Of a stretch of DNA of 64,000 nt, positions 1 through 64,000 are shown piece by piece; the stretch's first letter is position 1; every line of letters starts with the position of its first letter. The notes under the pieces are model-generated. The model saw only the letters and a list, made by a program, of their open reading frames with translations, was not told the origin of the DNA and made no database searches. Source of the stretch: Nitrosopumilus sp. (GTDB taxonomy: Archaea > Thermoproteota > Nitrososphaeria > Nitrososphaerales > Nitrosopumilaceae); the NCBI GenBank assembly GCA_965205675.1, contig OZ242186.1, positions 1,312,001-1,376,000 on the forward strand, in the 5' to 3' direction. The position numbers were made by a program, and so were the translations under genes.

Positions 1-2
1 GC

Positions 3-992
3 TCTAACTGTGCCACAATTGATGGAATTCTCTTTACATGTGATCGTGACGCAGAGTTTGTCCTAATTGAGGACTCTGTAGGCGTTACCCATCACTCCGT
101 AGAGGTCTTTGTCAATTCGATAAATAATGACGGCTCAATATCAGTTGACTGGGGTGACATATCAGAAATCATACTCTATGAGGATCACCGCATATCTGTG
201 AATTCAAATGGTGCTGAGTGGAGCGTCAATACTTCGATACCGCACAGCATAGATGATGGCATAGTGCTGCGCCCCGATGTTGATGGCACGTATGAGGTAT
301 CAGTGGTATTCTCGCGCCCCGGATATGATACATTTGTACAGTCGCAGGACATAACAATACACAACAAGGTCTCACTGCACCTGAGGGCTACAACTACAGA
401 TGATGCAGACCTTGCAACGCAGGTAAGCATAGTCAATCTTGACGGAGAACACACGAGAATGACTCCTGGTCATTCCCAGATACTTCGCGGAGAAAACACG
501 ATTACGTTTCCAAAAAACATCCTGACAGAAGAGTCCGTAGGATATATCCTTGAACACATCGTGTGGAATTCGATATCGTACAATGATAATCATCTAAGCG
601 GTGTGATGTATGATTCTGCAAAGGTAACGGGCTTGTATCGGGAGGTCGTCAACATTGGTGTCACAAACGCGCTGGGTTCTGGAGTCTACGATGTGGGCGA
701 CACAGTCACACTGCGTGCTCCGGCACAGGACGTCGTATCATTTCTGATTCGTGATGTGTTAGATTACTGGACATTTGTTCCAGGGAATCACGACATACAC
801 TCTGATACCATATCATTTGCAGTATCAGAATCATTTCAGACGTCTGCGGTGTACAAGCAGGATTTCACAGGTCTCGTCATAGTTGTGGTGGGAGCATCAC
901 TTGTGATAATTGCATTAAAGCGCAGAAATGATTTGTTGGCGCTGATACGCCTAAAAAAGGATACAGATGGGGAGGGTGGGCTGAATGTATAG
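3..992 (+). CDS. Surface/membrane-anchored protein, 5' partial
   Basis: Frame is open from the window start. Beta-rich sequence with a C-terminal hydrophobic helix followed by KRR. Confidence 0.7.
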   Translation, partial: SNCATIDGILFTCDRDAEFVLIEDSVGVTHHSVEVFVNSINNDGSISVDWGDISEIILYEDHRISVNSNGAEWSVNTSIPHSIDDGIVLRPDVDGTYEVSVVFSRPGYDTFVQSQDITIHNKVSLHLRATTTDDADLATQVSIVNLDGEHTRMTPGHSQILRGENTITFPKNILTEESVGYILEHIVWNSISYNDNHLSGVMYDSAKVTGLYREVVNIGVTNALGSGVYDVGDTVTLRAPAQDVVSFLIRDVLDYWTFVPGNHDIHSDTISFAVSESFQTSAVYKQDFTGLVIVVVGASLVIIALKRRNDLLALIRLKKDTDGEGGLNV

Positions 993-3900
993 ACGACCCT
1001 CAAAGGACTATCTTACAATATCTGTAATGGTACTGGCAGCGTCAGTACTTGTGCTGACACATACATCTGGCAGTGCAGGGGCTTGGAGTTCACATAGCTG
1101 CCATCTCGGCATACAGCAGAAGGTATTTCCGGCATACTATGACGGAGAGATTAGGGAAAATCCTGATGGCACGTATTATCCAGGGGATGCATTTTATTTT
1201 TTATTTGTGTATCGTGAGGGGTCTCACTGCTCCGGGCACAGTCTAACGCTGAACCAGTACGGAAATGCAATGATTGTAGAGTCAAAACATACAATTCCTC
1301 TGACGAGGGAAGACCCTGGATTTAATTCTAAGCTGACTCGTACAGGCAAAGACATTCGCTTTAACTCGTATGACTGGCGTCTTGACTACACTGACTCTGA
1401 TAATGATCTCATAATACCTGAACATGTGCGCTTTAGAACGCCGTCCCTGTTTGGCTCTTTAGACAAGGAGCGACAGGAACTAATTCTGGAGAGGGGAAAT
1501 CATTCCGGCGGTGTCATGGAGCAGATACAACAATACTGTGAGAGCGGCAATAAAAAATGCGTATATGGACGTGTAGAGATTCTGGCAACAGATGATGTCA
1601 GCTCTTGTGACGAGTTCTTATTTGAGAACATCTCCCTTGAAGGTAAACGCATCATTGAAGAATATTCAAGGCAAGCCTCCCCCAACAGATCCACGGGCTG
1701 GAATTTTAATGACTGGGTCAACCCCCTCTTGCCCGGTCGACAGGAACCTGCATTTTATGATGGGCGGTATTCCGATGTAGAACTTTTCCAGGTTTATAGA
1801 TATCTTTCAGCATTTGACCTAATTAATAACACGTCATCAGAAGACTTTGATGAAGACGACGATACAAAGTTTGTCAGCATGCGCAAGCCAACTCACCGCG
1901 CCTCTGAGGAGTACAAGAAATTATACAACAGATACATCACCATCGACTCCATTGTAACACCTAATGTCATAACTTCAAAGTTTGCAGATAATTACAAGGC
2001 ATTTTTGGATACTGAACTTTCTGACGAGAAGATATTCTGTGTTGACAATCCTACGAAAATTGAACTTAAGCTTTCTGCGACATATCAACGGCACGACACC
2101 GACAAATACGGCGAGAGGATACACGTATCATTTCAGAAAATAAAGACATCTACTATTCTACCAGATGTCCTTGATCCTAAATTTGACATACTCTTCAAGT
2201 ATCCTGCACTGCTTGATTCTGATGCATTGCCTGCAAAGAACAACGACGGCACATATTACACAGATGATCCCGCAGCAGTGGTAAGATATCCTGATGTGTT
2301 GTGGGCAGAAGAACGCTGGCCGCTTATTACATTTACAGAACATGACCTGAGTCTCTCAAGATTCATTCAGAATCATTTTTCACATGATTGCGACGATGCA
2401 AGATGTCTGGTCAATATGACATATCCCGGGATATATCACCAGAACCCGATTTCATATGTAAACGGGTACGGGTCAGATGTCTTCTCCATACATAACACTG
2501 CAAGGATTGGAGAGTATATCCCGACATATAATATGAGCATGTATAACCTGGGAGATGAGGTAGCCTCTGATGTCTCATCGGGGTATCTGTTGTTTGTGAA
2601 ATATCTGCCCGTGCTTTCTGCAATTCATAGCTGGTCCAATCTCGACGATGGGGGAAATACGTCCCTTGAGAACAGGAATGCCCTGGGGATACAATACGAC
2701 GGATCTATCGGTGGCGGTCCTAATGATGGCACAGAATCCCTGCATCCGCAAAGAAGGGCAAAACTAAATCACATCTCATATAATGCAAGCCTCTCAGATG
2801 GCTTTCAGACAGTTATAGCAGAGTCGTATAACGGTACAATCACAAATGTGAATGACATTCAGAATATGAGCATCTATCCATCAGTGTCCCAGCTCATACC
2901 CGCACATCTTGCACTCTCCGGAGAGTCATATCAGGGGGAATCGCTGATGAGTCCTTTGTACAACAACACTGCCATCGTATTTTACAGCCAAGGACACTCT
3001 AGAATTCTGATTGCATCTGATCTGCCAGAAGAACTCGTAGATGACGGCTTTGTGGGTGTGGCAGTAAACCATACTCTCTCAAGCGTGGACTTTGCCGGAA
3101 TCCCCACGACCCATCTGGGCAACCACACATACCAGTATCCGTTTGGGTATTTTTCAACGCCGTTGAATCTTACCGCATATGTAGTATCATCAGAGACCGG
3201 CTCTACTGCACACTGTGATGAACAATCGGATTTTATCTGCGTGCCAAAAGACATCATACACAATGACATTGATTATGAGACTCAGATAGGCGATGTCTCA
3301 TTTGCAACGAATCGGGAAAAATCCTTTCTTGGCTTTCCGGAATTTTTAATTCACAGTCACAGGGCAAACGACATTCCCGAGCCCTTTTCGATAATGATAC
3401 TATCTGATGTATACAAGTTTAACACTCCGCAGAATCTTGATGCGTCAACTGGCGTGGTGCTGCTCAACAAGACTGGGATTCACTATGACCTGAAATATGC
3501 AAATGACTGGATAGACTTTGAGCTTGATGGGGTACAAAGAGACATCACAGATGCTGCAAACCATGTGCCCTTTAATTCCACAATAGGTGAGGCTATTAAT
3601 TATACCAGCACCGTATCTGATGAGGATCTTTTGCAGCAGAGTTATGAGGATTTTTTTACATCGTATATGGTTCATGATGTAACCATATCTGCCAAGCGCA
3701 ATGAACTTGAGAAAACAAATGTGGTGGAGATGAATCCCGCAGGTAAACAAATAGTACACTATAGAATAAACATGCATCCTGAGAATCATCTGGAGCATAC
3801 CCGAACATCAATGATGCTTGGAACATCGGCAACAGAGTATTTTGGAGACGGTTATGAGGTGTATGTCGACGGGCAGCATTTCCCAAAACAGGGCCAGTTT

Positions 3901-4161
3901 AGCAGATATGACAATAACGTATGTTCCGGCAATGAATGTGCGGTGAGGTTGGGACATGAAGACCCCGTAGATGTCACAGCAGAGAACATCTGGGGCGGAC
4001 GGGCACAAGGCAAGGGAGTCGCGCCTCCTGATATTCCGGACTTTGAGATGGACTGGGATTTGGCGTCTTTCAGATTCTTGTACATTGGAGCAGGCATTAT
4101 TGCAGTAATGCTTGGATATGTCTTTGTGAAAAAATTTGCAAAGTCATTTTCGAGTAAATGA
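985..4161 (+). CDS. Large secreted, C-terminally anchored surface protein (1058 aa)
   Basis: N-terminal signal-like helix and C-terminal TM plus KK. Internal repeat NPDGTYYPGD/NNDGTYYTDD. Overlaps the upstream gene. Confidence 0.75.
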   Translation: MYRRPSKDYLTISVMVLAASVLVLTHTSGSAGAWSSHSCHLGIQQKVFPAYYDGEIRENPDGTYYPGDAFYFLFVYREGSHCSGHSLTLNQYGNAMIVESKHTIPLTREDPGFNSKLTRTGKDIRFNSYDWRLDYTDSDNDLIIPEHVRFRTPSLFGSLDKERQELILERGNHSGGVMEQIQQYCESGNKKCVYGRVEILATDDVSSCDEFLFENISLEGKRIIEEYSRQASPNRSTGWNFNDWVNPLLPGRQEPAFYDGRYSDVELFQVYRYLSAFDLINNTSSEDFDEDDDTKFVSMRKPTHRASEEYKKLYNRYITIDSIVTPNVITSKFADNYKAFLDTELSDEKIFCVDNPTKIELKLSATYQRHDTDKYGERIHVSFQKIKTSTILPDVLDPKFDILFKYPALLDSDALPAKNNDGTYYTDDPAAVVRYPDVLWAEERWPLITFTEHDLSLSRFIQNHFSHDCDDARCLVNMTYPGIYHQNPISYVNGYGSDVFSIHNTARIGEYIPTYNMSMYNLGDEVASDVSSGYLLFVKYLPVLSAIHSWSNLDDGGNTSLENRNALGIQYDGSIGGGPNDGTESLHPQRRAKLNHISYNASLSDGFQTVIAESYNGTITNVNDIQNMSIYPSVSQLIPAHLALSGESYQGESLMSPLYNNTAIVFYSQGHSRILIASDLPEELVDDGFVGVAVNHTLSSVDFAGIPTTHLGNHTYQYPFGYFSTPLNLTAYVVSSETGSTAHCDEQSDFICVPKDIIHNDIDYETQIGDVSFATNREKSFLGFPEFLIHSHRANDIPEPFSIMILSDVYKFNTPQNLDASTGVVLLNKTGIHYDLKYANDWIDFELDGVQRDITDAANHVPFNSTIGEAINYTSTVSDEDLLQQSYEDFFTSYMVHDVTISAKRNELEKTNVVEMNPAGKQIVHYRINMHPENHLEHTRTSMMLGTSATEYFGDGYEVYVDGQHFPKQGQFSRYDNNVCSGNECAVRLGHEDPVDVTAENIWGGRAQGKGVAPPDIPDFEMDWDLASFRFLYIGAGIIAVMLGYVFVKKFAKSFSSK

Positions 4162-4270
4162 TTTGGTGATAACTGGAATGGACGTTGGGATTGGTCATAG
4201 ATGAGTTCAAAACGGTTTGAGGATCTGGTTTTTGAAAACCATTAAACGTAACGCGATATAAAAAGTAAAA

Positions 4271-6739
4271 ATGAGTGCGATAGTTGAGAACATCTCAAGT
4301 TATACTGATATTGTGCGGCTGCAAATAGGTAAAAAACTAGATGTGGATAAATCCGAACTGGAACAATATTTCTCAAGTGCTTCACTTTCCAGACTGATGG
4401 CATCCATGATGAGTTATAGCGGCAAGGAGATCAGTATCTTGGATCCCGGAGCTGGTGTGGGTTCTCTGTTTGTTGCATGTGTCGACGAGATGATTCGTCT
4501 GGGCTTGCGGCCAAAAAAGATTTCAATCACTGCATATGAGATTGACAAATCCCTGTGCAATCACATCGGGGATTCTCTAAAGCGATGCAGGATGTTGTGT
4601 GAAAGAAATGGCATCGAATTTGCGTCAGAGCTGATAAAGAGGGATTTTATCGCAGACTCGGCTATTAATTTAAAAAACAATAATGCCGGAGAGTTTAGCC
4701 ACATCATCCTAAATCCTCCCTACAAAAAAATAAACACATTTTCTAAAACGTATCACATTCTAAATGAATTAAACCTGCAATCCCCAAATTTGTATACTGC
4801 GTTTGTAGCATTATCAGAAAAGATGCTGCAAGATGGCGGGGAACTGGTGTTTATCACTCCACGAAGTTTTTGCAATGGTGCATACTTTCAGTCATTTAGG
4901 AAAAAATTCCTAGCGTCAATGAACATAAAAAGAATCCATCTGTTTGATTCTAGAACCAAACCGTTTCAGGATGATGATATATTGCAAGAGAACATAATTG
5001 TCCATGCGATAAAAAATAAAACCGTCAGGAATATTCTTATTTCATCTAATTCCAGTTCAAGTGATGAGAACACTGTCGTAAAACACCTCAAAAAAGAACA
5101 TGTTCTTCATCCTGATGATCCACAACATTTTATTCACATAGTGTTTGATGAGATGGGTATCATTATTTCTGATAAAATCAGACAGTTAAAATCAACTTTG
5201 AAAGACCTTGGCATTGACGTATCTACTGGCAAGGTAGTTGATTTTAGAATTTCAGATGCGTTAAGATATGAGAAAAATCCCAATACCGTTCCACTGCTTC
5301 GTCCGTTTAATCTCTCAAACGGACATATAAAATTTCCAGTAAAAAATAAAAAAGAAAATCATATCGAGAACACAAAGCAATCGCACGGTCTTTTGGTAAA
5401 AAATGGCAACTATGTTCTTGTAAAACGATTCAGTGCAAAAGAAGAAAGGCGGAGAATAATCGCATCGGTGTTGGGCGTGACTGACTTTGATTATGCTGTG
5501 TTGGGATTTGAAAATAGAATTAATTATTTTCACAGTAATGGGAAAAGTTTGGATGTAAAAATTGCAAAAGGGCTGTCATTGTTTCTCAATTCAACCGCTG
5601 TAGATTTGTATTTCAGGCAGTTTAATGGAAATACACAGGTTAATGCAACTGATCTGAGGTACATCAGATATCCTACACACAATCAGCTAAGAAACCTGGC
5701 AAGTGAGAATACTCATAAATATCTGACACAAAAGCAAATTGATGATCTAGTTGAAAAGGTGTTATTTGGTGTGGATAAAAAATTAGATGATCCCCTAGCT
5801 GGCAAACAAAAGATTGATGAGGCAATTGACATTTTAAAGCAGATGGGCTTTCCCAAACAGCAACAAAATGACAGATCAGCCCTGACACTATTGGCATTGC
5901 TGAATCTAAAGCCCGAGGATTCGTGGAAAAAATCAAAAGCATCTTTAGTTGGCATCACTCCGATGATGAACTCTTTTGAAAAAAATTACGGCAAAAAATA
6001 TGCTCCAAACAGCAGAGAGACAGTCCGAAGATATACAATTCATCAATTTTTACAGGCAGGGTTGGTCGTTGAAAATCCTGACAAACCAGACAGACCTACA
6101 AACAGTGGAAAAACGGTATATGAAATTAATGAAGAATCCCTAAGACTGATTCAAAAGTATGGTTCGCCAAAATGGCAAGAATCCCTGACACGATACAAAA
6201 AAGCAACGCCTTCATTAAAAGAGCAACATTCAAAGCAACGCCAGATGCAATTAATTCCACTTCAGATACCTGATGGAAAATCTTTAAAGTTGTCTGCAGG
6301 CGGTCAGAATATTTTAGTCAAAAAGATATATGATGACTTTTGTTCACGTTTCACTCCTGGTGGAATTCCATTATACATCGGAGATACACGAAAAAAGTTC
6401 ATCTATTATGACAAAGATTGGCTAAAAAAACTCAATATAGTAATTGATCCTCATGGAAAAATACCTGATGCTGTAATTTTTTATCCTGAAAAAAAATGGC
6501 TGGTTCTAATTGAAGCCGTTACCACCCATGGACCTATAGATCCCACACGCAGAAAGGAGTTGGAAAAACTATTTTCCAAATCCAAAGTCGGATTAGTCTA
6601 TGTTACAGCATTTTTGGATTTTCATACGTTCAAAAAATATTTTGAATGTATTTCTTGGGAATCTGAGGTGTGGATTGCAGAACACCCCTCACACATGATT
6701 CATTTTAACGGTTCGAGATTTTTAGGTCCATACAACTAA
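4271..6739 (+). CDS. Fused N6-adenine DNA methyltransferase / BsuBI-PstI-family restriction endonuclease
   Basis: MTase motifs LDPGAGVG and NPPY. C-terminal half has BsuBI/PstI-type motifs (NDRSALTLLALL, YAPNSRETVRR, HGKIPD, IEAVTTHGP, HMIHFNGSRFLGPY). Confidence 0.88.
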   Translation: MSAIVENISSYTDIVRLQIGKKLDVDKSELEQYFSSASLSRLMASMMSYSGKEISILDPGAGVGSLFVACVDEMIRLGLRPKKISITAYEIDKSLCNHIGDSLKRCRMLCERNGIEFASELIKRDFIADSAINLKNNNAGEFSHIILNPPYKKINTFSKTYHILNELNLQSPNLYTAFVALSEKMLQDGGELVFITPRSFCNGAYFQSFRKKFLASMNIKRIHLFDSRTKPFQDDDILQENIIVHAIKNKTVRNILISSNSSSSDENTVVKHLKKEHVLHPDDPQHFIHIVFDEMGIIISDKIRQLKSTLKDLGIDVSTGKVVDFRISDALRYEKNPNTVPLLRPFNLSNGHIKFPVKNKKENHIENTKQSHGLLVKNGNYVLVKRFSAKEERRRIIASVLGVTDFDYAVLGFENRINYFHSNGKSLDVKIAKGLSLFLNSTAVDLYFRQFNGNTQVNATDLRYIRYPTHNQLRNLASENTHKYLTQKQIDDLVEKVLFGVDKKLDDPLAGKQKIDEAIDILKQMGFPKQQQNDRSALTLLALLNLKPEDSWKKSKASLVGITPMMNSFEKNYGKKYAPNSRETVRRYTIHQFLQAGLVVENPDKPDRPTNSGKTVYEINEESLRLIQKYGSPKWQESLTRYKKATPSLKEQHSKQRQMQLIPLQIPDGKSLKLSAGGQNILVKKIYDDFCSRFTPGGIPLYIGDTRKKFIYYDKDWLKKLNIVIDPHGKIPDAVIFYPEKKWLVLIEAVTTHGPIDPTRRKELEKLFSKSKVGLVYVTAFLDFHTFKKYFECISWESEVWIAEHPSHMIHFNGSRFLGPYN

Positions 6740-7150
6740 AACTCGTATTTTTTACATCTGGGTTCTATCCAAATTTGTGGTGTTGTTGATTAAATGATTG
6801 TTAGTTTGTGATCTGAGTTGAGTTACTTTCCCATCTACTGTAAATCTTTGTTTGCAATCTTTTATGAGAATGATGACACTGTATCACAAAAAACGGGCTT
6901 TAACTAGAACCGCTCCATGACATCCCATGAAACATCATGATGCATTTTTAAAAATATGTGACAGGGCAGGTCACTCCCCAGAAAACATCGCAGGGAAGAT
7001 AAAAAACCTTGGTGACGGAGAGTCATTACAATACGGCATATGTCAAATAACCAGACATCATACCAAAAGACACAAGGGAAGAACCCTCTACATGCTCTCA
7101 CTGCACTCTCAGGGCAAGATGATCACAAAAGCCCTGATGGACATACGATA

Positions 7151-7552
7151 ATGATTCTGACAAAAGAACACCTGATAATTTTCGGTTCAGTTGGAATAAT
7201 TGGTGCGGCAGTTGTTGCATTACTGATATCTGATTTTGTCGAGTCAACTGATACGTTTGGAACTGATGTCTCAGTTGCAGCAGACATTGCAGATGATCTC
7301 ATAGTGTTACAGTATACAATATTTAACACAGGGCAGACAGAGATTGAATCAGTCTCAGTCAGTGCCATCTGCTGTGGCTTCTCAAAGGGATATGATGATT
7401 TGATTGCACCAGGGAACCGTATCGCAGATACCGTATACCTAAAGGCAGCAGACTATTCTCCTGCACGTGGCGATGTGATACTAGTAGAGTTTCTCATATC
7501 TGATATCGAATCAAACTCTGATGCATTTGTAAGGAAGATAATACTTCGATGA
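7151..7552 (+). CDS. Small membrane-anchored pilin-like/Ig-like protein
   Basis: N-terminal TM then beta-rich domain with IFNTG, similar in layout to the pilin at 19369-19842. ATG 7151 preferred over 7040. Confidence 0.55.
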   Translation: MILTKEHLIIFGSVGIIGAAVVALLISDFVESTDTFGTDVSVAADIADDLIVLQYTIFNTGQTEIESVSVSAICCGFSKGYDDLIAPGNRIADTVYLKAADYSPARGDVILVEFLISDIESNSDAFVRKIILR

Positions 7553-7566
7553 CGACAAATTATGCC

Positions 7567-7578
7567 CTTTAAATTCAA
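7567..7578 (+). promoter_or_regulatory. TATA-box promoter motif CTTTAAATTCAA
   Basis: Starts 30 nt upstream of the VirB4-like start codon. Identical 12-mer at 12074 and 23945 (minus strand). Confidence 0.6.
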
Positions 7579-7596
7579 TATGCACTGGCATGGTCA

Positions 7597-9438
7597 GTGT
7601 CTGCGAAATCAAAAAAGCCTGCAAAGTCATGGTCCCTTGATGCGCTAAACATACTGTATGCATCAGACAAGAACATAAACGGCACAACTGAGCTTGACTC
7701 GATTCTATCGCGGTACTGTGATGTGATAAACGGCGTCTCAGAACCATTAGTGATTGATATGGTCGCAGATACTGAACTGATGATGTTTCACAAGACCCAG
7801 AAACTGTGCAAATTCGACAAGGTAATATTTACCACGACACAGGACATGACGAGTCTCTTCACTGGGGCATCGTTTGGATACTCTCAAACAGATTCCCGGA
7901 AATGGGATATCCTCAAAGAGTATCCTGATTCATTGCTTCTTGCAGACGGGATGCACTGTAAAATGTATACCCTAACTAACATGCATTCCTCATTGCCTCC
8001 CGGCTGGGCATATGGTTTGTACTCTGATGCGGATTTTCTGCGAATTTTCATAAACCCCATTTCTGCTGCAAAACACCAAAATGTTATTAATTCACACAAG
8101 TCAGTCCAGAGAACAAAGAGCTCGGCTGAGGAGATGTATCAGGTAGATGATATTACAGAGATAAGAGACCGCGTGATGAGTCAAAAGACGGACAATCTGT
8201 TTTCAGTGACAATCAATGCCGGAATTCTCGGAGTTGACATGCAGACTCTTAGAAAAAAATGTGCTGCCTTTGAGATGATAGATGCCAAGAACAGAAACGG
8301 AATGTACTCTATGAAGTATGGTCAGTCAAAGTTTCTCAACGGCATGGGACAAAGAATGTTGATGTGCAAAAGCTCAATGCCTGCACTCGTGCCATTTCAT
8401 ACGTCGGAGCTAAACGAGGAAGGTGGAGTACTGATTGGAGAAAACACAAAGACTGCAAACCCAGTACAATGGAACATAAATCATAGGCTGAATCGTAATA
8501 CGGTAATTGCTGCTACTTCAGGCTCTGGAAAGACAACGCTTGCAATGCTTATCATTCACGCATTTGAAAGGATGTATCCTGATACGTTTATCTTTGTAAT
8601 TGATCCAGAGTCCGAATACAAGGCGTTATCAGATAATATGGGATTTCAATACATTAGCTATTCAAGCGGCACCAAGCTCGGATTTGATGTTTTTAAGATG
8701 GTTGCAGACCCGGTATCTGCTGCTGAGACACTCTGTGACGTACTAAATGTGCCACAGATAAACCGTGCAATGGTTTTACATGCCGCATCAAAGATTGCAA
8801 CAGATGAGGACCGAGACTTTTTCAAATTCTATGATGAGTTAAAGAATCTTGAATCAGGCAAGACAGATAATCTTGCATCAGAGTATTTTGGCATACTGGC
8901 ACATCCTCCATTTGATGAGCTGATTCGAGGCAGTCCCCCAAAAAACAACAAGATAGTACTGTCATTAAAAAACATCGGAAGTGCAGCCGGTTCTGTCCAG
9001 AGAATAATTACACAGATAGCACTAGCGTATGCGCTTGGCAAGTCTCTCTCGATGCCGAAGATGACACCAAAACTCTTCATGTTAGATGAGGTGTGGATGC
9101 TCTTACAGCATGATACTCTTGGCAACTACATCCAAAATCTCTCGCGTCGTGGACGAAAATACAACATCAACCTGATGCTTGCAAGCCAAAACATTGAGGA
9201 CATGACTGATAATCCCTCTGCAAGAAACGTGCTTGTAAATAGCGACACTGTCATGTTTTTGAGACAGTCTGAGGCTACACTGAAGGCACTTGTGGAGAAC
9301 TTTACCCTCTCATCTACTGCTGCAACTGATCTGATGAACCTCAAGCGCGGACAGGCAATCATAAAGTATGGCAGTCATATGGTGCCAGTGGATATTCTTC
9401 CCGACAAGGAGCAGCTAGAGATGTTTAGGGCACGATAA
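7597..9438 (+). CDS. VirB4-like conjugative transfer ATPase
   Basis: Walker A ATSGSGKT, VIDPESEY, Walker B FMLDEVW, RRGRKYNI..ASQ, C-terminal GQAII. Confidence 0.85.
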   Translation: MSAKSKKPAKSWSLDALNILYASDKNINGTTELDSILSRYCDVINGVSEPLVIDMVADTELMMFHKTQKLCKFDKVIFTTTQDMTSLFTGASFGYSQTDSRKWDILKEYPDSLLLADGMHCKMYTLTNMHSSLPPGWAYGLYSDADFLRIFINPISAAKHQNVINSHKSVQRTKSSAEEMYQVDDITEIRDRVMSQKTDNLFSVTINAGILGVDMQTLRKKCAAFEMIDAKNRNGMYSMKYGQSKFLNGMGQRMLMCKSSMPALVPFHTSELNEEGGVLIGENTKTANPVQWNINHRLNRNTVIAATSGSGKTTLAMLIIHAFERMYPDTFIFVIDPESEYKALSDNMGFQYISYSSGTKLGFDVFKMVADPVSAAETLCDVLNVPQINRAMVLHAASKIATDEDRDFFKFYDELKNLESGKTDNLASEYFGILAHPPFDELIRGSPPKNNKIVLSLKNIGSAAGSVQRIITQIALAYALGKSLSMPKMTPKLFMLDEVWMLLQHDTLGNYIQNLSRRGRKYNINLMLASQNIEDMTDNPSARNVLVNSDTVMFLRQSEATLKALVENFTLSSTAATDLMNLKRGQAIIKYGSHMVPVDILPDKEQLEMFRAR

Positions 9439-11991
9439 ATGAACAATGCATGGGGTAACACGGTACTTGGGTATCTTCAGGACGGCAAGCTCTTATCGAT
9501 ACCAAATAAGATACGACAAAACTTTGCAATCTTTGGTGAGATAGGATCCGGAAAATCCTCCATACTGCGCATGATGATTTTACAAGACATTCAGGCTGGG
9601 CGCGGGTTTTTGATTGCAGAAAACCACGGTGAGCTCTCAAAGGAGATACTCTCAATGATTCCCCCAAAGGATTATCACAAAATAGTATACATCAGCCTCT
9701 CCTCACTGCGATTATGGGAGAAGACACTGAGATTCAATCCATTACGATGCGATAACATGTATGATTCGGGAATGGTTGCACTGACATTCACTGAATGTCT
9801 TGCGCGTGCGTTCAGTGACTCGTGGGGTGCAAGAGTTGATACGTGTGCCCGAAACGGTGCACTTGCAACAATTGGAACCGCATCGCCTACGATAGGCGTC
9901 ATGATGAATCTGCTTACAAACAAGGATTTCAGAGACGCGTTTGTTCCAAATATCATCAACAAGCATGCAAAGGACTTTTTCGTAGATGTCTATGACGTGC
10001 AGTATCCAAAGGAGGCAGGCGGTGTTGTCTTTAACAAGCTCAACAAGATGATGACGATTCCTGAGATGGATGCAATGTTTAACACTTCCGAATCCTCCGT
10101 TGACTTTGAGAAGATAATTGATGATGGAATGTATGTAGTCTTGGATTTTGGAGGAGGACTGCCAAATGACATGGTAAAGTTTTTGGGCAATGTGTTTATG
10201 CATCTCTTTTACACATCATATAAAAAAAGAGTCAAAAAACCCGATGGCACATATGACAGATTCAACCTGTATCTGGATGAGGTCCAGACATTCTCTCCAA
10301 ACATGGTACGGGAACTCTTCAACACGGTTCGAAAGTACGGCATCACAATGACTGTTGCAACGCAGTCCGTATCTGCACTAGATAAGGAGCTGGCAGACGA
10401 GATTGCAACCTTGTGTCGGGCCATTGCGTGCTTCAAGTGCGACACAAAGACTGCGACGCATCTAAAGTCCATACTGCCAACTACAGTAGAGCAGCAGCAG
10501 AAACTCTCATGGCATACATTTGCGTTTTACACCGGGGGAGACAAACCAAAAAACGCTGTTGCCTCTACAAGACACATGAGCATACCTCCAAGATGGGAGC
10601 AGGCGGCACGACACAGCGTTGATGAGCTTGGAAAATTCGTATCCCTTGAGAGATATTATAACCAGTCAGGTGCAGCAGCAGAGGTGCTGCTATCTCCGCT
10701 GGAGTTTGGAATACTAAACTATCTGAGAATGGAGAATCGAGACGTCTCTCGCCAGGAGATAACTGATGTCATGACTCGAAGGTATGCCACAGATGCAAGG
10801 ACTGTCGCATCTGCATTAAATGATACGCTAATCTCATCATACCAGTTTGTACGCAAAAATGACATTACAGCAGATGACGGGGATGAAAAGTTTGAGTCAA
10901 GATATGCCATTACTAAAACTGCCATAAAGATGGTCTTCTCAAAGGCCGCCGCCGGACGCCGTGCAGGAGGAGACCTCCATCTGTCTGTAATATTTATGAT
11001 AATGGATATTCAGATGAATCTCGGATGCTACTGCGTTCCAGACAACGGTGCAGGCGCTGCAAAGCATGCAGACCTGCTTGTATTTGAACCTGAAAAGATA
11101 AAAAATGAAAAGGGTCTGGATGTTGCGTATAATCCAGGCAAGTGGTCTGAGAAAACCATTGCACTTGAAGTCGAGACTGCTCCCGGCAAACACTGGGATC
11201 AAGTGATTACAAACTTTGAGAAGAACAAAAAGCAGGGATTCTTTGTGTGGTTTGTAGTGTTTACATCAGAGGAGAAACGGGCATTAATCAACACCTTTTC
11301 AGATGCAGATATTTCACCTGATGAGTATTCTGTAACTGTGATGAATGAGGGAGTCGTACTGGCAGCAGATACTGACTCTGAGAGTGTCAGGGGGTTTAGC
11401 AAAATACAGAGTGCAATATTTTCTGCCCTTTTTAATGCAGGCGGTTCCGCAAAGGAGCAATACCTCATAGATAACACCTGGAAGTATGAGCCAAAAAAAG
11501 TCATTGAGGAGTTGCACAAATTTGAGGTCAAGGGAGAACTGTTGTGCCACCAGCAGATGATGCAAGACCCATCAAATCCCGATGAACCAGATGAGAAAAA
11601 GATGATCAAGGTGTGGAGACTCAAAGGGTATGATGAGTCAAAGGCAAAGTCTGAGAAGACAGGCCCTAAGGGACTGCCAGCAGCTAGCGATATATTCTCA
11701 GTTGCCACACCGCAACCCGAACCACTACAGCACCAGGTATCACAAGAAGAAAAGGAACAAGAGAACAATAACAATTCGGAATCCTCTCACTCTGAGAAGA
11801 AGGAGAAGGCAAAGGATGAGGGTGAATATGCGGGTCTAACTGAGGCTATGATGCTATCAATATTCCAAGATTGCCAAAAAAACGACAGAGAAGAAGAGAT
11901 GGACAGAATCCGAGACGTGTTAAAATCCCGCGGGTTCTGCATCAGGAAACGCAACGGTGAGTTCTTTGTAGCAAGGCTGCCAAAGGCATGA
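9439..11991 (+). CDS. VirD4/TraD-like coupling ATPase with C-terminal wHTH-like and PD-(D/E)xK-like domains
   Basis: Walker A GEIGSGKS, FNPL, Walker B LYLDEVQ, RKYGI..ATQ. C-terminus has HADLLVF...IALEVET. Confidence 0.78.
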   Translation: MNNAWGNTVLGYLQDGKLLSIPNKIRQNFAIFGEIGSGKSSILRMMILQDIQAGRGFLIAENHGELSKEILSMIPPKDYHKIVYISLSSLRLWEKTLRFNPLRCDNMYDSGMVALTFTECLARAFSDSWGARVDTCARNGALATIGTASPTIGVMMNLLTNKDFRDAFVPNIINKHAKDFFVDVYDVQYPKEAGGVVFNKLNKMMTIPEMDAMFNTSESSVDFEKIIDDGMYVVLDFGGGLPNDMVKFLGNVFMHLFYTSYKKRVKKPDGTYDRFNLYLDEVQTFSPNMVRELFNTVRKYGITMTVATQSVSALDKELADEIATLCRAIACFKCDTKTATHLKSILPTTVEQQQKLSWHTFAFYTGGDKPKNAVASTRHMSIPPRWEQAARHSVDELGKFVSLERYYNQSGAAAEVLLSPLEFGILNYLRMENRDVSRQEITDVMTRRYATDARTVASALNDTLISSYQFVRKNDITADDGDEKFESRYAITKTAIKMVFSKAAAGRRAGGDLHLSVIFMIMDIQMNLGCYCVPDNGAGAAKHADLLVFEPEKIKNEKGLDVAYNPGKWSEKTIALEVETAPGKHWDQVITNFEKNKKQGFFVWFVVFTSEEKRALINTFSDADISPDEYSVTVMNEGVVLAADTDSESVRGFSKIQSAIFSALFNAGGSAKEQYLIDNTWKYEPKKVIEELHKFEVKGELLCHQQMMQDPSNPDEPDEKKMIKVWRLKGYDESKAKSEKTGPKGLPAASDIFSVATPQPEPLQHQVSQEEKEQENNNNSESSHSEKKEKAKDEGEYAGLTEAMMLSIFQDCQKNDREEEMDRIRDVLKSRGFCIRKRNGEFFVARLPKA

Positions 11992-12073
11992 TGAATACGA
12001 ATACGCAAAATGCCACCGGCATCAGCATAAGATCCCGACTATATGCACCCCGGACTCTTTTCATGATTTTTGC

Positions 12074-12085
12074 CTTTAAATTCAA
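12074..12085 (+). promoter_or_regulatory. TATA-box promoter motif CTTTAAATTCAA
   Basis: Starts 30 nt upstream of ATG 12104, the first gene of the operon containing TBP. Confidence 0.6.
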
Positions 12086-12103
12086 ACCATACTATCCATT
12101 GCA

Positions 12104-12403
12104 ATGATTTCCAAAAGAAAAGGCGACGATTTATCCGAAGTCATAAGCGGTCCTCTGGGCTATTTTGTAATCGGCATCGTCGTCATAGGAATAGGTATTG
12201 GGGGATACGGGTATGTCATTCCGGATTCAGAAGATGATGAAAGTGATGACGCTATAGCACTCTTTTCCTTTGTTACAAATGTTGCAGGGCAGCTCAAGAT
12301 ACTGCTCTTTACCATTGCAGGACTTGTGATAATAGGGGGAAGTATAATGACTGGTCTCATACTGATACTCATCCCAGTTCAAAGACGCTGCAATACACGG
12401 TAA
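12104..12403 (+). CDS. Small two-TM membrane protein (possible transfer pilin-like)
   Basis: Two hydrophobic helices and N-terminal KRKG. Confidence 0.55.
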   Translation: MISKRKGDDLSEVISGPLGYFVIGIVVIGIGIGGYGYVIPDSEDDESDDAIALFSFVTNVAGQLKILLFTIAGLVIIGGSIMTGLILILIPVQRRCNTR

Positions 12404-12409
12404 TGGGAA

Positions 12410-12802
12410 ATGCAGTTCCTGCTACCTTTTTTTATCTCTTTTTTGGCATCAATTAATGCCGTAATGCTAAATACCGTACTTGGAGGATATGGAGTGTACG
12501 TTGCACTAGGGATTTTTCTTGCAGCATTTGCATGTGATTTTGCATCCACGGTATCTGTAAAAAATGCAAAGTCTCTTGAAGCAAATCCTGTCGTGCGAAG
12601 ACTGGGAAACCATTTCAAATTTCATACCTCGCTGGCTATCATAGGTGTGATTAGTATGACTATTCAGGTCCTAGTGTATGTTATTTTTGATACTGCAATA
12701 GTGTCTTATTTTATTGCATCCCTGCATCTTTATGCAATACTCTCAAACCTTCACGTCAGAAAATATTCTTCCTTAAAATCAAAAGGAATACAGAACATGT
12801 GA
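12410..12802 (+). CDS. Multi-pass membrane protein (DUF5658-like)
   Basis: Hydrophobic, with D-x-x-ST...EANP motif. Confidence 0.6.
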   Translation: MQFLLPFFISFLASINAVMLNTVLGGYGVYVALGIFLAAFACDFASTVSVKNAKSLEANPVVRRLGNHFKFHTSLAIIGVISMTIQVLVYVIFDTAIVSYFIASLHLYAILSNLHVRKYSSLKSKGIQNM

Positions 12803-13305
12803 TGATAATAAGTATACAAAACGTTGTTGCAAATGCACAAATTACAAGATGTGACGAAGATACCGTTCTCAAAAAAATACCAGAGTCAGAATACCATCCA
12901 AACGGATTTCCGGCAATTGGAATCCGGAAGAAACGTGTGAAAATCTGGCTTTACAAATCAGGCAAGATAGTCAGCGCAGGCGCCAAATCAAGAGAGATTG
13001 CAATAGGTGTAATAATGGATACAATACAGAGGCTCTCAAGTCTTGGATTTGCAATCAAGGTAAGGTCTGCTCCCAGAATATCACTAGTTGTGGCAAACAT
13101 CAAACTTGACGGGTATCTGCAACGCTCAAAACTGCAAAGCATGACTGGAGTCTATTCCAACGAAAAGTTTCAGGCAGACACATTTCATTTTAAGGAGTAT
13201 AAGACAAACGTGCGCATATTCAAAAACAAAAAGATTGGGATGAGTGCACCCTCAGTTGAGGCAATAGTCTTTATGGTAAAAAAACTGCAAGAATGCACGG
13301 TATGA
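12799..13305 (+). CDS. tbp: Divergent TATA-box binding protein
   Basis: IQNVVA...EYHPNGFPAI..R...LYKSGKIVSAGAKS matches TBP repeat 1. Repeat 2 (ISLVVAN...YSNEKF...VRIFKNKKI) is degenerate. Confidence 0.8.
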   Translation: MMIISIQNVVANAQITRCDEDTVLKKIPESEYHPNGFPAIGIRKKRVKIWLYKSGKIVSAGAKSREIAIGVIMDTIQRLSSLGFAIKVRSAPRISLVVANIKLDGYLQRSKLQSMTGVYSNEKFQADTFHFKEYKTNVRIFKNKKIGMSAPSVEAIVFMVKKLQECTV

Positions 13306-13329
13306 TTTTATTTGAGAGAAAAATTCATC

Positions 13330-14340
13330 CTATAAATGATTGCGGATTTCCAGAATCCTGTGTCTAAATAGTACAACTGAGATGACCATGCCTGCAAATA
13401 CAATACCTGTCACGTATCTGAATTCCGGAATTTTTGCAATTCCACTAAAACATGCAAACTCTTCTTCTGGAAAATCCGCAGAGACTATGGAGCATCTTGT
13501 TCCATCTGTCTGAATTATGATACTGCCCATGCTAGTCTGCACAACCGGGATGCCGTTTGCGACATATCGCATCACTGCCTGCTCATGCGGATGTCCATAC
13601 ATGTTGCCATCATTTGCAGAAAATATGACCAGTCTTGGAGTGACACTATCAATGAATGCATCTGTACTTGAATGCTTTGAGCCGTGATGCGGTGCATTGA
13701 TAATATCTGCATCAATCGTATCTCCATAGTTTTGTATCAGCCATTTTTCAGTGGTATGTGTCGCATCGCCGGTAAACAGAAACACAAAGTCGCCATATTC
13801 TAAAATGGTAACTATAGAGTTAGAGTTTTCCAAAGACGCATTGCTCCCGCTTGGGATTAGTTGTTTTGGCGGACTGATAACAGATACGCTCACTGTATCA
13901 TCAAGGACGATTTTGTCTCCGGCATACACCGTTGATTCATCCCCTGCCAGTTCCAAAAAGGTCTGGTATGTGGCAGTATCCTTTGATGTAGGTCCTATGA
14001 GGATTTTTTTTACATCAAATGAATCATCTCGTAATATGGTGCCAAGACCTCCAACATGGTCCTGGTCTGGATGCGTTGCAATCATTACATCAATTGTACT
14101 GATATGAAAATTCTGCAAGGTCTCTTTGATGGAGTGATACGCTAATGGCATCCCACCATCAATTAGCATTACACTGTCATTGGGAAATATAATGAGAGTA
14201 GAGTCGCCCTTTGTTCCAAGGTCGATAAATGCCACAGTTAAGGCATCTGAGGAGTAAATGTCATGCTCTGCATGCACTGAGAACTCCCAAGGAATTATTA
14301 TCGTTACTAGTAGAATCAAAAGATATTTTGCCATACCCAT
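13330..14340 (-). CDS. ComEC/Rec2-type metallo-beta-lactamase-fold hydrolase with PEF-type C-terminal anchor
   Basis: LIDGG, THPDQDHVGG, LFTGDA, PHHGS, YGHPH. Signal peptide and IPEF + TM + basic tail. Confidence 0.88.
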   Translation of the reverse strand: MGMAKYLLILLVTIIIPWEFSVHAEHDIYSSDALTVAFIDLGTKGDSTLIIFPNDSVMLIDGGMPLAYHSIKETLQNFHISTIDVMIATHPDQDHVGGLGTILRDDSFDVKKILIGPTSKDTATYQTFLELAGDESTVYAGDKIVLDDTVSVSVISPPKQLIPSGSNASLENSNSIVTILEYGDFVFLFTGDATHTTEKWLIQNYGDTIDADIINAPHHGSKHSSTDAFIDSVTPRLVIFSANDGNMYGHPHEQAVMRYVANGIPVVQTSMGSIIIQTDGTRCSIVSADFPEEEFACFSGIAKIPEFRYVTGIVFAGMVISVVLFRHRILEIRNHL

Positions 14341-14470
14341 CAGATGTGTAATTAATTAAAAGGCGCCAAATCCTGCAATTGTTTGGTTTTGGGCACAAAG
14401 TTTCTACTTTGCCATATTTGTCGTAGAATTCTTGTTTATTTTTAAATGAAACAGTTGTCACCTTAGTTCA

Positions 14471-15385
14471 ATGTTGAAATCAGTTATTATCATACTAGTA
14501 TTCTCTGCAGGCTTTGGATATGCATTGTATGCCGATTTGTTACATTTTGGTACTGGGACTGAAACCAGCTTATCTTCTTTTGTTGAAAATCGCCAACAAA
14601 TTTCTAATGCTATGACCTTTGAGGAACGTCAAATCATTTACTATTCTTTTGGAGATGTTCCAGATGTACCGGATAAACAGATTCCAATCAACGCATTAAA
14701 AAAAGCGATTAGTATTTGGGAACAACACAATATTAATTTGGAATTTATTGAATCAGATAACTCAAACGTTGAAATTAAATGGCAAAAATATGCCTCTTCT
14801 ACCCACACTGGACTTGCTACATGTGATACAGCCTTATTTGGAATTCTAAATCACTGTGTTTTAGACATATCCGTTGGTGCCAAAGATTGTAATTCTAATT
14901 TTATCCAAAATGATGAAAACATGGTTGCAAATATCCTAATGCATGAAATTGGTCATGTATTAGGATTGGGTCATACTAGTAAAGAAAATCATTTAATGTA
15001 TTCTACTGAATCGCCTGAAACTGCATTTGATACAAAAAAATATGTTATTCCTTCAAGATTTGAAGAACTTTATGTTGGACAAAAGGCATTACTTTCTCAA
15101 GAAAAACAAATCTTATCCCAAATTGAGGTTTTGGATACTAAAATTGCTCGTGAACAATCTCAATATGAATCACATTATAAACAATATGAACAATATAAAG
15201 GCAAAACTCTCCCTCTAAAAGAACATACAGAAGCACAAAAAGCTTTTGACAAAATGAATTCACAAGCAAAAAAAATTAATGATTTAATTCATCAACAAAA
15301 TGAACTAATCATACAAATCAATGATGTGTTAAATGAACTGAGTTGTAGTCCTAACTTTGAAATCATCTCAAAGTCATCCAAATAA
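14471..15385 (+). CDS. Matrixin (M10-like) metalloprotease with coiled-coil tail
   Basis: HEIGHVLGLGH zinc motif, LMY Met-turn, N-terminal signal/TM. Confidence 0.85.
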   Translation: MLKSVIIILVFSAGFGYALYADLLHFGTGTETSLSSFVENRQQISNAMTFEERQIIYYSFGDVPDVPDKQIPINALKKAISIWEQHNINLEFIESDNSNVEIKWQKYASSTHTGLATCDTALFGILNHCVLDISVGAKDCNSNFIQNDENMVANILMHEIGHVLGLGHTSKENHLMYSTESPETAFDTKKYVIPSRFEELYVGQKALLSQEKQILSQIEVLDTKIAREQSQYESHYKQYEQYKGKTLPLKEHTEAQKAFDKMNSQAKKINDLIHQQNELIIQINDVLNELSCSPNFEIISKSSK

Positions 15386-15605
15386 TAAAACCGACCTTGA
15401 TGTTAAGATCTGGATCATTACAGGAAGGGCAGAATAGTCGGTTCTGGTGTATTTTGATGATGTATGAATCCAATTCTAATCTAAATTAAAATATTATCCA
15501 AACTTACAGAGTCAATCAATTCTCCAAGTTCAAGTAACAATTCAATATCAAGAGTAAATGGAAATCATGGACAAAACAGGGTTCTGTTAAGTAATCAATA
15601 TTTGT

Positions 15606-15821
15606 ATGAAACACGATTTGTCATTTCACATACGTAAAGAATCCAAAGGGTACAGTGCACAATGCATTGAATTTCCTTCGATTATTACCCAAGCAGATAC
15701 AAAAAAAGAATTACAAGAAAATATGACAGATGCTGCAAATGGATATTTTAAAGCGTTTCCAGAAGAATATCAAAAACTACATAACCAAAATTCAGGTAAT
15801 GTGATTAAAGTTACCATCTAA
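15606..15821 (+). CDS. hicB: HicB-family antitoxin
   Basis: GYSAQCIEFPSIITQADT..EL.ENMTDA pattern. Confidence 0.8.
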   Translation: MKHDLSFHIRKESKGYSAQCIEFPSIITQADTKKELQENMTDAANGYFKAFPEEYQKLHNQNSGNVIKVTI

Positions 15822-16023
15822 ACTACCTGTACTATCTTGGAGAGTCATCTTGAAAATTTTAAGGAAAAATGGGTTTATTCAATCAGGTCAAACTGGAAGC
15901 CATATTTTTATGAGAAAAAATAATCTCAGAGTTACAATTCCTAGACATAAAGAAATCAAAAAAGGAACATTGCTATCAATAATTTATCAATCAGGATTAT
16001 CCCGAGAATATTTTATAAAATAA
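15811..16023 (+). pseudogene. hicA: HicA-family toxin lacking a canonical start codon
   Basis: Frame reads (TTA)PSKLPVLSWRVILKILRKNGF...GSHIFM...VTIPRHKEIKKGTLLSII. First codon is TTA, with a stop three codons upstream. Confidence 0.7.
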
Positions 16024-16160
16024 TTTGAGTTCTTTTCAATAACTCTATTAATTCTTCTAACTCGTCAATCTCTTTTTGAATTATTTTCTCAATTATTGGT
16101 TCTAAATTAATTGAAGATGATTACACAAATGATCTCATTCTAGATTAAACCAAAGTCTCA

Positions 16161-16415
16161 TTAAAACCTGTGTAACAGTAAACCACACACCAACATGAAT
16201 AATCCTAAAACCCCAACAATCGCATAATTGTTTTGAGTTTGTATTATGCCGTCCATGCATTTTACAAATTCTGATTCTACGTATTTATCCAACTGTAAAA
16301 TTATACACGCATCAATTGTATGCTGAGAATATAACACACCAATTACACATATCATTATTGCAAAAATTCCAAATATGATTAAAAGATTTGATGTTAGAAT
16401 TGTTTTGCCACCCAA
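16161..16415 (-). CDS. Small two-TM hypothetical protein
   Basis: ORF with two hydrophobic segments. Confidence 0.45.
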   Translation of the reverse strand: MGGKTILTSNLLIIFGIFAIMICVIGVLYSQHTIDACIILQLDKYVESEFVKCMDGIIQTQNNYAIVGVLGLFMLVCGLLLHRF

Positions 16416-17583
16416 TATGTTTAATCGTGTAAAATATGATATTTAGATGATCATTTTGTAGTTTAAATGCGAATTTACATGTATGTTGTATTGAGTCTGA
16501 TTAAAAAAGAATCAATTCGAATAATCATTATTTTTATATCTGTAAATACACTTGTATCTGTTGGATTTTATCATTTATGGCTTGATTTTCACAATACTGT
16601 AAAGTTTGATTTGTATCATTTTCATGTAATTCTATTTGTTGCATATGCTTGTATGAACTCTTTATGTTTTATCCTGATGTATCAACAAAAAAATATTAAA
16701 CCAAAAAAAATTTTCACATGACAAACAATCTATGATCATATTTTATTTTAATTCCATTCTTTGTTAGGAACTGGTAACTTATAGAGGCATGACTACAAAT
16801 CCTATGATGTATAATCTATTAAAAAATTAGGTGATTGTAAACCCATTACTACCAACTATTTTTGAGTAGTTATTGGAAAAGACAATCAATCTAACTGAGC
16901 TATCCAAAATAATTCGCAACAAATCAAACTGCATTGCAACTCACTGCTGTTACCCCGATTTGGAAATAGCCAGTACTGTGTGAACATGTGACATTTGCAG
17001 TGCCATCCATACTGTCAGTTGCAGTTACATCAAACTCTGCATAATATCCAAGGGAATGGATTCGAGGAACTCCGGTAATGTCTGCCGGCATCATAATTAC
17101 TGGTGGTGCGATGCCATCTGCAGGTTCTGGTGCAAAATGGTGATCAGATCATCAAAATCCACCAGAACCTTAATTCAAAATACCAGTAAAAAATAATCTA
17201 ATAGTTTACTTGTGTTTTACAATCTTTTTGACGACCAATACTTTGTGATGATTGTTTTTAACTTGATAAACTACAGTGTATTTAGTATTGGAACTTTTAC
17301 TTTAATTCTTGTTGTTTCAATAGATTGATTGAATAATTGATAGTTTTTGAACTAAATTGAGTTACTTTCCCATCTACTGATATCTGTTCGGTGGGTGCAG
17401 AAACTCTACTCACGGTATCGCCGTACTGGTGCAATTCCTTAGAATTGGGCTTTTTCCACTTGCGGCAAGCTTGATGTGAAATGCTGGGAAAAATACCTTG
17501 AAAAATATATGAAATTGTCAAAAGTGGACAACGCCTTTCTTCTAGCATTACTTTCAATATTAACAGGATTTGCAATTACTTGT

Positions 17584-18150
17584 CTATAGGTGCTTCCAAG
17601 ATATCATATTTGATAGTGTATCATCTGCATCGCCCAAAGTATCTGACTTGTAGCCAAATTCTTCCATATCTTTCGGATATATTGCCCACTGATGAGATTC
17701 ATGTTGATTTCCATATTCTGCACCCTGCGCATAGTGACCGTGCGGCATTCCTAGCACGACTAGTTTCTTTGTGATTCCTTCAAGCGTCTCAAGTACCTTC
17801 CCTGTCTCATCTTTTTGCAGATGTTCTGGTCCATGATAGAAAAAACACACATCAAATCTTTCATTCACCACTTTTGCTGCGTTGCGAACATCCCCCTGTA
17901 TTATCTGAACATCCGTGCCTGAAAATTTATCTGCCAAATATTTTACATTTTTTTCAAAGATCTCCAAGATCACTACTCTATCATAATCCCTTACAAAGTC
18001 ATCCAAAAAATGCTGTCTTAGGTAGTTTGCTCCAATGTACAGGACATTTTTGTATGCTCCGGAAAACAAATCAGGCAAGGCACTCCTTACCTGTTTATCA
18101 ATCTCTTCAGGCAGACTATAATCAAGTTTCTCTGGAATTTTTTGACTCAT
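17584..18150 (-). CDS. Class I SAM-dependent methyltransferase
   Basis: VLYIGAN, ILEIF, IQGDVR, FDV..F..GPEH. Confidence 0.75.
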   Translation of the reverse strand: MSQKIPEKLDYSLPEEIDKQVRSALPDLFSGAYKNVLYIGANYLRQHFLDDFVRDYDRVVILEIFEKNVKYLADKFSGTDVQIIQGDVRNAAKVVNERFDVCFFYHGPEHLQKDETGKVLETLEGITKKLVVLGMPHGHYAQGAEYGNQHESHQWAIYPKDMEEFGYKSDTLGDADDTLSNMISWKHL

Positions 18151-18176
18151 TTACACTTGTTCGACTCTAAAAATAA

Positions 18177-19121
18177 TTAAAATGTTCTGAAATTAATCAT
18201 CATCCATACTATGAACCAAGAGGTAAACGCTACTGCGTTTAACGCAAGTACTATGTGATACAGCCCTATCCACCTCTTCATGATGTATTTTTCTTGAATC
18301 ACAAGTATTCTTGATCCGATCAGTACAGCAATCACACCACCAAGAATCTCCAATGTTGGTAAGAACAGATCTCCTATCGCAATTTGTCCGAATACAAGTA
18401 GTATGGGCACTAAAATACCTGCAACTGATATCGCTGCCGCTGTATTTGCTGTTGAATCGGCAATTCCAATAATGACATTTCCTACAACATCACTTTCAAA
18501 GTCCATATCAGTTACATGAAATTTTACGAGATTCGGAGTCTTTTTGGACGGTGTAACTATTTTTGAGTTTTCTTGTGGCTTTACTTCAATATTGTAATTA
18601 CTCTGAATTTTGTAATCATCACCTACACTAAACGTGATATGTAGATCGTACGGTTTTTTCTCTATTACATATTTTTGAGAATCTATGGTAAATTCGCTAG
18701 GACTTATTCTCAATCCAAAACTCATCTTCATGTTTAATGATTTGTTTGACGTAGAATATCTCTCTGGGTCAAGTGGGGAGACAAACGTGATTGTCAGTAT
18801 TTCAAACTCTGAATCAGATGGTAGAAGAAGTACCGCAATACGTATGAAGTCATCTTTATGAAAGATATTTGTCTTGGATGATACATCAGTCATACTGATG
18901 TTAAATCGCTCCTCTAGTTCTTGTGGTGACAGTTGAGTCAGTTGTCTGCCCTTGGAATCGTGTACCTCAATATCAGTTAATCTGTCTTCTACTGGAATGA
19001 AAAATATCCCTTCCCTCGTATTATCATATTTTATTCCTAATTTCATGGTGGTCTTGTATTGTTGAGACGTGATGAATTCATATTTTCGCTGATCTGATAT
19101 TATTGATATATTCAAGTTCAT
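18177..19121 (-). CDS. Hypothetical protein with three C-terminal TM helices
   Basis: 314-aa ORF with hydrophobic C-terminus. Confidence 0.6.
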   Translation of the reverse strand: MNLNISIISDQRKYEFITSQQYKTTMKLGIKYDNTREGIFFIPVEDRLTDIEVHDSKGRQLTQLSPQELEERFNISMTDVSSKTNIFHKDDFIRIAVLLLPSDSEFEILTITFVSPLDPERYSTSNKSLNMKMSFGLRISPSEFTIDSQKYVIEKKPYDLHITFSVGDDYKIQSNYNIEVKPQENSKIVTPSKKTPNLVKFHVTDMDFESDVVGNVIIGIADSTANTAAAISVAGILVPILLVFGQIAIGDLFLPTLEILGGVIAVLIGSRILVIQEKYIMKRWIGLYHIVLALNAVAFTSWFIVWMMINFRTF

Positions 19122-19368
19122 GAAATGGTTATTTTGATGATTAATTAAATTAAACAGAATTTAAGATTTTTTTAATATGTGTCTGCTAATTATGTCTTGA
19201 AAATTATAATTCTTTAATGATCATATAATTTTAAATGAGATCTGATCTAGCCCCTTGAAATAATACTAATTTAAATGATTTTACGTGAAGTCATATGGGT
19301 GATAATCAGACTCCAAAAGGAGCCTGTGATGGAATGGTACAATCTAAAAACAAAGAAAAAAAGGTGTG

Positions 19369-19842
19369 TTATCTGACACGAACAGTGACATGTTCTATTA
19401 TCTTGATACCATCTGCAGTTATAGCATTTACAATTACTGCGATCTCTTTTCCTGAAACAAAAGAGATTGCATCGCCGTCAGTATCTACTATTTTTTCATA
19501 GGCAGAACCAGACATGCCAGGCTTGAGGGGTGATGAAGACGGTGATATGATGAACGGTTGAATCCCCGGTGTTACAGAATCGGTATCCTGCATTAACTGC
19601 GCTTCAAGTTCAGTAATGTCACTGTTTCCGGTATTTTTGATGTTAATTAAGACAAACGTCTCGTCATCTACCTGCTGGACAAAGATCTTTTGCAAAGAGA
19701 CGGAACCTGCTATCGTCTGTACGTCAAATATGTCTCCTGCAAAGGTAAACAATGTTCCCGAAAAGATGAGCACAATCCCTGCGATCATTGCAACTTGCAT
19801 CAGACCGCTGATTCCTAGTCTTTTTCTGGCATTGATGTTCAT
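19369..19842 (-). CDS. Archaeal type IV pilin-like protein
   Basis: Class III signal peptide RKRLG/IS followed by a hydrophobic helix; IKNTG motif. Confidence 0.75.
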   Translation of the reverse strand: MNINARKRLGISGLMQVAMIAGIVLIFSGTLFTFAGDIFDVQTIAGSVSLQKIFVQQVDDETFVLINIKNTGNSDITELEAQLMQDTDSVTPGIQPFIISPSSSPLKPGMSGSAYEKIVDTDGDAISFVSGKEIAVIVNAITADGIKIIEHVTVRVR

Positions 19843-19859
19843 GGAGATTATAAGATATA

Positions 19860-20321
19860 TTGTTTAAAAAGACAAAAATACAGGACAGGATGCGGTTTTT
19901 CCACTTGCGGCATGTATCCTTGGATGCGGCACGTACATGTACCTTTTGTGGAACCTTTGGTTTTAGATTCCATTTGTGCATCAAAGGACGCACATGAGTG
20001 ATATGATATGTAATGCGTGTTCTGTAAAATATGAATTGTATCAGTTTCTTTGGAGTCATGCCGTCTGAAATTTTCTTAAATGCACGCTCTATTTTTTGTA
20101 ATTTTTTGTGTGAAATTAATGGCAGACGGCCAGAACGAGGGGGGGTCCTCCAGGCCCTCCAATCCATATTTTTCAAATGAATCAAGCCAATTCCTTACAG
20201 AATTATATAGACCACTTGCGTAATTATAGAAATTTTTTCTCAAATTTTGTATTTTAACAGAATTCATACCTGAAAATTCAAATTTCTCAACCAATTTTAA
20301 AAATCCTGCAACAAAATTCAT
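19860..20321 (-). pseudogene. IS630-family transposase N-terminal remnant (frameshifted)
   Basis: VRNWLDSFEKYGLEGLED..P and YHITHVRPLMHKWNLKPKVP HTH segments lie in two frames. No DDE part seen. Confidence 0.6.
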
Positions 20322-20366
20322 GCCTAGAAATAATTACGCAAGACGTCTTATGTACAAAACATTTGG

Positions 20367-20987
20367 TTGGCAGAAGCTCAGCCAAAGAAGAGGAGAAGGC
20401 GAAAGTGGGTTAGATATGAAAGGACATATTCAAACTCCATGTGGCATACTGACTGGAAGCAGTTAGACGATGGCAGATGGTTTCTGTGTTACCAGGATGA
20501 CGCATCAAGGTTTATCGTTTCTCATGGAGTGTTTGCAGAGGCAACAACAGATAACGCACTTGTAGTATTACATGAGGCAATTGCAAAGCACGGTAGGCCT
20601 GCATCAATTCTAACTGATCATGGCTCCCAGTTTTATGCAAACCAATCAGAATACAAGAGAAAAGGAGCATCACAGTTTGAGCAAGAACTGGTTAGATTTG
20701 GAATAAAACACATCATGGCAAGAGTGAATCATCCCCAGACAAATGGAAAGTTAGAAAGATTTCACGGCGAGATTCAGAGAAAGCAGAAATGGTTTGGCAC
20801 CATTGATGAGCTGGTCCACTGGTACAACCACATAAAGCCACACATGTCACTTGACTGGGATAATCTTGAGACCCCTGCAAAGGCATATGCAAGAAAGATG
20901 CCCGAGAAAGGAACAAGAGTTATTGATGAGCAGACAGGAGAAGAATACGATGTCAAATAAGGGACGAACTGATTTTGGGATACAACA
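20367..20987 (+). mobile_element. Truncated IS481-family element (rve integrase core, CDS 20367-20960)
   Basis: WHTDWK, DDASR, LTDHGSQF, HPQTNGKLERFH, YN..KPHMSL. Candidate right end ...GGGATACAACA. The N-terminal HTH is missing. Confidence 0.78.
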
Positions 20988-21111
20988 ATGGATTCAGTAG
21001 TGGGTATCTAAGATCCAATACTTGTTTAAAAACAAAATTAAAAATTAATCAAAAACTCAATATTTTATGATCATATAAATAGACGTAAAATCAAAGGCTT
21101 TTGAAAATACA

Positions 21112-21240
21112 ATGACTGAAGAAATGGATTTTACAACTGCTCCATGTGATTGGACTGAAAAAGATGCAGAAATTATAGCTGACTATGAAATCACAAAAGA
21201 GTTAGGACTATGTAATGTCAAAACTTTAGACATCAAATAA
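21112..21240 (+). CDS. Putative antitoxin
   Basis: Short acidic ORF directly upstream of a RelE-like gene. Confidence 0.45.
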   Translation: MTEEMDFTTAPCDWTEKDAEIIADYEITKELGLCNVKTLDIK

Positions 21241-21255
21241 ACCTCTTTTACTATC

Positions 21256-21540
21256 ATGTCTAGATGGCCTTTTGAATACGCACCAAAATTTAACAAGAAG
21301 ATTGCGAATCTAAAAAATCCTTTAGCATCTAACCGAATTAGAAAACTTTGTGAATGGATTGCAGAACAACAAGATCCTGAATGTATTGCAAACATTACAA
21401 CCTGTGAGGAAACCATCAACAAGAAACTCTTTTTCCCCCAATATGGATGGCATATTATCTACAAGTTTGAGAATCAAGAGATAGTGTTTGTGTTGTTTTA
21501 CAGTAATTCCGATTCACCATTACCACCTACAACTCTTTAA
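21256..21540 (+). CDS. RelE/ParE-like toxin
   Basis: W.FEYAPKFNKKIANL...WHIIYKFENQEIVF pattern. Confidence 0.55.
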   Translation: MSRWPFEYAPKFNKKIANLKNPLASNRIRKLCEWIAEQQDPECIANITTCEETINKKLFFPQYGWHIIYKFENQEIVFVLFYSNSDSPLPPTTL

Positions 21541-21820
21541 AACAGAATATCTTCACTGTTATATCAATGAATTAGGAGAAATGGAACAAAACGATATTTC
21601 ACCAGGTACTATTAGATGCATTATGCGAAACAATCCAAAAAAATAACCAAGATGTTGTAGTTATACGTAGGGCATATGAAGATGCCAAACATGACCTCAA
21701 AGAAGGAGACAATATAGCAGAATTAAACATAATTGTTTTTCACCTGACAGAAATTAATGAAATTATACACAGTCTTGATCGTATTGAAAAAATACTTTTC
21801 TCATATCCACCTTCTAAAGG

Positions 21821-22594
21821 TTAAATCATACATTCACTGCCGCAGGGACTATCTACATCAATCATTGGCAGTTTCTTTTTCTGCTTCATCATTTTATCAA
21901 TATCTCGAAGTGAATATCCTTTGGGTGCCAATCTCTGAGTTTCAAAATGCTTTCCTTGTTCTTCAATCTTCATAGAATATTTGAATAATTTTGGATGCTT
22001 CTCATGAATTTCTCCCCATCTTTGCATGTTGTTATATGGACAGAAATAACAACCACTTTTTTCAGGGGTAGGTAATCTTGCACTTTTGATCAAATCAATG
22101 CATCCTTCACGATTAATCTTGAAATCAATTAGCGGATACAAATTAGTTACATAATCTTCTCTAGCAGGTTTCATTCTGTGAACCTCGCCATAGTCAATTC
22201 CCATGTATTGGTACACATGTGATTGTAGTTTACGATAAAATGCATGAATTGGAATTACTTTGAAATCTCTTGTACACCATCTCCACACTTGAGATGGAAT
22301 AACTTCACGTCTTAAACACTTGTCTTATAATGCTTCTTTTTTTCTATTCATTACAATTTCAAATGGAATGTTTCTTCTTTTGAGATATCTCTCCATTACA
22401 TCAAGATACTGGTATGTTTCAGGCATTTCATCGCCTGTATCTGAAAACACAACATAATCTAACGGGAATTTATTTTTGACCAAAAAAACAATTAGTGCAG
22501 TAGAGTTTACTCTGCCACCATAACTTACAATATGCTTTGCATCTTTTTGGCGCTTGATATTTCTTGAGTCCAATATTCTTTCTTGTACTAACAT
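21821..22594 (-). pseudogene. PAPS-reductase-family protein with in-frame nonsense codon
   Basis: SYGGRVNS, FSDTGDEMPETY, RWCT, KSGCYFCPY. The two ORFs are in the same frame, split by TAA at 22327-22325. Confidence 0.75.
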
Positions 22595-22771
22595 CCATTC
22601 TGCATTCTCCTGTATGTTAACAAGTCCTGTAATCTAATAGAACATAAACTCCCCATTTCCTGCATGGATAGTAAAAACAATTTAATCTCTTCTGCATTTG
22701 GTATATGTATACAACTTGAATATAAAAATTAAAGAAATCTAAATATAGAAAAATAATCTTTTTCTTATTCC

Positions 22772-23071
22772 TCAAAGAAGGTCCGGATCCTCTTGTGACT
22801 CAGATGAATCCTTGATGCCCTGTGTATTTTTTTGATATGATGTGATTAATTCTTTTGGAGCAATAATGTCATGTCTTGGAATTTTCACATCCTCTGCAAC
22901 ATTGATTCCAAACTCGTCACAAATTGCTTTCTGATGCATCATCACAAACTCTACATCCTGCAGCAGTCTCTGGATCTTTATCCTTGCTCTGTACCTTGCA
23001 TCCTTTCTTTGCAATACAGAAAACGAGAGGGGTGTCTGAATTACTCTCTTGTCCTTTTCAGTCAGGCACAT
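22772..23071 (-). CDS. Small protein coupled to the actin-like ATPase (ParR-like adaptor candidate)
   Basis: Overlaps the end of the ATPase gene; basic N-terminal half and acidic tail. Confidence 0.55.
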   Translation of the reverse strand: MCLTEKDKRVIQTPLSFSVLQRKDARYRARIKIQRLLQDVEFVMMHQKAICDEFGINVAEDVKIPRHDIIAPKELITSYQKNTQGIKDSSESQEDPDLL

Positions 23072-23916
23072 TTTTCCTGAGCCTTTTTGAGCATTCCAAG
23101 CGCGTTTGAGAATACGGGGTTTTTTGCAATTCTCACATTTTGGATAATGTCGTTTTTTATCTCAGAGACTAGTTTTGGAATCAGTGCCCCTCCTCCTGCA
23201 CAGATTACGGGAATCTTGGGATAGTCAATTACTACCTTTTCTAAAGAATCTGAAATGTTTGCTGCAAGTATCTTTCTTGCCTCTGCAAGCTGTGGGGTGT
23301 TCTTTGAGAATATCTCAGGATTCATGTATTCTGATCTTGACTCTGTGATGGCACTTGTTATCTCCCCGACCCCACACGGTACGGTCTTGGCGTAACTTAT
23401 GCTCTGATGAGTTACAGCCATTATCTCCGTGGTCCCATGTCCTATATGGCACACTATCCCGTCTACTACTCCCTCGTTATCCAACGTAGCCTTTGCCTGA
23501 TACATCAGACCAAAGAACTTTGGCGCAAATCTATGGTTTACAGAATCCTTTATTTTCTGGGTGTGCCCCCTTGCGTCATATGGAATTCCTGCAACAATCA
23601 TACACTCTGAATAGCTTTGAGGTCCCTCATATACCGCATCTCTTTTGTGCAATATGACCCGGTCTAGCGCATACCTTACCAGTTCCATGTAATCAGAAAT
23701 AGATGTTGGAGTTCCCCTATACACCGGAGTCTTTAGCACCATTGACTTTACATGCTCTTGTCTTACTGCATCCTCTCCAACCAAAATAATATCTTCTGAT
23801 TCCAAATCCATGCCCTTGCCTTGTGCAATGATTGATGGGAACACAAATGTGCCATGTGCTGTGGCAACTTTTACTGAACCGGTTCCAATGTCCAGCCCTA
23901 CACAATTCTTATTCAT
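23062..23916 (-). CDS. ParM/MreB-like actin-fold ATPase
   Basis: GLDIGTGSVK, CHIGHGTTE, CAGGGA, NPVFSNALG. Confidence 0.85.
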   Translation of the reverse strand: MNKNCVGLDIGTGSVKVATAHGTFVFPSIIAQGKGMDLESEDIILVGEDAVRQEHVKSMVLKTPVYRGTPTSISDYMELVRYALDRVILHKRDAVYEGPQSYSECMIVAGIPYDARGHTQKIKDSVNHRFAPKFFGLMYQAKATLDNEGVVDGIVCHIGHGTTEIMAVTHQSISYAKTVPCGVGEITSAITESRSEYMNPEIFSKNTPQLAEARKILAANISDSLEKVVIDYPKIPVICAGGGALIPKLVSEIKNDIIQNVRIAKNPVFSNALGMLKKAQEKCA

Positions 23917-23933
23917 GATATCATCAGAACATT

Positions 23934-23945
23934 TTGAATTTAAAG
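23934..23945 (-). promoter_or_regulatory. TATA-box promoter motif CTTTAAATTCAA
   Basis: Starts 29 nt upstream of the ATPase ATG on the minus strand. Confidence 0.6.
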
Positions 23946-23956
23946 CGGTATTTTGG

Positions 23957-24205
23957 TATCGCGTAATTACGCGATATCAAAATCAAAGTATCGCGTAATA
24001 TGACGACATCAAAAATCCGTGAAAAAAATATCGATAAAAAAAGGCACTTAATACAACGAGTCCTTACTATATTAAACAAAACCCAAAAAACATCAAAAAC
24101 ACAACTTCTAGCATAGATAAGGAAAAATCCCTATCTTTGAAACCAAATTTCTAAAACACCAATTTTTGAGCAAAATCAGCCAAAGTATCGCGTAATTACA
24201 CGATA
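23957..24205. repeat. 20-bp palindrome TATCGCGTAATTACGCGATA (operator or centromere-like)
   Basis: Perfect copy at 23957-23976, half-site at 23989-23999, one-mismatch copy at 24186-24205. Confidence 0.8.
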
Positions 24206-24703
24206 TCAAAAGCATGCAATTTTTAGCAAAAATGAATTAGAGGGCAATGATGAGTTTCTGGCACGTCTGAACATCTAAATGATGACAGCAACAATCTGAG
24301 CCCTCTAACAATCTTTTGCAGCAATGCTGTTAAAAATGTTGGTGTCATTTCCAAGGTTTTGTCAAACTGAGACATCATCTCTGCTACCCTACAAAAGAAT
24401 CGACTCAGCGAGTAGGTATGAGGGATTTGAAAAGAATTTTTCTCAAATGCAACAACTACAAAGTACAAACACGTCCGCATAGCAATATCATTTGGTTTAT
24501 TGTAAAAAGAATAAATCAACAGGAGTATTCACCCGACATTGAATGATGAGGTGGGTATTTGCACCCAGAAACTATTTTTTTAAATTTAGCGCAAGCTATT
24601 CTGAGTGACGACATCGCCACACTACGGACTAGGACCAGAGACAATCTGCATACTTGCAGCATCTGAGAGAAGCACCGCCCTCAGTTATAGGGCGAAGTAT
24701 ATC

Positions 24704-25696
24704 ATGACGCGAAAAATACAAAGCAAAAATATTCAAAACAATGCACAAAATCAAAAACTGCTCTTGGCAAAAAACTATGTCGAACAAGAACTAGAAACCC
24801 AAGGGTATAGAGGTCGCATCAAGTATGATATGACCAACAAAGCTCTGGTCCAATACAGGACCAAGGAGGGAACAATAGCCGTCATCAAAGAAGGCAAACT
24901 GCACATCTTTGAGATGCCAGTCAAAAAGTTCAAGGGGGCACTTCCATTGGAGACAAATCCAGTGGATATGGATTCCATCAGGACAGAAAAGGCAACATGC
25001 TGTAAAAGATGCCATCAATGGAAAAAGACTGCAAACATAACCCGCTGTCCTTGCGGAGGATATCTGGTTCCAAGAAAGAGATTCTCAGTAGATGCTGTAG
25101 AGTCCTGGGATGAGGAAGTCCTCGAGATAGAGTTTGCCAAAAAAGACATCATCCTAGCAAAGAAGACTGATAGGGTACTAGCTCACAAACCAAAGAGATC
25201 AACCCCTAAAGGAATCACCGCAAACCTATCTGGAATGTATGCAGTAGATACTCCGCTAGATACCCACAAGGAAGAGTTGTTGCTAGTTACAGACGGTGAG
25301 GATGTAAGAACCATTCGAGTCAGACCCATATCATCATGCAGTCTGATATTTGTAGCGGCGATAGATTCTGGAATATCTGATGAACAAAAATTTGAGATAC
25401 TCTCAGAATGCAGAAAGGATGATTCTGAGGACAGACAGTTCCTATCTGAGACAGATAGATTTGTCAGAGAACACATCCCACAAAAGGCAAAGAACATGGT
25501 GGATTCATGGAATGAACCATCATATCCTTTCAAACTTGGCAGAAAAGGCAAGACATCAAAGAGAGCCACAAGATCACTCAAGAGAATGGACAAGAGTCAT
25601 GCCTCAGAGAAAACAAGTCTCAAAAACGGAAAAAAGCCACAGTTCTTTGCAAGCTCAGTACCAGCAGCACAGACTCTCAAGAATGAGTCAAAGTAA
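24704..25696 (+). CDS. Hypothetical Zn-ribbon protein A, copy 1
   Basis: CCKRC...CPCGG motif. ATG 24704 gives 330 aa like the other copies but with a different N-terminus. Confidence 0.7.
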   Translation: MTRKIQSKNIQNNAQNQKLLLAKNYVEQELETQGYRGRIKYDMTNKALVQYRTKEGTIAVIKEGKLHIFEMPVKKFKGALPLETNPVDMDSIRTEKATCCKRCHQWKKTANITRCPCGGYLVPRKRFSVDAVESWDEEVLEIEFAKKDIILAKKTDRVLAHKPKRSTPKGITANLSGMYAVDTPLDTHKEELLLVTDGEDVRTIRVRPISSCSLIFVAAIDSGISDEQKFEILSECRKDDSEDRQFLSETDRFVREHIPQKAKNMVDSWNEPSYPFKLGRKGKTSKRATRSLKRMDKSHASEKTSLKNGKKPQFFASSVPAAQTLKNESK

Positions 25697-25776
25697 ATGT
25701 CACTACAAGAAGAGTTTGTGACAGAAAAACATCTTTAAGAAAATAAAAACCACAGCACACCCCCAACTTTTTTTTA

Positions 25777-25867
25777 TGTGACCTGACAATCCTCTCAAAT
25801 CCAATATCATACTATGACACCTGACAGGCAGATTGGATGTGGAGATGGTACAGATGCTTGCAGCATC
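25777..25867 (+). repeat. Type-2 structured element upstream of membrane/coiled-coil genes (8 copies)
   Basis: Other copies start at 27624, 29534, 31402, 34513, 36452, 48218 and 58886. Nested inverted repeats. Confidence 0.85.
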
Positions 25868-25878
25868 ATACAGAAACA

Positions 25879-26304
25879 ATGAACAAAAAAACAACAAACA
25901 AAGTAAGAACCAGTCTAGTACGAAAACAAAACGTGATATTTGTAGCAATGGTAGCAGTTGGGTTATCCCTAACTGTCATGAGCCAGCTTACAGATTCGCG
26001 ACTGCTAAGTGAAGGCATAGCCTTTATTATAGTTGGATTCGTAGGAATGTTAATGTCTTGGACTACGATGGATGTTGGTGCCAGTATCAAAGAAGCAATA
26101 CATGATGTTGGCAGAAAAAACCTAGCCGCATTGGAATCCATTGCATCTTCTCAAAAAGAGATGGGCAAATCTCTCAAAGAGATGGACACGTCTCTCAAAG
26201 AGATGGACACGTCTCTCAAAGAGATAGCATCCTCTCAGAAGGAGATCAAAGACATTCTAGGTACACATACTACAATTCTAAAGAACCTAGAGAAAAAAGA
26301 CTGA
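25879..26304 (+). CDS. Two-TM + heptad-repeat coiled-coil protein, family 1
   Basis: Two TM helices then KEMDTSL/KEIASSQ heptads. Second ATG chosen because the first lies inside the structured element. Confidence 0.75.
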   Translation: MNKKTTNKVRTSLVRKQNVIFVAMVAVGLSLTVMSQLTDSRLLSEGIAFIIVGFVGMLMSWTTMDVGASIKEAIHDVGRKNLAALESIASSQKEMGKSLKEMDTSLKEMDTSLKEIASSQKEIKDILGTHTTILKNLEKKD

Positions 26305-26409
26305 GTTTTCAAAAACCCACAATATTTTTTTGACTGAGTCATGCACTCCAAACCGACATTATTTGTAGCAATACAAATCGACTCAGCGAGTTGGTGTGAG
26401 ATGTGTAAA

Positions 26410-26550
26410 GAAAATCAAAATGATTTTTGAAATTATTCCCACAGAGTTGTAACGAATTATTTCCAAAAGGGAATAGCTCAACCCAACTCTCATGACGGGA
26501 ATCGTTCTACTGGAAACGTTATTTCAGAATAACAGGAGGTTGAACCATTT
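26410..26550 (+). promoter_or_regulatory. Conserved structured cassette leader, copy 1 of 16
   Basis: Hairpins GAAAATCA/TGATTTTT, ATTCCC..AGAGTTG..TTATTTCC/GGGAATA..CAACTCT..GGGAAT and CTGGAA/TTTCAG, then AGGAGG and ATG. Confidence 0.85.
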
Positions 26551-27543
26551 ATGGTCCAACAAAATATTACAAGTGCAAGTATCAAAAATGCACAAAATCA
26601 AAAACTGCTCTTGGCAAAAAACTATGTCGAACAAGAACTAGAAACCCAAGGGTATAGAGGTCGCATCAAGTATGATATGACCAACAAAGCTCTGGTCCAA
26701 TACAGGACCAAGGAGGGAACAATAGCCGTCATCAAAGAAGGCAAACTGCACATCTTTGAGATGCCAGTCAAAAAGTTCAAGGGGGCACTTCCATTGGAGA
26801 CAAATCCAGTGGATATGGATTCCATCAGGACAGAAAAGGCAACATGCTGTAAAAGATGCCATCAATGGAAAAAGACTGCAAACATAACCCGCTGTCCTTG
26901 CGGAGGATATCTGGTTCCAAGAAAGAGATTCTCAGTAGATGCTGTAGAGTCTTGGGATGAAGAGGTCCTCGAGATAGAGTTTGCCAAAAAAGACATCATC
27001 CTAGCAAAGAAGACTGATAGGGTACTATCTCACAAACCAAAGAGATCAACCCCTAAAGGAATCACCGCAAACCTATCTGGAATGTATGCAGTAGATACTC
27101 CGCTAGATACCCACAAGGAAGAGTTGTTGCTAGTTACAGACGGTGAGGATGTAAGAACCATTCGAGTCAGACCCATATCATCATGCAGTCTGATATTTGT
27201 AGCGGCGATAGATTCTGGAATATCTGATGAACAAAAATTTGAGATACTCTCAGAATGCAGAAAGGATGATTCTGAGGACAGACAGTTCCTATCTGAGACA
27301 GATAGATTTGTCAGAGAACACATCCCACAAAAGGCAAAGAACATGGTGGATTCATGGAATGAACCATCATATCCTTTCAAACTTGGCAGAAAAGGCAAGA
27401 CATCAAAGAGAGCCACAAGATCACTCAAGAGAATGGACAAGAGTCATGCCTCAGAGAAAACAAGTCTCAAAAACGGAAAAAAGCCACAGTTCTTTGCAAG
27501 CTCAGTACCAGCAGCACAGACTCTCAAGAATGAGTCAAAGTAA
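26551..27543 (+). CDS. Hypothetical Zn-ribbon protein A, copy 2
   Basis: Near-identical to the other copies; SD AGGAGG upstream. Confidence 0.75.
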   Translation: MVQQNITSASIKNAQNQKLLLAKNYVEQELETQGYRGRIKYDMTNKALVQYRTKEGTIAVIKEGKLHIFEMPVKKFKGALPLETNPVDMDSIRTEKATCCKRCHQWKKTANITRCPCGGYLVPRKRFSVDAVESWDEEVLEIEFAKKDIILAKKTDRVLSHKPKRSTPKGITANLSGMYAVDTPLDTHKEELLLVTDGEDVRTIRVRPISSCSLIFVAAIDSGISDEQKFEILSECRKDDSEDRQFLSETDRFVREHIPQKAKNMVDSWNEPSYPFKLGRKGKTSKRATRSLKRMDKSHASEKTSLKNGKKPQFFASSVPAAQTLKNESK

Positions 27544-27725
27544 ATGTCACTGCAAGAAGAGTTTGTGACAGAAAAACATCTTTAAGAAAATAAAAACCAC
27601 AGCACACCCCCAACTTTTTTTTATGTGACCTGACAATCCTCTCAAATCCAATATCATACTATGACACCTGACAGGCAGATTGGATGTGGAGATGGTACAG
27701 ATGCTTGCAGCATCATACAAAAATC

Positions 27726-28214
27726 ATGAAAGAGGAAACCACAAACAAAGTAAAAACCAGTCTAGTACGAAAACAAAACGTGATATTTGTAGCAATGGTA
27801 GCAGTTGGGTTATCCCTAACTGTCATGAGCCAGCTTACAGATTCGCGACTGCTAAGTGAAGGCATAGCCTTTATTATAGTTGGATTCGTAGGAATGTTAA
27901 TGTCTTGGACTACGATGGATGTTGGTGCCAGTATCAAAGAAGCAATACATGATGTTGGCAGAAAAAACCTAGCCGCATTGGAATCCATTGCAAAATCTCA
28001 GAAGGAGATAGCATCTTCTCAAAAAGAGATAGCATCATCTCAAAAAGAGATAGCATCATCTCAAAAAGAGATAGCATCATCTCAAAAAGAGATAGCATCA
28101 TCTCAAAAAGAGATGGACACGTCTCTCAAGGAGATAGCATCCTCTCAGAATGAGATCAAAGACATTCTAGGTACACATACTACAATTCTAAAGAACCTAG
28201 AGAAAAAAGACTGA
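27726..28214 (+). CDS. Two-TM + coiled-coil protein, family 1
   Basis: Expanded 21-bp KEIASSQ repeat. Confidence 0.75.
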   Translation: MKEETTNKVKTSLVRKQNVIFVAMVAVGLSLTVMSQLTDSRLLSEGIAFIIVGFVGMLMSWTTMDVGASIKEAIHDVGRKNLAALESIAKSQKEIASSQKEIASSQKEIASSQKEIASSQKEIASSQKEMDTSLKEIASSQNEIKDILGTHTTILKNLEKKD

Positions 28215-28319
28215 GTTTTCAAAAACCCACAATATTTTTTTGACTGAGTCATGCACTCCAAACCGACATTATTTGTAGCAATACAAATCGACTCAGCGAG
28301 TTGGTGTGAGATGTGTAAA

Positions 28320-28460
28320 GAAAATCAAAATGATTTTTGAAATTATTCCCACAGAGTTGTAACGAATTATTTCCAAAAGGGAATAGCTCAACCCAACTCT
28401 CATGACGGGAATCGTTCTACTGGAAACGTTATTTCAGAATAAAAGGAGGTTGAACCATTT
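28320..28460 (+). promoter_or_regulatory. Structured cassette leader, copy 2
   Basis: Near-identical to 26410-26550. Confidence 0.85.
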
Positions 28461-29453
28461 ATGGTCCAACAAAATATTACAAGTGCAAGTATCAAAAATG
28501 CACAAAATCAAAAACTGCTCTTGGCAAAAAACTATGTCGAACAAGAACTAGAAACCCAAGGGTACAGAGGTCGCATCAAGTATGATATGACCAACAAAGC
28601 TCTGGTCCAATACAGGACCAAGGAGGGAACAATAGCCGTCATCAAAGAAGGCAAACTGCACATCTTTGAGATGCCAGTCAAAAAGTTCAAGGGGGCACTT
28701 CCATTGGAGACAAATCCAGTGGATATGGATTCCATCAGGACAGAAAAGGCAACATGCTGTAAAAGATGCCATCAATGGAAAAAGACTGCAAACATAACCC
28801 GCTGTCCTTGCGGAGGATATCTGGTTCCAAGAAAGAGATTCTCAGTAGATGCTGTAGAGTCTTGGGATGAAGAGGTCCTCGAGATAGAGTTTGCCAAAAA
28901 AGACATCATCCTAGCAAAGAAGACTGATAGGGTACTATCTCACAAACCAAAGAGATCAACCCCTAAAGGAATCACCGCAAACCTATCTGGAATGTATGCA
29001 GTAGATACTCCGCTAGATACCCACAAGGAAGAGTTGTTGCTAGTTACAGACGGTGAGGATGTAAGAACCATTCGAGTCAGACCCATATCATCATGCAGTC
29101 TGATATTTGTAGCGGCGATAGATTCTGGAATATCTGATGAACAAAAATTTGAGATACTCTCAGAATGCAGAAAGGATGATTCTGAGGACAGACAGTTCCT
29201 ATCTGAGACAGATAGATTTGTCAGAGAACACATCCCACAAAAGGCAAAGAACATGGTGGATTCATGGAATGAACCATCATATCCTTTCAAACTTGGCAGA
29301 AAAGGCAAGACATCAAAGAGAGCCACAAGATCACTCAAGAGAATGGACAAGAGTCATGCCTCAGAGAAAACAAGTCTCAAAAACGGAAAAAAGCCACAGT
29401 TCTTTGCAAGCTCAGTACCAGCAGCACAGACTCTCAAGAATGAGTCAAAGTAA
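28461..29453 (+). CDS. Hypothetical Zn-ribbon protein A, copy 3
   Basis: Tandem copy. Confidence 0.75.
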   Translation: MVQQNITSASIKNAQNQKLLLAKNYVEQELETQGYRGRIKYDMTNKALVQYRTKEGTIAVIKEGKLHIFEMPVKKFKGALPLETNPVDMDSIRTEKATCCKRCHQWKKTANITRCPCGGYLVPRKRFSVDAVESWDEEVLEIEFAKKDIILAKKTDRVLSHKPKRSTPKGITANLSGMYAVDTPLDTHKEELLLVTDGEDVRTIRVRPISSCSLIFVAAIDSGISDEQKFEILSECRKDDSEDRQFLSETDRFVREHIPQKAKNMVDSWNEPSYPFKLGRKGKTSKRATRSLKRMDKSHASEKTSLKNGKKPQFFASSVPAAQTLKNESK

Positions 29454-29635
29454 ATGTCACTGCAAGAAGAGTTTGTGACAGAAAAACATCTTTAAGAAAA
29501 TAAAAACCACAGCACACCCCCAACTTTTTTTTATGTGACCTGACAATCCTCTCAAATCCAATATCATACTATGACACCTGACAGGCAGATTGGATGTGGA
29601 GATGGTACAGATGCTTGCAGCATCATACAAAAATC

Positions 29636-30082
29636 ATGAAAGAGGAAACCACAAACAAAGTAAAAACCAGTCTAGTACGAAAACAAAACGTGATATTTGT
29701 AGCAATGGTAGCAGTTGGGTTATCCCTAACTGTCATGAGCCAGCTTACAGATTCGCGACTGCTAAGTGAAGGCATAGCCTTTATTATAGTTGGATTCGTA
29801 GGAATGTTAATGTCTTGGACTACGATGGATGTTGGTGCCAGTATCAAAGAAGCAATACATGATGTTGGCAGAAAAAACCTAGCCGCATTGGAATCCATTG
29901 CAAAATCTCAGAAGGAGATAGCATCTTCTCAAAAAGAGATGGGCAAATCTCTCAAAGAGATGGACACGTCTCTCAAAGAGATGGACACGTCTCTCAAGGA
30001 GATAGCATCCTCTCAGAATGAGATCAAAGACATTCTAGGTACACATACTACAATTCTAAAGAACCTAGAGAAAAAAGACTGA
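29636..30082 (+). CDS. Two-TM + coiled-coil protein, family 1
   Basis: Tandem copy with a different heptad count. Confidence 0.75.
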   Translation: MKEETTNKVKTSLVRKQNVIFVAMVAVGLSLTVMSQLTDSRLLSEGIAFIIVGFVGMLMSWTTMDVGASIKEAIHDVGRKNLAALESIAKSQKEIASSQKEMGKSLKEMDTSLKEMDTSLKEIASSQNEIKDILGTHTTILKNLEKKD

Positions 30083-30187
30083 GTTTTCAAAAACCCACAA
30101 TATTTTTTTGACTGAGTCATGCACTCCAAACCGACATTATTTGTAGCAATACAAATCGACTCAGCGAGTTGGTGTGAGATGTGTAAA

Positions 30188-30328
30188 GAAAATCAAAATG
30201 ATTTTTGAAATTATTCCCACAGAGTTGTAACGAATTATTTCCAAAAGGGAATAGCTCAACCCAACTCTCATGACGGGAATCGTTCTACTGGAAACGTTAT
30301 TTCAGAATAAAAGGAGGTTGAACCATTT
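30188..30328 (+). promoter_or_regulatory. Structured cassette leader, copy 3
   Basis: Near-identical to copy 1. Confidence 0.85.
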
Positions 30329-31321
30329 ATGGTCCAACAAAATATTACAAGTGCAAGTATCAAAAATGCACAAAATCAAAAACTGCTCTTGGCAAAAAAC
30401 TATGTCGAACAAGAACTAGAAACCCAAGGGTACAGAGGTCGCATCAAGTATGATATGACCAACAAAGCTCTGGTTCAATACAGGACCAAGGAGGGAACAA
30501 TAGCCGTCATCAAAGAAGGCAAACTGCACATCTTTGAGATGCCGGTCAAAAAGTTCAAGGGGGCACTTCCATTGGAGACAAATCCAGTGGATATGGATTC
30601 CATCAGGACAGAAAAGGCAACATGCTGTAAAAGATGCCATCAATGGAAAAAGACTGCAAACATAACCCGCTGTCCTTGCGGAGGATATCTGGTTCCAAGA
30701 AAGAGATTCTCAGTAGATGCTGTAGAGTCCTGGGATGAGGAAGTCCTCGAGATAGAGTTTGCCAAAAAAGACATCATCCTAGCAAAGAAGACTGATAGGG
30801 TACTATCTCACAAACCAAAGAGATCAACCCCTAAAGGAATCACCGCAAACCTATCTGGAATGTATGCAGTAGATACTCCGCTAGATACCCACAAGGAAGA
30901 GTTGTTGCTAGTTACAGACGGTGAGGATGTAAGAACCATTCGAGTCAGACCCATATCATCATGCAGTCTGATATTTGTAGCGGCGATAGATTCTGGAATA
31001 TCTGATGAACAAAAATTTGAGATACTCTCAGAATGCAGAAAGGATGATTCTGAGGACAGACAGTTCCTATCTGAGACAGATAGATTTGTCAGAGAACACA
31101 TCCCACAAAAGGCAAAGAACATGGTGGATTCATGGAATGAACCATCATATCCTTTCAAACTTGGCAGAAAAGGCAAGACATCAAAGAGAGCCACAAGATC
31201 ACTCAAGAGAATGGACAAGAGTCATGCCTCAGAGAAAACAAGTCTCAAAAACGGAAAAAAGCCACAGTTCTTTGCAAGCTCAGTACCAGCAGCACAGACT
31301 CTCAAGAATGAGTCAAAGTAA
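30329..31321 (+). CDS. Hypothetical Zn-ribbon protein A, copy 4
   Basis: Tandem copy. Confidence 0.75.
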   Translation: MVQQNITSASIKNAQNQKLLLAKNYVEQELETQGYRGRIKYDMTNKALVQYRTKEGTIAVIKEGKLHIFEMPVKKFKGALPLETNPVDMDSIRTEKATCCKRCHQWKKTANITRCPCGGYLVPRKRFSVDAVESWDEEVLEIEFAKKDIILAKKTDRVLSHKPKRSTPKGITANLSGMYAVDTPLDTHKEELLLVTDGEDVRTIRVRPISSCSLIFVAAIDSGISDEQKFEILSECRKDDSEDRQFLSETDRFVREHIPQKAKNMVDSWNEPSYPFKLGRKGKTSKRATRSLKRMDKSHASEKTSLKNGKKPQFFASSVPAAQTLKNESK

Positions 31322-31503
31322 ATGTCACTACAAGAAGAGTTTGTGACAGAAAAACATCTTTAAGAAAATAAAAACCACAGCACACCCCCAACTTTTTTTT
31401 ATGTGACCTGACAATCCTCTCAAATCCAATATCATACTATGACACCTGACAGGCAGATTGGATGTGGAGATGGTACAGATGCTTGCAGCATCATACAGAA
31501 ACA

Positions 31504-31992
31504 ATGAACAAAAAAACAACAAACAAAGTAAGAACCAGTCTAGTACGAAAACAAAACGTGATATTTGTAGCAATGGTAGCAGTTGGGTTATCCCTAACTG
31601 TCATGAGCCAGCTTACAGATTCGCGACTGCTAAGTGAAGGCATAGCCTTTATTATAGTTGGATTCGTAGGAATGTTAATGTCTTGGACTACGATGGATGT
31701 TGGTGCCAGTATCAAAGAAGCAATACATGATGTTGGCAGAAAAAACCTAGCCGCATTGGAATCCATTGCAAAATCTCAGAAGGAGATAGCATCATCTCAA
31801 AAAGAGATAGCATCATCTCAAAAAGAGATAGCATCATCTCAAAAAGAGATAGCATCATCTCAAAAAGAGATGGACACGTCTCTCAAGGAGATAGCATCCT
31901 CTCAGAATGAGATCAAAGACATTCTAGGTACACATACTACAATTCTAGAAAAGCATACTACAATTCTAAAGAACCTAGAGAAAAAAGACTGA
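31504..31992 (+). CDS. Two-TM + coiled-coil protein, family 1
   Basis: KEIASSQ and HTTILEK heptad expansions. Confidence 0.75.
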   Translation: MNKKTTNKVRTSLVRKQNVIFVAMVAVGLSLTVMSQLTDSRLLSEGIAFIIVGFVGMLMSWTTMDVGASIKEAIHDVGRKNLAALESIAKSQKEIASSQKEIASSQKEIASSQKEIASSQKEMDTSLKEIASSQNEIKDILGTHTTILEKHTTILKNLEKKD

Positions 31993-32097
31993 GTTTTCAA
32001 AAACCCACAATATTTTTTTGACTGAGTCATGCACTCCAAACCGACATTATTTGTAGCAATACAAATCGACTCAGCGAGTTGGTGTGAGATGTGTAAA

Positions 32098-32238
32098 GAA
32101 AATCAAAATGATTTTTGAAATTATTCCCACAGAGTTGTAACGAATTATTTCCAAAAGGGAATAGCTCAACCCAACTCTCATGACGGGAATCGTTCTACTG
32201 GAAACGTTATTTCAGAATAAAAGGAGGTTGAACCATTT
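32098..32238 (+). promoter_or_regulatory. Structured cassette leader, copy 4
   Basis: Near-identical to copy 1. Confidence 0.85.
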
Positions 32239-33231
32239 ATGGTCCAACAAAATATTACAAGTGCAAGTATCAAAAATGCACAAAATCAAAAACTGCTCTT
32301 GGCAAAAAACTATGTCGAACAAGAACTAGAAACCCAAGGGTACAGAGGTCGCATCAAGTATGATATGACCAACAAAGCTCTGGTTCAATACAGGACCAAG
32401 GAGGGAACAATAGCCGTCATCAAAGAAGGCAAACTGCACATCTTTGAGATGCCGGTCAAAAAGTTCAAGGGGGCACTTCCATTGGAGACAAATCCAGTGG
32501 ATATGGATTCCATCAGGACAGAAAAGGCAACATGCTGTAAAAGATGCCATCAATGGAAAAAGACTGCAAACATAACCCGCTGTCCTTGCGGAGGATATCT
32601 GGTTCCAAGAAAGAGATTCTCAGTAGATGCTGTAGAGTCCTGGGATGAGGAAGTCCTCGAGATAGAGTTTGCCAAAAAAGACATCATCCTAGCAAAGAAG
32701 ACTGATAGGGTACTAGCTCACAAACCAAAGAGATCAACCCCTAAAGGAATCACCGCAAACCTATCTGGAATGTATGCAGTAGATACTCCGCTAGATACCC
32801 ACAAGGAAGAGTTGTTGCTAGTTACAGACGGTGAGGATGTAAGAACCATTCGAGTCAGACCCATATCATCATGCAGTCTGATATTTGTAGCGGCGATAGA
32901 TTCTGGAATATCTGATGAACAAAAATTTGAGATACTCTCAGAATGCAGAAAGGATGATTCTGAGGACAGACAGTTCCTATCTGAGACAGATAGATTTGTC
33001 AGAGAACACATCCCACAAAAGGCAAAGAACATGGTGGATTCATGGAATGAACCATCATATCCTTTCAAACTTGGCAGAAAAGGCAAGACATCAAAGAGAG
33101 CCACAAGATCACTCAAGAGAATGGACAAGAGTCATGCCTCAGAGAAAACAAGTCTCAAAAACGGAAAAAAGCCACAGTTCTTTGCAAGCTCAGTACCAGC
33201 AGCACAGACTCTCAAGAATGAGTCAAAGTAA
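32239..33231 (+). CDS. Hypothetical Zn-ribbon protein A, copy 5
   Basis: Tandem copy heading the full-length cassette. Confidence 0.75.
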   Translation: MVQQNITSASIKNAQNQKLLLAKNYVEQELETQGYRGRIKYDMTNKALVQYRTKEGTIAVIKEGKLHIFEMPVKKFKGALPLETNPVDMDSIRTEKATCCKRCHQWKKTANITRCPCGGYLVPRKRFSVDAVESWDEEVLEIEFAKKDIILAKKTDRVLAHKPKRSTPKGITANLSGMYAVDTPLDTHKEELLLVTDGEDVRTIRVRPISSCSLIFVAAIDSGISDEQKFEILSECRKDDSEDRQFLSETDRFVREHIPQKAKNMVDSWNEPSYPFKLGRKGKTSKRATRSLKRMDKSHASEKTSLKNGKKPQFFASSVPAAQTLKNESK

Positions 33232-33534
33232 ATGTCACTACAAGAAGAGTTTGTGACCGAGACAGACATTGCAAAGATACAGCAATCATTTATGGATACA
33301 GAGTCAATCCCAACATCCATAGACGACATCCAATCCAAGAATTTCAAGAGACAGTTCAAGGTGAACAGAAGAAAGGCAAATTCTCTTGAGAAGAAATGGG
33401 ATGTGCGTACAATAAAAAGAATATCTCATACTGGAGATAGTCCACAAAGCAAGAAAAACCGTAAAGTAACAACACGGTTCTTTGCAAGTTCAGTACCGGT
33501 TTCTGCACAGACTCTCAAGAATGAGTCAAAGTAA
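33232..33534 (+). CDS. Hypothetical protein sharing its C-terminus with protein A
   Basis: Ends in FFASSVPVSAQTLKNESK; local direct repeat. Confidence 0.55.
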   Translation: MSLQEEFVTETDIAKIQQSFMDTESIPTSIDDIQSKNFKRQFKVNRRKANSLEKKWDVRTIKRISHTGDSPQSKKNRKVTTRFFASSVPVSAQTLKNESK

Positions 33535-33659
33535 ATGTCACTGCAAGAAGAGTTTGCAATAGAGGTAATGGAATTTGGTTGCAAAACAATTCCTCTCGAA
33601 TCATCAGAGATGATAGATTCACAGAATGATCCATCTGGAGTATCTGAGGTAGACAACTA

Positions 33660-34106
33660 ATGACTGGAGAGGATATTTACAACAACTGCCAAACCATCCT
33701 ACGACACACAGATGATGGAGACGCTCTGTTTGCAAGTGACTTGAAGCTGGTGCAAAATGCAGCCAATGGTCTTTTGTCTTCAGAAGGCAAAGTCGCCTTG
33801 CGTCGACTCAGATGCCAGTGTGAGACAGGCAAATATCTAGAAGGACCACCTGTTTGTGGAGTGGAGAATCTAACCCGAGGCAGAGGTGAGGATCGCAGAG
33901 TATTCTGGAAAGGAATCGTGGTGGAACACTATGATCATGATTTCTGGTGCTACGAAGGGTGGCAAGAAGAAATGATCAAAGATGCACAACAGCTTGGAAG
34001 AGTATGCCAATACCTAGAAGAGCACGGCATTACGGTGAGTTTTGAGAACTATCTCAAATACACCAAAAATGTTTGCAACGGAGACAAAGAAAATGGGAGT
34101 GTTTGA
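33660..34106 (+). CDS. Hypothetical protein
   Basis: 148-aa ORF, TAATG-coupled to a short upstream ORF. Confidence 0.65.
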   Translation: MTGEDIYNNCQTILRHTDDGDALFASDLKLVQNAANGLLSSEGKVALRRLRCQCETGKYLEGPPVCGVENLTRGRGEDRRVFWKGIVVEHYDHDFWCYEGWQEEMIKDAQQLGRVCQYLEEHGITVSFENYLKYTKNVCNGDKENGSV

Positions 34107-34482
34107 TACGGTCATAGCAACCGTGACATGTCCCCATTGCAACGAATCATATCTTCATGAGGACATACAGACAAAATCATTTGTACGTGGACTCTATGAG
34201 ATATACGAAAATGACGACACCCGATATCTGAAAGGAAATCCAATGCTTCCCGGCAGACCAAACGCATTTGCGGGAATCAAAAACATGGATTTTCCATGTT
34301 ACACGCACTGTTACATATGTGATTCTGAGCTTTACATTATCTGTAAAATAAGGAAATACATCCTAACTAAAGCACAGGTCACAAGAATAGATAGGAGAAC
34401 CGTCGGCATGAAGAATCCATACGTTCTAGATCTTAGTGCCAAATCAAAGTCTGCCGCAGAAATGGGGTTTTTAAGAAAATAA
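34093..34482 (+). CDS. Zn-finger hypothetical protein
   Basis: MGVFDTV...CPHC...IQTKSF...CYIC. Confidence 0.65.
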   Translation: MGVFDTVIATVTCPHCNESYLHEDIQTKSFVRGLYEIYENDDTRYLKGNPMLPGRPNAFAGIKNMDFPCYTHCYICDSELYIICKIRKYILTKAQVTRIDRRTVGMKNPYVLDLSAKSKSAAEMGFLRK

Positions 34483-34743
34483 AAACCACAGCACACCCCC
34501 AACTTTTTTTTATGTGACCTGACAATCCTCTCAAATCCAATATCATACTATGACACCTGACAGGCAGATTGGATGTGGAGATGGTACAGATGCTTGCAGC
34601 ATCATATGGTTCTAGAGAACCTAGAGAAAAAATACAGAGTTTTCAAAAACCCACAATATTTTTTTGACTGAGCCATGCACTCCAAACCGACATTATTTGT
34701 AGCAATACAAATCGACTCAGCGAGTTGGTGTGAGATGTGTAAA

Positions 34744-34884
34744 GAAAATCCATATGGGTTTTTCAAAGTTATTCCTACAGAGGTATTATAGACTATTCTC
34801 AAAGGAGAATAATCCGAGGTATCTCTCATGCCAGGAATCGTCCTACTGGTGACGTTACAGCCAGAATAAAAGGAGTTGACGCCA
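34744..34884 (+). promoter_or_regulatory. Structured cassette leader, copy 5 (variant)
   Basis: Covariant stems ATTCCT/AGGAAT, AGAGGTAT/GTATCTCT and TATTCTC/GAGAATA. Confidence 0.85.
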
Positions 34885-35238
34885 ATGGCACAACCATACA
34901 GTGCAAGTGAAAGCACACAAAACAATTCACAAAATCCCGTCCTAGATGGCGATAAAGTCAGTATCTGCGTGAGTGGCAACCAGGTGCAAATACAAAGACC
35001 TGATTTTGTAACTGACAAGCCAATACAGGATATCAGCGAGAAGAGAGAAATTCTTGCAAAGGACTTGCTTGAAGAATGGGAGGCAGTATCTGTACAAAAG
35101 CAGGGAATCCTGTTTGCAGTATCTGTAGGAGATAGCAGATACCTAGTCAGAGGACATGACAGGGTACCGGCAAACGCCGTAGTGGTAAGAACCCAATCAA
35201 ACCAGCTCATGGGTATTGGGGCAGTAGTAGGAGGTTAA
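34885..35238 (+). CDS. Hypothetical protein with shared leader peptide
   Basis: Starts MAQPYSASESTQNNSQNP; duplicated at 37267. Confidence 0.6.
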   Translation: MAQPYSASESTQNNSQNPVLDGDKVSICVSGNQVQIQRPDFVTDKPIQDISEKREILAKDLLEEWEAVSVQKQGILFAVSVGDSRYLVRGHDRVPANAVVVRTQSNQLMGIGAVVGG

Positions 35239-35486
35239 TGTTGTTTTTCAAAAACAACCCCTCTCTTTTCCACCATATCTGCAAATTCCCACAAATCAAT
35301 TCCAAAAAACGAGAATAAAACATGACAAAAATCTACAAGCCCACAATAATATCTGAAGATCCCCTTGACTTGGAGCAATCCCAAGACGGACCCAAACAGA
35401 AAACGTGTGAGCATGCAAAAGAAATGAGACCCAGCCATAGTCGAGGTTTGGATTCATTCTGACATGATAACGAGGGAATCAACAAG

Positions 35487-35753
35487 ATGACAGCAGAAGA
35501 GGCAGCAACGCAACGATTCCAAGACGATCCATGCCTTTTTGACCTTGCAGTTGACTCAGTGCGAACCAAAAAAGCAATGAAACGATTCAGAAACGATCCA
35601 TACTTTGAGGTTATGGTACAATCAATTGCAAAAAAGGCAGCAAAATATGCATACGCTAGAATCAAGCTAGATGAAACACTGGGTACAGGCAACGAAATAG
35701 ATGATATCATAAGAGAAAAAGTATTTCAAACAATCAAGAGGTTTGATGTATAG
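35487..35753 (+). CDS. Hypothetical protein
   Basis: 88-aa ORF coupled to the next gene. Confidence 0.55.
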   Translation: MTAEEAATQRFQDDPCLFDLAVDSVRTKKAMKRFRNDPYFEVMVQSIAKKAAKYAYARIKLDETLGTGNEIDDIIREKVFQTIKRFDV

Positions 35754-36424
35754 TGGCAAAACGATTTCTCAAAAGAGCATTTGGGGCAGTAGCAATCACA
35801 GTACTGATAGTAATTACAGCATCTCTTACATACCAGTATGTAGTCCCGATGATTCTATCAGATGAGGCATCAAGTGCGGTCTCAGATGGAATAGGTGCCG
35901 GAGAAGAAATGCTGTATGCAGCACAGGACAAAGTTGCAGACATATTCATCACAGAAGAGGAGCCGGTTTCAGAAGACCCCCAGATTGATGAGACAGATGG
36001 CTTGATACAAAACGACATGTACGATGAAATGCCCGAATCCCAAGAGGAGGTAATACCATACAAGACTGCATCGGGAGGCAAAGTCACCAGAATAGTAGAC
36101 GGTGATACGCTAGACATTGACGGAATCCGAATCAGACTTGCATTGGTAAACACCCCCGAGTCCGGAGAGGCAGGATACAAAGAGGCTACGGCATTTACTG
36201 CCAAGCACTGTCCTGTAGGTTCTACTGCAATGTATGATGTGGATAACGGTCAGAAAGGAGGATCATATGGCAGAGTAATCGGCAAGGTATGGTGCTTTGG
36301 CTATCCCGTACAGACACCTGAGACGTCCCTTAACGCGATGCTCATTGATGCAGGACATGCCAGAGTATTAGAAAGATTCTGCGGCGTCAGCCAGTTCAAA
36401 GATGATCATTGGACAGGCTGCTGA
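35753..36424 (+). CDS. Membrane-anchored thermonuclease (SNase-like)
   Basis: VTRIVDGDTL, IRLALVNTPE, YGRVIG, LNAMLIDAGHA; N-terminal TM. Confidence 0.88.
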   Translation: MAKRFLKRAFGAVAITVLIVITASLTYQYVVPMILSDEASSAVSDGIGAGEEMLYAAQDKVADIFITEEEPVSEDPQIDETDGLIQNDMYDEMPESQEEVIPYKTASGGKVTRIVDGDTLDIDGIRIRLALVNTPESGEAGYKEATAFTAKHCPVGSTAMYDVDNGQKGGSYGRVIGKVWCFGYPVQTPETSLNAMLIDAGHARVLERFCGVSQFKDDHWTGC

Positions 36425-36553
36425 GACCTTACAAACCCCAACTTTTTTTTATGTGACCTGACAATCCTCTCAAACCCAATATCATACTATGACACCTGAC
36501 AGGCAGATTGGATGTGGAGATGGTACAGATGCTTGCAGCATCATACAAAAATC

Positions 36554-37021
36554 ATGAAAGAGGAAACCACAAACAAAGTAAGAACCAGTCTAGTACGAAA
36601 ACAAAACGTGATATTTGTAGCAATGGTAGCAGTTGGGTTATCCCTAACTGTCATGAGCCAGCTTACAGATTCGCGACTGCTAAGTGAAGGCATAGCCTTT
36701 ATTATAGTTGGATTCGTAGGAATGTTAATGTCTTGGACTACGATGGATGTTGGTGCCAGTATCAAAGAAGCAATACATGATGTTGGCAGACAAAACCTAG
36801 CCGCATTGGAATCCATTGCATCTTCTCAAAAAGAGATGGGCAAATCTCTCAAAGAGATGGACACGTCTCTCAAAGAGATGGACACGTCTCTCAAAGAGAT
36901 AGCATCCTCTCAGAAGGAGATAGCATCCTCTCAGAAGGAGATCAAAGACATTCTAGGTACACATACTACGATTCTAGAAAAGCATACTACAATTCTAGAG
37001 AACCTAGAGAAAAAAGACTGA
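36554..37021 (+). CDS. Two-TM + coiled-coil protein, family 1
   Basis: Dispersed copy. Confidence 0.75.
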   Translation: MKEETTNKVRTSLVRKQNVIFVAMVAVGLSLTVMSQLTDSRLLSEGIAFIIVGFVGMLMSWTTMDVGASIKEAIHDVGRQNLAALESIASSQKEMGKSLKEMDTSLKEMDTSLKEIASSQKEIASSQKEIKDILGTHTTILEKHTTILENLEKKD

Positions 37022-37126
37022 GTTTTCAAAAACCCACAATATTTTTTTGACTGAGTCATGCACTCCAAACCAACATTATTTGTAGCAATACAAATCGACT
37101 CAGCGAGTTGGTGTGAGATGTGTAAA

Positions 37127-37266
37127 GAAAATCCATATGGGTTTTTCAAAGTTATTCCTACAGAGGTATTATAGACTATTCTCAAAGGAGAATAATCCGA
37201 GGTATCTCTCATGCCAGGAATCGTCCTACTGGAAACGTTATTTCAGAATAAAAGGAGTTGACGCCA
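37127..37266 (+). promoter_or_regulatory. Structured cassette leader, copy 6
   Basis: Like copy 5 but carries the CTGGAA/TTTCAG version of the last hairpin. Confidence 0.85.
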
Positions 37267-37620
37267 ATGGCACAACCATACAGTGCAAGTGAAAGCACAC
37301 AAAACAATTCACAAAATCCCGTCCTAGATGGCGATAAAGTCAGTATCTGCGTGAGTGGCAACCAGGTGCAAATACAAAGACCTGATTTTGTAACTGACAA
37401 GCCAATACATGATATCAGCGAGAAGAGAGAAATTCTTGCAAAGGACTTGCTTGAAGAATGGGAGGCAGTATCTGTACAAAAGCAGGGAATCCTGTTTGCA
37501 GTATCTGTAGGAGATAGCAGATACCTAGTCAGAGGACATGACAGGGTACCGGCAAACGCCGTAGTGGTAAGAACCCAATCAAACCAGCTCATGGGTATTG
37601 GGGCAGTAGTAGGAGGTTAA
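37267..37620 (+). CDS. Hypothetical protein with shared leader peptide
   Basis: Duplicate of 34885-35238. Confidence 0.6.
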   Translation: MAQPYSASESTQNNSQNPVLDGDKVSICVSGNQVQIQRPDFVTDKPIHDISEKREILAKDLLEEWEAVSVQKQGILFAVSVGDSRYLVRGHDRVPANAVVVRTQSNQLMGIGAVVGG

Positions 37621-37703
37621 TGTTGTTTTTCAAAAACAACCCCTCTCTTTTCCACCATATCTGCAAATTCCCACAAATCAATTCCAAAAAACGAGAATAA
37701 AAC

Positions 37704-39923
37704 ATGACAAAAATCTACAAGCCCACAATAATATCTGAAGATCCCCTTGACTTGGAGCAATCCAAGATAAGCTACAACAAGAATCTCTTTGAGGGAACAG
37801 AGAATGGATTTATCAAAATGGATGTGGATAAGGATGTTGCAATACAGAGAATGTCAAGGGATTTGTATCAACATGCAAGTTCCGGGTTCCGTGAACTGTA
37901 TGCCAATGAGGCAAGGGCATGCAGGTATGCAAAAAAGCATCACAACGCAGAACCGCTAATCCTCATTACCCTTGATCCGCAAAAACAAAAGCTGGTAATT
38001 GAGGGAATTGACAGTACTGGAATGACATCAGAGAGATTCAAAAAAGTCTTTACGGTACTAGGACACTCTGATAACTTTGATGGTCAAGAGGTAGGTCAGT
38101 TCGGAATGGGACGCGCTGCATACACCTGTCTTTCAGATACAATAATTCTTGAAACTTTTGCAAGAGAGAGCAACGAGAAATATGCAGTACTTGGAAGAAA
38201 CGGTCTCGGATATCAGATAATTGACGAGCCGAAAATGGATACATATGGAACAAAAATCTCGCTGACACTCTACGGGGAGATAAACTATGAGAGTCTATAC
38301 GCCATGATAGAGAAGGTCTCCAAATTCAGCCAGGTCAAGACAGTTCTTGTTTTAGAGTCCAAAATACAGATCAAATACGGGCAGAAAGAGGCAGGACAGT
38401 ACGTCATGGGACCAGTCTCATATGAACAGGCACTCAAAGAACTTGAAGGCAACAAAGAAGATCAATTGCGAATTCCTATTTCTCTGGAAGACGAATCATT
38501 AAGAATTGATGGGTGCATAAATATTTCCAAAAGGTGGGACGGCACTAATGAGATCTACCATGGCTATGAATCCCTCTTTGAGACATATCTGGTAAATGTC
38601 CCAATAGCGACAAAAATACTATCCCCGCTAAGCCATGGAATCCTTACCATCAAAGACGAGAGAAAGTTTCAGCCAACCCCCGACAGAGAAAGACTCAAAG
38701 AAAGCACCGAAGAACAAGTAAAGACATTAGTGCACCGCCTCTTATCTAGAGAATCCGGACTCAACATTGCAACACTTGAGGAATTCTACAACGGCAAAAA
38801 CAGAATGCTCTACGAGTGCCTCAGTGAGAGACGGTATGACAGCGATGATAGAATTATGAGCATACTTGATGAGCGAACCAAAAATCTCATCAAACTTTTG
38901 GAATGCGAGGTATGGTCTACTGATAAGACAAAGCACGCACTAGTATCGTTGTTAGAAAAGCCCTCAAAGATATTTCATGTTGAAAAACTAGAAAAATCCA
39001 AGATTGCCGCACTGCAACAAGATTCTCCGGGATGCCTGATATTTCGCCCAATCAAACCAGATGTTGCCACGATGGAACTGTTTAGTTCATTTGGGATTTT
39101 ATCTGCTCAAAAATATCTGGATGAAAACAAGATTCAGGTAAAGAGAATCACAACAAAGATGACACAATGCGTAGAACACCATTCTACAGTCAGTTATGAC
39201 CAGTACAAATCAAATGTCGCGCTGCACTCATCAAAGGTCCTGTTTGCAGATGTTGGCGAGAAGACAATACGTGCAGATAAAGAGTTTCAGATGGTAAAAA
39301 ACACATTCAAGAATGCCGTCTGCTCATACAAGACAGTCAAGGACAAGGCAGATATCAAAGGAGGAATCGCATTCTCAGACTTTGTCACAGGGATAGAATC
39401 AAAGACATATCCTACAAGCAGCGGAAATATCTTGCCAAAAGACATTGCAAGGTATCCTGACATCACTCTTTTTGAGTATGATAACAGGAATCTTGCGCCA
39501 GCACTTGAGACACGAGAGGATTCCATACTTGTTATCTCAGACGCAGACGAACTCTTTGAGATTGCAGTATACCTGTCATACAAAAACATACCCTATAATT
39601 TTGTCAAAGAGCAATCAAGGTCTAGCGGTGAGAATTGTTTTGATGTTGGTGAAATGATAAACAAATACGGGAAAACGCGAGACGTAACCGTACACACAGA
39701 TGATTACATCATACCGTATTACAACCATGCCGATGACATTCCAAAACTGATGAGCATACTTGATGGAATAATGACTATCAGTAACGAGAAGATGCTGCAC
39801 CTATTCCTTGATGCAACAAAAAAGAACAAGAGGTATGACAACTCAGAGATGCAAAACAAACTGCCCTTCATACAGAGTCATCTTGCAGCAGCTAGGGAGA
39901 TCTCAAAAAGACTGAGTACCTGA
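37704..39923 (+). CDS. GHKL (Hsp90/MORC-like) ATPase-domain protein 1
   Basis: FRELYANE, IDSTGM, VGQFGMG, GTKISL. Confidence 0.82.
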   Translation: MTKIYKPTIISEDPLDLEQSKISYNKNLFEGTENGFIKMDVDKDVAIQRMSRDLYQHASSGFRELYANEARACRYAKKHHNAEPLILITLDPQKQKLVIEGIDSTGMTSERFKKVFTVLGHSDNFDGQEVGQFGMGRAAYTCLSDTIILETFARESNEKYAVLGRNGLGYQIIDEPKMDTYGTKISLTLYGEINYESLYAMIEKVSKFSQVKTVLVLESKIQIKYGQKEAGQYVMGPVSYEQALKELEGNKEDQLRIPISLEDESLRIDGCINISKRWDGTNEIYHGYESLFETYLVNVPIATKILSPLSHGILTIKDERKFQPTPDRERLKESTEEQVKTLVHRLLSRESGLNIATLEEFYNGKNRMLYECLSERRYDSDDRIMSILDERTKNLIKLLECEVWSTDKTKHALVSLLEKPSKIFHVEKLEKSKIAALQQDSPGCLIFRPIKPDVATMELFSSFGILSAQKYLDENKIQVKRITTKMTQCVEHHSTVSYDQYKSNVALHSSKVLFADVGEKTIRADKEFQMVKNTFKNAVCSYKTVKDKADIKGGIAFSDFVTGIESKTYPTSSGNILPKDIARYPDITLFEYDNRNLAPALETREDSILVISDADELFEIAVYLSYKNIPYNFVKEQSRSSGENCFDVGEMINKYGKTRDVTVHTDDYIIPYYNHADDIPKLMSILDGIMTISNEKMLHLFLDATKKNKRYDNSEMQNKLPFIQSHLAAAREISKRLST

Positions 39924-40049
39924 GAGGGAATTTTTTTACCCTCTGGGACAGATCATCCAAACCCGTTTTATCCCATATGGGTCCGGCTCAGCGGGCGGGT
40001 GGAGATGATATAAAATATTCTCACATTTGAGAACAGATAACGTCTAGAT

Positions 40050-40181
40050 GAAAAACGTAATTTTCTAAATTATTCCTACAGAGGTATCAGAATCATCTCA
40101 AAGGAGAATGATCCAAGATACCTCTTATGACGGGAATCGTCCTACTGGAAACGTTATTTCAGAATAAAGGAGTTGATGCCA
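40050..40181 (+). promoter_or_regulatory. Structured cassette leader, copy 7 (diverged)
   Basis: Stems AGAGGTATC/GATACCTCT and ATCATCTC/GAGAATGAT. Confidence 0.8.
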
Positions 40182-40268
40182 ATGGCACAACCATACGATA
40201 CAGGTACAAGTATCAAAAACGTACAGCAACAAAATTCCGCCCCTTGTGGCAGTGATATAATTGGGTAA
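40182..40268 (+). CDS. 28-aa leader peptide coupled to GHKL gene 2
   Basis: MAQPYDTGTSIKNVQQQ...; its end overlaps the TTG at 40261. Confidence 0.5.
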   Translation: MAQPYDTGTSIKNVQQQNSAPCGSDIIG

Positions 40269-42906
40269 GCCAAAATATCATACGCCGCCAATATCTGAAA
40301 TAAAGACTACCTCGCTTGGGGCAGAGGACAGACCAGATAAATTCAATGACATGGTAGGCGATGACGGTCTCATTCACATGAGACTCGAATCAGATGTTGT
40401 AATTGACAGGCTTGCACGTGACATCTATACCAGTCCGACAGCAGGGCTTCGTGAAATATACAACAACGAGGCAAGGCAGTGCAGAACAGCACAAGCCAAG
40501 CACAAACAGAGTCCTGCCCCCACAATACACATAGACGTTGATGCCTCAAAGAGGTCGCTATCCATTCTTGGAACAGACTCTATGGGAATGAGCATGGACA
40601 CGTTTCGCAATGTGTATACTGTTGTAGGCAGGTCCGGCAACCTTTCTGGAGACGAGTCCGGACAGTTCGGATTCGGAAGACTTGCAACAAGACTGCTATC
40701 TGATGTCGTCATAGTTCAGACATACAGCAGGGAGACAGGCGAGCAGTTTGCATTCATATCAAAGGATGGTCGCGCATTTGAGGCAATCAATATGCCTGCA
40801 CTAGAATCATTTGGCACAAAGATATCGATGACTGTCAAAGACGACGTATCGCTTTATGAGATTGTAAAGTATGCACATGAAATGGCAAGGTTTGTAAAAA
40901 TCGATACGGTATTATGTCTGCAAAACGATGTTGTAGAGGATTCTGAGAGTACAAACCCTCTCACATACGAGCAAGGAATATACCAGATAGGAAACGTATC
41001 TGAGCGCGACTACCTCACAGAACAGCTCTGCATCAAGGCAGATGACTGTGTGGATTGGATAGAGATTGACACTCCAGAGTACTATTTTCTCGGAATAGTC
41101 CGTGACAACTATAGAGCACACTACGATGACATGCCAAGACAGCACAATCTCATAGGAATCCCAATAAACATGGATCCGCTAGAGACTGGGGGATGTGACG
41201 GGTACGTACTCAACATCAAAGACGAGCGAAGATACATGCCAACAGCATCACGAGACAATCTGACAGAGCAGGCAGAATCAGAGATACAAGAGAAAGTACA
41301 AGACCAGATATGCAAATTCATAGGATCAATTAAGATAAATTCCATCGAGGATTATCTTGATTGCAAGTACAAGGTAATTGCAAGAAACTGTGAATCGTTT
41401 GATTGTGATGGGATGCACAAAGGCACAAAAACATTTGCCTCACTCTCAAAACTATACATGGACTCTTACACAATAGATGCAGAAAAGAATGCAACCCGCC
41501 GCCACCTAAGGGTCTTTGAAACAATGGACTCTAGTGATGCCAATCCTGCAAAAAACAACATGTACTGCCTTGCAGTAGTTGGCGCAAAGATGAATGCAAT
41601 ATGGGATATAAACCCTGATGCAAAGATAGTGTTTCTCTCACATAGGAACAGTGAATGGAGGGGCAGTTTTGAGATGTTTGGAATACGCAACATCACAGAT
41701 GTTCTAAAAGAACACAACATCAAGGTAGAACGCCAAAAGAAACAGCAGCAGATTCGCGAGGTTGTGACATATGATATGTCATATGGCTATCGCAGAAAGA
41801 TAAATGTCAACGACCTGACTCAAACGCACATTGCGATTCCAAAAGGAGAATACATGCGAGAGTATCTGAACTGCCTGAATACAAACGGAATCAACGGGTA
41901 TAGCATATTTAAGGAAAAGCCTGGCGTGAGTGGAGGAATACCACTAGACGAGTTTGTCTCAAAGGTAAAAAATACAGAGTATTCTGATGGACGTGGAGCG
42001 GTCATCACAGGCAAAAAGATACTGGAGACAGAGGGCATATGCATGCTAGTCAATGATTCAAACAAGTATTCAAAAACACTCACATTGGATATCTGCAAGA
42101 ACAGCATCGAGTCTGCATATGTACTTGTGAGAGGAACAAAAGATACGCTTGACCCACTGCGAGCTGCCATGATACTGTTGTTTAGAGGAGACAACTATAA
42201 TGATGCAGACGACGACAAAATCATCGGACGCGCAATGAGTGCATCTCTGAAGATAAAGTATGACGGGCTATGGGCTGAAAACTATGAAAACCTACGAGAC
42301 ACCCTCTCAAAGATATCGCGCCATCATGCAAGAGAGATATATGTAAGAAGCTATCAGAGACTGTTTGCAACAAGACCTAATCGCTCGCACGGATATTATT
42401 CCAGATATCGTGAAGAACCGGTCCCACTGTACAGTACTACAAATAAGAATGCACTCAGTACACTTGAGGCAGTCTTTGTTGCAATGAGTCAAGATGCAAA
42501 GACAAAAAAGATTACAGCCCAGGCAGTATTACAGCAATGTATGGATGCTGCAAAGGACAGTCCCAGAGAAAAACACGGTGTACTCTCTGAGATATGCACT
42601 GCTGCACTTGACTATACATTTGGTGAAAATGTCAGCGGACCATCAAAGGACAGCATGATAATGGAGACAGCACTGTACACCTTGAAGATACACGGATACA
42701 CTGCAAGGATTCATACCATCAAGGACAACCCCTCAGAGAACACATACATCAAAATATCTCAAGGTGAGACATCTGAGCAGTTTTGCTTTGATACCAGAGA
42801 ATGGAACAAGATGTTTTGTGTAGACTCTATCCACATATGCCTTCAGAACACCACAGTGTACGGCAGTGCCGGTGAGACCTGCATCATAGCAGAGGTAGAG
42901 ATATGA
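40261..42906 (+). CDS. GHKL (Hsp90/MORC-like) ATPase-domain protein 2
   Basis: LREIYNNE, TDSMGM, SGQFGFG, GTKISM; shares IKDER..PT..R with protein 1. Confidence 0.82.
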   Translation: MGKPKYHTPPISEIKTTSLGAEDRPDKFNDMVGDDGLIHMRLESDVVIDRLARDIYTSPTAGLREIYNNEARQCRTAQAKHKQSPAPTIHIDVDASKRSLSILGTDSMGMSMDTFRNVYTVVGRSGNLSGDESGQFGFGRLATRLLSDVVIVQTYSRETGEQFAFISKDGRAFEAINMPALESFGTKISMTVKDDVSLYEIVKYAHEMARFVKIDTVLCLQNDVVEDSESTNPLTYEQGIYQIGNVSERDYLTEQLCIKADDCVDWIEIDTPEYYFLGIVRDNYRAHYDDMPRQHNLIGIPINMDPLETGGCDGYVLNIKDERRYMPTASRDNLTEQAESEIQEKVQDQICKFIGSIKINSIEDYLDCKYKVIARNCESFDCDGMHKGTKTFASLSKLYMDSYTIDAEKNATRRHLRVFETMDSSDANPAKNNMYCLAVVGAKMNAIWDINPDAKIVFLSHRNSEWRGSFEMFGIRNITDVLKEHNIKVERQKKQQQIREVVTYDMSYGYRRKINVNDLTQTHIAIPKGEYMREYLNCLNTNGINGYSIFKEKPGVSGGIPLDEFVSKVKNTEYSDGRGAVITGKKILETEGICMLVNDSNKYSKTLTLDICKNSIESAYVLVRGTKDTLDPLRAAMILLFRGDNYNDADDDKIIGRAMSASLKIKYDGLWAENYENLRDTLSKISRHHAREIYVRSYQRLFATRPNRSHGYYSRYREEPVPLYSTTNKNALSTLEAVFVAMSQDAKTKKITAQAVLQQCMDAAKDSPREKHGVLSEICTAALDYTFGENVSGPSKDSMIMETALYTLKIHGYTARIHTIKDNPSENTYIKISQGETSEQFCFDTREWNKMFCVDSIHICLQNTTVYGSAGETCIIAEVEI

Positions 42907-43580
42907 GATCAAATAGTATTCTTGAGAAGAGAGAGGACCTTCTCATAGTAAGAGACAGGCAAGGAACAATCCAAACAGTTCCTGCCACGCAGTACCATCT
43001 TACAAAGTATGAAGTATTTGATGGAAACAGAATCATCTACAAGATAGATGAGAATAGAACCATTACTGAGACGTACAATGATGGCATATTCAACTGTACC
43101 CTGAGAAAGCATACAATCCAGATACGAAAACCAGAAGACGTTGCACTTGCAATAGCAGAGCATGTCAAAAGCAACAGCACGTCAATGTATGATGATATGT
43201 TCTCTGAGGAATTCTCAAGAATTCACAAAGACGAGATACTGGATTCGTTTTTCACAGCACAGCAAGACCGCATAAGAAGACAGGAAGATACAGTAAAGAT
43301 AGACGGCATATTTTATGTCGACTCTCGTGGCACTGCACATGTATGGGACAAACAATCCCAAAAATGGAGCCATCTCTGTATCGTAGTCTCCAAGACAACT
43401 GAGAATCTCATCATAGCAACTCAGGATGGTGAGATAAAGATAGATGATGTAATGCAGAGCATCCTTGCCAAGGTGTCATTTTTGCTACACCCAAACATGG
43501 AAGATACTGTATTTACAGGACAGTTGCCCAAAGACGTCCTGGACTTTTTGAAGAAAAAACATCACACACCACAAAAATAG
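42903..43580 (+). CDS. Hypothetical protein
   Basis: 225 aa; ATGA overlap with the upstream gene. Confidence 0.7.
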   Translation: MRSNSILEKREDLLIVRDRQGTIQTVPATQYHLTKYEVFDGNRIIYKIDENRTITETYNDGIFNCTLRKHTIQIRKPEDVALAIAEHVKSNSTSMYDDMFSEEFSRIHKDEILDSFFTAQQDRIRRQEDTVKIDGIFYVDSRGTAHVWDKQSQKWSHLCIVVSKTTENLIIATQDGEIKIDDVMQSILAKVSFLLHPNMEDTVFTGQLPKDVLDFLKKKHHTPQK

Positions 43581-43655
43581 GCATTTTTTTGACAAAGCCT
43601 ACCTGTCTGAACCCGTCACACATTTCTCAGAGACTGATGGGCATAAGACATTAAA

Positions 43656-43796
43656 GAAGATCCACATGGATTTTTCAAAATTATTCCCACAGAGTTGTAA
43701 CGAATTATTTCCAAAAGGGAATAGCTCAACCCAAGCTCTCATGACTGGAATCGTCCTGCTGGTGACGTTACTGCCAGAATAAAGGAGGAACCAATT
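43656..43796 (+). promoter_or_regulatory. Structured cassette leader, copy 8
   Basis: Conserved element followed by AGGAGG. Confidence 0.85.
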
Positions 43797-44090
43797 ATGG
43801 TCCGACAAAACAGTGCAAGTGAAAGCACACAAAACAATTCACAAAATCCCATCCTTAATACAAATGGTCTCACCCATCACATGGAATGGTCTGAGCACCA
43901 GCAAGAAACACTGGAGTTTCTGCTCGAAGAGCAGGCAGCAAATGAGGAATATTATTCCTCATTAGATGAGCTTTGCTGGCACAGGCACTTTGCAGAGAAG
44001 ATGGACGAGCAGATGGCAAATGAGGAAGAGTATTATTCCTCATTAGATGAACCGCACGGAGTCTCGTGCAACTGTACGGAGTGTAACTAA
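43797..44090 (+). CDS. Small acidic protein with leader peptide and HxxxCNCTECN end
   Basis: Paralogues at 53612 and 59617; internal duplication of EQ.ANEE(E)YYSSLDE. Confidence 0.65.
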   Translation: MVRQNSASESTQNNSQNPILNTNGLTHHMEWSEHQQETLEFLLEEQAANEEYYSSLDELCWHRHFAEKMDEQMANEEEYYSSLDEPHGVSCNCTECN

Positions 44091-44716
44091 TGGGCTACAC
44101 ACACTACTACTACGTCTCTCAAGAGTTTGATGCAAAACAATTTGCCAAAGTTGCAGCAGACTTTAAGACGATGATAACTCCATTAAAACATCTGGGAGTA
44201 ATTCTGGCAGACGGACTAGGTCAGAACCATCCGAAAATCACTCCAACTGAAATCTGGTTTAATGGATTAGAAAAGTGCGGACATAAGCAAAGAGAACTTG
44301 GAGTCACGTGGCCCGCAGAGAAAGCATCTGGAGTATCTCAAAACAAGATAGACCAGCAGCTAGCAGAACTGGCTAAGGGACACTGGTTTGCAGGTGTACG
44401 ATTGGAGACTCGAGTATGTGACGGGGATTGCTCTCATGAGACATTCAGCCTTGAGCAGAAACTCTCAGAGATACCCCAATGGAAGAAAGAACACAAACCC
44501 GACAGACTGATCTTTGAGTGTACCAAGACTGCATTCAAGCCATATGACCTGGCAGTTAACGTGTGTCTGATAATTGCAAAGCACCACCTCGGTGATGCCA
44601 TCAAAGTAACTTCAGATGGCGATGCAGAAAACTGGCAAGAAGGAATGCAGTTGTGTCAACACTTTCTGGGATACGGAGAAGAGTTCTGCCTTGACAAGGA
44701 GCCAACTGTTGTCTAG
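44090..44716 (+). CDS. Conserved MGE hypothetical protein (MGYTHY...KTAFKPYD type)
   Basis: Paralogue at 59826 with many synonymous differences. Confidence 0.75.
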   Translation: MGYTHYYYVSQEFDAKQFAKVAADFKTMITPLKHLGVILADGLGQNHPKITPTEIWFNGLEKCGHKQRELGVTWPAEKASGVSQNKIDQQLAELAKGHWFAGVRLETRVCDGDCSHETFSLEQKLSEIPQWKKEHKPDRLIFECTKTAFKPYDLAVNVCLIIAKHHLGDAIKVTSDGDAENWQEGMQLCQHFLGYGEEFCLDKEPTVV

Positions 44717-45035
44717 CACTGCAATCTCTGAGCAAACATCTAAAGGCTCAGATAGATACCATCTCTACGCTGATCCAGGTCATGGATGGCTGAGAGTTCC
44801 AAAAGCAGAGCTGATATCACTAGGTATCGCAGAGCTGATATCACGACACAGCTACATCAAGGGTCAGTATGCATATCTTGAAGAAGACTGTGACTGCCTT
44901 GTCTTTGAGACTGCAAAACAGATACAAGATCCAGATTGGCAGTTGGATGAAAAGCACATCATAGAGCACAACTCCAACAACTCGTCAATCAGAGACTATG
45001 AGATATACGAGAGCGACGACATACACACATGGTAG
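44709..45035 (+). CDS. Hypothetical protein of DPGHGWL...YLEEDCD type
   Basis: Motif typical of small plasmid/phage proteins; TTG start overlaps the upstream gene. Confidence 0.65.
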   Translation: MSSTAISEQTSKGSDRYHLYADPGHGWLRVPKAELISLGIAELISRHSYIKGQYAYLEEDCDCLVFETAKQIQDPDWQLDEKHIIEHNSNNSSIRDYEIYESDDIHTW

Positions 45036-45451
45036 GTCTCAAAGAGCAGTCAAGAAAGACGCGTGAGAGAATACAGGATACCACAAAAGACAACCGGTTG
45101 TTGTATGTTATCGTGGGTCTTGGAATAGGTCTTCTGGTACTTGGAATCATACCGCCATATGCTGAGATGCTAGTTGCCTTGGGAGCTGCCTTTATTATTG
45201 CCGGAATCGTAGGCATCTACATGATGCTATCAACTCGGCAGGTGGCAAAGAAACTGCACCAGCAATTAGACGACCAAAATGAAATCCTCGAAACACACAC
45301 AGATATTCTCACAAAGATGGATGGTTCCCTAAAGGAGATAGCATCATCTCAGAACAAAAACCATTCAGAGATGATAGACGTTCTAAAAAGAATAGAGACA
45401 GGTTTCTCAACTCTCGGAGAAGGTCTCAAGAAAATAGAGAACAAGCTGTAA
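45029..45451 (+). CDS. Two-TM + coiled-coil protein, family 2
   Basis: Paralogues at 58392 and 63326; KEIASSQ heptad. Confidence 0.75.
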   Translation: MVGLKEQSRKTRERIQDTTKDNRLLYVIVGLGIGLLVLGIIPPYAEMLVALGAAFIIAGIVGIYMMLSTRQVAKKLHQQLDDQNEILETHTDILTKMDGSLKEIASSQNKNHSEMIDVLKRIETGFSTLGEGLKKIENKL

Positions 45452-45546
45452 AGTACAGTTTGATTTGAGAGTACGACGCCTCAAAACCCATTTTAGTTTT
45501 AGCGCAAGCTAGGACCTGATTTATCAGATGGGTGCGAGGTGTCATG

Positions 45547-45688
45547 GAAGATCCATACGGATTTTTCAAAATTATTCCTACAGAGTTGTAACGAATTATT
45601 TCCAAAAGGGAATAACTCAACCCAATCTCTCATGACGGGAATCGTCCTGCTGGTGACGTTACTGCCAGAATAAAAGGAGGAACCAATT
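45547..45688 (+). promoter_or_regulatory. Structured cassette leader, copy 9
   Basis: Conserved element. Confidence 0.85.
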
Positions 45689-46195
45689 ATGGTCCGACAA
45701 AACAGTGCAGGTGAAAGCACACAAAACAATTCACAAAATCCCGCCTTTAATACAAATGGTCTTACCCATCACATGGAACAGGCTGAACATCGGCAAGAAA
45801 CACCAAAAGAACTCTCCGATTCCCAAATTTTCGAAAAAATAGCACAGGCGATGAGAGAACATACACCAGGCGGAACCAGTAGTGTAAGATATGACGTACA
45901 AGATGAAAGCATCTACAAATCATATCACAGCGGAAACAGATGGGAACAAGGTGAAGACGGATACTGTCCTTATGAAATTTTCACTCTTGAAAAGTGGTGT
46001 GATGACTATGACATATTGCGAATTTTAGGAGAGGACCCAGATTTTGACGATAAAGAAATATTGAGTAATTCTGAAAAGGTTGAATTATTCTTGAAAAATA
46101 TCTCGATCGAAGATTGGGGGTGCTATGATGAAATCGTATACGAAATCGAAGAAGCAAGAAAATATTATGCCGATTTTTTGGAGAGTCAAAAATGA
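45689..46195 (+). CDS. Acidic hypothetical protein with leader peptide
   Basis: Paralogue at 51534. Confidence 0.7.
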   Translation: MVRQNSAGESTQNNSQNPAFNTNGLTHHMEQAEHRQETPKELSDSQIFEKIAQAMREHTPGGTSSVRYDVQDESIYKSYHSGNRWEQGEDGYCPYEIFTLEKWCDDYDILRILGEDPDFDDKEILSNSEKVELFLKNISIEDWGCYDEIVYEIEEARKYYADFLESQK

Positions 46196-46355
46196 CTTCT
46201 GATTTTTTAGCACTAGAAGCTGTCAATCTCTCAAAACTCATTAAAGAGCTAGATGCAGATGCCCCAGTTCACGACTGCAAAGAATGTCCATGTGATTGCC
46301 AAGAATGGGATTTCCTTGATGAGAACTCTAAATCCGATATCGGAGTGGCATTCTA

Positions 46356-46661
46356 ATGTCTGCTGAAGGATTTGAGACAATAGCCCAGATGAAACTTGAG
46401 CATCTTCCAAATGATGCAAAGCTGGTCTTGCAGCGACAGAAAAGTGAAATCATTGGCAACAGGATTCAGTTCGGACTGCCATCAACGTTTCTCAACTCTG
46501 AGAACGGACAGACAGTATGGAACAAAGGACCGTCAATCCAGCTAGAGCAGATTCCAGAACTCATCAAAATGCTGCAAGATGCATACGAGAGATACGCAAA
46601 ACAAGACACAAAGAAAGAAAAGACTGTGACATTTGCAGATGCTGTATACACAAAGTTCTAG
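46356..46661 (+). CDS. Possible PC4/YdbC-like ssDNA-binding protein
   Basis: KGPSIQLEQIPELIKML resembles the PC4 C-terminal motif (weak). Identical copy at 50269. Confidence 0.45.
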   Translation: MSAEGFETIAQMKLEHLPNDAKLVLQRQKSEIIGNRIQFGLPSTFLNSENGQTVWNKGPSIQLEQIPELIKMLQDAYERYAKQDTKKEKTVTFADAVYTKF

Positions 46662-46663
46662 AT

Positions 46664-46846
46664 ATGGACAGCAAGGAACTGCTACACAGCATAGACAGTC
46701 TAAAACAGTGGATAATACACTCTGAGATGCAAGGAAATCTTGATGTTGCAGACTCGTTTTATCCCGCATACGGGCAGCTTGACATCCTACGCGAAAAGAT
46801 AGAGGAGCAAAGCGACTATGAAGAGTCCTGCAAGAATAATCTCTGA
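46664..46846 (+). CDS. Small hypothetical protein
   Basis: Identical copy at 50577-50759. Confidence 0.5.
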   Translation: MDSKELLHSIDSLKQWIIHSEMQGNLDVADSFYPAYGQLDILREKIEEQSDYEESCKNNL

Positions 46847-46984
46847 TGTGCACAAGGAACTGGGCTTGGTACAGGATTCCATCCGGCAGAGAAGGCACAA
46901 AAAGACGCTCAAAAAGATAAGACAGGAACTAAACAAGATTCTTGATTCCTAATCTTTTTGTATGGTGTAAAAACTAGATAGAAT

Positions 46985-47122
46985 ATGTCTGATACCAAAC
47001 AAGTAGATTCGCCGCCGCTAACAGATGAAGAGATCAAAGATATCAAAGAGTTCTATAGCAATCCAAAAGATCACAAAGTTGGAACCCTTAAAGAATTGCT
47101 TGAAGAGTTGCATGGTGATTAA
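46985..47122 (+). CDS. Antitoxin of RelE pair 1
   Basis: 45 aa, LTDEEIKDIKEFY...LKELLEEL, directly upstream of RelE. Confidence 0.7.
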   Translation: MSDTKQVDSPPLTDEEIKDIKEFYSNPKDHKVGTLKELLEELHGD

Positions 47123-47125
47123 GAA

Positions 47126-47389
47126 TTGTGGAGGTTAGAGTGGGCCAGTAAATTCACCAAACAATACAAGAAACTCCACTCAGAGATACAACACGATGCA
47201 GATGATGCACTTGAAGAGATTGCATCTTGTACAAACCCCTCAAATCTTGGAACATACAAGGCAGACATGAGATCTTTTTCTTATGAAATCGGCAGAAAAC
47301 ATCGTATCATTTATTCAATACGATACAGAGATGGAATTGTTGATTTGCTTCGTATATGCGACCACAAATCAGTCTACGGCAAAGACTAG
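47126..47389 (+). CDS. RelE/ParE-family toxin 1
   Basis: WASKFTKQYKKL...HRIIYSI...LRICDHKSVYGKD. Confidence 0.82.
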   Translation: MWRLEWASKFTKQYKKLHSEIQHDADDALEEIASCTNPSNLGTYKADMRSFSYEIGRKHRIIYSIRYRDGIVDLLRICDHKSVYGKD

Positions 47390-47489
47390 AAAGAACAAAC
47401 AAATTTTTTGAGCAAAATATCTAGATGCATCAAATCTCAAAGCAATCAGATTTTAGAGATTCTTTGATGGATGGCTGCTAGATAACATG

Positions 47490-47628
47490 GAAGATCCATA
47501 CGGATTTTTCAAAATTATTCCCACAGAGTTGTAACGAATTATTTCCAAAAGGGAATAACTCAGCCCAAGCTCTCATGACGGGAATCGTCCTGCTGGAAAC
47601 GTTATTTCAGAATTAGGAGGAACCAATT
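47490..47628 (+). promoter_or_regulatory. Structured cassette leader, copy 10
   Basis: Conserved element. Confidence 0.85.
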
Positions 47629-47850
47629 ATGGTCCGACAAAACAGTGCAAGTGAAAGCACACAAAACAAATCACAAAATCCCGGAGAACTGGTAAGAGAA
47701 ATCCACTGGGAGCATAGATTGTGGATGTCTACACGTATACGGATGGAAAACGCAATGAAGACCGTAAGAATATCTGCAAGACTGCCCGAAAAGAAAGACA
47801 GATGGAATGAGAGCGTATCCTGTGAGATTCTGGAGCAAGTACAGAAATGA
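47629..47850 (+). CDS. Hypothetical protein with leader peptide
   Basis: MVRQNSASESTQ start; ATGA overlap with the next gene. Confidence 0.55.
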   Translation: MVRQNSASESTQNKSQNPGELVREIHWEHRLWMSTRIRMENAMKTVRISARLPEKKDRWNESVSCEILEQVQK

Positions 47851-48134
47851 GTATGGAACAGAATCTCAAAGAAGAGAGGCTGGAGAAATTCCGCAAAGCC
47901 TTTGAAGCATTTGTGGACGATCCACAAGTTGCAGGAACAGCAGACGAGTTCCACAGTTATGAGGAGAGTTATTGCGGACTGTGGGTTTCTGGAGAATCAG
48001 GAAACAGTCTTGACGGCATCTGCGTGTTCCAGTATGGTGGAAATGACCACCCAAAACTTGAAGAATTCCTAGACAAATGGAACGCACACTATGAATGGTA
48101 TGACTGTGGAACCGTAATGATTTATCTTGAGTAG
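47847..48134 (+). CDS. Small acidic hypothetical protein
   Basis: HPKLEEFLDKWNAHYEWYDCGT motif. Confidence 0.65.
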   Translation: MSMEQNLKEERLEKFRKAFEAFVDDPQVAGTADEFHSYEESYCGLWVSGESGNSLDGICVFQYGGNDHPKLEEFLDKWNAHYEWYDCGTVMIYLE

Positions 48135-48319
48135 TCACGAGATACATGCCAACCATAGACAACCTCAAAAACTAGGGTCCAAAGACTGACGACATCGGGT
48201 GACCTACCCCAATTTTTTGTGACCTGACAATCCTCTCAAATCCAATATCATACTATGACACCTGACAGGCAGATTGGATGTGGAGATGGTACAGATGCTT
48301 GCAGCATCATACAGAAACA

Positions 48320-48745
48320 ATGAACAAAAAAACAACAAACAAAGTAAAAACCAGTCTAGTACGAAAACAAAACGTGATATTTGTAGCAATGGTAGCAGTT
48401 GGGTTATCCCTAACTGTCATGAGCCAGCTTACAGATTCGCGACTGCTAAGTGAAGGCATAGCCTTTATTATAGTTGGATTCGTAGGAATGTTAATGTCTT
48501 GGACTACGATGGATGTTGGTGCCAGTATCAAAGAAGCAATACATGATGTTGGCAGACAAAACCTAGCCGCATTGGAATCCATTGCATCCTCTCAGAAAGA
48601 GATGGACAAGTCTCTCAAAGAGATCAAAGACATTCTAGGTACACATACTACAATTCTAGAAAAGCATACTACAATTCTAGAAAAGCATACTACGATTCTA
48701 GAAAAGCATACTACAATTCTAGAGAACCTAGAGAAAAAAGACTGA
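48320..48745 (+). CDS. Two-TM + coiled-coil protein, family 1
   Basis: Four HTTILE(K/N) heptads. Confidence 0.75.
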   Translation: MNKKTTNKVKTSLVRKQNVIFVAMVAVGLSLTVMSQLTDSRLLSEGIAFIIVGFVGMLMSWTTMDVGASIKEAIHDVGRQNLAALESIASSQKEMDKSLKEIKDILGTHTTILEKHTTILEKHTTILEKHTTILENLEKKD

Positions 48746-48850
48746 GTTTTCAAAAACCCACAATATTTTTTTGACTGAGTCATGCACTCCAAACCAACAT
48801 TATTTGTAGCAATACAAATCGACTCAGCGAGTTGGTGTGAGATGTGTAAA

Positions 48851-48991
48851 GAAGATCCATATGGGTTTTCCAAGTTATTCCTACAGAGTTATTTTCAGAA
48901 TCATCTCAAAAGAGAATAATCTGAGATATCTCTCATGCCAGGAATCGTCCTACTGGTGACGTTACATCCAGAATAAAAGGAGGAACCAATT
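48851..48991 (+). promoter_or_regulatory. Structured cassette leader, copy 11 (variant)
   Basis: ATTCCT/AGGAAT and CTGG..CCAG stems. Confidence 0.85.
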
Positions 48992-49819
48992 ATGGTCCGA
49001 CAAAACAGTGCAAGTGAAAGCACACAAAACAATTCACATCAAAAGACAATACAGCACATGACAGATATGGCATCAGCCATATGTGCCATTCAGGCAGAGC
49101 ATGCACATCCCTTGAACAAGGAGTCATACCCCACATATACAGAAACAGAAAAGATACTGTACAATATGCTTACTGAGAACACGGGGGCACACATACTTGA
49201 TTCAGGAGGAGCATATGGCAGACACTGGCAGCAAAACCGTGGGATTGCCGACTTTAACAGCATACCTAGTGTGAAAACCCACAAAATGTATGGTGCAAGA
49301 AAACACGTCTTTGCAATAGTTAACGATATTGCAACGTATGACAAAGCAGTAGACTGTAAATTCCACAAGTTTGCAGCAGCACCAGAAAACCGAGACAAAT
49401 TATGGGTTGAGAACATGGAAGAGTTTGCTGAGACGTATAACGAGGATGACTGGTTAAAAGATCATGGCGCAAACACATACGGTTTCGAGTCCTATTGTGG
49501 CAACCAAGAAATGCAGTACGACTTTCTCACAATAGACGGCCACACATACATCGTCTTGCAATTCCATGGAGGATGCGACATACGCGAAGGATACACAACA
49601 CCACACGTCTTTGAATGCGACTATGATGATTTCATAATTGCAAGCACGCAGATCTCCATTAGCTGCATGTGTAACTGTGCATATTCTGACGGCTTTGACT
49701 GGACTGATGATTCAGGAGACGACGTAGAGTTCTCATGGGATGACGGATTACACTCTTGCTGGAACTGGAAGAATGATGACACATTATTCTGCAGCAAATG
49801 CAAAAGGGTTGCAGCATAG
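48992..49819 (+). CDS. Conserved MGE hypothetical protein with leader peptide
   Basis: MLTENTG.HILDSGGAYGRHWQ and HGGCDIREGYTTP motifs; C-terminal CxxC. Confidence 0.75.
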   Translation: MVRQNSASESTQNNSHQKTIQHMTDMASAICAIQAEHAHPLNKESYPTYTETEKILYNMLTENTGAHILDSGGAYGRHWQQNRGIADFNSIPSVKTHKMYGARKHVFAIVNDIATYDKAVDCKFHKFAAAPENRDKLWVENMEEFAETYNEDDWLKDHGANTYGFESYCGNQEMQYDFLTIDGHTYIVLQFHGGCDIREGYTTPHVFECDYDDFIIASTQISISCMCNCAYSDGFDWTDDSGDDVEFSWDDGLHSCWNWKNDDTLFCSKCKRVAA

Positions 49820-50269
49820 TTGGTCATAAACAGCACATGTCCTAACTGCAAAGGAACCGGAATCTTTGAGACCTGTACTGAATGCGGTACAAGCAAACAC
49901 CATGATGCAAGATGCGAGTATTGTGAAGCCAAAGGCCATGAGCAGAGCATACAGCAAGGAAAAGACTGCATGATGTGCGGCGGATGGGGCAGGATACACA
50001 AATCCCAAAGTATGGAGATGCGAGATGCAGAAAAGGAAAACAGGGTTCCAATATGCATCGCATGCAATCACGAGGTACGCTCCATAATACAGACGCAGTA
50101 CGAGTACATCGACTGGAGTTATTCTGAGAACGCAAAGGGTTATGTGAAAGGAGAGTATGGCGGAGATGCAGATGCCCCAGTTCACGACTGCAAAGAATGT
50201 CCATGTGATTGCCAAGAATGGGATTTCCTTGATGAGAACTCTAAATCCGATATCGGAGTGGCATTCTAA
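49820..50269 (+). CDS. DnaJ-type CxxCxGxG Zn-finger protein
   Basis: CPNCKGTG, CMMCGGWG. Confidence 0.65.
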   Translation: MVINSTCPNCKGTGIFETCTECGTSKHHDARCEYCEAKGHEQSIQQGKDCMMCGGWGRIHKSQSMEMRDAEKENRVPICIACNHEVRSIIQTQYEYIDWSYSENAKGYVKGEYGGDADAPVHDCKECPCDCQEWDFLDENSKSDIGVAF

Positions 50270-50574
50270 TGTCTGCTGAAGGATTTGAGACAATAGCCCA
50301 GATGAAACTTGAGCATCTTCCAAATGATGCAAAGCTGGTCTTGCAGCGACAGAAAAGTGAAATCATTGGCAACAGGATTCAGTTCGGACTGCCATCAACG
50401 TTTCTCAACTCTGAGAACGGACAGACAGTATGGAACAAAGGACCGTCAATCCAGCTAGAGCAGATTCCAGAACTCATCAAAATGCTGCAAGATGCATACG
50501 AGAGATACGCAAAACAAGACACAAAGAAAGAAAAGACTGTGACATTTGCAGATGCTGTATACACAAAGTTCTAG
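50269..50574 (+). CDS. Possible PC4/YdbC-like protein, copy 2
   Basis: Identical to 46356-46661. Confidence 0.45.
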   Translation: MSAEGFETIAQMKLEHLPNDAKLVLQRQKSEIIGNRIQFGLPSTFLNSENGQTVWNKGPSIQLEQIPELIKMLQDAYERYAKQDTKKEKTVTFADAVYTKF

Positions 50575-50897
50575 ATATGGACAGCAAGGAACTGCTACAC
50601 AGCATAGACAGTCTAAAACAGTGGATAATACACTCTGAGATGCAAGGAAATCTTGATGTTGCAGACTCGTTTTATCCCGCATACGGGCAGCTTGACATCC
50701 TACGCGAAAAGATAGAGGAGCAAAGCGACTATGAAGAGTCCTGCAAGAATAATCTCTGATGTGCACAAGGAACTGGGCTTGGTACAGGATTCCATCCGGC
50801 AGAGAAGGCACAAAAAGACGCTCAAAAAGATAAGACAGGAACTAAACAAGATTCTTGATTCCTAATCTTTTTTAAGAATGCAACTAATGCAATAGAT

Positions 50898-51104
50898 ATG
50901 TCTGAGATAAAACAAGCAGATGATCTGAGTCCTGAAGAGATTGCGGATATAGATGAATTCTATAATGCAAAAGACAGAAAAACATCTTCAATTGAAGAAT
51001 TTCTTGAAGAGTTACGCAAATCTCGACTGAATGGATTCCAGATAGACGCCCGTCATTTTCCAAACAGTTTGGAAGATTGGACTCTAAAACACAAAAAAGG
51101 GTGA
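50898..51104 (+). CDS. Antitoxin of RelE pair 2 (stop-codon read-through)
   Basis: Homologous to 46985. The expected TGA at 51024-51026 is CGA. Confidence 0.65.
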   Translation: MSEIKQADDLSPEEIADIDEFYNAKDRKTSSIEEFLEELRKSRLNGFQIDARHFPNSLEDWTLKHKKG

Positions 51105-51292
51105 AAGATGCAGTGTTACAATTGCTCACATCTGAGAATCCTGCAAGATTGGGAAAATACAAACAAGACAAACGTGTGTTTGCATACAATATAGGAAACA
51201 GATACAGAATCATCTACAATGTCAACTGGAGTTGTGATACAATAGAATTTCTACGAGTATGCGACCACAAGTCAGTCTACGGCAAAGACTAG
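51023..51292 (+). pseudogene. RelE/ParE-family toxin 2, start codon apparently lost
   Basis: Homology extends to (TCG)TEWIPDRRPSFSKQF, upstream of the TTG at 51077. Ends LRVCDHKSVYGKD. Confidence 0.7.
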
Positions 51293-51392
51293 AAAGAACA
51301 AACAAATTTTTTGAGCAAAATATCTAGATGCATCAAATCTCAAAGCAATCAGATTTTAGAGATTCTTTGATAGATGGCTGCTAGATAACATG

Positions 51393-51533
51393 GAAGATCC
51401 ATACGGATTTTTCAAAATTATTCCCACAGAGTTGTAACGAATTATTTCCAAAAGGGAATAACTCAACCCAAGCTCTCATGACGGGAATCGTCCTGCTGGA
51501 AACGTTATTTCAGAATAAAAGGAGGAACCGATT
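51393..51533 (+). promoter_or_regulatory. Structured cassette leader, copy 12
   Basis: Conserved element. Confidence 0.85.
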
Positions 51534-52067
51534 ATGGTCCGACAAAACAGTGCAAGTGAAAGCACGCAAAACAATTCACAAAATCCCGCCTTTAATACAA
51601 ATGGTCTTACCCATCACATGGAACAGACTGAACACCAGCAAGAAACACCAAAAGAACTCTCCGATTCCCAAATTTTTGAAAAAATAGAACAGGCGATGAG
51701 AGAACATACACCAGGAGCAAATTCAGGAGTAAGATACGACGTGAAAAACGAACATGTCTACACAGTCATGTATCACGGGAACTCGTGGGATCAAGATGAA
51801 GACGGATATATTCCATACGAGATCTTCACAATTCCAAACTGGGCTGACGATTCAGATATTCGTGCAATGCTCGGGTGTCCTTGCGATGAGGAACAAGCTC
51901 GGGAATACGTACAAGAGTATGAAGACATGACCGTTGATGATTTTCTGGATATAGAAAAAATTCTCCCCACTATAATTTGGTGTGAATTGGAAGAGTATGC
52001 TGAAATTCTTGACGAAATAGAAGAAGCACGAAAACAATATGCGGAATTTTCGGAGAGACAAAATTGA
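51534..52067 (+). CDS. Acidic hypothetical protein with leader peptide
   Basis: Paralogue of 45689. Confidence 0.7.
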   Translation: MVRQNSASESTQNNSQNPAFNTNGLTHHMEQTEHQQETPKELSDSQIFEKIEQAMREHTPGANSGVRYDVKNEHVYTVMYHGNSWDQDEDGYIPYEIFTIPNWADDSDIRAMLGCPCDEEQAREYVQEYEDMTVDDFLDIEKILPTIIWCELEEYAEILDEIEEARKQYAEFSERQN

Positions 52068-52230
52068 CTCCTGATTTTTTCGCACGAGAATCTGCCAAGC
52101 TCTCAAAACTCATTAAAGAACTAGATGCAGAAGTGCAAGAACAAAAATATTTTGACGCACAATTCACTTCGGAAAGAATCATAAATATCTCGAAGTTATT
52201 ATATGAATTGCAGAAAAAGGAGGGTCAAAA

Positions 52231-52743
52231 TTGACTCCTTCTATTTTTGACGACAACAAGCCTATGTTATTTGATGGTTCCATTGACAAATTTAAAAATT
52301 TTGTCAAGATTGCGGATGATTTGGCTGATGAGCAAATGTCTCAAGTAAGAAAAGAATTTTGCCGTGAAGTATTAACACAAGTTGTCCCACTGAAATTTCA
52401 AAAAAGTGGGATGTTCAGCCATATTCTTACTGCTCTATGGAGCAAAAATGTAGCAAAAGAAGAATGGCAAGAACTGGATGAAATGTTTTCATCCCTCAAT
52501 GCCGCTGATTATGACAAACGAGAGATACATGCACTAAGAGCCGCACTTAATGTTTGCATTGTGATGCAAATGAAAAAGGGCGAAACAGTACCATTCCGAA
52601 CATTGACAATTTCAGACTTGTTGTTCAAAATCGGCAAAAATGCAGTTGAATCTCACACCATACACAATCGAGCAGGATTGTATCATCTAATGATGGACAG
52701 AATGAGTGAATCGATTGGTGATGTTGTGGAGGAAAAAAACTAA
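52231..52743 (+). CDS. Hypothetical protein
   Basis: SD AGGAGG upstream of TTG; 170 aa. Confidence 0.65.
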   Translation: MTPSIFDDNKPMLFDGSIDKFKNFVKIADDLADEQMSQVRKEFCREVLTQVVPLKFQKSGMFSHILTALWSKNVAKEEWQELDEMFSSLNAADYDKREIHALRAALNVCIVMQMKKGETVPFRTLTISDLLFKIGKNAVESHTIHNRAGLYHLMMDRMSESIGDVVEEKN

Positions 52744-52880
52744 TGCTCACAAAAATCTTGGAATTGCACAAGACAACATACGTGGCAGAAAGCACAAAAG
52801 AGCACTCAAAAAGGTTAGACAGGAATTAAACCGCATTCTTGATTCCTAATCTTTTTTTATGATGGAAAAATAGAATAGAC

Positions 52881-53120
52881 ATGTCTGAGACAAAAACCCT
52901 CAATCCTTTTGAGCATCTCCCAGAGGATAAACTAGAGATAATCAGAAAGGATTTTGAGCAAAACAACTACAGATCAGATACTTTTGAGGAACATCTAAAG
53001 TCATTGCATGAAGATGATATGATTCCAGAAGAAGTGTTAGACATCATAGAATCAAGAAACAGTGATGACTGGCAAACGGTGAGTTTTGATGAACTTTCAA
53101 AAGAATTGAGTGGTCAATGA
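52881..53120 (+). CDS. Antitoxin of RelE pair 3
   Basis: Acidic; ATGA overlap with RelE. Confidence 0.7.
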   Translation: MSETKTLNPFEHLPEDKLEIIRKDFEQNNYRSDTFEEHLKSLHEDDMIPEEVLDIIESRNSDDWQTVSFDELSKELSGQ

Positions 53121-53425
53121 TTTGGGATTTATCACGCCGACCAAGATTCATCAAACAATTCAAGGGTCTTGATCCACAACTAAAACAAAGAATCCTCAAA
53201 TCATTATCAGAACTTTCCATATCTGATAATCCTGCAGATCAAGGAGAATACAAAATAGGCATGAAAGTATTTGCATACAATGTTGGGAAATATAGAATAA
53301 TCTATACTATTGATTATTTTAACAGTAAGATTATTTTGCATAGAGTATGTGACCACAAATCAGTCTATGGCAAAGACTGGAGAAACCAAAACAAATTTTT
53401 TGAACAAAACATCCAAGACTCATAG
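53117..53425 (+). CDS. RelE/ParE-family toxin 3 (C-terminally extended)
   Basis: KYRIIYTI..HRVCDHKSVYGKD, then TGG at 53378-53380 where paralogues have TAG. Confidence 0.8.
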   Translation: MIWDLSRRPRFIKQFKGLDPQLKQRILKSLSELSISDNPADQGEYKIGMKVFAYNVGKYRIIYTIDYFNSKIILHRVCDHKSVYGKDWRNQNKFFEQNIQDS

Positions 53426-53471
53426 CATTTCTAAGATAATTATCTTTAGAATCCAATGAGTTTTTGGTACA

Positions 53472-53611
53472 GAAAATCAAAGACAGATTTTCAAAATTAT
53501 TCCTACAGAGTTGTGTAGAATTATTCTCATAGAGTGTGATTCAAAGTAACTCTCATGACAGGAATCGTACTGCTGGAGACGTTACTGCCAGAATAAAAGG
53601 AGGAACCAATT
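53472..53611 (+). promoter_or_regulatory. Structured cassette leader, copy 13 (variant)
   Basis: ATTCCT/AGGAAT and AGAGTTG/TAACTCT stems. Confidence 0.82.
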
Positions 53612-53824
53612 ATGGTCCGACAAAACAGTGCAAGTGAAAGCACACAAAACAATTCACAAAATCCCGCCCTTAATACAAATGGTCTCACCCATCACGTGGA
53701 ATGGACTGAGGAGCAGCAAGAAACCCTGCGGTTTCTGCTCGAAGAGCAGGTAGCAAATGAGGAATATTATTCCTCATTGGATGAACCGCACGGAGTCTCG
53801 TGCAACTGTACAGAGTGCAACTAA
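53612..53824 (+). CDS. Small acidic protein with leader peptide and CNCTECN end
   Basis: Paralogue of 43797 and 59617. Confidence 0.65.
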   Translation: MVRQNSASESTQNNSQNPALNTNGLTHHVEWTEEQQETLRFLLEEQVANEEYYSSLDEPHGVSCNCTECN

Positions 53825-54054
53825 TGTCATCCATAGCAGTTCTAACTCTGGACAGCGAGGATATCAGAGAGCATCTTAACTGCGATGAGAAAAGAGTGCA
53901 CCAGATAATGGGAATGGCAGTAAGAGGCGAGTTCACAGATGCAATCATGGATTCGTTTTGGGATACCATTGATGCATTTGATGGCATTCTCAAAACAGAG
54001 GACAGAACAACCCTGCAAGTCTATGAGCAGTTGGGCAAAAAACTGGAGGAATAG
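53824..54054 (+). CDS. Small hypothetical protein
   Basis: Paralogue at 60667. Confidence 0.65.
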   Translation: MSSIAVLTLDSEDIREHLNCDEKRVHQIMGMAVRGEFTDAIMDSFWDTIDAFDGILKTEDRTTLQVYEQLGKKLEE

Positions 54055-54059
54055 TCATA

Positions 54060-54593
54060 ATGTCTGATAGAATCCCGGACTGGGAAGACATGCCAGACGG
54101 CGTATCTCTTGTGACACTGTCATGGGAGGACGTGTACGTCAAGGCTCGCAAGGAACTGTTGAGAAATCCGACAAGAGAGGAGACATTGAAGATCTTCGAT
54201 GACATTGCACATCCTATGAGCAATGCAGTACAAGACGACATGCCTGCACATCTTGATGCCCTGATTGAGGAGATGGTCAAAGAATGTCTCAAATCAAAAC
54301 CATACAGTATAGATTCCATGAGTCCAGAAGAACTCGTATCCAGAAAATACTGCCATACATGCCAGGACATACAGGAGACATACTGGGAACTTGGAGTGTG
54401 TGAGAAGAATCCCGAAGGACTCTGCATACCAAAAGACCACGGAAACGACAAAGACGGCATCATAGAGTGCAGTGATGAATGGTGTAACCCGACACAGCAA
54501 ACTGTAGAGACGCAGATCACAAAAGAGTTCGTCCAGAGTCACAACGTGGATGAAAGATGTGCACAGTGTCACCGCATGCTGGAGTCTCAGTAA
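54060..54593 (+). CDS. Cys-rich acidic hypothetical protein
   Basis: Paralogue of the N-terminal half of 60903. Confidence 0.7.
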   Translation: MSDRIPDWEDMPDGVSLVTLSWEDVYVKARKELLRNPTREETLKIFDDIAHPMSNAVQDDMPAHLDALIEEMVKECLKSKPYSIDSMSPEELVSRKYCHTCQDIQETYWELGVCEKNPEGLCIPKDHGNDKDGIIECSDEWCNPTQQTVETQITKEFVQSHNVDERCAQCHRMLESQ

Positions 54594-54594
54594 T

Positions 54595-55401
54595 ATGAAA
54601 AACTCTGAGAAAGCAACAGTTCTGCTAAAAGAGATTGCAGAAGTCTTTTCCAAAAAAGAGTTTGCCTCAAACTGTGCAAAGGTGTTTATCAACGCCAAAG
54701 AAAACGACATACCGTCATCCTCATGGTCAATGGGAAACCAATTACTGATGCTGTTTTCTGGAACAGATGATGCAAGAGGGTACAGGCAATGGGGGCAGGT
54801 AAAGCGCCACGTCAAAAAGGGCTCAAAGGCAATCTACATACTGGTCCCAATGGTAAAGAAGATCAAAGACAAGAAGACAGACGAGGAGAGGACAGTAACT
54901 ATCGGATTCCGGGGAGTGCCTGTATTTAGATACGAGGACACTGAAGGAGAGGCTCTAAAGGCATACACTCCAAGGACTCTGCCTCCGCTATTTGGGCTTG
55001 CAGAAAAAAATGGAATCGACGTGAGATGGACAAACACAAAACAGGGAGAGTACGGCTCAATGAATCATACTGACAAATCCATGACTCTGAGTACTGAGGC
55101 ACCTGACACGTTTTTGCACGAACTGATGCACTGGTATGACGGCAAAAACGTCAAGATGGTAAACGGACAAGACCCTGAACAGGAGACTGTCGCACAGCTT
55201 GGAGCATGTGTGCTTGCAAAACTGTACGGGTATGACTCTGAGAGCTACACCTGGAACTATATCGCATCATACGCCAAGGCAGAGTCTCCGCAAGACGTCG
55301 GGCAGATGTGCTTTAAGGTACTCAGCAGAGTGCAAAAGGCAATCACTGCAATACTTGATGATGCAGAGTCTTTGCCAGCCCTAAAGGTGCCATCAAAATG
55401 A
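54595..55401 (+). CDS. ardC: ArdC-like antirestriction protein (ssDNA-binding N-domain plus zincin-like domain)
   Basis: WSMGNQLL...GYRQW..VKRHVKKGSKAIYILVP...VPVF, FLHELMHW, ETVAQLGA, NYIASY. Confidence 0.8.
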   Translation: MKNSEKATVLLKEIAEVFSKKEFASNCAKVFINAKENDIPSSSWSMGNQLLMLFSGTDDARGYRQWGQVKRHVKKGSKAIYILVPMVKKIKDKKTDEERTVTIGFRGVPVFRYEDTEGEALKAYTPRTLPPLFGLAEKNGIDVRWTNTKQGEYGSMNHTDKSMTLSTEAPDTFLHELMHWYDGKNVKMVNGQDPEQETVAQLGACVLAKLYGYDSESYTWNYIASYAKAESPQDVGQMCFKVLSRVQKAITAILDDAESLPALKVPSK

Positions 55402-55595
55402 GGGCGCTCAAAGATTCTGCAAAGTGCACTCACAAGTCATGGGAGATGTTACATGGCACAATCAAGGAGACACACCACTCAGAACATGGGGATGTATGCA
55501 TGGAGTGTACCCTGAGATGTACAAACTGCCACATCACTGCAACTGCATCAAGAACAGAATACTGCAACGAGTCCAGTTGCAATGTCACAAAATAG
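55398..55595 (+). CDS. Small Cys/His Zn-binding protein
   Basis: KCTH.SWE...CTNCH; paralogue at 62322. Confidence 0.6.
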   Translation: MRALKDSAKCTHKSWEMLHGTIKETHHSEHGDVCMECTLRCTNCHITATASRTEYCNESSCNVTK

Positions 55596-55598
55596 CAA

Positions 55599-55961
55599 AT
55601 GTCAACACAGGTTTGTGGCAAGACAACGTTTGCATTCAGCGATGCAATAAGACGTGCAACTAGCCATCTTCAAAGACTGGGACTGTGCCACCAAATACCC
55701 CGTCTCCCAGAAGCATATCCCCAGCATTTATCCCAACTCTCAGAAATTGACATCGTGGTACGGGCTAAAATACTCAAATGCCATCTTGAAGATACATTTG
55801 CACAAAATGTCTTTTCAGTAAAAGTGACACGAAGAAAAGACATCTCCGTCATACACATCACTCACGACATGCTGAGACCCGAGATGATGACAGGCATCAT
55901 AGCACTGTATGCAGATGAGGCAGAGACCCACCTTGATACGTTTGGTGCAAGCAAGCAATGA
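55599..55961 (+). CDS. Hypothetical protein, LPD29-like
   Basis: AKILKCHLEDTF..NVFSV pattern; paralogue at 62526. Confidence 0.55.
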   Translation: MSTQVCGKTTFAFSDAIRRATSHLQRLGLCHQIPRLPEAYPQHLSQLSEIDIVVRAKILKCHLEDTFAQNVFSVKVTRRKDISVIHITHDMLRPEMMTGIIALYADEAETHLDTFGASKQ

Positions 55962-56182
55962 CACCGTTTGCAGAGAAAAAGGCACAGAGTCTCATAGCGA
56001 CTGATTCCATCATACAGATAGATGATGACACGTGGCAAGTAAGATCATCGACTCTTGAAAAGTCATACATAATCAGTGATGGAGTATGCCAGTGTCTGGG
56101 ATTCAAGTTTCGAGAAGAATGCTCGCATGTTATCGCTGCAAAGATGCTGCAGGAGTCATCTGAGATTGGATCTGCCTCTTAG
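55958..56182 (+). CDS. SWIM zinc-finger protein
   Basis: VRSS...Y...CQC..F..REECSHV. Confidence 0.8.
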   Translation: MTPFAEKKAQSLIATDSIIQIDDDTWQVRSSTLEKSYIISDGVCQCLGFKFREECSHVIAAKMLQESSEIGSAS

Positions 56183-56204
56183 TTTTTTTTAGAGGAATGT
56201 ACAG

Positions 56205-56462
56205 ATGAGATACATGATTCCTATGACTGACATGAATGTACTTATGATTGCGTGGATTGTAGGTGGAACCACAAGTGTTGTAATCGGGATGATTCTGCAA
56301 GAAGATGCATTATTAGCATTGGGAGTAGGATTCGGCATTCCGGGTGCAATACAGCTAATAATGGACAATGTTAGGGAAAACTCAAAACCGAAAACAGACG
56401 ATAAAAACAGCAAAGAGGACAGATACACATGGCAGGTCTCAAAGAGCACTCAAAAAGGTTAG
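56205..56462 (+). CDS. Small two-TM protein
   Basis: Paralogue at 63112. Confidence 0.6.
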   Translation: MRYMIPMTDMNVLMIAWIVGGTTSVVIGMILQEDALLALGVGFGIPGAIQLIMDNVRENSKPKTDDKNSKEDRYTWQVSKSTQKG

Positions 56463-56524
56463 ACAGGAATTAAACCGCATTCTTGATTCCTAATCTTTTT
56501 TTATGATGGAAAAATAGAATAGAC

Positions 56525-56770
56525 ATGTCTGAGACAAAAACCCTCAATCCTTTTGAGCATCTCCCAGAGGATAAACTAGAGATAATCAGAAAGGATTTTG
56601 AGCAAAACAACTACAGATCAGATACTTTTGAGGAACATCTAAAGTCATTGCATGAAGATGATATGATTCCAGAAGAAGTGTTAGATATAATCGAGGTCAG
56701 AAAAAGCAAGGATTGGAAGACATTTTCCTCAGCTGAAGAATTGTTAGAAGAATTACATAGAGATGACTAG
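56525..56770 (+). CDS. Antitoxin of RelE pair 4
   Basis: First ~56 aa identical to 52881; C-terminus different. Confidence 0.7.
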   Translation: MSETKTLNPFEHLPEDKLEIIRKDFEQNNYRSDTFEEHLKSLHEDDMIPEEVLDIIEVRKSKDWKTFSSAEELLEELHRDD

Positions 56771-57032
56771 CTGGAAGATAAAAAAAGAAAATACTTTCAA
56801 AAAACAATACAAAAACATTGGACACAATAGACAGTCTATTGCAGATAAAGCAATTCTAGAACTTGCAGCATCTTCAAATCCTGCAAATCTTGGAAAATAC
56901 AAACAAAGCAACAAAGTCTTTGCATATGAACTTGGAAAAAATGATCGCCTAATCTACACCTTGGATTATTTTCACAATGAGATAATCCTACTTCGAGTAT
57001 GTGACCACAAATCAGTCTATGGCAAAGACTAG
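56763..57032 (+). CDS. RelE/ParE-family toxin 4
   Basis: FKKQYKNI...DRLIYTL..LRVCDHKSVYGKD. Confidence 0.82.
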   Translation: MTSWKIKKENTFKKQYKNIGHNRQSIADKAILELAASSNPANLGKYKQSNKVFAYELGKNDRLIYTLDYFHNEIILLRVCDHKSVYGKD

Positions 57033-57123
57033 AGAAACCAAAACAAATTTTTTGAACAAAACATCCAAGACTCATAGCATTTCTAAGATAATTATCTTTA
57101 GAATCCAATGAGTTTTTGGTACA

Positions 57124-57263
57124 GAAAATCAAAGACAGATTTTCAAAATTATTCCTACAGAGTTGTGTAGAATTATTCTCATAGAGTATGATTCAAAGTA
57201 GCTCTCATGACGGGAATCGTCCTGCTGGTGACGTTACTGCCAGAATAAAAGGAGGAACCAATT
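57124..57263 (+). promoter_or_regulatory. Structured cassette leader, copy 14
   Basis: Variant like copy 13. Confidence 0.82.
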
Positions 57264-57539
57264 ATGGTCCGACAAAACAGTGCAAGTGAAAGCACACAAA
57301 ACAAATCACAGCAAAACAACGATGCAGTAAAAGTCGACATAGAAAATTCAAACGACAGTTCTATGGCAAACAGCAAAAAAGGCATCAAGTTACTAAGAGC
57401 TGAAATACAGGCACACTTTTGCCAAATCCAAGAATACCTGGATGAAAACGATGCAGATCATACCAGGTACGCATTCCATGAAGCAGACACTGCAGCCCAC
57501 AAAATAAGGGATTTGTGTGATATGGAGGCCGGACAATAA
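57264..57539 (+). CDS. Hypothetical protein with leader peptide
   Basis: MVRQNSASESTQ start. Confidence 0.6.
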   Translation: MVRQNSASESTQNKSQQNNDAVKVDIENSNDSSMANSKKGIKLLRAEIQAHFCQIQEYLDENDADHTRYAFHEADTAAHKIRDLCDMEAGQ

Positions 57540-57964
57540 TGGCTGAAAAAATCCCAAAACTCTACGAGACTGACGGAATTTCATTTGATGAGAAGACAAT
57601 TCACCAGGTATGGTATCTTTCATCTGTGAATTTTGTGTGGTGTGTGGCAGAACTGGACGAATCCACAAGTGAGGCATTTGGATATGCAAATCTTAACTCC
57701 GACAGAGACGCAGAATGGGGATACATTGACATTGCAGACATTAAGAAAAATGGTGCAAAACTAACAGAGACTACAATCAAACCGTTCTCAGAGATGCTAC
57801 CTTTGGTACGACCTCAAAACGATTGTCCAGAGTGTGGTTCCACCCAATACGGATATCACGCCATCAAGAGAGGAGACCCTACATTGACTGATGACACATT
57901 TGAGTTGTGGATTTGCAGAAACTGCAACTTTCAGCCATTTACAAACATCAGGGGTCTGATATAG
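57539..57964 (+). CDS. DUF2958-like protein with C-terminal Zn ribbon
   Basis: IPKLYETD...W.VAE.D...FGYANL...AEWGYI; CPEC...CRNC. Confidence 0.7.
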   Translation: MAEKIPKLYETDGISFDEKTIHQVWYLSSVNFVWCVAELDESTSEAFGYANLNSDRDAEWGYIDIADIKKNGAKLTETTIKPFSEMLPLVRPQNDCPECGSTQYGYHAIKRGDPTLTDDTFELWICRNCNFQPFTNIRGLI

Positions 57965-57966
57965 AG

Positions 57967-58266
57967 ATGACCATCTCAGAACACCGGGCATTTCTTGACT
58001 TTTATCAAGTCGTGGGAGAACGCGGTGCAACATCTGAAATTCTGATGAAAGCCGGAGTTGACGCAAATCAAGCAGTCATTGGAACAATTGATGAGGGAAC
58101 AGACATGGCGTATGAGAATATTGCCCCTCTTGTAGTCAATGAGGAAACCGAACGAAAAATCATAAAATCGCAAGGCGGGATTGATGCCATAAAGGAATTC
58201 ATGGCGTACAATGCAGAGTGGGACAAATACCAAGAAGAACTGGAAAAAGGAGATAATGTCCCATAA
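57967..58266 (+). CDS. Hypothetical protein
   Basis: ORF in operon context. Confidence 0.55.
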   Translation: MTISEHRAFLDFYQVVGERGATSEILMKAGVDANQAVIGTIDEGTDMAYENIAPLVVNEETERKIIKSQGGIDAIKEFMAYNAEWDKYQEELEKGDNVP

Positions 58267-58391
58267 TGTGTCAATCTGAAATTCCAGACTGGAAAGACAT
58301 GCCTGATGACACATTGTTGTACAGCCAACGCAAAGAAAGGATCGCAGCATAATGCAGCTTGTGACAAATAACACTGGAGGCTCAGAAGAGC

Positions 58392-58868
58392 ATGTTTGGC
58401 AAAGGTACGGATGTACAAAAAACCAACATCAGTGATCAGGTAAAGGACAATCGATGGCTGTTTGTCATTGTATCTCTTGGCATCGGTCTGTTGATAACAG
58501 GAGTGGTTTTGTGGAACGAGACACTTGTCGCCATAGGAGCTGCCTTTATTATTGCCGGCGGTGTAGGGATATACATGATGCTTGCAACAAGACAGGTGGC
58601 AAAACAACTACACCTGCGATTCAACGAGCAAAATGACATCTTAGAGAGGCTAGATGAAAGCTCCGGCAAGCAGACAGACATCCTCAAAGACATGGATAAA
58701 TCTCTAAATGAGATAGCATCATCTCAGAAAGACATAGCATCATCTCAGAAAGACATAGCATCATCTCAGAAACAAAACCATTCAGAGATGATAGACGTTC
58801 TAAAAAGAATAGAGACAGGTTTCTCAAATCTCGGAGAAGGTCTCAAGAAAATCGAAGACAAGCTGTAA
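58392..58868 (+). CDS. Two-TM + coiled-coil protein, family 2
   Basis: KDIASSQ repeats. Confidence 0.75.
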   Translation: MFGKGTDVQKTNISDQVKDNRWLFVIVSLGIGLLITGVVLWNETLVAIGAAFIIAGGVGIYMMLATRQVAKQLHLRFNEQNDILERLDESSGKQTDILKDMDKSLNEIASSQKDIASSQKDIASSQKQNHSEMIDVLKRIETGFSNLGEGLKKIEDKL

Positions 58869-58987
58869 ACATACAGCATATTTTTTGTGACCTGACAATC
58901 CTCTCAAACCCAATATCATACTATGACACCTGACAGGCAGATTGGATGTGGAGATGGTACAGATGCTTGCAGCATCATACAAAAATC

Positions 58988-59371
58988 ATGAAAGAGAAAA
59001 CAACAAACAAAGTAAGAACCAGTCTAGTACGAAAACAAAACGTGATATTTGTAGCAATGGTAGCAGTTGGGTTATCCCTAACTGTCATGAGCCAGCTTAC
59101 AGATTCGCGACTGCTAAGTGAAGGCATAGCCTTTATTATAGTTGGATTCGTAGGAATGTTAATGTCTTGGACTACGATGGATATTGGTGCCAGTATCAAA
59201 GAAGCAATATATGATGTTGGCAGACAAAACCTAGCCGCATTGGAATCCATTGCATCTTCTCAAAAAGAGATGGGCAGGTCTCTCAAGGAGATAGCATCCT
59301 CTCAGAAGGAGATCAAAGACATTCTAGGTACACATACTACAATTCTAAAGAACCTAGAGAAAAAAGACTGA
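58988..59371 (+). CDS. Two-TM + coiled-coil protein, family 1 (shortest allele)
   Basis: Dispersed copy. Confidence 0.75.
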   Translation: MKEKTTNKVRTSLVRKQNVIFVAMVAVGLSLTVMSQLTDSRLLSEGIAFIIVGFVGMLMSWTTMDIGASIKEAIYDVGRQNLAALESIASSQKEMGRSLKEIASSQKEIKDILGTHTTILKNLEKKD

Positions 59372-59476
59372 GTTTTCAAAAACCCACAATATTTTTTTGA
59401 CTGAGTCATGCACTCCAAACCAACATTATTTGTAGCAATACAAATCGACTCAGCGAGTTGGTGTGAGATGTGTAAA

Positions 59477-59616
59477 GAAGATCCATACGGATTTTCCAAA
59501 GTTGTTCCTACAGAGTTATTTTCAGAATCATCTCAAAAGAGAATGATTCGGGTATCTCTCATGACAGGAATCGTCCTGCTGGAAACGTTATTTCAGAATA
59601 TAGGAGGAAAAGTCAA
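59477..59616 (+). promoter_or_regulatory. Structured cassette leader, copy 15
   Basis: GTTCCT/AGGAAT and GAATCATCTC/GAGAATGATTC stems. Confidence 0.82.
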
Positions 59617-59826
59617 ATGGCTTTACCAAACAATACAAGTACAAGTATAACAAATGTACAAAATCCCGCCTTTTATGGAAAAGGCATTACACCATCCATG
59701 GAATGGACACAAGAACAACAAGAAATCTTGCAAGATCAACTTGAAGAACAGGTTGCAAATGAGGAATACTATGGTACCCTAGATGAACCACATGGATGGA
59801 CATGTAATTGTCTGGAGTGCAACTAA
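59617..59826 (+). CDS. Small acidic protein with CNCLECN end
   Basis: Diverged paralogue of 43797 and 53612. Confidence 0.65.
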   Translation: MALPNNTSTSITNVQNPAFYGKGITPSMEWTQEQQEILQDQLEEQVANEEYYGTLDEPHGWTCNCLECN

Positions 59827-60449
59827 TGGGTTACACTCACTATTACTGCGTCTCACCAGAGTTTGACAGTACAGCATTTGCCAAAGTTGCAGCAGACTTC
59901 AAAAAGATGATAACACCATTAAGACATCTGGGAGTAGTACTTGCAGATGCATTTGGCGAGGGATATCCGAGAATCAGTCCGACTGAAATCCGATTCAACG
60001 GATTGGCAAAATGTGGACATGAAGAAAAACAGCTAGGAATAACATGGCCTGGTAAAAATGCCTCTGGAGTTTCACAAAACAAGGTAGGCCAACAACTGGC
60101 AGAGATAACCAAAGGGAACTGGTTTGCAGGTGCACAACTGGAAACTAGAACCTGTGGAGGGGACTGTTCCCATGAGACATTTTGTCTTGAACAGAAAATC
60201 TCAGACATCCCAGAGTGGAAGCAAGATACCATGAAAAATGGACTGATCTTTGAGTGTACCAAGACTGCATTCAAGCCGTATGACCTGGCAGTAAATGTAT
60301 GTCTGGTAATTGCAAAGCATCACCTCGGTGAGAAGATCAATGTCACATCAGATGGAGAACTAGAAAACTGGCAGGAGGCAATGCATCTGTGCCAGCACTT
60401 TTTAGGGTTTGGTGAAAGCTTCCAACTAGATGATGAGGATGGCATCTAA
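59826..60449 (+). CDS. Conserved MGE hypothetical protein (MGYTHY type), copy 2
   Basis: Paralogue of 44090. Confidence 0.75.
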   Translation: MGYTHYYCVSPEFDSTAFAKVAADFKKMITPLRHLGVVLADAFGEGYPRISPTEIRFNGLAKCGHEEKQLGITWPGKNASGVSQNKVGQQLAEITKGNWFAGAQLETRTCGGDCSHETFCLEQKISDIPEWKQDTMKNGLIFECTKTAFKPYDLAVNVCLVIAKHHLGEKINVTSDGELENWQEAMHLCQHFLGFGESFQLDDEDGI

Positions 60450-60667
60450 TGAAAAACACGTATCATCTGCTAGACCGAGATGACGATGAGACATATGGCA
60501 TATTCAAGTCAAGTCTAAATTTTGATGCCATAGAGCAAATACAAGACGAAACAGAAAAAGAATATGAAAAACCAAACAGCACATACAAGACAGAGATCTT
60601 CTTTGATCTGCTCAAAGCAAAAGACCCAAACTATGAACCTGTACACATACAGGAGATATACATCTAA
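60449..60667 (+). CDS. Small hypothetical protein
   Basis: TAATG coupling on both sides. Confidence 0.6.
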   Translation: MKNTYHLLDRDDDETYGIFKSSLNFDAIEQIQDETEKEYEKPNSTYKTEIFFDLLKAKDPNYEPVHIQEIYI

Positions 60668-60903
60668 TGGCATTCATATCCGTCCTAACTCTTAGTTCAG
60701 AGGATATCAAAAATCACCTGGACTGTGATGAGAAAAGAGTGCACCAAATTATGGGTATGGCAGTCAGAGGAAAGTTCACAGACTCTATGATGAATTCCTT
60801 TTGGGATGTCATTGATGCATTTGATGGCATCCTGGAAACAGAGGACGAACCAACCGTACAAGCCTATGAAAAAATGGGCAGAGAACTGGAGGATGAAAAC
60901 TAA
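60667..60903 (+). CDS. Small hypothetical protein
   Basis: Paralogue of 53824. Confidence 0.65.
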   Translation: MAFISVLTLSSEDIKNHLDCDEKRVHQIMGMAVRGKFTDSMMNSFWDVIDAFDGILETEDEPTVQAYEKMGRELEDEN

Positions 60904-61958
60904 TGTCAAGAGGTACAGTTCCAGACTGGAGTGACATGCCGTCAGGCATAACTCTTGCGACATTGTCCTGGGAAGACGTATTCATCAAGGCTCAAGAAGA
61001 ACTGCAAAGAGACCCAACAAGAGAGGAAACATTGGAGATGTTTGATGATATGGCACATTCAATGAAACATGCAGTACAAGACGACATGCCGTCTCAACTA
61101 GATGCCCTAATCTCGGAGATAGTTACAGAGTGTCTAAAATCATCACCATACAACCAAGATGCCCTGACAGATGAGCAACTAACATGGAAAAAATACTGTC
61201 ACGAGTGTCACGAGATTCAGGAGACATACTGGGAGCTAAATTTCTGTGACAAGAATCCAGATGGAATAGACATTGATACTCCATATCACGGAAATGATGA
61301 CATGTGTGAGGATGACTATTGTAATCCCGATTCAGTGCCAGTAGATGATGAAAAGATCACAAAGCAATACGTCAAGGAACATGCAGTCTTTGAGAGATGT
61401 GTGCAATGCCATCAGTACTTTGATTCAGCAGAACCGCAAAAAGATGTGCCAAAAAAAGATTTGATACCATGTCCTCATGGCGTGTTGGATGTAAATGAAT
61501 GTCTTATCTGTGAAAAGCAATCTGTATGCGACAACTGCAACGGCACTGGAATCTTTGATACATGTGCTGAATGCGGAGGTCCTGGATGTGCATATTGTGA
61601 AAAAAATGAGTGCCAAAGAATACTGCCAGGAAAAGATTGTGCAATGTGCAATGGTTCAGGCAGATTTGATGGCACACAAACACTCTGCATTGGTGACAGG
61701 CAGATAGCAGTGAGCATCAACTCTACAACAGGTCAAAAACTCACACAACAGACAAAGGCAGATGTTGCAGAGGCATTTCTCAACTCAAACATTGCAGACT
61801 GGGAAATCGATGGTGAGAAAATCCATGACAAATACACCATAACTGTTGATGGCAACATAGCAATGGCTCAAACAGATGAAGATCACATCATTGCGTCAAT
61901 CACATCAGATGGAAAGGATTGCGGATGTCTTTTAGTGTATGGGTTCAAAGAGCAATGA
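60903..61958 (+). CDS. Multi-Zn-finger protein (54060-like domain plus DnaJ-type CxxCxGxG domain)
   Basis: CDNCNGTG, CAMCNGSG. Confidence 0.7.
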   Translation: MSRGTVPDWSDMPSGITLATLSWEDVFIKAQEELQRDPTREETLEMFDDMAHSMKHAVQDDMPSQLDALISEIVTECLKSSPYNQDALTDEQLTWKKYCHECHEIQETYWELNFCDKNPDGIDIDTPYHGNDDMCEDDYCNPDSVPVDDEKITKQYVKEHAVFERCVQCHQYFDSAEPQKDVPKKDLIPCPHGVLDVNECLICEKQSVCDNCNGTGIFDTCAECGGPGCAYCEKNECQRILPGKDCAMCNGSGRFDGTQTLCIGDRQIAVSINSTTGQKLTQQTKADVAEAFLNSNIADWEIDGEKIHDKYTITVDGNIAMAQTDEDHIIASITSDGKDCGCLLVYGFKEQ

Positions 61959-62067
61959 CTGTCTGTAAGAACTATTCAGGGAGAGGATTCAGCATGGAGG
62001 ATGCTGCAACTGGAACGTATGACGAGATGCAATGCGATGACTGCAACGGTACGGGAGATTTGACATA

Positions 62068-62325
62068 ATGTCTAAAGACGTATGGGCTGAGCTGAAAGGC
62101 AACTATCCAGTATGCAAAACTCCTGAATCTCTAAAATCTGCAATAATATCACATCCTGCAAAGGGAAGATGGCGCAAACATGGGTTCATCATTGATTATA
62201 CTGCAGAGAAACAATTCAACGTCATCTGTGTGAGTACCGAAGATGTTGCAAGAAACGGAGGATGCTGCGGTGCAACGTGCTACATCAATGCAGATAATCC
62301 AAACCAATGTGTGTGGGATGTATGA
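62068..62325 (+). CDS. Hypothetical protein
   Basis: Coupled ORF. Confidence 0.55.
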   Translation: MSKDVWAELKGNYPVCKTPESLKSAIISHPAKGRWRKHGFIIDYTAEKQFNVICVSTEDVARNGGCCGATCYINADNPNQCVWDV

Positions 62326-62522
62326 TGAAGACCGTCAGTAATTCCATAAAGTGCACACATGATTCATGGGAGATAGTTGCAGGTTCGGTACATGCAACAC
62401 ATCATTCCCAAGACGGTGATACAAAAATGGAGTGCACCATGAGATGTCAAAAATGTCACACCATGGCAACAGCTGTTAGAACTGAATACCACAATGAGTC
62501 TAGCTGCAATACGACATCCTAG
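62322..62522 (+). CDS. Small Cys/His Zn-binding protein
   Basis: Paralogue of 55398. Confidence 0.6.
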   Translation: MMKTVSNSIKCTHDSWEIVAGSVHATHHSQDGDTKMECTMRCQKCHTMATAVRTEYHNESSCNTTS

Positions 62523-62525
62523 AGA

Positions 62526-62900
62526 ATGTCAACGGCAACTGTACAGGGAAAGAGCACCTTTGCGTTTGATAGAACCATAAGAAATGCAAGGCAGCGTCTG
62601 AAGAAGACTGAGAATTACTCCCAGATACCGCACCTTCCTGCAACATACCCTCAACGGCAAAACAGCCTGAACGGAGTGGATGTTACAGTAAGGGCCAAGA
62701 TACTCAAGTGCCATCTTGAGGACACATACCCGCAAAACATCTTTTCTGTAGCAATAACTCGCAGAAAGGAGTACTGTACCATAACAGTGTGTCATGACTT
62801 TGCAAGATCAGAGACGATTGCAGGGATTGCAGCACTCTATGAGAATGATTCCACAAGAATCGTCCTTGATACGTTTGCATCTAATAGCTGTGAGCAATGA
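62526..62900 (+). CDS. Hypothetical protein, LPD29-like
   Basis: Paralogue of 55599. Confidence 0.55.
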   Translation: MSTATVQGKSTFAFDRTIRNARQRLKKTENYSQIPHLPATYPQRQNSLNGVDVTVRAKILKCHLEDTYPQNIFSVAITRRKEYCTITVCHDFARSETIAGIAALYENDSTRIVLDTFASNSCEQ

Positions 62901-63115
62901 CACAGTTCACAGAGAAAAAGGCCCGTAACCTGATAGATACCCAATCCGTCATGCATGTTGGCAATGACACATATCAGGTGAGATCATCGACTCCTGGAAA
63001 ATCATACATCATAGAATCTGAAATATGCGAATGTGCAGGATTCAGGTTTCGGGGGGAATGCTCACATGTGCAAGCTGTAAAGATGTTACAATACAAGGTA
63101 CAACCCAAACAATGA
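62897..63115 (+). CDS. SWIM zinc-finger protein
   Basis: CEC..F.FRGECSHV. Confidence 0.8.
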   Translation: MTQFTEKKARNLIDTQSVMHVGNDTYQVRSSTPGKSYIIESEICECAGFRFRGECSHVQAVKMLQYKVQPKQ

Positions 63116-63336
63116 CAAACCCTAAAAATGTAAAAGAACCATCATACAGTATGATAAAAATGACGGAGATGAATGTGTTTCTGATTGCAGTGAATATTGG
63201 AGGGTTTGTCTGCATCATAACAGCAGAAATCTTTGATGTTCGAATAGTAGGATGGCTCGGAGTTGGACTGGCTGCCGCAAGTATAATGCAGCTTGTGACA
63301 AATAACACTGGAGGCTCAGAAGAGCATGTTTGGTAA
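63112..63336 (+). CDS. Small two-TM protein
   Basis: Paralogue of 56205. Confidence 0.6.
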   Translation: MTNPKNVKEPSYSMIKMTEMNVFLIAVNIGGFVCIITAEIFDVRIVGWLGVGLAAASIMQLVTNNTGGSEEHVW

Positions 63337-63781
63337 AGGTACGGATGTACAAAAAACCAACATCAGTGATCAGGTAAAGGACAATCGATGGCTGTTTGTC
63401 ATTGTATCTCTTGGCATCGGTCTGTTGATAACAGGAGTGGTTTTGTGGAACGAGACACTTGTCGCCATAGGAGCTGCCTTTATTATTGCCGGCGGTGTAG
63501 GGATATACATGATGCTTGCAACAAGACAGGTGGCAAAACAACTACACCTGCGATTCAACGAGCAAAATGAGATTCTTGATACGCAGACTGGAATTCTCAA
63601 AGACATAGCATCGTCTCAGAAGGAGATGGGCAAGTCTCTCAAGGAGATAACATCATCTCAGAAAGAGATAGCATCATCTCAGAAACAAAACCATTCAGAG
63701 ATGATAGACGTTCTAAAAAGAATAGAGACAGGTTTCTCAAATCTCGGAGAAGGTCTCAAGAAAATAGAGAACAAGCTGTAA
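63326..63781 (+). CDS. Two-TM + coiled-coil protein, family 2
   Basis: 5' part near-identical to 58392, 3' end near-identical to 45029. Confidence 0.75.
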   Translation: MFGKGTDVQKTNISDQVKDNRWLFVIVSLGIGLLITGVVLWNETLVAIGAAFIIAGGVGIYMMLATRQVAKQLHLRFNEQNEILDTQTGILKDIASSQKEMGKSLKEITSSQKEIASSQKQNHSEMIDVLKRIETGFSNLGEGLKKIENKL

Positions 63782-63876
63782 AGTACAGTTTGATTTGAGA
63801 GTACGACACCTCAAAACCCATTTTAGTTTTAGCGCAAGCTAGGACCTGATTTATCAGATGGGTGCGAGGTGTCATG

Positions 63877-64000
63877 GAAGATCCACATGGATTTTTCAAA
63901 ATTATTCCCACAGAGTTGTAACGAATTATTTCCAAAAGGGAATAACTCAGCCCAAGATCTCATGACGGGAATCGTCCTGCTGGTGACGTTACTGCCAGAA
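63877..64000 (+). promoter_or_regulatory. Structured cassette leader, copy 16 (cut by window end)
   Basis: Conserved element. Confidence 0.82.

Follow-up and report, generated by a model that had tools for sequence, protein, structure and literature searches.

Gene content of the block and its element

The window (the whole 64,000-nt stretch analysed here) comes from the 2.0-Mb genome of an archaeon carrying amoA, and its main features are listed in Table 1. The VirB4/VirD4-like ATPases (the VirD4 match being weak) and the partition module beside the gene block, both described in the original prediction, were recovered, as was the arrangement of co-oriented and tightly coupled small genes: between 24,704 and 70,067 all 80 called ORFs lie on the + strand, 49 encode fewer than 150 aa, and 38 of the 79 junctions overlap or are no more than 5 nt apart (ORF calling was naive, and a few overlapping calls, e.g. 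those at 46517, 50430, 44616 and 63025, are doubtful). The placing of this block in an integrated conjugative-type element of the archaeon is supported. It amounts to about 45 kb of small same-strand genes in 18 leader-headed units, overshoots the window end by about 6 kb to reach about 70,000, and sits on an island with a GC content above that of the host. Beyond 24 kb the + strand has an AT skew of +0.18 to +0.27.

Table 1. Positions of features in and just beyond the window. Leader scores are bits against covariance model R1; other values are E-values unless stated.
Position	Strand	Feature	Match or score
7597..9438	+	VirB4/HerA-type conjugation ATPase gene	NCBIfam VirB4-like CD1110 7.3e-39, CedB 9.2e-16; Pfam TraG P-loop 3.9e-15, DUF87 3.9e-08
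9439..11991	+	VirD4/TraG-like coupling ATPase gene (weak)	NCBIfam VirD4-like CD1115 4.1e-09; Pfam TraG-D_C 5.4e-05
12799..13305	+	Element-encoded TBP homologue	Pfam TBP 4e-12
23062..23916	-	ParM/actin-like partition ATPase gene, divergent from array	Pfam MreB_Mbl 9.1e-08; PHROG partition protein 1.9e-11
24704..33231	+	Five tandem copies (unit 1847-1910 nt): 330-aa zinc-ribbon gene, coiled-coil membrane gene	Repeat families D9-D12 and D2-D8, 99-100% identical
26410..26553	+	Leader copy 1: H1-H5, Shine-Dalgarno (SD), ATG	144-146
28320-28463, 30188-30331, 32098-32241	+	Leaders identical or near-identical to copy 1	144-146
34744..34887	+	Leader copy 5; heads 117-aa ORF, 88-aa ORF, SNase, coiled-coil unit	151.8
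35753-36424	+	SNase gene	Pfam 2.1e-06
37127..37269	+	Leader copy 6; heads 117-aa ORF and 739-aa GHKL-like gene	155.7; 739-aa gene: weak HtpG N-domain match, E 0.088
40045..40184	+	Leader copy 7; then 30-aa ORF overlapping start of 881-aa GHKL/HSP90-like gene	132.4; 881-aa gene: NCBIfam HSP90 family 5.6e-10
43656..43799	+	Leader copy 8; heads acidic 97-aa ORF 43797-44090 with shared N-terminal tag	147.5
45547..45691	+	Leader copy 9; heads acidic 168-aa ORF, S1/S2 inside it at about 45704-45734	156.8
47126-47389	+	ParE/RelE-type toxin gene	ParE_toxin 4.4e-07
47490..47631	+	Leader copy 10, directly 3' of the preceding toxin gene	151
48851..48994	+	Leader copy 11; heads 275-aa gene	142.3; 275-aa gene: phrog_11344 1.1e-30
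51077-51292	+	ParE/RelE-type toxin gene	
51393..51536	+	Leader copy 12; heads acidic 177-aa ORF 51534-52067	162.2
53117..53425	+	ParE/RelE-type toxin gene	
53472..53614	+	Leader copy 13; heads operon with ArdC-like gene	139.6
54550..55401	+	ArdC-like gene: ArdC-N domain, HExxH peptidase motif (HELMH)	Pfam ArdcN 22.4 bits (cut-off 22.6); PHROG anti-restriction 1.8e-10
55958-56182	+	SWIM-like gene	Sub-threshold, E 0.039
56763-57032	+	ParE/RelE-type toxin gene	
57124..57266	+	Leader copy 14; heads 91-aa ORF and DUF2958-like gene	141.5
57539-57964	+	DUF2958-like gene	No direct Pfam match
59477..59619	+	Leader copy 15; heads 11-ORF unit including LPD29-like/SWIM-like pair 62526-63115	137.9
62526-62900	+	LPD29-like gene	Sub-threshold, E 0.027; 15.6 bits (cut-off 27)
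62897-63115	+	SWIM-like gene	No Pfam match
63877..64000	+	Leader copy 16, 3' end cut by window end	120.4
63,877 to about 70,000	+	Three tandem units (~2.07 kb): 198-aa, 142-aa, 105-aa and membrane coiled-coil genes	
65,955 and 68,012		Leader copies past window (window-equivalent positions)	

Most of the 80 ORFs lack a family assignment, and PADLOC gave no defence-system match in the array. Among the families proposed originally, the ArdC-like assignment holds, with PF08401 found in 32 of the best 120 of 427 homologues, and for the DUF2958-like one PF11171 is found in 8 of 32 aligned homologues. The LPD29-like match stays below threshold. The same is true of the SWIM profile at 55958, though both paralogues carry the CxCxnCxH pattern, and it is because of this pattern and the paralogy that we refer to 62897-63115 as SWIM-like. 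The proposed PC4-like protein was not found when 50 array proteins were scanned at E up to 2. Each of the four ParE/RelE-type toxin genes (Pfam ParE_toxin or ParE-like toxin, 4.4e-07 to 1.2e-03; PHROG RelE-like toxin) lies at the end of a unit, with a small candidate antitoxin ORF before it. Comparison with bacterial elements supports the view that these recognisable genes (ArdC-like, DUF2958-like, the weak LPD29/SWIM matches, nuclease and ParE toxin-antitoxin) are of the kinds seen in leading or establishment regions.

In the five-copy tandem the number of 21-nt repeats varies between units; copies 2-5 of the 330-aa gene are leader-headed and copy 1 has its own TATA-like box, and the protein has no known-fold match. 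The five acidic ORFs that had been put forward as candidate anti-defence or DNA-mimic proteins have D+E/K+R counts of 20/3 (43797), 36/16 (45689), 20/7 (47847), 40/12 (51534) and 12/2 (53612), and four of them are the first ORF behind a leader and carry its tag. The AF2 model of ORF 51534-52067 (pLDDT 76.8, with residues 1-39 below 50) predicts a confident fold for this family, for which neither solved nor viral structures gave a match.

A structured leader repeated along the array

The main feature of the block, overlooked in the original prediction along with the two tandem repeats, the four toxin genes and the extension past the window end, is an array of leaders. Each is a conserved module of ~200-250 nt with five helices (H1-H5), a strong Shine-Dalgarno site and a start codon, and two further stems (S1 and S2) lie inside the first ~15 codons of the ORF that follows. 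There are 19 copies in the genome (nhmmer and covariance model), of which 18 are co-oriented in the array and 16 fall in the window; a lone copy and its ORF persist elsewhere in the chromosome. Upstream of each leader there is an oligo-T run, of the kind at which archaeal transcription usually ends, and a TATA-like motif, although as candidate promoters these are weak TATA-box matches which vary among flank families. Host genes, by contrast, appear to be leaderless: a TATA-like signal peaks at -28 to -32 relative to the ATG, and GGAGG is found upstream of 12 of 954 host ORFs compared to 9 of 55 island ORFs.

The leader module has no match in Rfam, and beyond this genome it is restricted to genomes of the same genus, marine metagenome contigs, and one 10-kb contig binned as Nitrospinales. 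One related genome (G269) has two arrays with the same families adjoining a ParM-like gene, which is 76% identical to that listed in Table 1 and in the same position, a TBP homologue (55% identical) beside a related array, and three copies of the 330-aa zinc-ribbon/coiled-coil unit. Another (G327) has a ~9-kb array of the same families behind genes matching the upstream part of the island. Unit order differs among the related genomes while gene content is largely conserved, in contrast to the fast turnover of bacterial plasmid anti-defence islands, and leader-to-leader joints (48870 to 53551) in contigs of four public runs indicate that units have been rearranged at the leaders in related elements.

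Sequence covariation supports the five-helix fold. Pairing was scored on 46 distinct copies taken from several genomes and from metagenome contigs: 94.4% of cells pair, compared to 84.5% in shuffles and 32.7-57.7% in slid controls, both sides have changed at 24 of 29 leader pairs, and none of 500 shuffles attains any of five covariation measures. It should be noted that alignments fitted to the model lean towards structure, and that events are fewer than cells because many copies come from one genome as paralogues or are closely related. For S1, two pairs alternate (GC:12/AU:9 and AU:12/GC:10) and 83.5% of cells are paired compared to 73.3% when shuffled; for S2 the match to its own partner is 4.42 of 5, compared to 3.43 in the cross-type control. 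Of the 31 sequences that could be anchored (39 distinct in all), 23 score 4 of 5 or better in both stems. Single-sequence folding energy is unexceptional (z = -1.65 as RNA and -0.99 as DNA). Minimum-energy folds of 12 distinct leaders leave the Shine-Dalgarno site free in some and paired in others (P(paired) 0.26-0.90), and as this site is invariant its alternative pairing cannot covary.

Within the helices G-T cells outnumber A-C cells by 102 to 29, which indicates that the sense strand folds; this fits an RNA leader and does not fit a template-strand ssDNA promoter. The shared tag is likewise best seen as an RNA and not a protein signal, because the first ORFs behind the leaders encode unrelated proteins, or just 14-31 aa in several copies, the tag region of the modelled acidic protein is disordered, and homologues found in other places have no tag.

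A common leader as a proposed control switch, and the alternatives

We suggest that the region serves an integrated conjugative element of a Nitrosopumilus-type archaeon as a conserved accessory ('establishment-type') module, in which at least 18 transcription units follow one another rather than forming a single long operon. At each unit start, an oligo-T run would close the previous unit, and transcription would begin behind the TATA-like box to produce the structured leader: hairpin H1, hairpin H4 enclosed within the long-range helices H2 and H3, and then hairpin H5, followed by the Shine-Dalgarno site, start codon, and S1/S2 in what may be a pseudoknot-like arrangement. The leader would be a cis-acting RNA placing all units under common post-transcriptional control, possibly by a trans-acting factor. 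Access to the ribosome-binding site is the most likely control point, as the 5' arm of H2 has two possible pairing partners, the other H2 arm and the Shine-Dalgarno site; read-through or RNA stability might serve instead. The ArdC-like, DUF2958-like, nuclease, toxin-antitoxin and many uncharacterised genes could then be switched on together, plausibly when the element is induced or once it has entered a new cell. This would give the element a single switch over genes that might help it become established in a new host. We regard a regulon defined by a structured RNA leader as quite probable, and the complete explanation, with an establishment-type module under that leader, as marginally favoured; an establishment or anti-defence purpose is itself tentative and falls somewhat short of even chances.

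The fold, Shine-Dalgarno site and strict co-orientation would fit equally well if the block were read as one or a few long transcripts, with the leaders acting as intercistronic processing, stabilising or re-initiation elements, and the weak and variable leader promoters, together with the clear TATA-like box 5' of the first array gene (24575-24590), point the same way. However, oligo-T runs precede nearly every leader, with 28 of the 30 + strand runs of six or more T being intergenic, and the lone leader with its ORF survives outside the array, which makes this arrangement rather unlikely.

The leaders might also have no regulatory role and be only a recombination scaffold, either as integron-like cassette-exchange sites or as substrates for homologous recombination. 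The five- and three-fold tandem amplifications are bounded by repeats, the differing unit order and leader-to-leader joints would be expected, and the ParE-type toxin-antitoxin pairs at unit ends recall those of large chromosomal integrons. But the nearest tyrosine recombinase is ~87 kb from the array, the units are multi-gene and punctuated by terminators, and within the repeat lie the Shine-Dalgarno site, start codon and first codons, without exception in frame and in a single orientation. The five helices and S1/S2 are preserved by compensatory changes, which simple recombination substrates would not need, and we consider a scaffold alone improbable.

The original prediction of an archaeal leading or establishment region is retained here for the establishment-like content of a conjugative-type element, but not for a leading region in the strict sense, as no relaxase of four Pfam families was found anywhere in the genome, the oriT search it had suggested located none, and the fold is that of the sense strand. 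The array does share several features with the bacterial leading regions headed by Frpo ssDNA promoters (Samuel et al. 2024, PMC11541004): small genes in one orientation, carried by a conjugative-type element, an ArdC-type gene, toxin-antitoxin pairs, many uncharacterised ORFs and a repeated structured element ahead of gene groups. It differs from them in that no relaxase or oriT was found, in the absence of SSB and methyltransferase genes from the array, in its archaeal host, where elements are thought to move as dsDNA, in its largely conserved gene content, and in a structure that includes the ribosome-binding site and first codons and so suggests an mRNA leader rather than a template-strand promoter.

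That the block is the first part of the element to enter as ssDNA is accordingly improbable, and the fuller version, in which ssDNA transfer starts near the block and the hairpins are Frpo/ssi-like promoters or priming sites on the incoming strand, is a shade less probable again. Co-orientation, the repeated element before each unit, the ArdC-N domain (a known ssDNA binder in bacterial elements; Iyer et al. 2017, PMC5512222) and a GC content above the host's, as reported for bacterial leading regions (PMC13478746), would agree with it. Against it, no stem contains a TATA-like box, the structure extends through the Shine-Dalgarno site into the ORF as in mRNA, DNA folding is unexceptional, and the authors of a survey of thaumarchaeal ICEs, who likewise found no relaxase, suggested dsDNA transfer (Krupovic et al. 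2019, PMC6563490). The early-gene region of an integrated virus is barely credible: small co-oriented uncharacterised genes behind repeated promoter-like elements do resemble phage early regions and there are a few PHROG matches, but VirB4/VirD4-like and ParM-like genes are present, capsid and terminase families have no match in the window (Pfam, PHROG), and a search of the viral contig collection for the conserved leader motif gave 0 matches.

Comparison with known systems

The mRNA translational operators of phage T4 gene 32 and of ribosomal-protein operons, where pseudoknots or alternative pairings form at the ribosome-binding site, are likewise folded around the Shine-Dalgarno site and start codon and have stems that extend into the coding region. 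These are single-copy and autoregulatory, whereas the archaeal leader occurs in 18 copies before unrelated genes of one mobile element, and in a host whose own mRNAs look leaderless. Another parallel is the Reg576 control of plasmid p576 (Val-Calvo et al. 2018, PMC6294495), where several promoters before establishment genes including ardC share one control element, giving coordinated and possibly transient expression without the need for ssDNA; in p576 a ribbon-helix-helix repressor binds a short DNA operator common to four promoters, in contrast to the 18 units and folded RNA here.

The thaumarchaeal ICEs resemble this element in being integrated in an ammonia-oxidising archaeon and in having a VirB4/VirD4 pair, a transcription-factor homologue and no relaxase; the main text of the survey describes conjugation and replication modules, with 0 occurrences of ArdC or anti-restriction and no repeated leader (PMC6563490). 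The polyvalent-protein repertoire of phages and conjugative elements (PMC5512222) likewise includes ArdC-N with a metallopeptidase, LPD-type domains (weak here) and zinc-ribbon modules, with 0 occurrences of DUF2958 in the text, but it combines these in giant fusions, whereas the archaeal block distributes them among many small individual genes.

A structured leader repeated along the array

A repeat search turned up 15 occurrences within the window of a conserved intergenic element which had been overlooked in the original prediction, and a profile search placed 19 copies in the genome as a whole, with 18 of these co-oriented between window position 26,410 and ~68,150, where they head the units of an array of genes which begins at 24,704 and runs past the window end. 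What defines the array, and is new, is this mRNA leader, repeated 18-fold, supported by covariation and extending into the first codons of the gene it precedes. The 3' end of the leader is AAAGGAGG, followed by a spacer of ~8 nt and then the ATG.

RNAalifold proposed five helices from 14 copies (H1, the long-range H2 and H3 enclosing H4, and H5), and a covariance model was built on this proposal. Over 46 distinct copies, many of them close kin and all aligned by fitting to the model, pairing was retained in 94.4% of 1,284 cells compared with 84.5% in shuffles, 24 of the 29 pairs had changed on both sides (12.6 expected), and none of 500 shuffles reached any of the covariation measures (a slid-partner control gave 32.7–57.7% paired). 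Among 1,057 cells there were 102 G–T wobbles against 29 A–C, and this asymmetry indicates that it is the sense strand which folds; folding the leader as DNA gave a z-score of -0.99. Minimum-energy folds of 12 distinct leaders fell into two near-equal states, with H2 formed and the Shine-Dalgarno (SD) site free in the first, and the 5' arm of H2 paired with the SD site in the second (probability of being paired 0.26–0.90), which is suggestive, at the level of predicted folds, of a possible switch in SD access. Rfam 15 gave no match at gathering score in the window, and across 43500–48000, which contains three leaders, there were just three chance-level Rfam matches and none on a leader. The conserved unpaired stretch was also compared by eye with the hammerhead, k-turn and C/D-box motifs, in each case with a misfit at core positions.

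The units are punctuated in a similar manner. Two signals precede H1 in each flank family, an oligo-T run at a distance of ~95 nt and, closer in, a TATA-like word at ~45–60 nt, and 28 of the 30 plus-strand runs of at least six T are intergenic. The gene that opens the array has no leader, and stands behind a clear TATA-like box of its own. TATA-like words in host genes peak 28–32 nt before the ATG, which is a leaderless-mRNA pattern (we found nothing specific in the literature on transcription-start or leaderless data for Nitrosopumilus), and GGAGG precedes 12 of 954 long host ORFs compared with 9 of 55 ORFs in the island, the higher-GC region that carries the array. The picture is of a mobile element predicted to use long, structured and SD-led mRNAs in a host with leaderless-looking genes. 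CCAAACC was rejected as an element-wide BRE-like signal, as it occurs at 0.147/kb in the island and 0.096/kb genome-wide, and mostly within one repeat family.

Conservation continues into the first codons

Sequence conservation continues ~50 nt into the ORF past the ATG, and the otherwise unrelated first proteins carry at their N-termini a common polar tag (MVRQNSASESTQNNSQNP or a variant of it). Two stems lie within this region, with S1 pairing +16..+20 with +29..+33 and S2 pairing +23..+27 with +39..+46, and as these cross they may form an H-type pseudoknot or be alternative stems. S1 has compensatory combinations at two pairs (GC:12/AU:9 and AU:12/GC:10) and was paired in 83.5% compared with 73.3% when shuffled and 11–42% when slid. 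S2 arms matched their own partner at 4.42 of 5 positions against 3.43 for other-type arms searched identically, and both stems had at least 4/5 pairs in 23 of the 31 anchored sequences (39 were distinct, with eight having no anchor). Because the compensatory changes alter the peptide, the first ORF is just 14–31 aa in several leader copies, homologues of the acidic 177-aa protein (ORF 51534) found elsewhere have no tag, and AlphaFold gives residues 1–39 of this protein a pLDDT below 50, we read the tag as the product of a constraint on the RNA, not as a protein signal. The N-terminus of the 330-aa zinc-ribbon protein family encoded in the array is where the tag sequence is native, and it has probably spread from there.

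Host, island and upstream genes

The genome is a single contig of 2,011,361 bases with a GC content of 33.7%, and includes an archaeal amoA gene (E 1.9e-116) which identifies the host as an ammonia-oxidising archaeon. Such archaea are globally abundant and lack genetic tools. GC rises to 0.35–0.43 across ~1.25–1.40 Mb of the genome to form the island, which has a tyrosine recombinase gene at its left edge. Thaumarchaeal ICEs carry an integrase and flanking attachment repeats (Krupovic 2019), and a search for the right-hand repeat here revealed no copy of tRNA-Phe or tRNA-Leu on that side. The coordinates of key features are listed in the table.

Features of the genome, island and array. Locations are window positions unless prefixed by C1 (the genome contig).
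Feature	Location	Strand	Remarks
Lone leader copy	G000 (own genome) C1:1153612-1153757 (locus L053 7613-7758)	-	Outside the island, 158 kb upstream
Tyrosine recombinase gene	C1:1,249,268		Left edge of GC-rich island
Fused type II N6-methyltransferase + BsuBI/PstI-type endonuclease	4271-6739		Single 822-aa gene; PADLOC 3e-251
VirB4-like ATPase gene	7597-9438		7.3e-39
VirD4-like gene	9439-11991		Weaker match, 4.1e-09
TBP homologue, element-encoded	12799-13305		Pfam 4e-12
ParM/actin-like gene	23062-23916	-	Pfam and PHROG
GHKL/HSP90-like ATPase genes (two)	37704-39923 and 40261-42906		Weak N-domains
21-nt tandem repeats	27995-28156, 31773-31913, 26155-26225, 36830-36942, 48644-48723, 58713-58772

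The original prediction described co-oriented and tightly coupled small genes beside a partition module, on an element with VirB4/VirD4-like ATPases, and both parts of this description hold. All 80 ORFs called from 24,704 to 70,067 lie on the plus strand, with 49 of these shorter than 150 aa and 38 of the 79 junctions either overlapping or no more than 5 nt apart, and profile matches were obtained for the two ATPase genes and the ParM-like partition gene. The adjacent ATPase genes also provide the paired VirB4/TrbE and VirD4/TraG homologues of thaumarchaeal ICEs (Krupovic 2019). The 822-aa methylase–endonuclease gene is found directly upstream of this pair, and IS fragments are present in the first 24 kb of the window. 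The TBP homologue is retained at 55% identity beside a related array in another Nitrosopumilus genome (G269) and could, with a TFB-like partner, act on promoters specific to the element; thaumarchaeal ICEs have a TFIIB homologue of their own (Krupovic 2019), and the factor seen in this window is the TBP.

Proteins of the array

The array includes five tandem copies of a 1.85–1.91-kb unit, each with a 330-aa zinc-ribbon gene and a coiled-coil membrane gene, and, towards its distal end, a ~2.07-kb unit in three tandem copies. Internal 21-nt repeats vary in number among the five copies of the first unit, which argues against an assembly artefact. These tandem repeats (seven residues, KEIASSQ-like) are found in the coiled-coil membrane genes at the ends of many units, with 2.9–7.7 repeats per gene, differing between otherwise near-identical gene copies; the genes also have a weak SEC10/PgrA surface-exclusion domain match (6.7e-05, far below cut-off).

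The ArdC-like gene claimed earlier is borne out by a PHROG anti-restriction match (1.8e-10) and by an ArdC-N ssDNA-binding domain which scores 22.4 bits in Pfam, just below the cut-off of 22.6. There are 427 homologues, with PF08401 found in 32 of the 120 listed and some named ArdC at source. An HExxH metallopeptidase motif is present towards the C-terminus as HELMH, with weak peptidase matches (E 0.023–0.14) and homologues named as M48 family peptidases, and no PDB sequence matched at E up to 1. Its predicted role would be that of the ArdC family, the protection of incoming DNA against restriction. The LPD29-like and SWIM domains both scored below their cut-offs (PF18847, 15.6 bits against 27; PF04434, 14 bits against 19.6), though both paralogues do carry the SWIM CxCxnCxH pattern. 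The DUF2958-like protein in the window did not itself match PF11171, which was matched by eight of 32 aligned homologues (best 4.6e-06). ParE/RelE-type toxins lie at four unit ends (Pfam and PHROG) and Pfam also identified an SNase gene; Pfam scans of the array returned no SSB or methyltransferase and left the majority of ORFs with no family, and PADLOC returned no defence family there.

We note that the two GHKL/HSP90-like genes are present in this array and absent from G269 and G327 (a further Nitrosopumilus genome), and that the TTG start of the second is overlapped by a preceding leader ORF of 30 aa. The 330-aa family has 32 homologues, all unnamed, and no known fold was matched using a poor AF2 model (pLDDT 55.9); with a protein-atlas PcfJ-like lead of only 0.78 and a VIA Z of 5.4 at best, the family was left unassigned. 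The acidic 177-aa family has five representatives among 1.84 billion proteins and no usable protein-atlas match. For ORF 51534, the one acidic family modelled, no known fold was matched by the AF2 model (pLDDT 76.8; best Foldseek PDB E 0.093, BFVD E 0.24 and VIA Z 4.5). This was the comparison made for DNA-mimic anti-restriction proteins of the ArdA/Ocr type, a role for which the acidic ORFs are candidates.

Possible roles of the leader and array

Coordinated post-transcriptional control by the leader is the best reading of the array and the one towards which we lean. The array may plausibly serve establishment or anti-defence. The leader precedes 18 gene groups, and the one gene recognisable as of anti-restriction type is among them. 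Were the leader a common switch, the genes behind it would be the co-regulated set of the element, and dozens of small proteins without an assignment would become candidates for roles in establishment, exclusion or counter-defence in ammonia-oxidising archaea. To our knowledge very little is known of how archaeal conjugative elements control their genes and survive on entering a cell, and the array offers a concrete and testable handle on such gene control.

A more ambitious reading, which we consider rather doubtful, is that the leader represents a new class of archaeal cis-regulatory RNA, in which a three-way-junction-like 5' domain is followed by a pseudoknot spanning the first codons, and that a single factor encoded by the element would read it. 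This factor could be the small acidic zinc-knuckle protein encoded at 53612–53824, which is the first ORF in several units, or the element's own TBP/TFB, and the RNA switch would then fire ~18 units together upon induction or arrival in a new cell. If true, this would be the first establishment regulon to be described for archaeal conjugation, and one resting on SD-led translation in a host otherwise using leaderless mRNAs.

The array had been proposed to be an archaeal equivalent of the leading region of bacterial conjugative elements, which is defined by oriT position, template-strand Frpo promoters and gene orientation on the T-strand (PMC11541004). Set against these hallmarks, the array shows only the co-orientation of all 80 ORFs, which would match the last of them if the transferred strand serves as their template. 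Of the gene classes enriched in bacterial leading regions (anti-defence, SSB, methyltransferase and toxin–antitoxin), the array has the ArdC-like gene and the four ParE-type toxins. Genome-wide searches with four relaxase families (PF03432, PF08751, PF03389 and PF02486) found no relaxase while control genomes were matched, and the repeated structure, which spans the SD site and ATG, prefers the sense strand and not the template strand of Frpo/ssi-type hairpins. A strict ssDNA leading region is unlikely. A survey of thaumarchaeal elements likewise reports no relaxase and suggests dsDNA transfer (PMC6563490). A closer functional parallel is plasmid p576, in which the four establishment promoters share one repressor operator (PMC6294495).

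Other repeat systems fit poorly: for an integron cassette array the nearest tyrosine recombinase is ~87 kb away and not adjacent, and the repeat, in place of an attC at the 3' end of single promoterless ORFs, holds the SD site, ATG and first codons of units with 2–11 ORFs and oligo-T runs; for DGRs and retrons no reverse-transcriptase family was listed in the Pfam scans, and for these as well as MITEs and Borgs the repeats are always in one orientation with an in-frame start codon.

Distribution and rearrangement

The covariance model identified 15 leader copies in two arrays in G269, and 4, 3, 1 and 1 copies in G327, G340, G305 and G310 (giving five of 61 genus genomes, own genome included), with none among 115 genomes from 47 other genera of the class. 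The species-genome collection has the exact core motif at 16 loci, each labelled Nitrosopumilus except for a single 10-kb contig, which is binned as a Nitrospinales bacterium; the motif was also found at 11 loci on nine marine metagenome contigs, and not at all in the viral collection. The Nitrospinales-binned contig carries one full leader copy (100.6 bits), and is either a mis-binned Nitrosopumilus element or a cross-domain occurrence. In our genome, the lone leader copy outside the island sits behind a ParE/antitoxin pair and beside several IS transposase genes, with a frameshifted and broken fragment of the 330-aa gene on its 3' side, and this locus looks like a relocated and decaying piece of the array.

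The array is kept adjoining the ParM-like gene in G269, and in G327 a ~9-kb array made up of these families follows genes that match the upstream part of the island. Families common to the related arrays include the SNase, coiled-coil membrane proteins, small acidic zinc-knuckle protein, a 208/213-aa pair, a Cys-rich acidic pair, the LPD29-like and SWIM-like pair, and the DUF2958-like gene. An ArdC-like gene (73% identity) and three tandem copies of the 330-aa unit are found in G269 too, with no match there to the ParE toxin, and one ParE gene is kept in G327. The block holds up as a genuine, conserved module of a thaumarchaeal conjugative-type element.

In contigs from four public runs (three studies), compared at 90% likeness, the strain's own units were present at a depth of 6–12 and related variants far deeper. 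Leader-to-leader joints were found linking 48870 to 53551 in all four runs and 48917 to 51473 in two, along with joints of one coiled-coil gene to another. As the contigs were taken at 90% likeness these joints belong to related elements, and they show, as judged from the assembled contigs, that unit order changes at repeats in such elements. We also note that in two metagenome runs, variants of 48400–50200, 52600–53800 and 56200–58000 reached depths of hundreds to thousands compared with ~6–12 for the exact strain, and that related elements or their hosts therefore greatly outnumber this genome in those runs.

What the first reader, a model, noticed from the sequence alone, without database searches (positions are those of the whole stretch)
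26410..64000. Sixteen copies of a covarying ~140-nt multi-hairpin leader punctuate a 40-kb gene-cassette array
Seen: copies start near 26410, 28320, 30188, 32098, 34744, 37127, 40050, 43656, 45547, 47490, 48851, 51393, 53472, 57124, 59477 and 63877, spaced 1.4-4.4 kb apart. Every complete copy ends in AGGAG(G) and the ATG of a cassette. Stems show compensatory changes between copies. (1) GAAAATCA/TGATTTTT vs GAAGATCC/GGATTTTT. (2) Basal ATTCCC/GGGAAT vs ATTCCT/AGGAAT. (3) AGAGTTG/CAACTCT vs AGAGGTATC/GATACCTCT vs AGAGTTG/TAGCTCT. (4) Apical TTATTTCC/GGGAATAA vs TATTCTC/GAGAATA vs ATCATCTC/GAGAATGAT. (5) CTGGAA/TTTCAG vs CTGG/CCAG, with a TCCT that could pair with the AGGA of the SD. Inference: selection acts on a single-stranded fold, not a dsDNA site. 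Known analogue: Frpo-type ssDNA promoters in bacterial plasmid leading regions. However, the many G-T pairs work only on the plus (coding) strand, which favours a structured RNA leader or a plus-strand ssDNA signal. I do not recognise it as a described family.
Basis: partly seen in the sequence, partly recalled or inferred. Interest (0 to 1): 0.92.

Follow-up and report, generated by a model that had tools for sequence, protein, structure and literature searches.

The report
Repeated structured leader in archaeal ICE
A conserved, multi-hairpin stretch of about 140 bases (about 330 with its flanks) precedes every operon in a 45-kb gene array of a conjugative element in an ammonia-oxidising archaeon; it most likely folds as RNA to control translation, and no catalogued RNA family matches it.

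Summary
The window holds 16 copies at the stated places and the genome 19. Each complete copy ends in AGGAG(G) and a start codon.

With relatives from 8 other genomes of the genus and 9 marine metagenome contigs there are 56 distinct copies. The five helices P1-P5 are paired in 95.6% of cells. 24 of 32 pairs show changes on both sides, no shuffle of 500 reaches this, and slid controls pair at 35-56%.

G-U outnumbers A-C by 122 to 25, so the coding strand folds. That argues against an Frpo-type promoter on the template strand. Rfam gives nothing.

The element is larger than reported. It has an upstream covarying stem plus hairpin, a hairpin holding the AUG, and a conserved leader ORF (MVQQ...). 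That ORF is either fused to the cargo or ends in TAATG behind a second SD.

The array sits in a conjugative element with VirB4-like, VirD4-like, TBP-paralogue and ArdC-like genes. SD motifs are rare in the host.

Best reading: a new structured mRNA leader that sets or regulates translation of the element's cargo operons. No RNA data exist, so the transcript start and the mechanism are inferred.

The parts
26404..26553 (+). leader copy 1 (P1-P5, SD, ATG); precedes the 330-aa gene 26551-27543
   Evidence: R1 hit, 161 bits; sequence read
28314..28463 (+). leader copy 2
   Evidence: R1 hit, 163.3 bits
30182..30331 (+). leader copy 3
   Evidence: R1 hit, 163.3 bits
32092..32241 (+). leader copy 4
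   Evidence: R1 hit, 163.3 bits
34738..34887 (+). leader copy 5
   Evidence: R1 hit, 163.4 bits
37121..37269 (+). leader copy 6
   Evidence: R1 hit, 160 bits
40041..40184 (+). leader copy 7 (most divergent P1 in this genome)
   Evidence: R1 hit, 126.1 bits
43650..43799 (+). leader copy 8
   Evidence: R1 hit, 164.8 bits
45541..45691 (+). leader copy 9
   Evidence: R1 hit, 171.5 bits
47484..47631 (+). leader copy 10
   Evidence: R1 hit, 158 bits
48845..48994 (+). leader copy 11
   Evidence: R1 hit, 152.6 bits
51387..51536 (+). leader copy 12
   Evidence: R1 hit, 169.5 bits
53466..53614 (+). leader copy 13
   Evidence: R1 hit, 152.8 bits
57118..57266 (+). leader copy 14
   Evidence: R1 hit, 155.6 bits
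59471..59619 (+). leader copy 15
   Evidence: R1 hit, 133.8 bits
63871..64000 (+). leader copy 16, cut by the window end (complete in the genome; two more copies follow beyond the window)
   Evidence: R1 hit, 136 bits, cut at its 3' end; complete copy at L001:71-221
28240..28313 (+). example of upstream module A: GACTGAG, CCAAACC-nnn, variable hairpin, CGACTCAGCG, nnn-GGTGTGAGATG; the T-run lies just before it (approximate bounds)
   Evidence: sequence; outer stem 91% paired in 26 distinct copies; hairpin in 20 of 20 distinct segments
40182..40268 (+). example of a short leader ORF (28 aa, MAQPYDTGTSIKNVQQQ...); it overlaps the start of the 881-aa ORF 40261-42906
26551..26600 (+). example of conserved leader-ORF codons fused in frame to cargo (MVQQNITSASIKNAQN), with the hairpin GUGCA/UGCAC
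   Evidence: R2 alignment
7597..9438 (+). VirB4/HerA-like ATPase of the conjugative element (context)
   Evidence: Pfam TraG P-loop 3.9e-15, DUF87; homologues upstream of leader arrays on the same strand in G172, G169 and G007
9439..11991 (+). VirD4/TraG-like coupling-protein candidate (context)
   Evidence: weak Pfam matches TraG-D_C 5.4e-05 and T4SS-DNA_transf 4e-04
12799..13305 (+). element-encoded TBP paralogue (context)
   Evidence: Pfam TBP 4e-12; closest homologues lie beside the arrays of G172 and G169
54550..55401 (+). ArdC-like anti-restriction candidate among the cargo (context)
   Evidence: Pfam ArdcN 1.5e-04, just under the cut-off; PHROG anti-restriction protein 1.8e-10

Best explanation
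The element is the core of a structured 5' leader of about 330 nt on the mRNAs of the cargo operons of an integrated conjugative element in an ammonia-oxidising archaeon.

Inferred series of events. Each unit is transcribed on its own, starting just after the T-run that closes the previous unit. The RNA folds into an upstream stem plus hairpin (module A), then P1, then a long hairpin P2-P3-P4, then P5. P5 carries an invariant ACGUUA loop that may form a 3-bp pseudoknot with the invariant CGU after P2. An A-rich linker then presents a strong Shine-Dalgarno sequence, and the AUG sits in the loop of a small hairpin. Ribosomes start on a conserved leader ORF (MVQQ...). That ORF is either fused in frame to the cargo protein or stops at TAATG, behind a second internal SD, so that the cargo gene is translated by coupling.

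The module therefore gives unrelated cargo genes one common translation start. Its invariant unpaired nucleotides are the likely docking site of one trans-acting factor, protein or ligand, that could switch all units together.

Shown here: the fold, its strand, the SD/AUG/leader-ORF anatomy, and the setting in a conjugative element.

Inferred: that the folded molecule is RNA, where transcription starts, and the regulatory role.
For: (1) Structure. On 56 distinct copies, 95.6% of cells are paired and 24 of 32 pairs change on both sides. 0 of 500 shuffles reach any of the five measures; slid controls give 35-56% paired and 8-14 such pairs. RNAalifold on a structure-blind MAFFT alignment of 54 distinct copies recovers P1, P2 and P5, with 11 of 18 pairs changed on both sides. 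The P3/P4 segment folds as one hairpin in 46 of 47 distinct sequences, with z<-2 in 44.
(2) Strand. G-U 122 against A-C 25 overall; 59 against 6 in the well-anchored P1, P2 and P5.
(3) Tie to translation. Of 60 distinct copies, 57 have AGGAG/GGAGG and 57 an ATG. The first four codons read MVQQ in 33 and MVRQ in 8. Of 14 short first ORFs (7-31 aa), 8 have the next ORF starting within -5 to +3 nt of the stop: 7 at TAATG or TAAATG, and 4 of these lie behind GAGGTTG or GAGGAAA. Codon changes on both arms of the hairpin in the leader ORF keep pairing while changing amino acids (GUGCA/UGCAC, GUACA/UGUAC, GUGAA/UUCAC).
(4) Units look separately transcribed. A run of at least 5 T lies within 140 nt upstream in 50 of 60 copies.
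(5) The upstream module also covaries. The outer stem is 91% paired, with 6 of 12 pairs changed on both sides, on a MAFFT alignment of 26 distinct copies. The hairpin is present in 20 of 20 distinct segments.
(6) The host rarely uses SD. GGAGG lies upstream of 18 of 1305 crude ORF starts, although the 16S 3' end carries CCUCC.
(7) Setting. VirB4-like, VirD4-like, TBP paralogue, ParM-like and ArdC-like genes. Arrays lie downstream of a VirB4 homologue on the same strand in G172, G169 and G007.
Against: No RNA evidence exists. No RNA run holds the locus, so the transcript, its 5' end and any processing are unknown.

An alignment-free comparison of minimum free energies of the two strands is weak. 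The plus strand is more stable in 31 of 50 copies and the minus strand in 19, p=0.075 with RNA parameters.

A BRE/TATA-like CCAAACCC-ATTTTAT lies inside module A. If that is the promoter, the upstream stem and hairpin could not be in the RNA.

Predicted SD accessibility is unremarkable: mean unpaired probability 0.52 against 0.45 for all positions. No consistent anti-SD partner appears, so no switch mechanism is evident.

The AUG hairpin is mostly invariant, with few changes on both sides. The leader-ORF hairpin is paired in only 68% of cells.

The pseudoknot rests on one lineage with a change on both sides plus one wobble.

No trans-acting factor was identified.

Copies within one genome are related, so cell counts overstate the number of independent events.
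Confidence: 0.6

Rival explanations
1. Plus-strand ssDNA signal. If the coding strand is the one transferred or displaced, its folds could act as single-strand initiation (priming) sites or as recognition sites for a DNA-processing enzyme, repeated along the element.
For: The fold lies on one DNA strand only and is repeated 18 times in one orientation in a conjugative element. With DNA parameters the plus strand is more stable in 34 of 50 copies, against 15 for the minus strand (p=0.0006). Frpo/ssi repeats of bacterial leading regions offer a precedent (passages read in PMC11541004).
Against: The fold is welded to an SD, an AUG and a leader ORF at fixed spacing, which a priming site does not need. 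Frequent G-T pairs (122 of 1608 cells) are well tolerated in RNA but weak in DNA. Thaumarchaeal conjugative elements lack recognisable relaxases and may transfer dsDNA (PMC6563490, section 12 read). No relaxase or oriT was seen among the window proteins scanned.
Confidence: 0.07
2. Frpo-type single-stranded promoter. A hairpin on the transferred template strand mimics a duplex promoter and drives early expression after transfer.
For: Repeated structured elements lie upstream of genes in one orientation, next to conjugation genes and an ArdC-like gene. This matches the layout of bacterial anti-defence islands (PMC11541004, passages).
Against: Such a promoter must fold on the strand that is copied, the complement of the coding strand. 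Here the wobble pairs fit the coding strand: G-U 122 against A-C 25, and 59 against 6 in P1, P2 and P5. The structure runs on through the SD, the AUG and the first codons, that is, into the transcribed part. The host is an archaeon with TBP/TFB promoters, and no -35/-10 logic applies.
Confidence: 0.02
3. Recombination site or scaffold. The repeats are the joints at which units are exchanged, either by a site-specific recombinase (integron-like) or simply by homologous recombination, and the fold is secondary.
For: The first four units are near-identical tandem copies (spacing 1910, 1868, 1910). The two P5 variants and the several P1 and P3/P4 variants occur in mosaic combinations among copies. 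In public DNA runs, contigs break at the leaders, and loose ends join the same leader to other cargo in two further samples.
Against: No tyrosine recombinase lies beside the array. The nearest of 7 PF00589 matches in the genome starts 62.7 kb before the window, about 89 kb from the first leader. The element sits 5' of genes, with SD and AUG, and has several hairpins, unlike attC. Compensatory changes in five helices are not needed for homologous recombination.
Confidence: 0.08
4. A separate non-coding RNA or self-cleaving ribozyme. It would be made or released upstream of each operon, for example to process a long transcript into units, and would not be a translational leader.
For: The domain is large and multi-helical, with invariant unpaired nucleotides (GGAAUCGU, ACGUUA) and a possible pseudoknot, as in ribozymes and riboswitch aptamers.
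Against: No ribozyme or any other Rfam family matches, even at E<=5. The spacing to the SD and AUG is constant. T-runs ahead of the units argue against one long precursor.
Confidence: 0.1
5. No function. The similarity only reflects recent duplication of units together with their intergenic DNA.
For: Several copies in this genome are identical or nearly so.
Against: Divergent copies in 8 other genomes and 9 metagenome contigs keep the helices through changes on both sides, while loops and helix sequences differ.
Confidence: 0.02

Closest known systems
Frpo / ssi single-stranded promoters of bacterial plasmid leading regions (F, ColIb-P9)
   Same: Structured repeats of 150-330 nt stand upstream of several genes, all in one orientation, in a conjugative element that carries anti-restriction-type cargo. 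Passages of PMC11541004 were read. The original Frpo work of Masai and Arai (1997) is recalled only.
   Different: This element folds on the coding strand. It includes the SD, the AUG and the first codons. The host is an archaeon. Thaumarchaeal conjugative elements have no known relaxase and may move dsDNA (PMC6563490, section 12).
Leader-peptide-coupled translational control of plasmid rep genes (R1 tap-repA with CopA; ColIb-P9 repY-repZ with Inc RNA and a pseudoknot).
   Same: A structured leader, a leader ORF of roughly 24-30 codons with its own SD, a stop codon that overlaps or abuts the start of the main gene, and a loop-to-linker pseudoknot as a candidate element.
   Different: No antisense RNA gene was found. 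12-mers of the core occur outside the leaders at similar, chance-like numbers in both orientations, 54 antisense and 36 sense. The module stands before many unrelated cargo genes, not one rep gene. In many copies the leader ORF is fused to the cargo. The host is an archaeon.
Integron attC sites
   Same: An array of variable gene units is punctuated by repeats whose fold is better conserved than their sequence, on one strand.
   Different: There is no adjacent integrase. The element lies at the 5' side of genes with SD and ATG. It has several hairpins plus invariant loops rather than one imperfect hairpin. Units hold 1-6 genes and end in T-runs.
Riboswitches and other cis-regulatory mRNA leaders in Rfam 15
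   Same: A covarying multi-helix domain with invariant unpaired nucleotides lies directly upstream of an SD.
   Different: No family matches at gathering scores or at E<=5. There are up to 19 copies per genome before unrelated genes of a mobile element, rather than before genes of one pathway.
Synthetic bicistronic designs for context-independent translation (recalled; engineering analogy only)
   Same: A standard leader, a short first ORF that carries a second SD, and an overlapping stop and start (TAATG) that couples translation of any downstream gene.
   Different: This is a natural element with a much larger structured 5' part, and the first ORF is often fused to the cargo.

Membership tests
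Any Rfam 15 family | Match to the family covariance model at or above its gathering score | tested here: not met
   0 matches in the whole window at gathering scores. At E<=5 over 34000-64000 there are only 3 weak matches to unrelated families, none on a leader copy.
Frpo/ssi single-stranded DNA promoter | The hairpin forms on the transferred strand that serves as template, the complement of the coding strand | tested here: not met
   Wobble pairs fit the coding strand: G-U 122 against A-C 25.
Frpo/ssi single-stranded DNA promoter | Location in the leading region next to oriT, with a relaxase-driven ssDNA transfer | not testable with these tools
   No relaxase or oriT was recognised among the window proteins scanned. 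The literature reports none in thaumarchaeal conjugative elements (PMC6563490, section 12).
Frpo/ssi single-stranded DNA promoter | The paired stem rebuilds -35 and -10 hexamers | not tested
   The host is an archaeon. The sigma-70 consensus scan of 34001-54000 was run only as a general scan and is not informative here.
Integron (attC cassette array) | A tyrosine-recombinase integrase next to the array | tested here: not met
   There are 7 PF00589 matches in the genome. The nearest is at G000 1249268-1249612, about 89 kb from the first leader.
Integron (attC cassette array) | A single imperfect hairpin site at the 3' end of each promoterless cassette | tested here: not met
   The element has five helices plus an upstream module, lies 5' of the gene and carries the SD and ATG.
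Leader-ORF translational coupling | A short ORF with its own SD whose stop overlaps or abuts the start of the next ORF | tested here: met
   57 of 60 distinct copies have AGGAG/GGAGG and 57 an ATG. Of 14 short first ORFs, 8 are followed by a start within -5 to +3 nt of the stop, 7 of them ATG. In the other copies the ORF runs on into the cargo.
Leader-ORF translational coupling with antisense-RNA control (R1, ColIb-P9 type) | An antisense RNA complementary to the leader | tested here: inconclusive
   No trans-encoded complement was found; there are only chance-level 12- to 15-mers, 54 antisense and 36 sense. A cis-encoded antisense transcript cannot be seen without RNA data.
Conserved structured RNA (generic) | Helices kept by compensatory changes beyond what relatedness explains | tested here: met
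   (shuffle and slide controls) and the alignment-free folds. That the molecule is RNA rather than ssDNA is not shown.

The most novel reading that the evidence does not exclude
The leader is an element-wide RNA regulon and 'expression adaptor' of archaeal conjugative elements. One ~330-nt module (sensor domain P1-P5, strong SD, coupled leader ORF) gives any newly acquired cargo gene SD-led translation in a host whose own mRNAs rarely use SD. Through its invariant loops it lets a single protein or small-molecule signal switch all 19 operons at once, for instance straight after transfer. It would be an RNA-level archaeal counterpart of the Frpo-driven early programme of bacterial plasmids.
Probability: 0.25. 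Interest if true: 0.85.

Novelty: new variant of a known kind. Interest (0 to 1): 0.72.

Why it matters
Very few cis-regulatory RNA structures are known in archaea, and I know of none for their conjugative elements. How those elements express and control cargo genes is an open question.

This is a large candidate with strong covariation support and a clear anatomy of helices, invariant loops, SD and a coupled leader ORF. It can be tested directly by 5'-end mapping, structure probing, pull-downs and compensatory mutants.

It also shows a natural way of giving many unrelated genes one standard translation start, in an organism whose own genes rarely use an SD.

It bears as well on whether archaeal conjugative elements have an early-expression or anti-defence programme like that of bacterial plasmids.

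Tried and rejected
1. RNA evidence: no RNA holder is listed for window 37000-44000, so expression, transcript starts and processing could not be examined.

2. Laying contigs of four DNA runs on 36500-47500. Contigs break at the repeats. Summed word depth on leader parts is far above that of the unique cargo, but summed depth is not a copy number, so I draw only one point from it: the same leader is joined to other cargo in two further samples.

3. The linker is not conserved. Predicted SD partners are diffuse: linker 0.16, downstream 0.18, other 0.13, P2 5' strand 0.007. Rejected as a conserved feature.

4. Strand test by minimum free energy of the two strands: weak. I rely on the wobble counts instead.

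5. Trans-encoded antisense RNA: only chance-level words found.

6. Integron reading: no integrase nearby.

7. A K-turn in the P2/P3 internal loop, and hammerhead-like cores: looked for by eye only. The loop is not conserved across genomes. Dropped.

8. A promoter inside the element (AAAATTATT between P1 and P2): rejected, because P1 and P2 covary and so must lie in the folded strand.

9. Bacterial-type promoter and terminator scan: not informative. Terminator-like sites number 17 against 15.0 expected.

10. Wider distribution. 0 of 24 genomes of 19 other families of the order. 0 of 150 genomes in the family draw, 141 of them from 26 other genera (stricter filters). 0 hits in viral contigs for an exact 24-nt pattern.

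11. Cargo function. Most proteins have no Pfam, PHROG or NCBIfam match. The small CNCxECN proteins gave only chance-level hits.

12. Literature. Searches found no description of this element. Of PMC6563490 I read passages and section 12; of PMC11541004, passages; other papers only as listings. Supplementary files were not opened, and the supplementary annotation of thaumarchaeal elements could bear on the context.

14. The third covariance model, the structure-prediction, complex, atlas and large protein-search tools were not used.

Full report
WHAT IS THERE.

The window is G000:C1:1312001-1376000 of a closed 2.01-Mb genome. The small-subunit rRNA scores higher with the archaeal model than with the bacterial one, 1467 against 1097 bits. 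amoA is present and mcrA is absent. The host is therefore an ammonia-oxidising archaeon of a genus with at least 150 species. No tool named it; 'Nitrosopumilus-like' is my guess.

The repeat is real. Fifteen copies are found in register by the repeat finder (D13). Nineteen are found in the genome by BLAST and by a motif scan: 16 in the window, 2 just beyond it and 1 distant on the other strand. Every complete copy ends in AGGAG(G) and, 5-14 nt later, ATG.

Eighteen copies lie head to tail over about 42 kb on the plus strand, 1.36-4.4 kb apart. This stretch has a strong excess of A over T. The first four units are near-identical tandem copies.

THE FOLD.

RNAalifold on the 19 copies of this genome gives a hairpin P1, a long hairpin P2-P3-P4 and a hairpin P5. 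Six of the 29 pairs are changed on both sides. Six single copies fold with z of -2.5 to -3.6.

Copies within one genome are close kin, so I built a covariance model (R1) and searched relatives.
- 8 of 150 other genomes of the genus hold the element, with 14, 10, 6, 3, 2, 1, 1 and 1 copies.
- 0 of 24 genomes from 19 other families of the order hold it.
- 0 of 150 genomes in a family-wide draw hold it; 141 of these come from 26 other genera.
- An exact 24-nt pattern finds nothing in viral contigs and 14 metagenome loci. 9 of those loci hold 13 model hits.

Together this gives 70 hits and 56 distinct sequences. On these:
- 95.6% of 1776 cells form standard pairs.
- 24 of 32 pairs change on both sides, in 234 cells.
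- None of 500 shuffles reaches any of the five measures.
- With the 3' partners slid by 1-3 columns, pairing falls to 35-56%, and only 8-14 pairs show changes on both sides.

That alignment is fitted to the model, so I made two checks that do not depend on it.
- RNAalifold on a plain MAFFT alignment of the 54 distinct complete copies recovers P1, P2 and P5 by itself. 11 of its 18 pairs are changed on both sides.
- The segment enclosed by P2 folds as one unbranched hairpin in 46 of 47 distinct sequences. The median is 17 bp, and z<-2 in 44.

Invariant unpaired nucleotides stand out: GGAAUCGU after P2 and the P5 loop ACGUUA. CGU and ACG can pair. All 168 cells are paired, but variation is limited to one lineage (CGC with GCG) and one wobble. 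The pseudoknot is therefore only a candidate.

WHICH STRAND.

In the consensus pairs, G-U occurs 122 times and A-C, which would be the wobble of the opposite strand, 25 times. In the well-anchored P1, P2 and P5 the counts are 59 and 6.

A comparison of minimum free energies of the two strands is only a weak echo of this. The plus strand is more stable in 31 of 50 copies with RNA parameters (p=0.075) and in 34 of 50 with DNA parameters.

The coding strand folds. An Frpo-type promoter has to fold on the strand that is copied, so that reading is disfavoured.

THE ELEMENT IS LARGER THAN REPORTED.

Upstream module.
- A T-run of at least 5 T lies within 140 nt upstream in 50 of 60 distinct copies.
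- 43 of the 60 have a canonical module A: GACTGAG, CCAAACC-nnn, a hairpin of variable sequence, CCGACUCAGCGG, then nnn-GGUGUGAGAUG.
- The hairpin is present in 20 of 20 distinct segments, z<-2 in 19. Its stems hold 11 G-U pairs, against 3 when the other strand is folded.
- The outer stem CCAAACCnnn/nnnGGUGUG is 91.0% paired in 26 distinct copies on a MAFFT alignment. 6 of its 12 pairs change on both sides; slid controls give 23-52%.
- Copies without the canonical module show other sequences with the same stem-around-hairpin layout. I judged this by eye only.

Downstream part.
- The spacer after the SD pairs with codons 2-4 (GUUGAACC with GGUCCAAC, AAAGUC with GGCUUU). This puts the AUG in a loop and explains why unrelated proteins begin MVQQ (33 of 60), MVRQ (8) or MAQx.
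- On the R2 alignment this helix is 87.5% paired, but few cells change on both sides.
- A further hairpin lies in codons about 7-16 (GUGCA/UGCAC, GUACA/UGUAC, GUGAA/UUCAC). There, paired changes alter amino acids on both arms. It is paired in only 68% of cells on the model alignment, so it is tentative.

A LEADER ORF.

The first 20-30 codons are a shared module (MVQQ..TS.SI.NVQ..). Among 58 distinct downstream sequences, 14 first ORFs are only 7-31 aa long.

In 8 of these 14 the next ORF starts within -5 to +3 nt of the stop. Seven do so at TAATG or TAAATG, and 4 of the 8 lie behind GAGGTTG or GAGGAAA 8-9 nt upstream. That is a second SD inside the leader ORF.

In the other copies the same codons run in frame into the cargo, often up to a Met that looks like the cargo's own start (..SMGWSSEQ....NMEWTEEQ..).

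The conserved unit is therefore structured 5' part, SD1, AUG hairpin, leader ORF, and then fusion or coupling. What is conserved is an expression device, not part of the cargo proteins.

SETTING.

Upstream in the window lie the following genes:
- a fused restriction-modification enzyme (4271-6739);
- a VirB4/HerA-like ATPase (7597-9438);
- a VirD4/TraG-like protein (9439-11991);
- a TBP paralogue (12799-13305);
- an IS integrase-core gene (20367-20960);
- an actin/ParM-like gene (23062-23916).

Beside the ParM-like gene lie repeated palindromes.

The cargo is mostly of unknown function. The exceptions are an ArdC-like anti-restriction candidate (54550-55401), a staphylococcal-nuclease-like protein (35753-36424) and an HSP90/GHKL-like N-terminus in the 881-aa protein.

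In G172, G169 and G007 the leader copies lie 7-60 kb downstream of a VirB4 homologue on the same strand. In G172 and G169 the closest TBP paralogue lies between them. In G036, G151, G153, G154 and G015 no VirB4 homologue was found nearby.

The literature describes putative thaumarchaeal conjugative elements with VirB4/VirD4 and TFIIB homologues, without relaxases and possibly transferring dsDNA (PMC6563490, section 12).

HOST CONTRAST.

The 16S 3' end carries CCUCC. Yet GGAGG lies within 20 nt upstream of only 18 of 1305 crudely called ORF starts outside the element (1.4%), and AGGAG of 26. A weak T- then A-rich signal at -29 to -24 from the ATG suggests that many host mRNAs are leaderless.

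The leader supplies what host genes mostly lack.

HOW IT MOST LIKELY WORKS.

The fold is on the coding strand, runs through the SD, the AUG and the first codons, tolerates many G-U pairs, and is tied to a coupled leader ORF. Together these point to RNA. My odds are about 0.8 for RNA and 0.6 for the full statement.

I propose the following. Each unit is transcribed from just behind the T-run. The leader folds as described, and ribosomes load at SD1 and translate the leader ORF. This opens the local hairpins and carries ribosomes into the cargo, by fusion or by termination and re-initiation. The invariant GGAAUCGU/ACGUUA core is the handle for one trans-acting factor that could govern all units.

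Steps shown: anatomy, covariation, strand, context. Steps inferred: transcription start, RNA nature, coupling in vivo, and regulation.

Points against:
- There are no RNA data.
- A BRE/TATA-like CCAAACCC-ATTTTAT lies inside module A and could be the real promoter.
- There is no conserved anti-SD and only average predicted SD accessibility.

RIVALS.

They are listed with odds in their own section: a plus-strand ssDNA priming or recognition signal (0.07), an Frpo-like promoter (0.02), a recombination joint (0.08), a free ncRNA or ribozyme (0.10), and mere duplication (0.02).

Mosaic combinations of helix variants, and the contig joints, show that the leaders do recombine. That does not explain the compensatory changes.

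COMPARISON AND NOVELTY.

Rfam 15 has no match, and five literature searches found no description.

In layout the element resembles Frpo/ssi repeats. In anatomy it resembles the leader-peptide-coupled control regions of plasmid rep genes and engineered bicistronic designs (both recalled). It fails the tested defining features of Frpo (strand) and of integron attC (integrase, site type).

I class it as a new variant of a known kind: a structured, leader-ORF-coupled mRNA leader. It is unusual for its size, its 19 copies per genome before unrelated cargo, and its home in an archaeal conjugative element.

Noticed in passing
window 28240-28313, and the same position before most leaders; L048-L065: A second conserved, covarying module lies upstream of the reported element: T-run, GACTGAG, CCAAACC-nnn, a hairpin of variable sequence, CCGACTCAGCGG, nnn-GGTGTGAGATG. 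It also contains a BRE/TATA-like CCAAACCC-ATTTTAT, so a role as promoter cannot be told apart from a role as RNA.
   Followed up: partly
window 40182-40268; L067, L053:8511, L052:2379, L049:5515, L049:1280, L058: Short leader ORFs of 19-31 aa end in TAATG or TAAATG at the start of the next ORF, with GAGGTTG or GAGGAAA 8-9 nt upstream. In other copies the same codons are fused in frame to the cargo.
   Followed up: partly
window 26118-26262, 27965-28172, 29875-30040, 31743-31929, 36793-36958, 58670-58793: Tandem 21-nt repeats encode heptads (KEIASSQ-like) in a membrane plus coiled-coil protein that closes many units. The number of repeats differs between paralogues.
   Followed up: no
window 23950-24210: Three copies of a palindrome-containing repeat (GTATCGCGTAATTACGCGATATCAAAA-like) lie beside the actin/ParM-like gene 23062-23916. 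This is possibly a partition site.
   Followed up: no
window 12799-13305; G172 299471-299959; G169 2160456-2160920: The conjugative element encodes its own TBP paralogue. Its closest homologues (56% and 32% identity) lie between the VirB4 gene and the leader array in two other genomes.
   Followed up: partly
window 24395-24425 and 24705 onward: A fifth copy of the 330-aa gene starts the array without a leader. Only a fragment resembling the 3' part of module A (TCGACTCAGCGAGTAGGTATGAGG) lies upstream of it.
   Followed up: no
whole genome outside the element: SD motifs are rare before host genes: GGAGG at 18 of 1305 crude ORF starts. A weak TATA-like signal lies at -29 to -24 from the ATG, which suggests mostly leaderless host mRNAs. 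The gene calls were crude.
   Followed up: partly
G172 C1 247-273 kb and 436-446 kb (L048-L050): The same genome holds two arrays with near-identical leaders and cargo. Only one of them lies near a VirB4 homologue, which suggests a recent duplication or a second, reduced element.
   Followed up: no
L065:2948-3070 and L050:12190-12312: Local tandem expansions lie inside the leader region: repeated copies of the 3' arm of the module A hairpin in one metagenome contig, and 11-12-nt GGTAGAGAAGAT-like repeats just before P1 in G172.
   Followed up: no
window 36500-47500 in runs X1 and X3: Summed word depth on leader and unit-end segments is tens to hundreds of times that of the unique cargo (for example 3292 against 19 in X1). 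Loose ends join the leader to other cargo in X4 and X5. The family is probably much larger in those samples than in this genome, but summed depth is not a copy number.
   Followed up: no
window 43788-43803, 45680-45695, 48983-48998, 51525-51540, 53603-53618 (minus strand): On the minus strand, the complement of the AUG hairpin followed by CTCCTTTTAT is flagged as terminator-like. It could stop antisense transcription, or it could be a by-product of the hairpin.
   Followed up: no
window 4271-6739 and 20367-20960: A fused methylase plus BsuBI/PstI-type endonuclease gene, and an IS integrase-core (rve) gene, lie in the element's left part.
   Followed up: no
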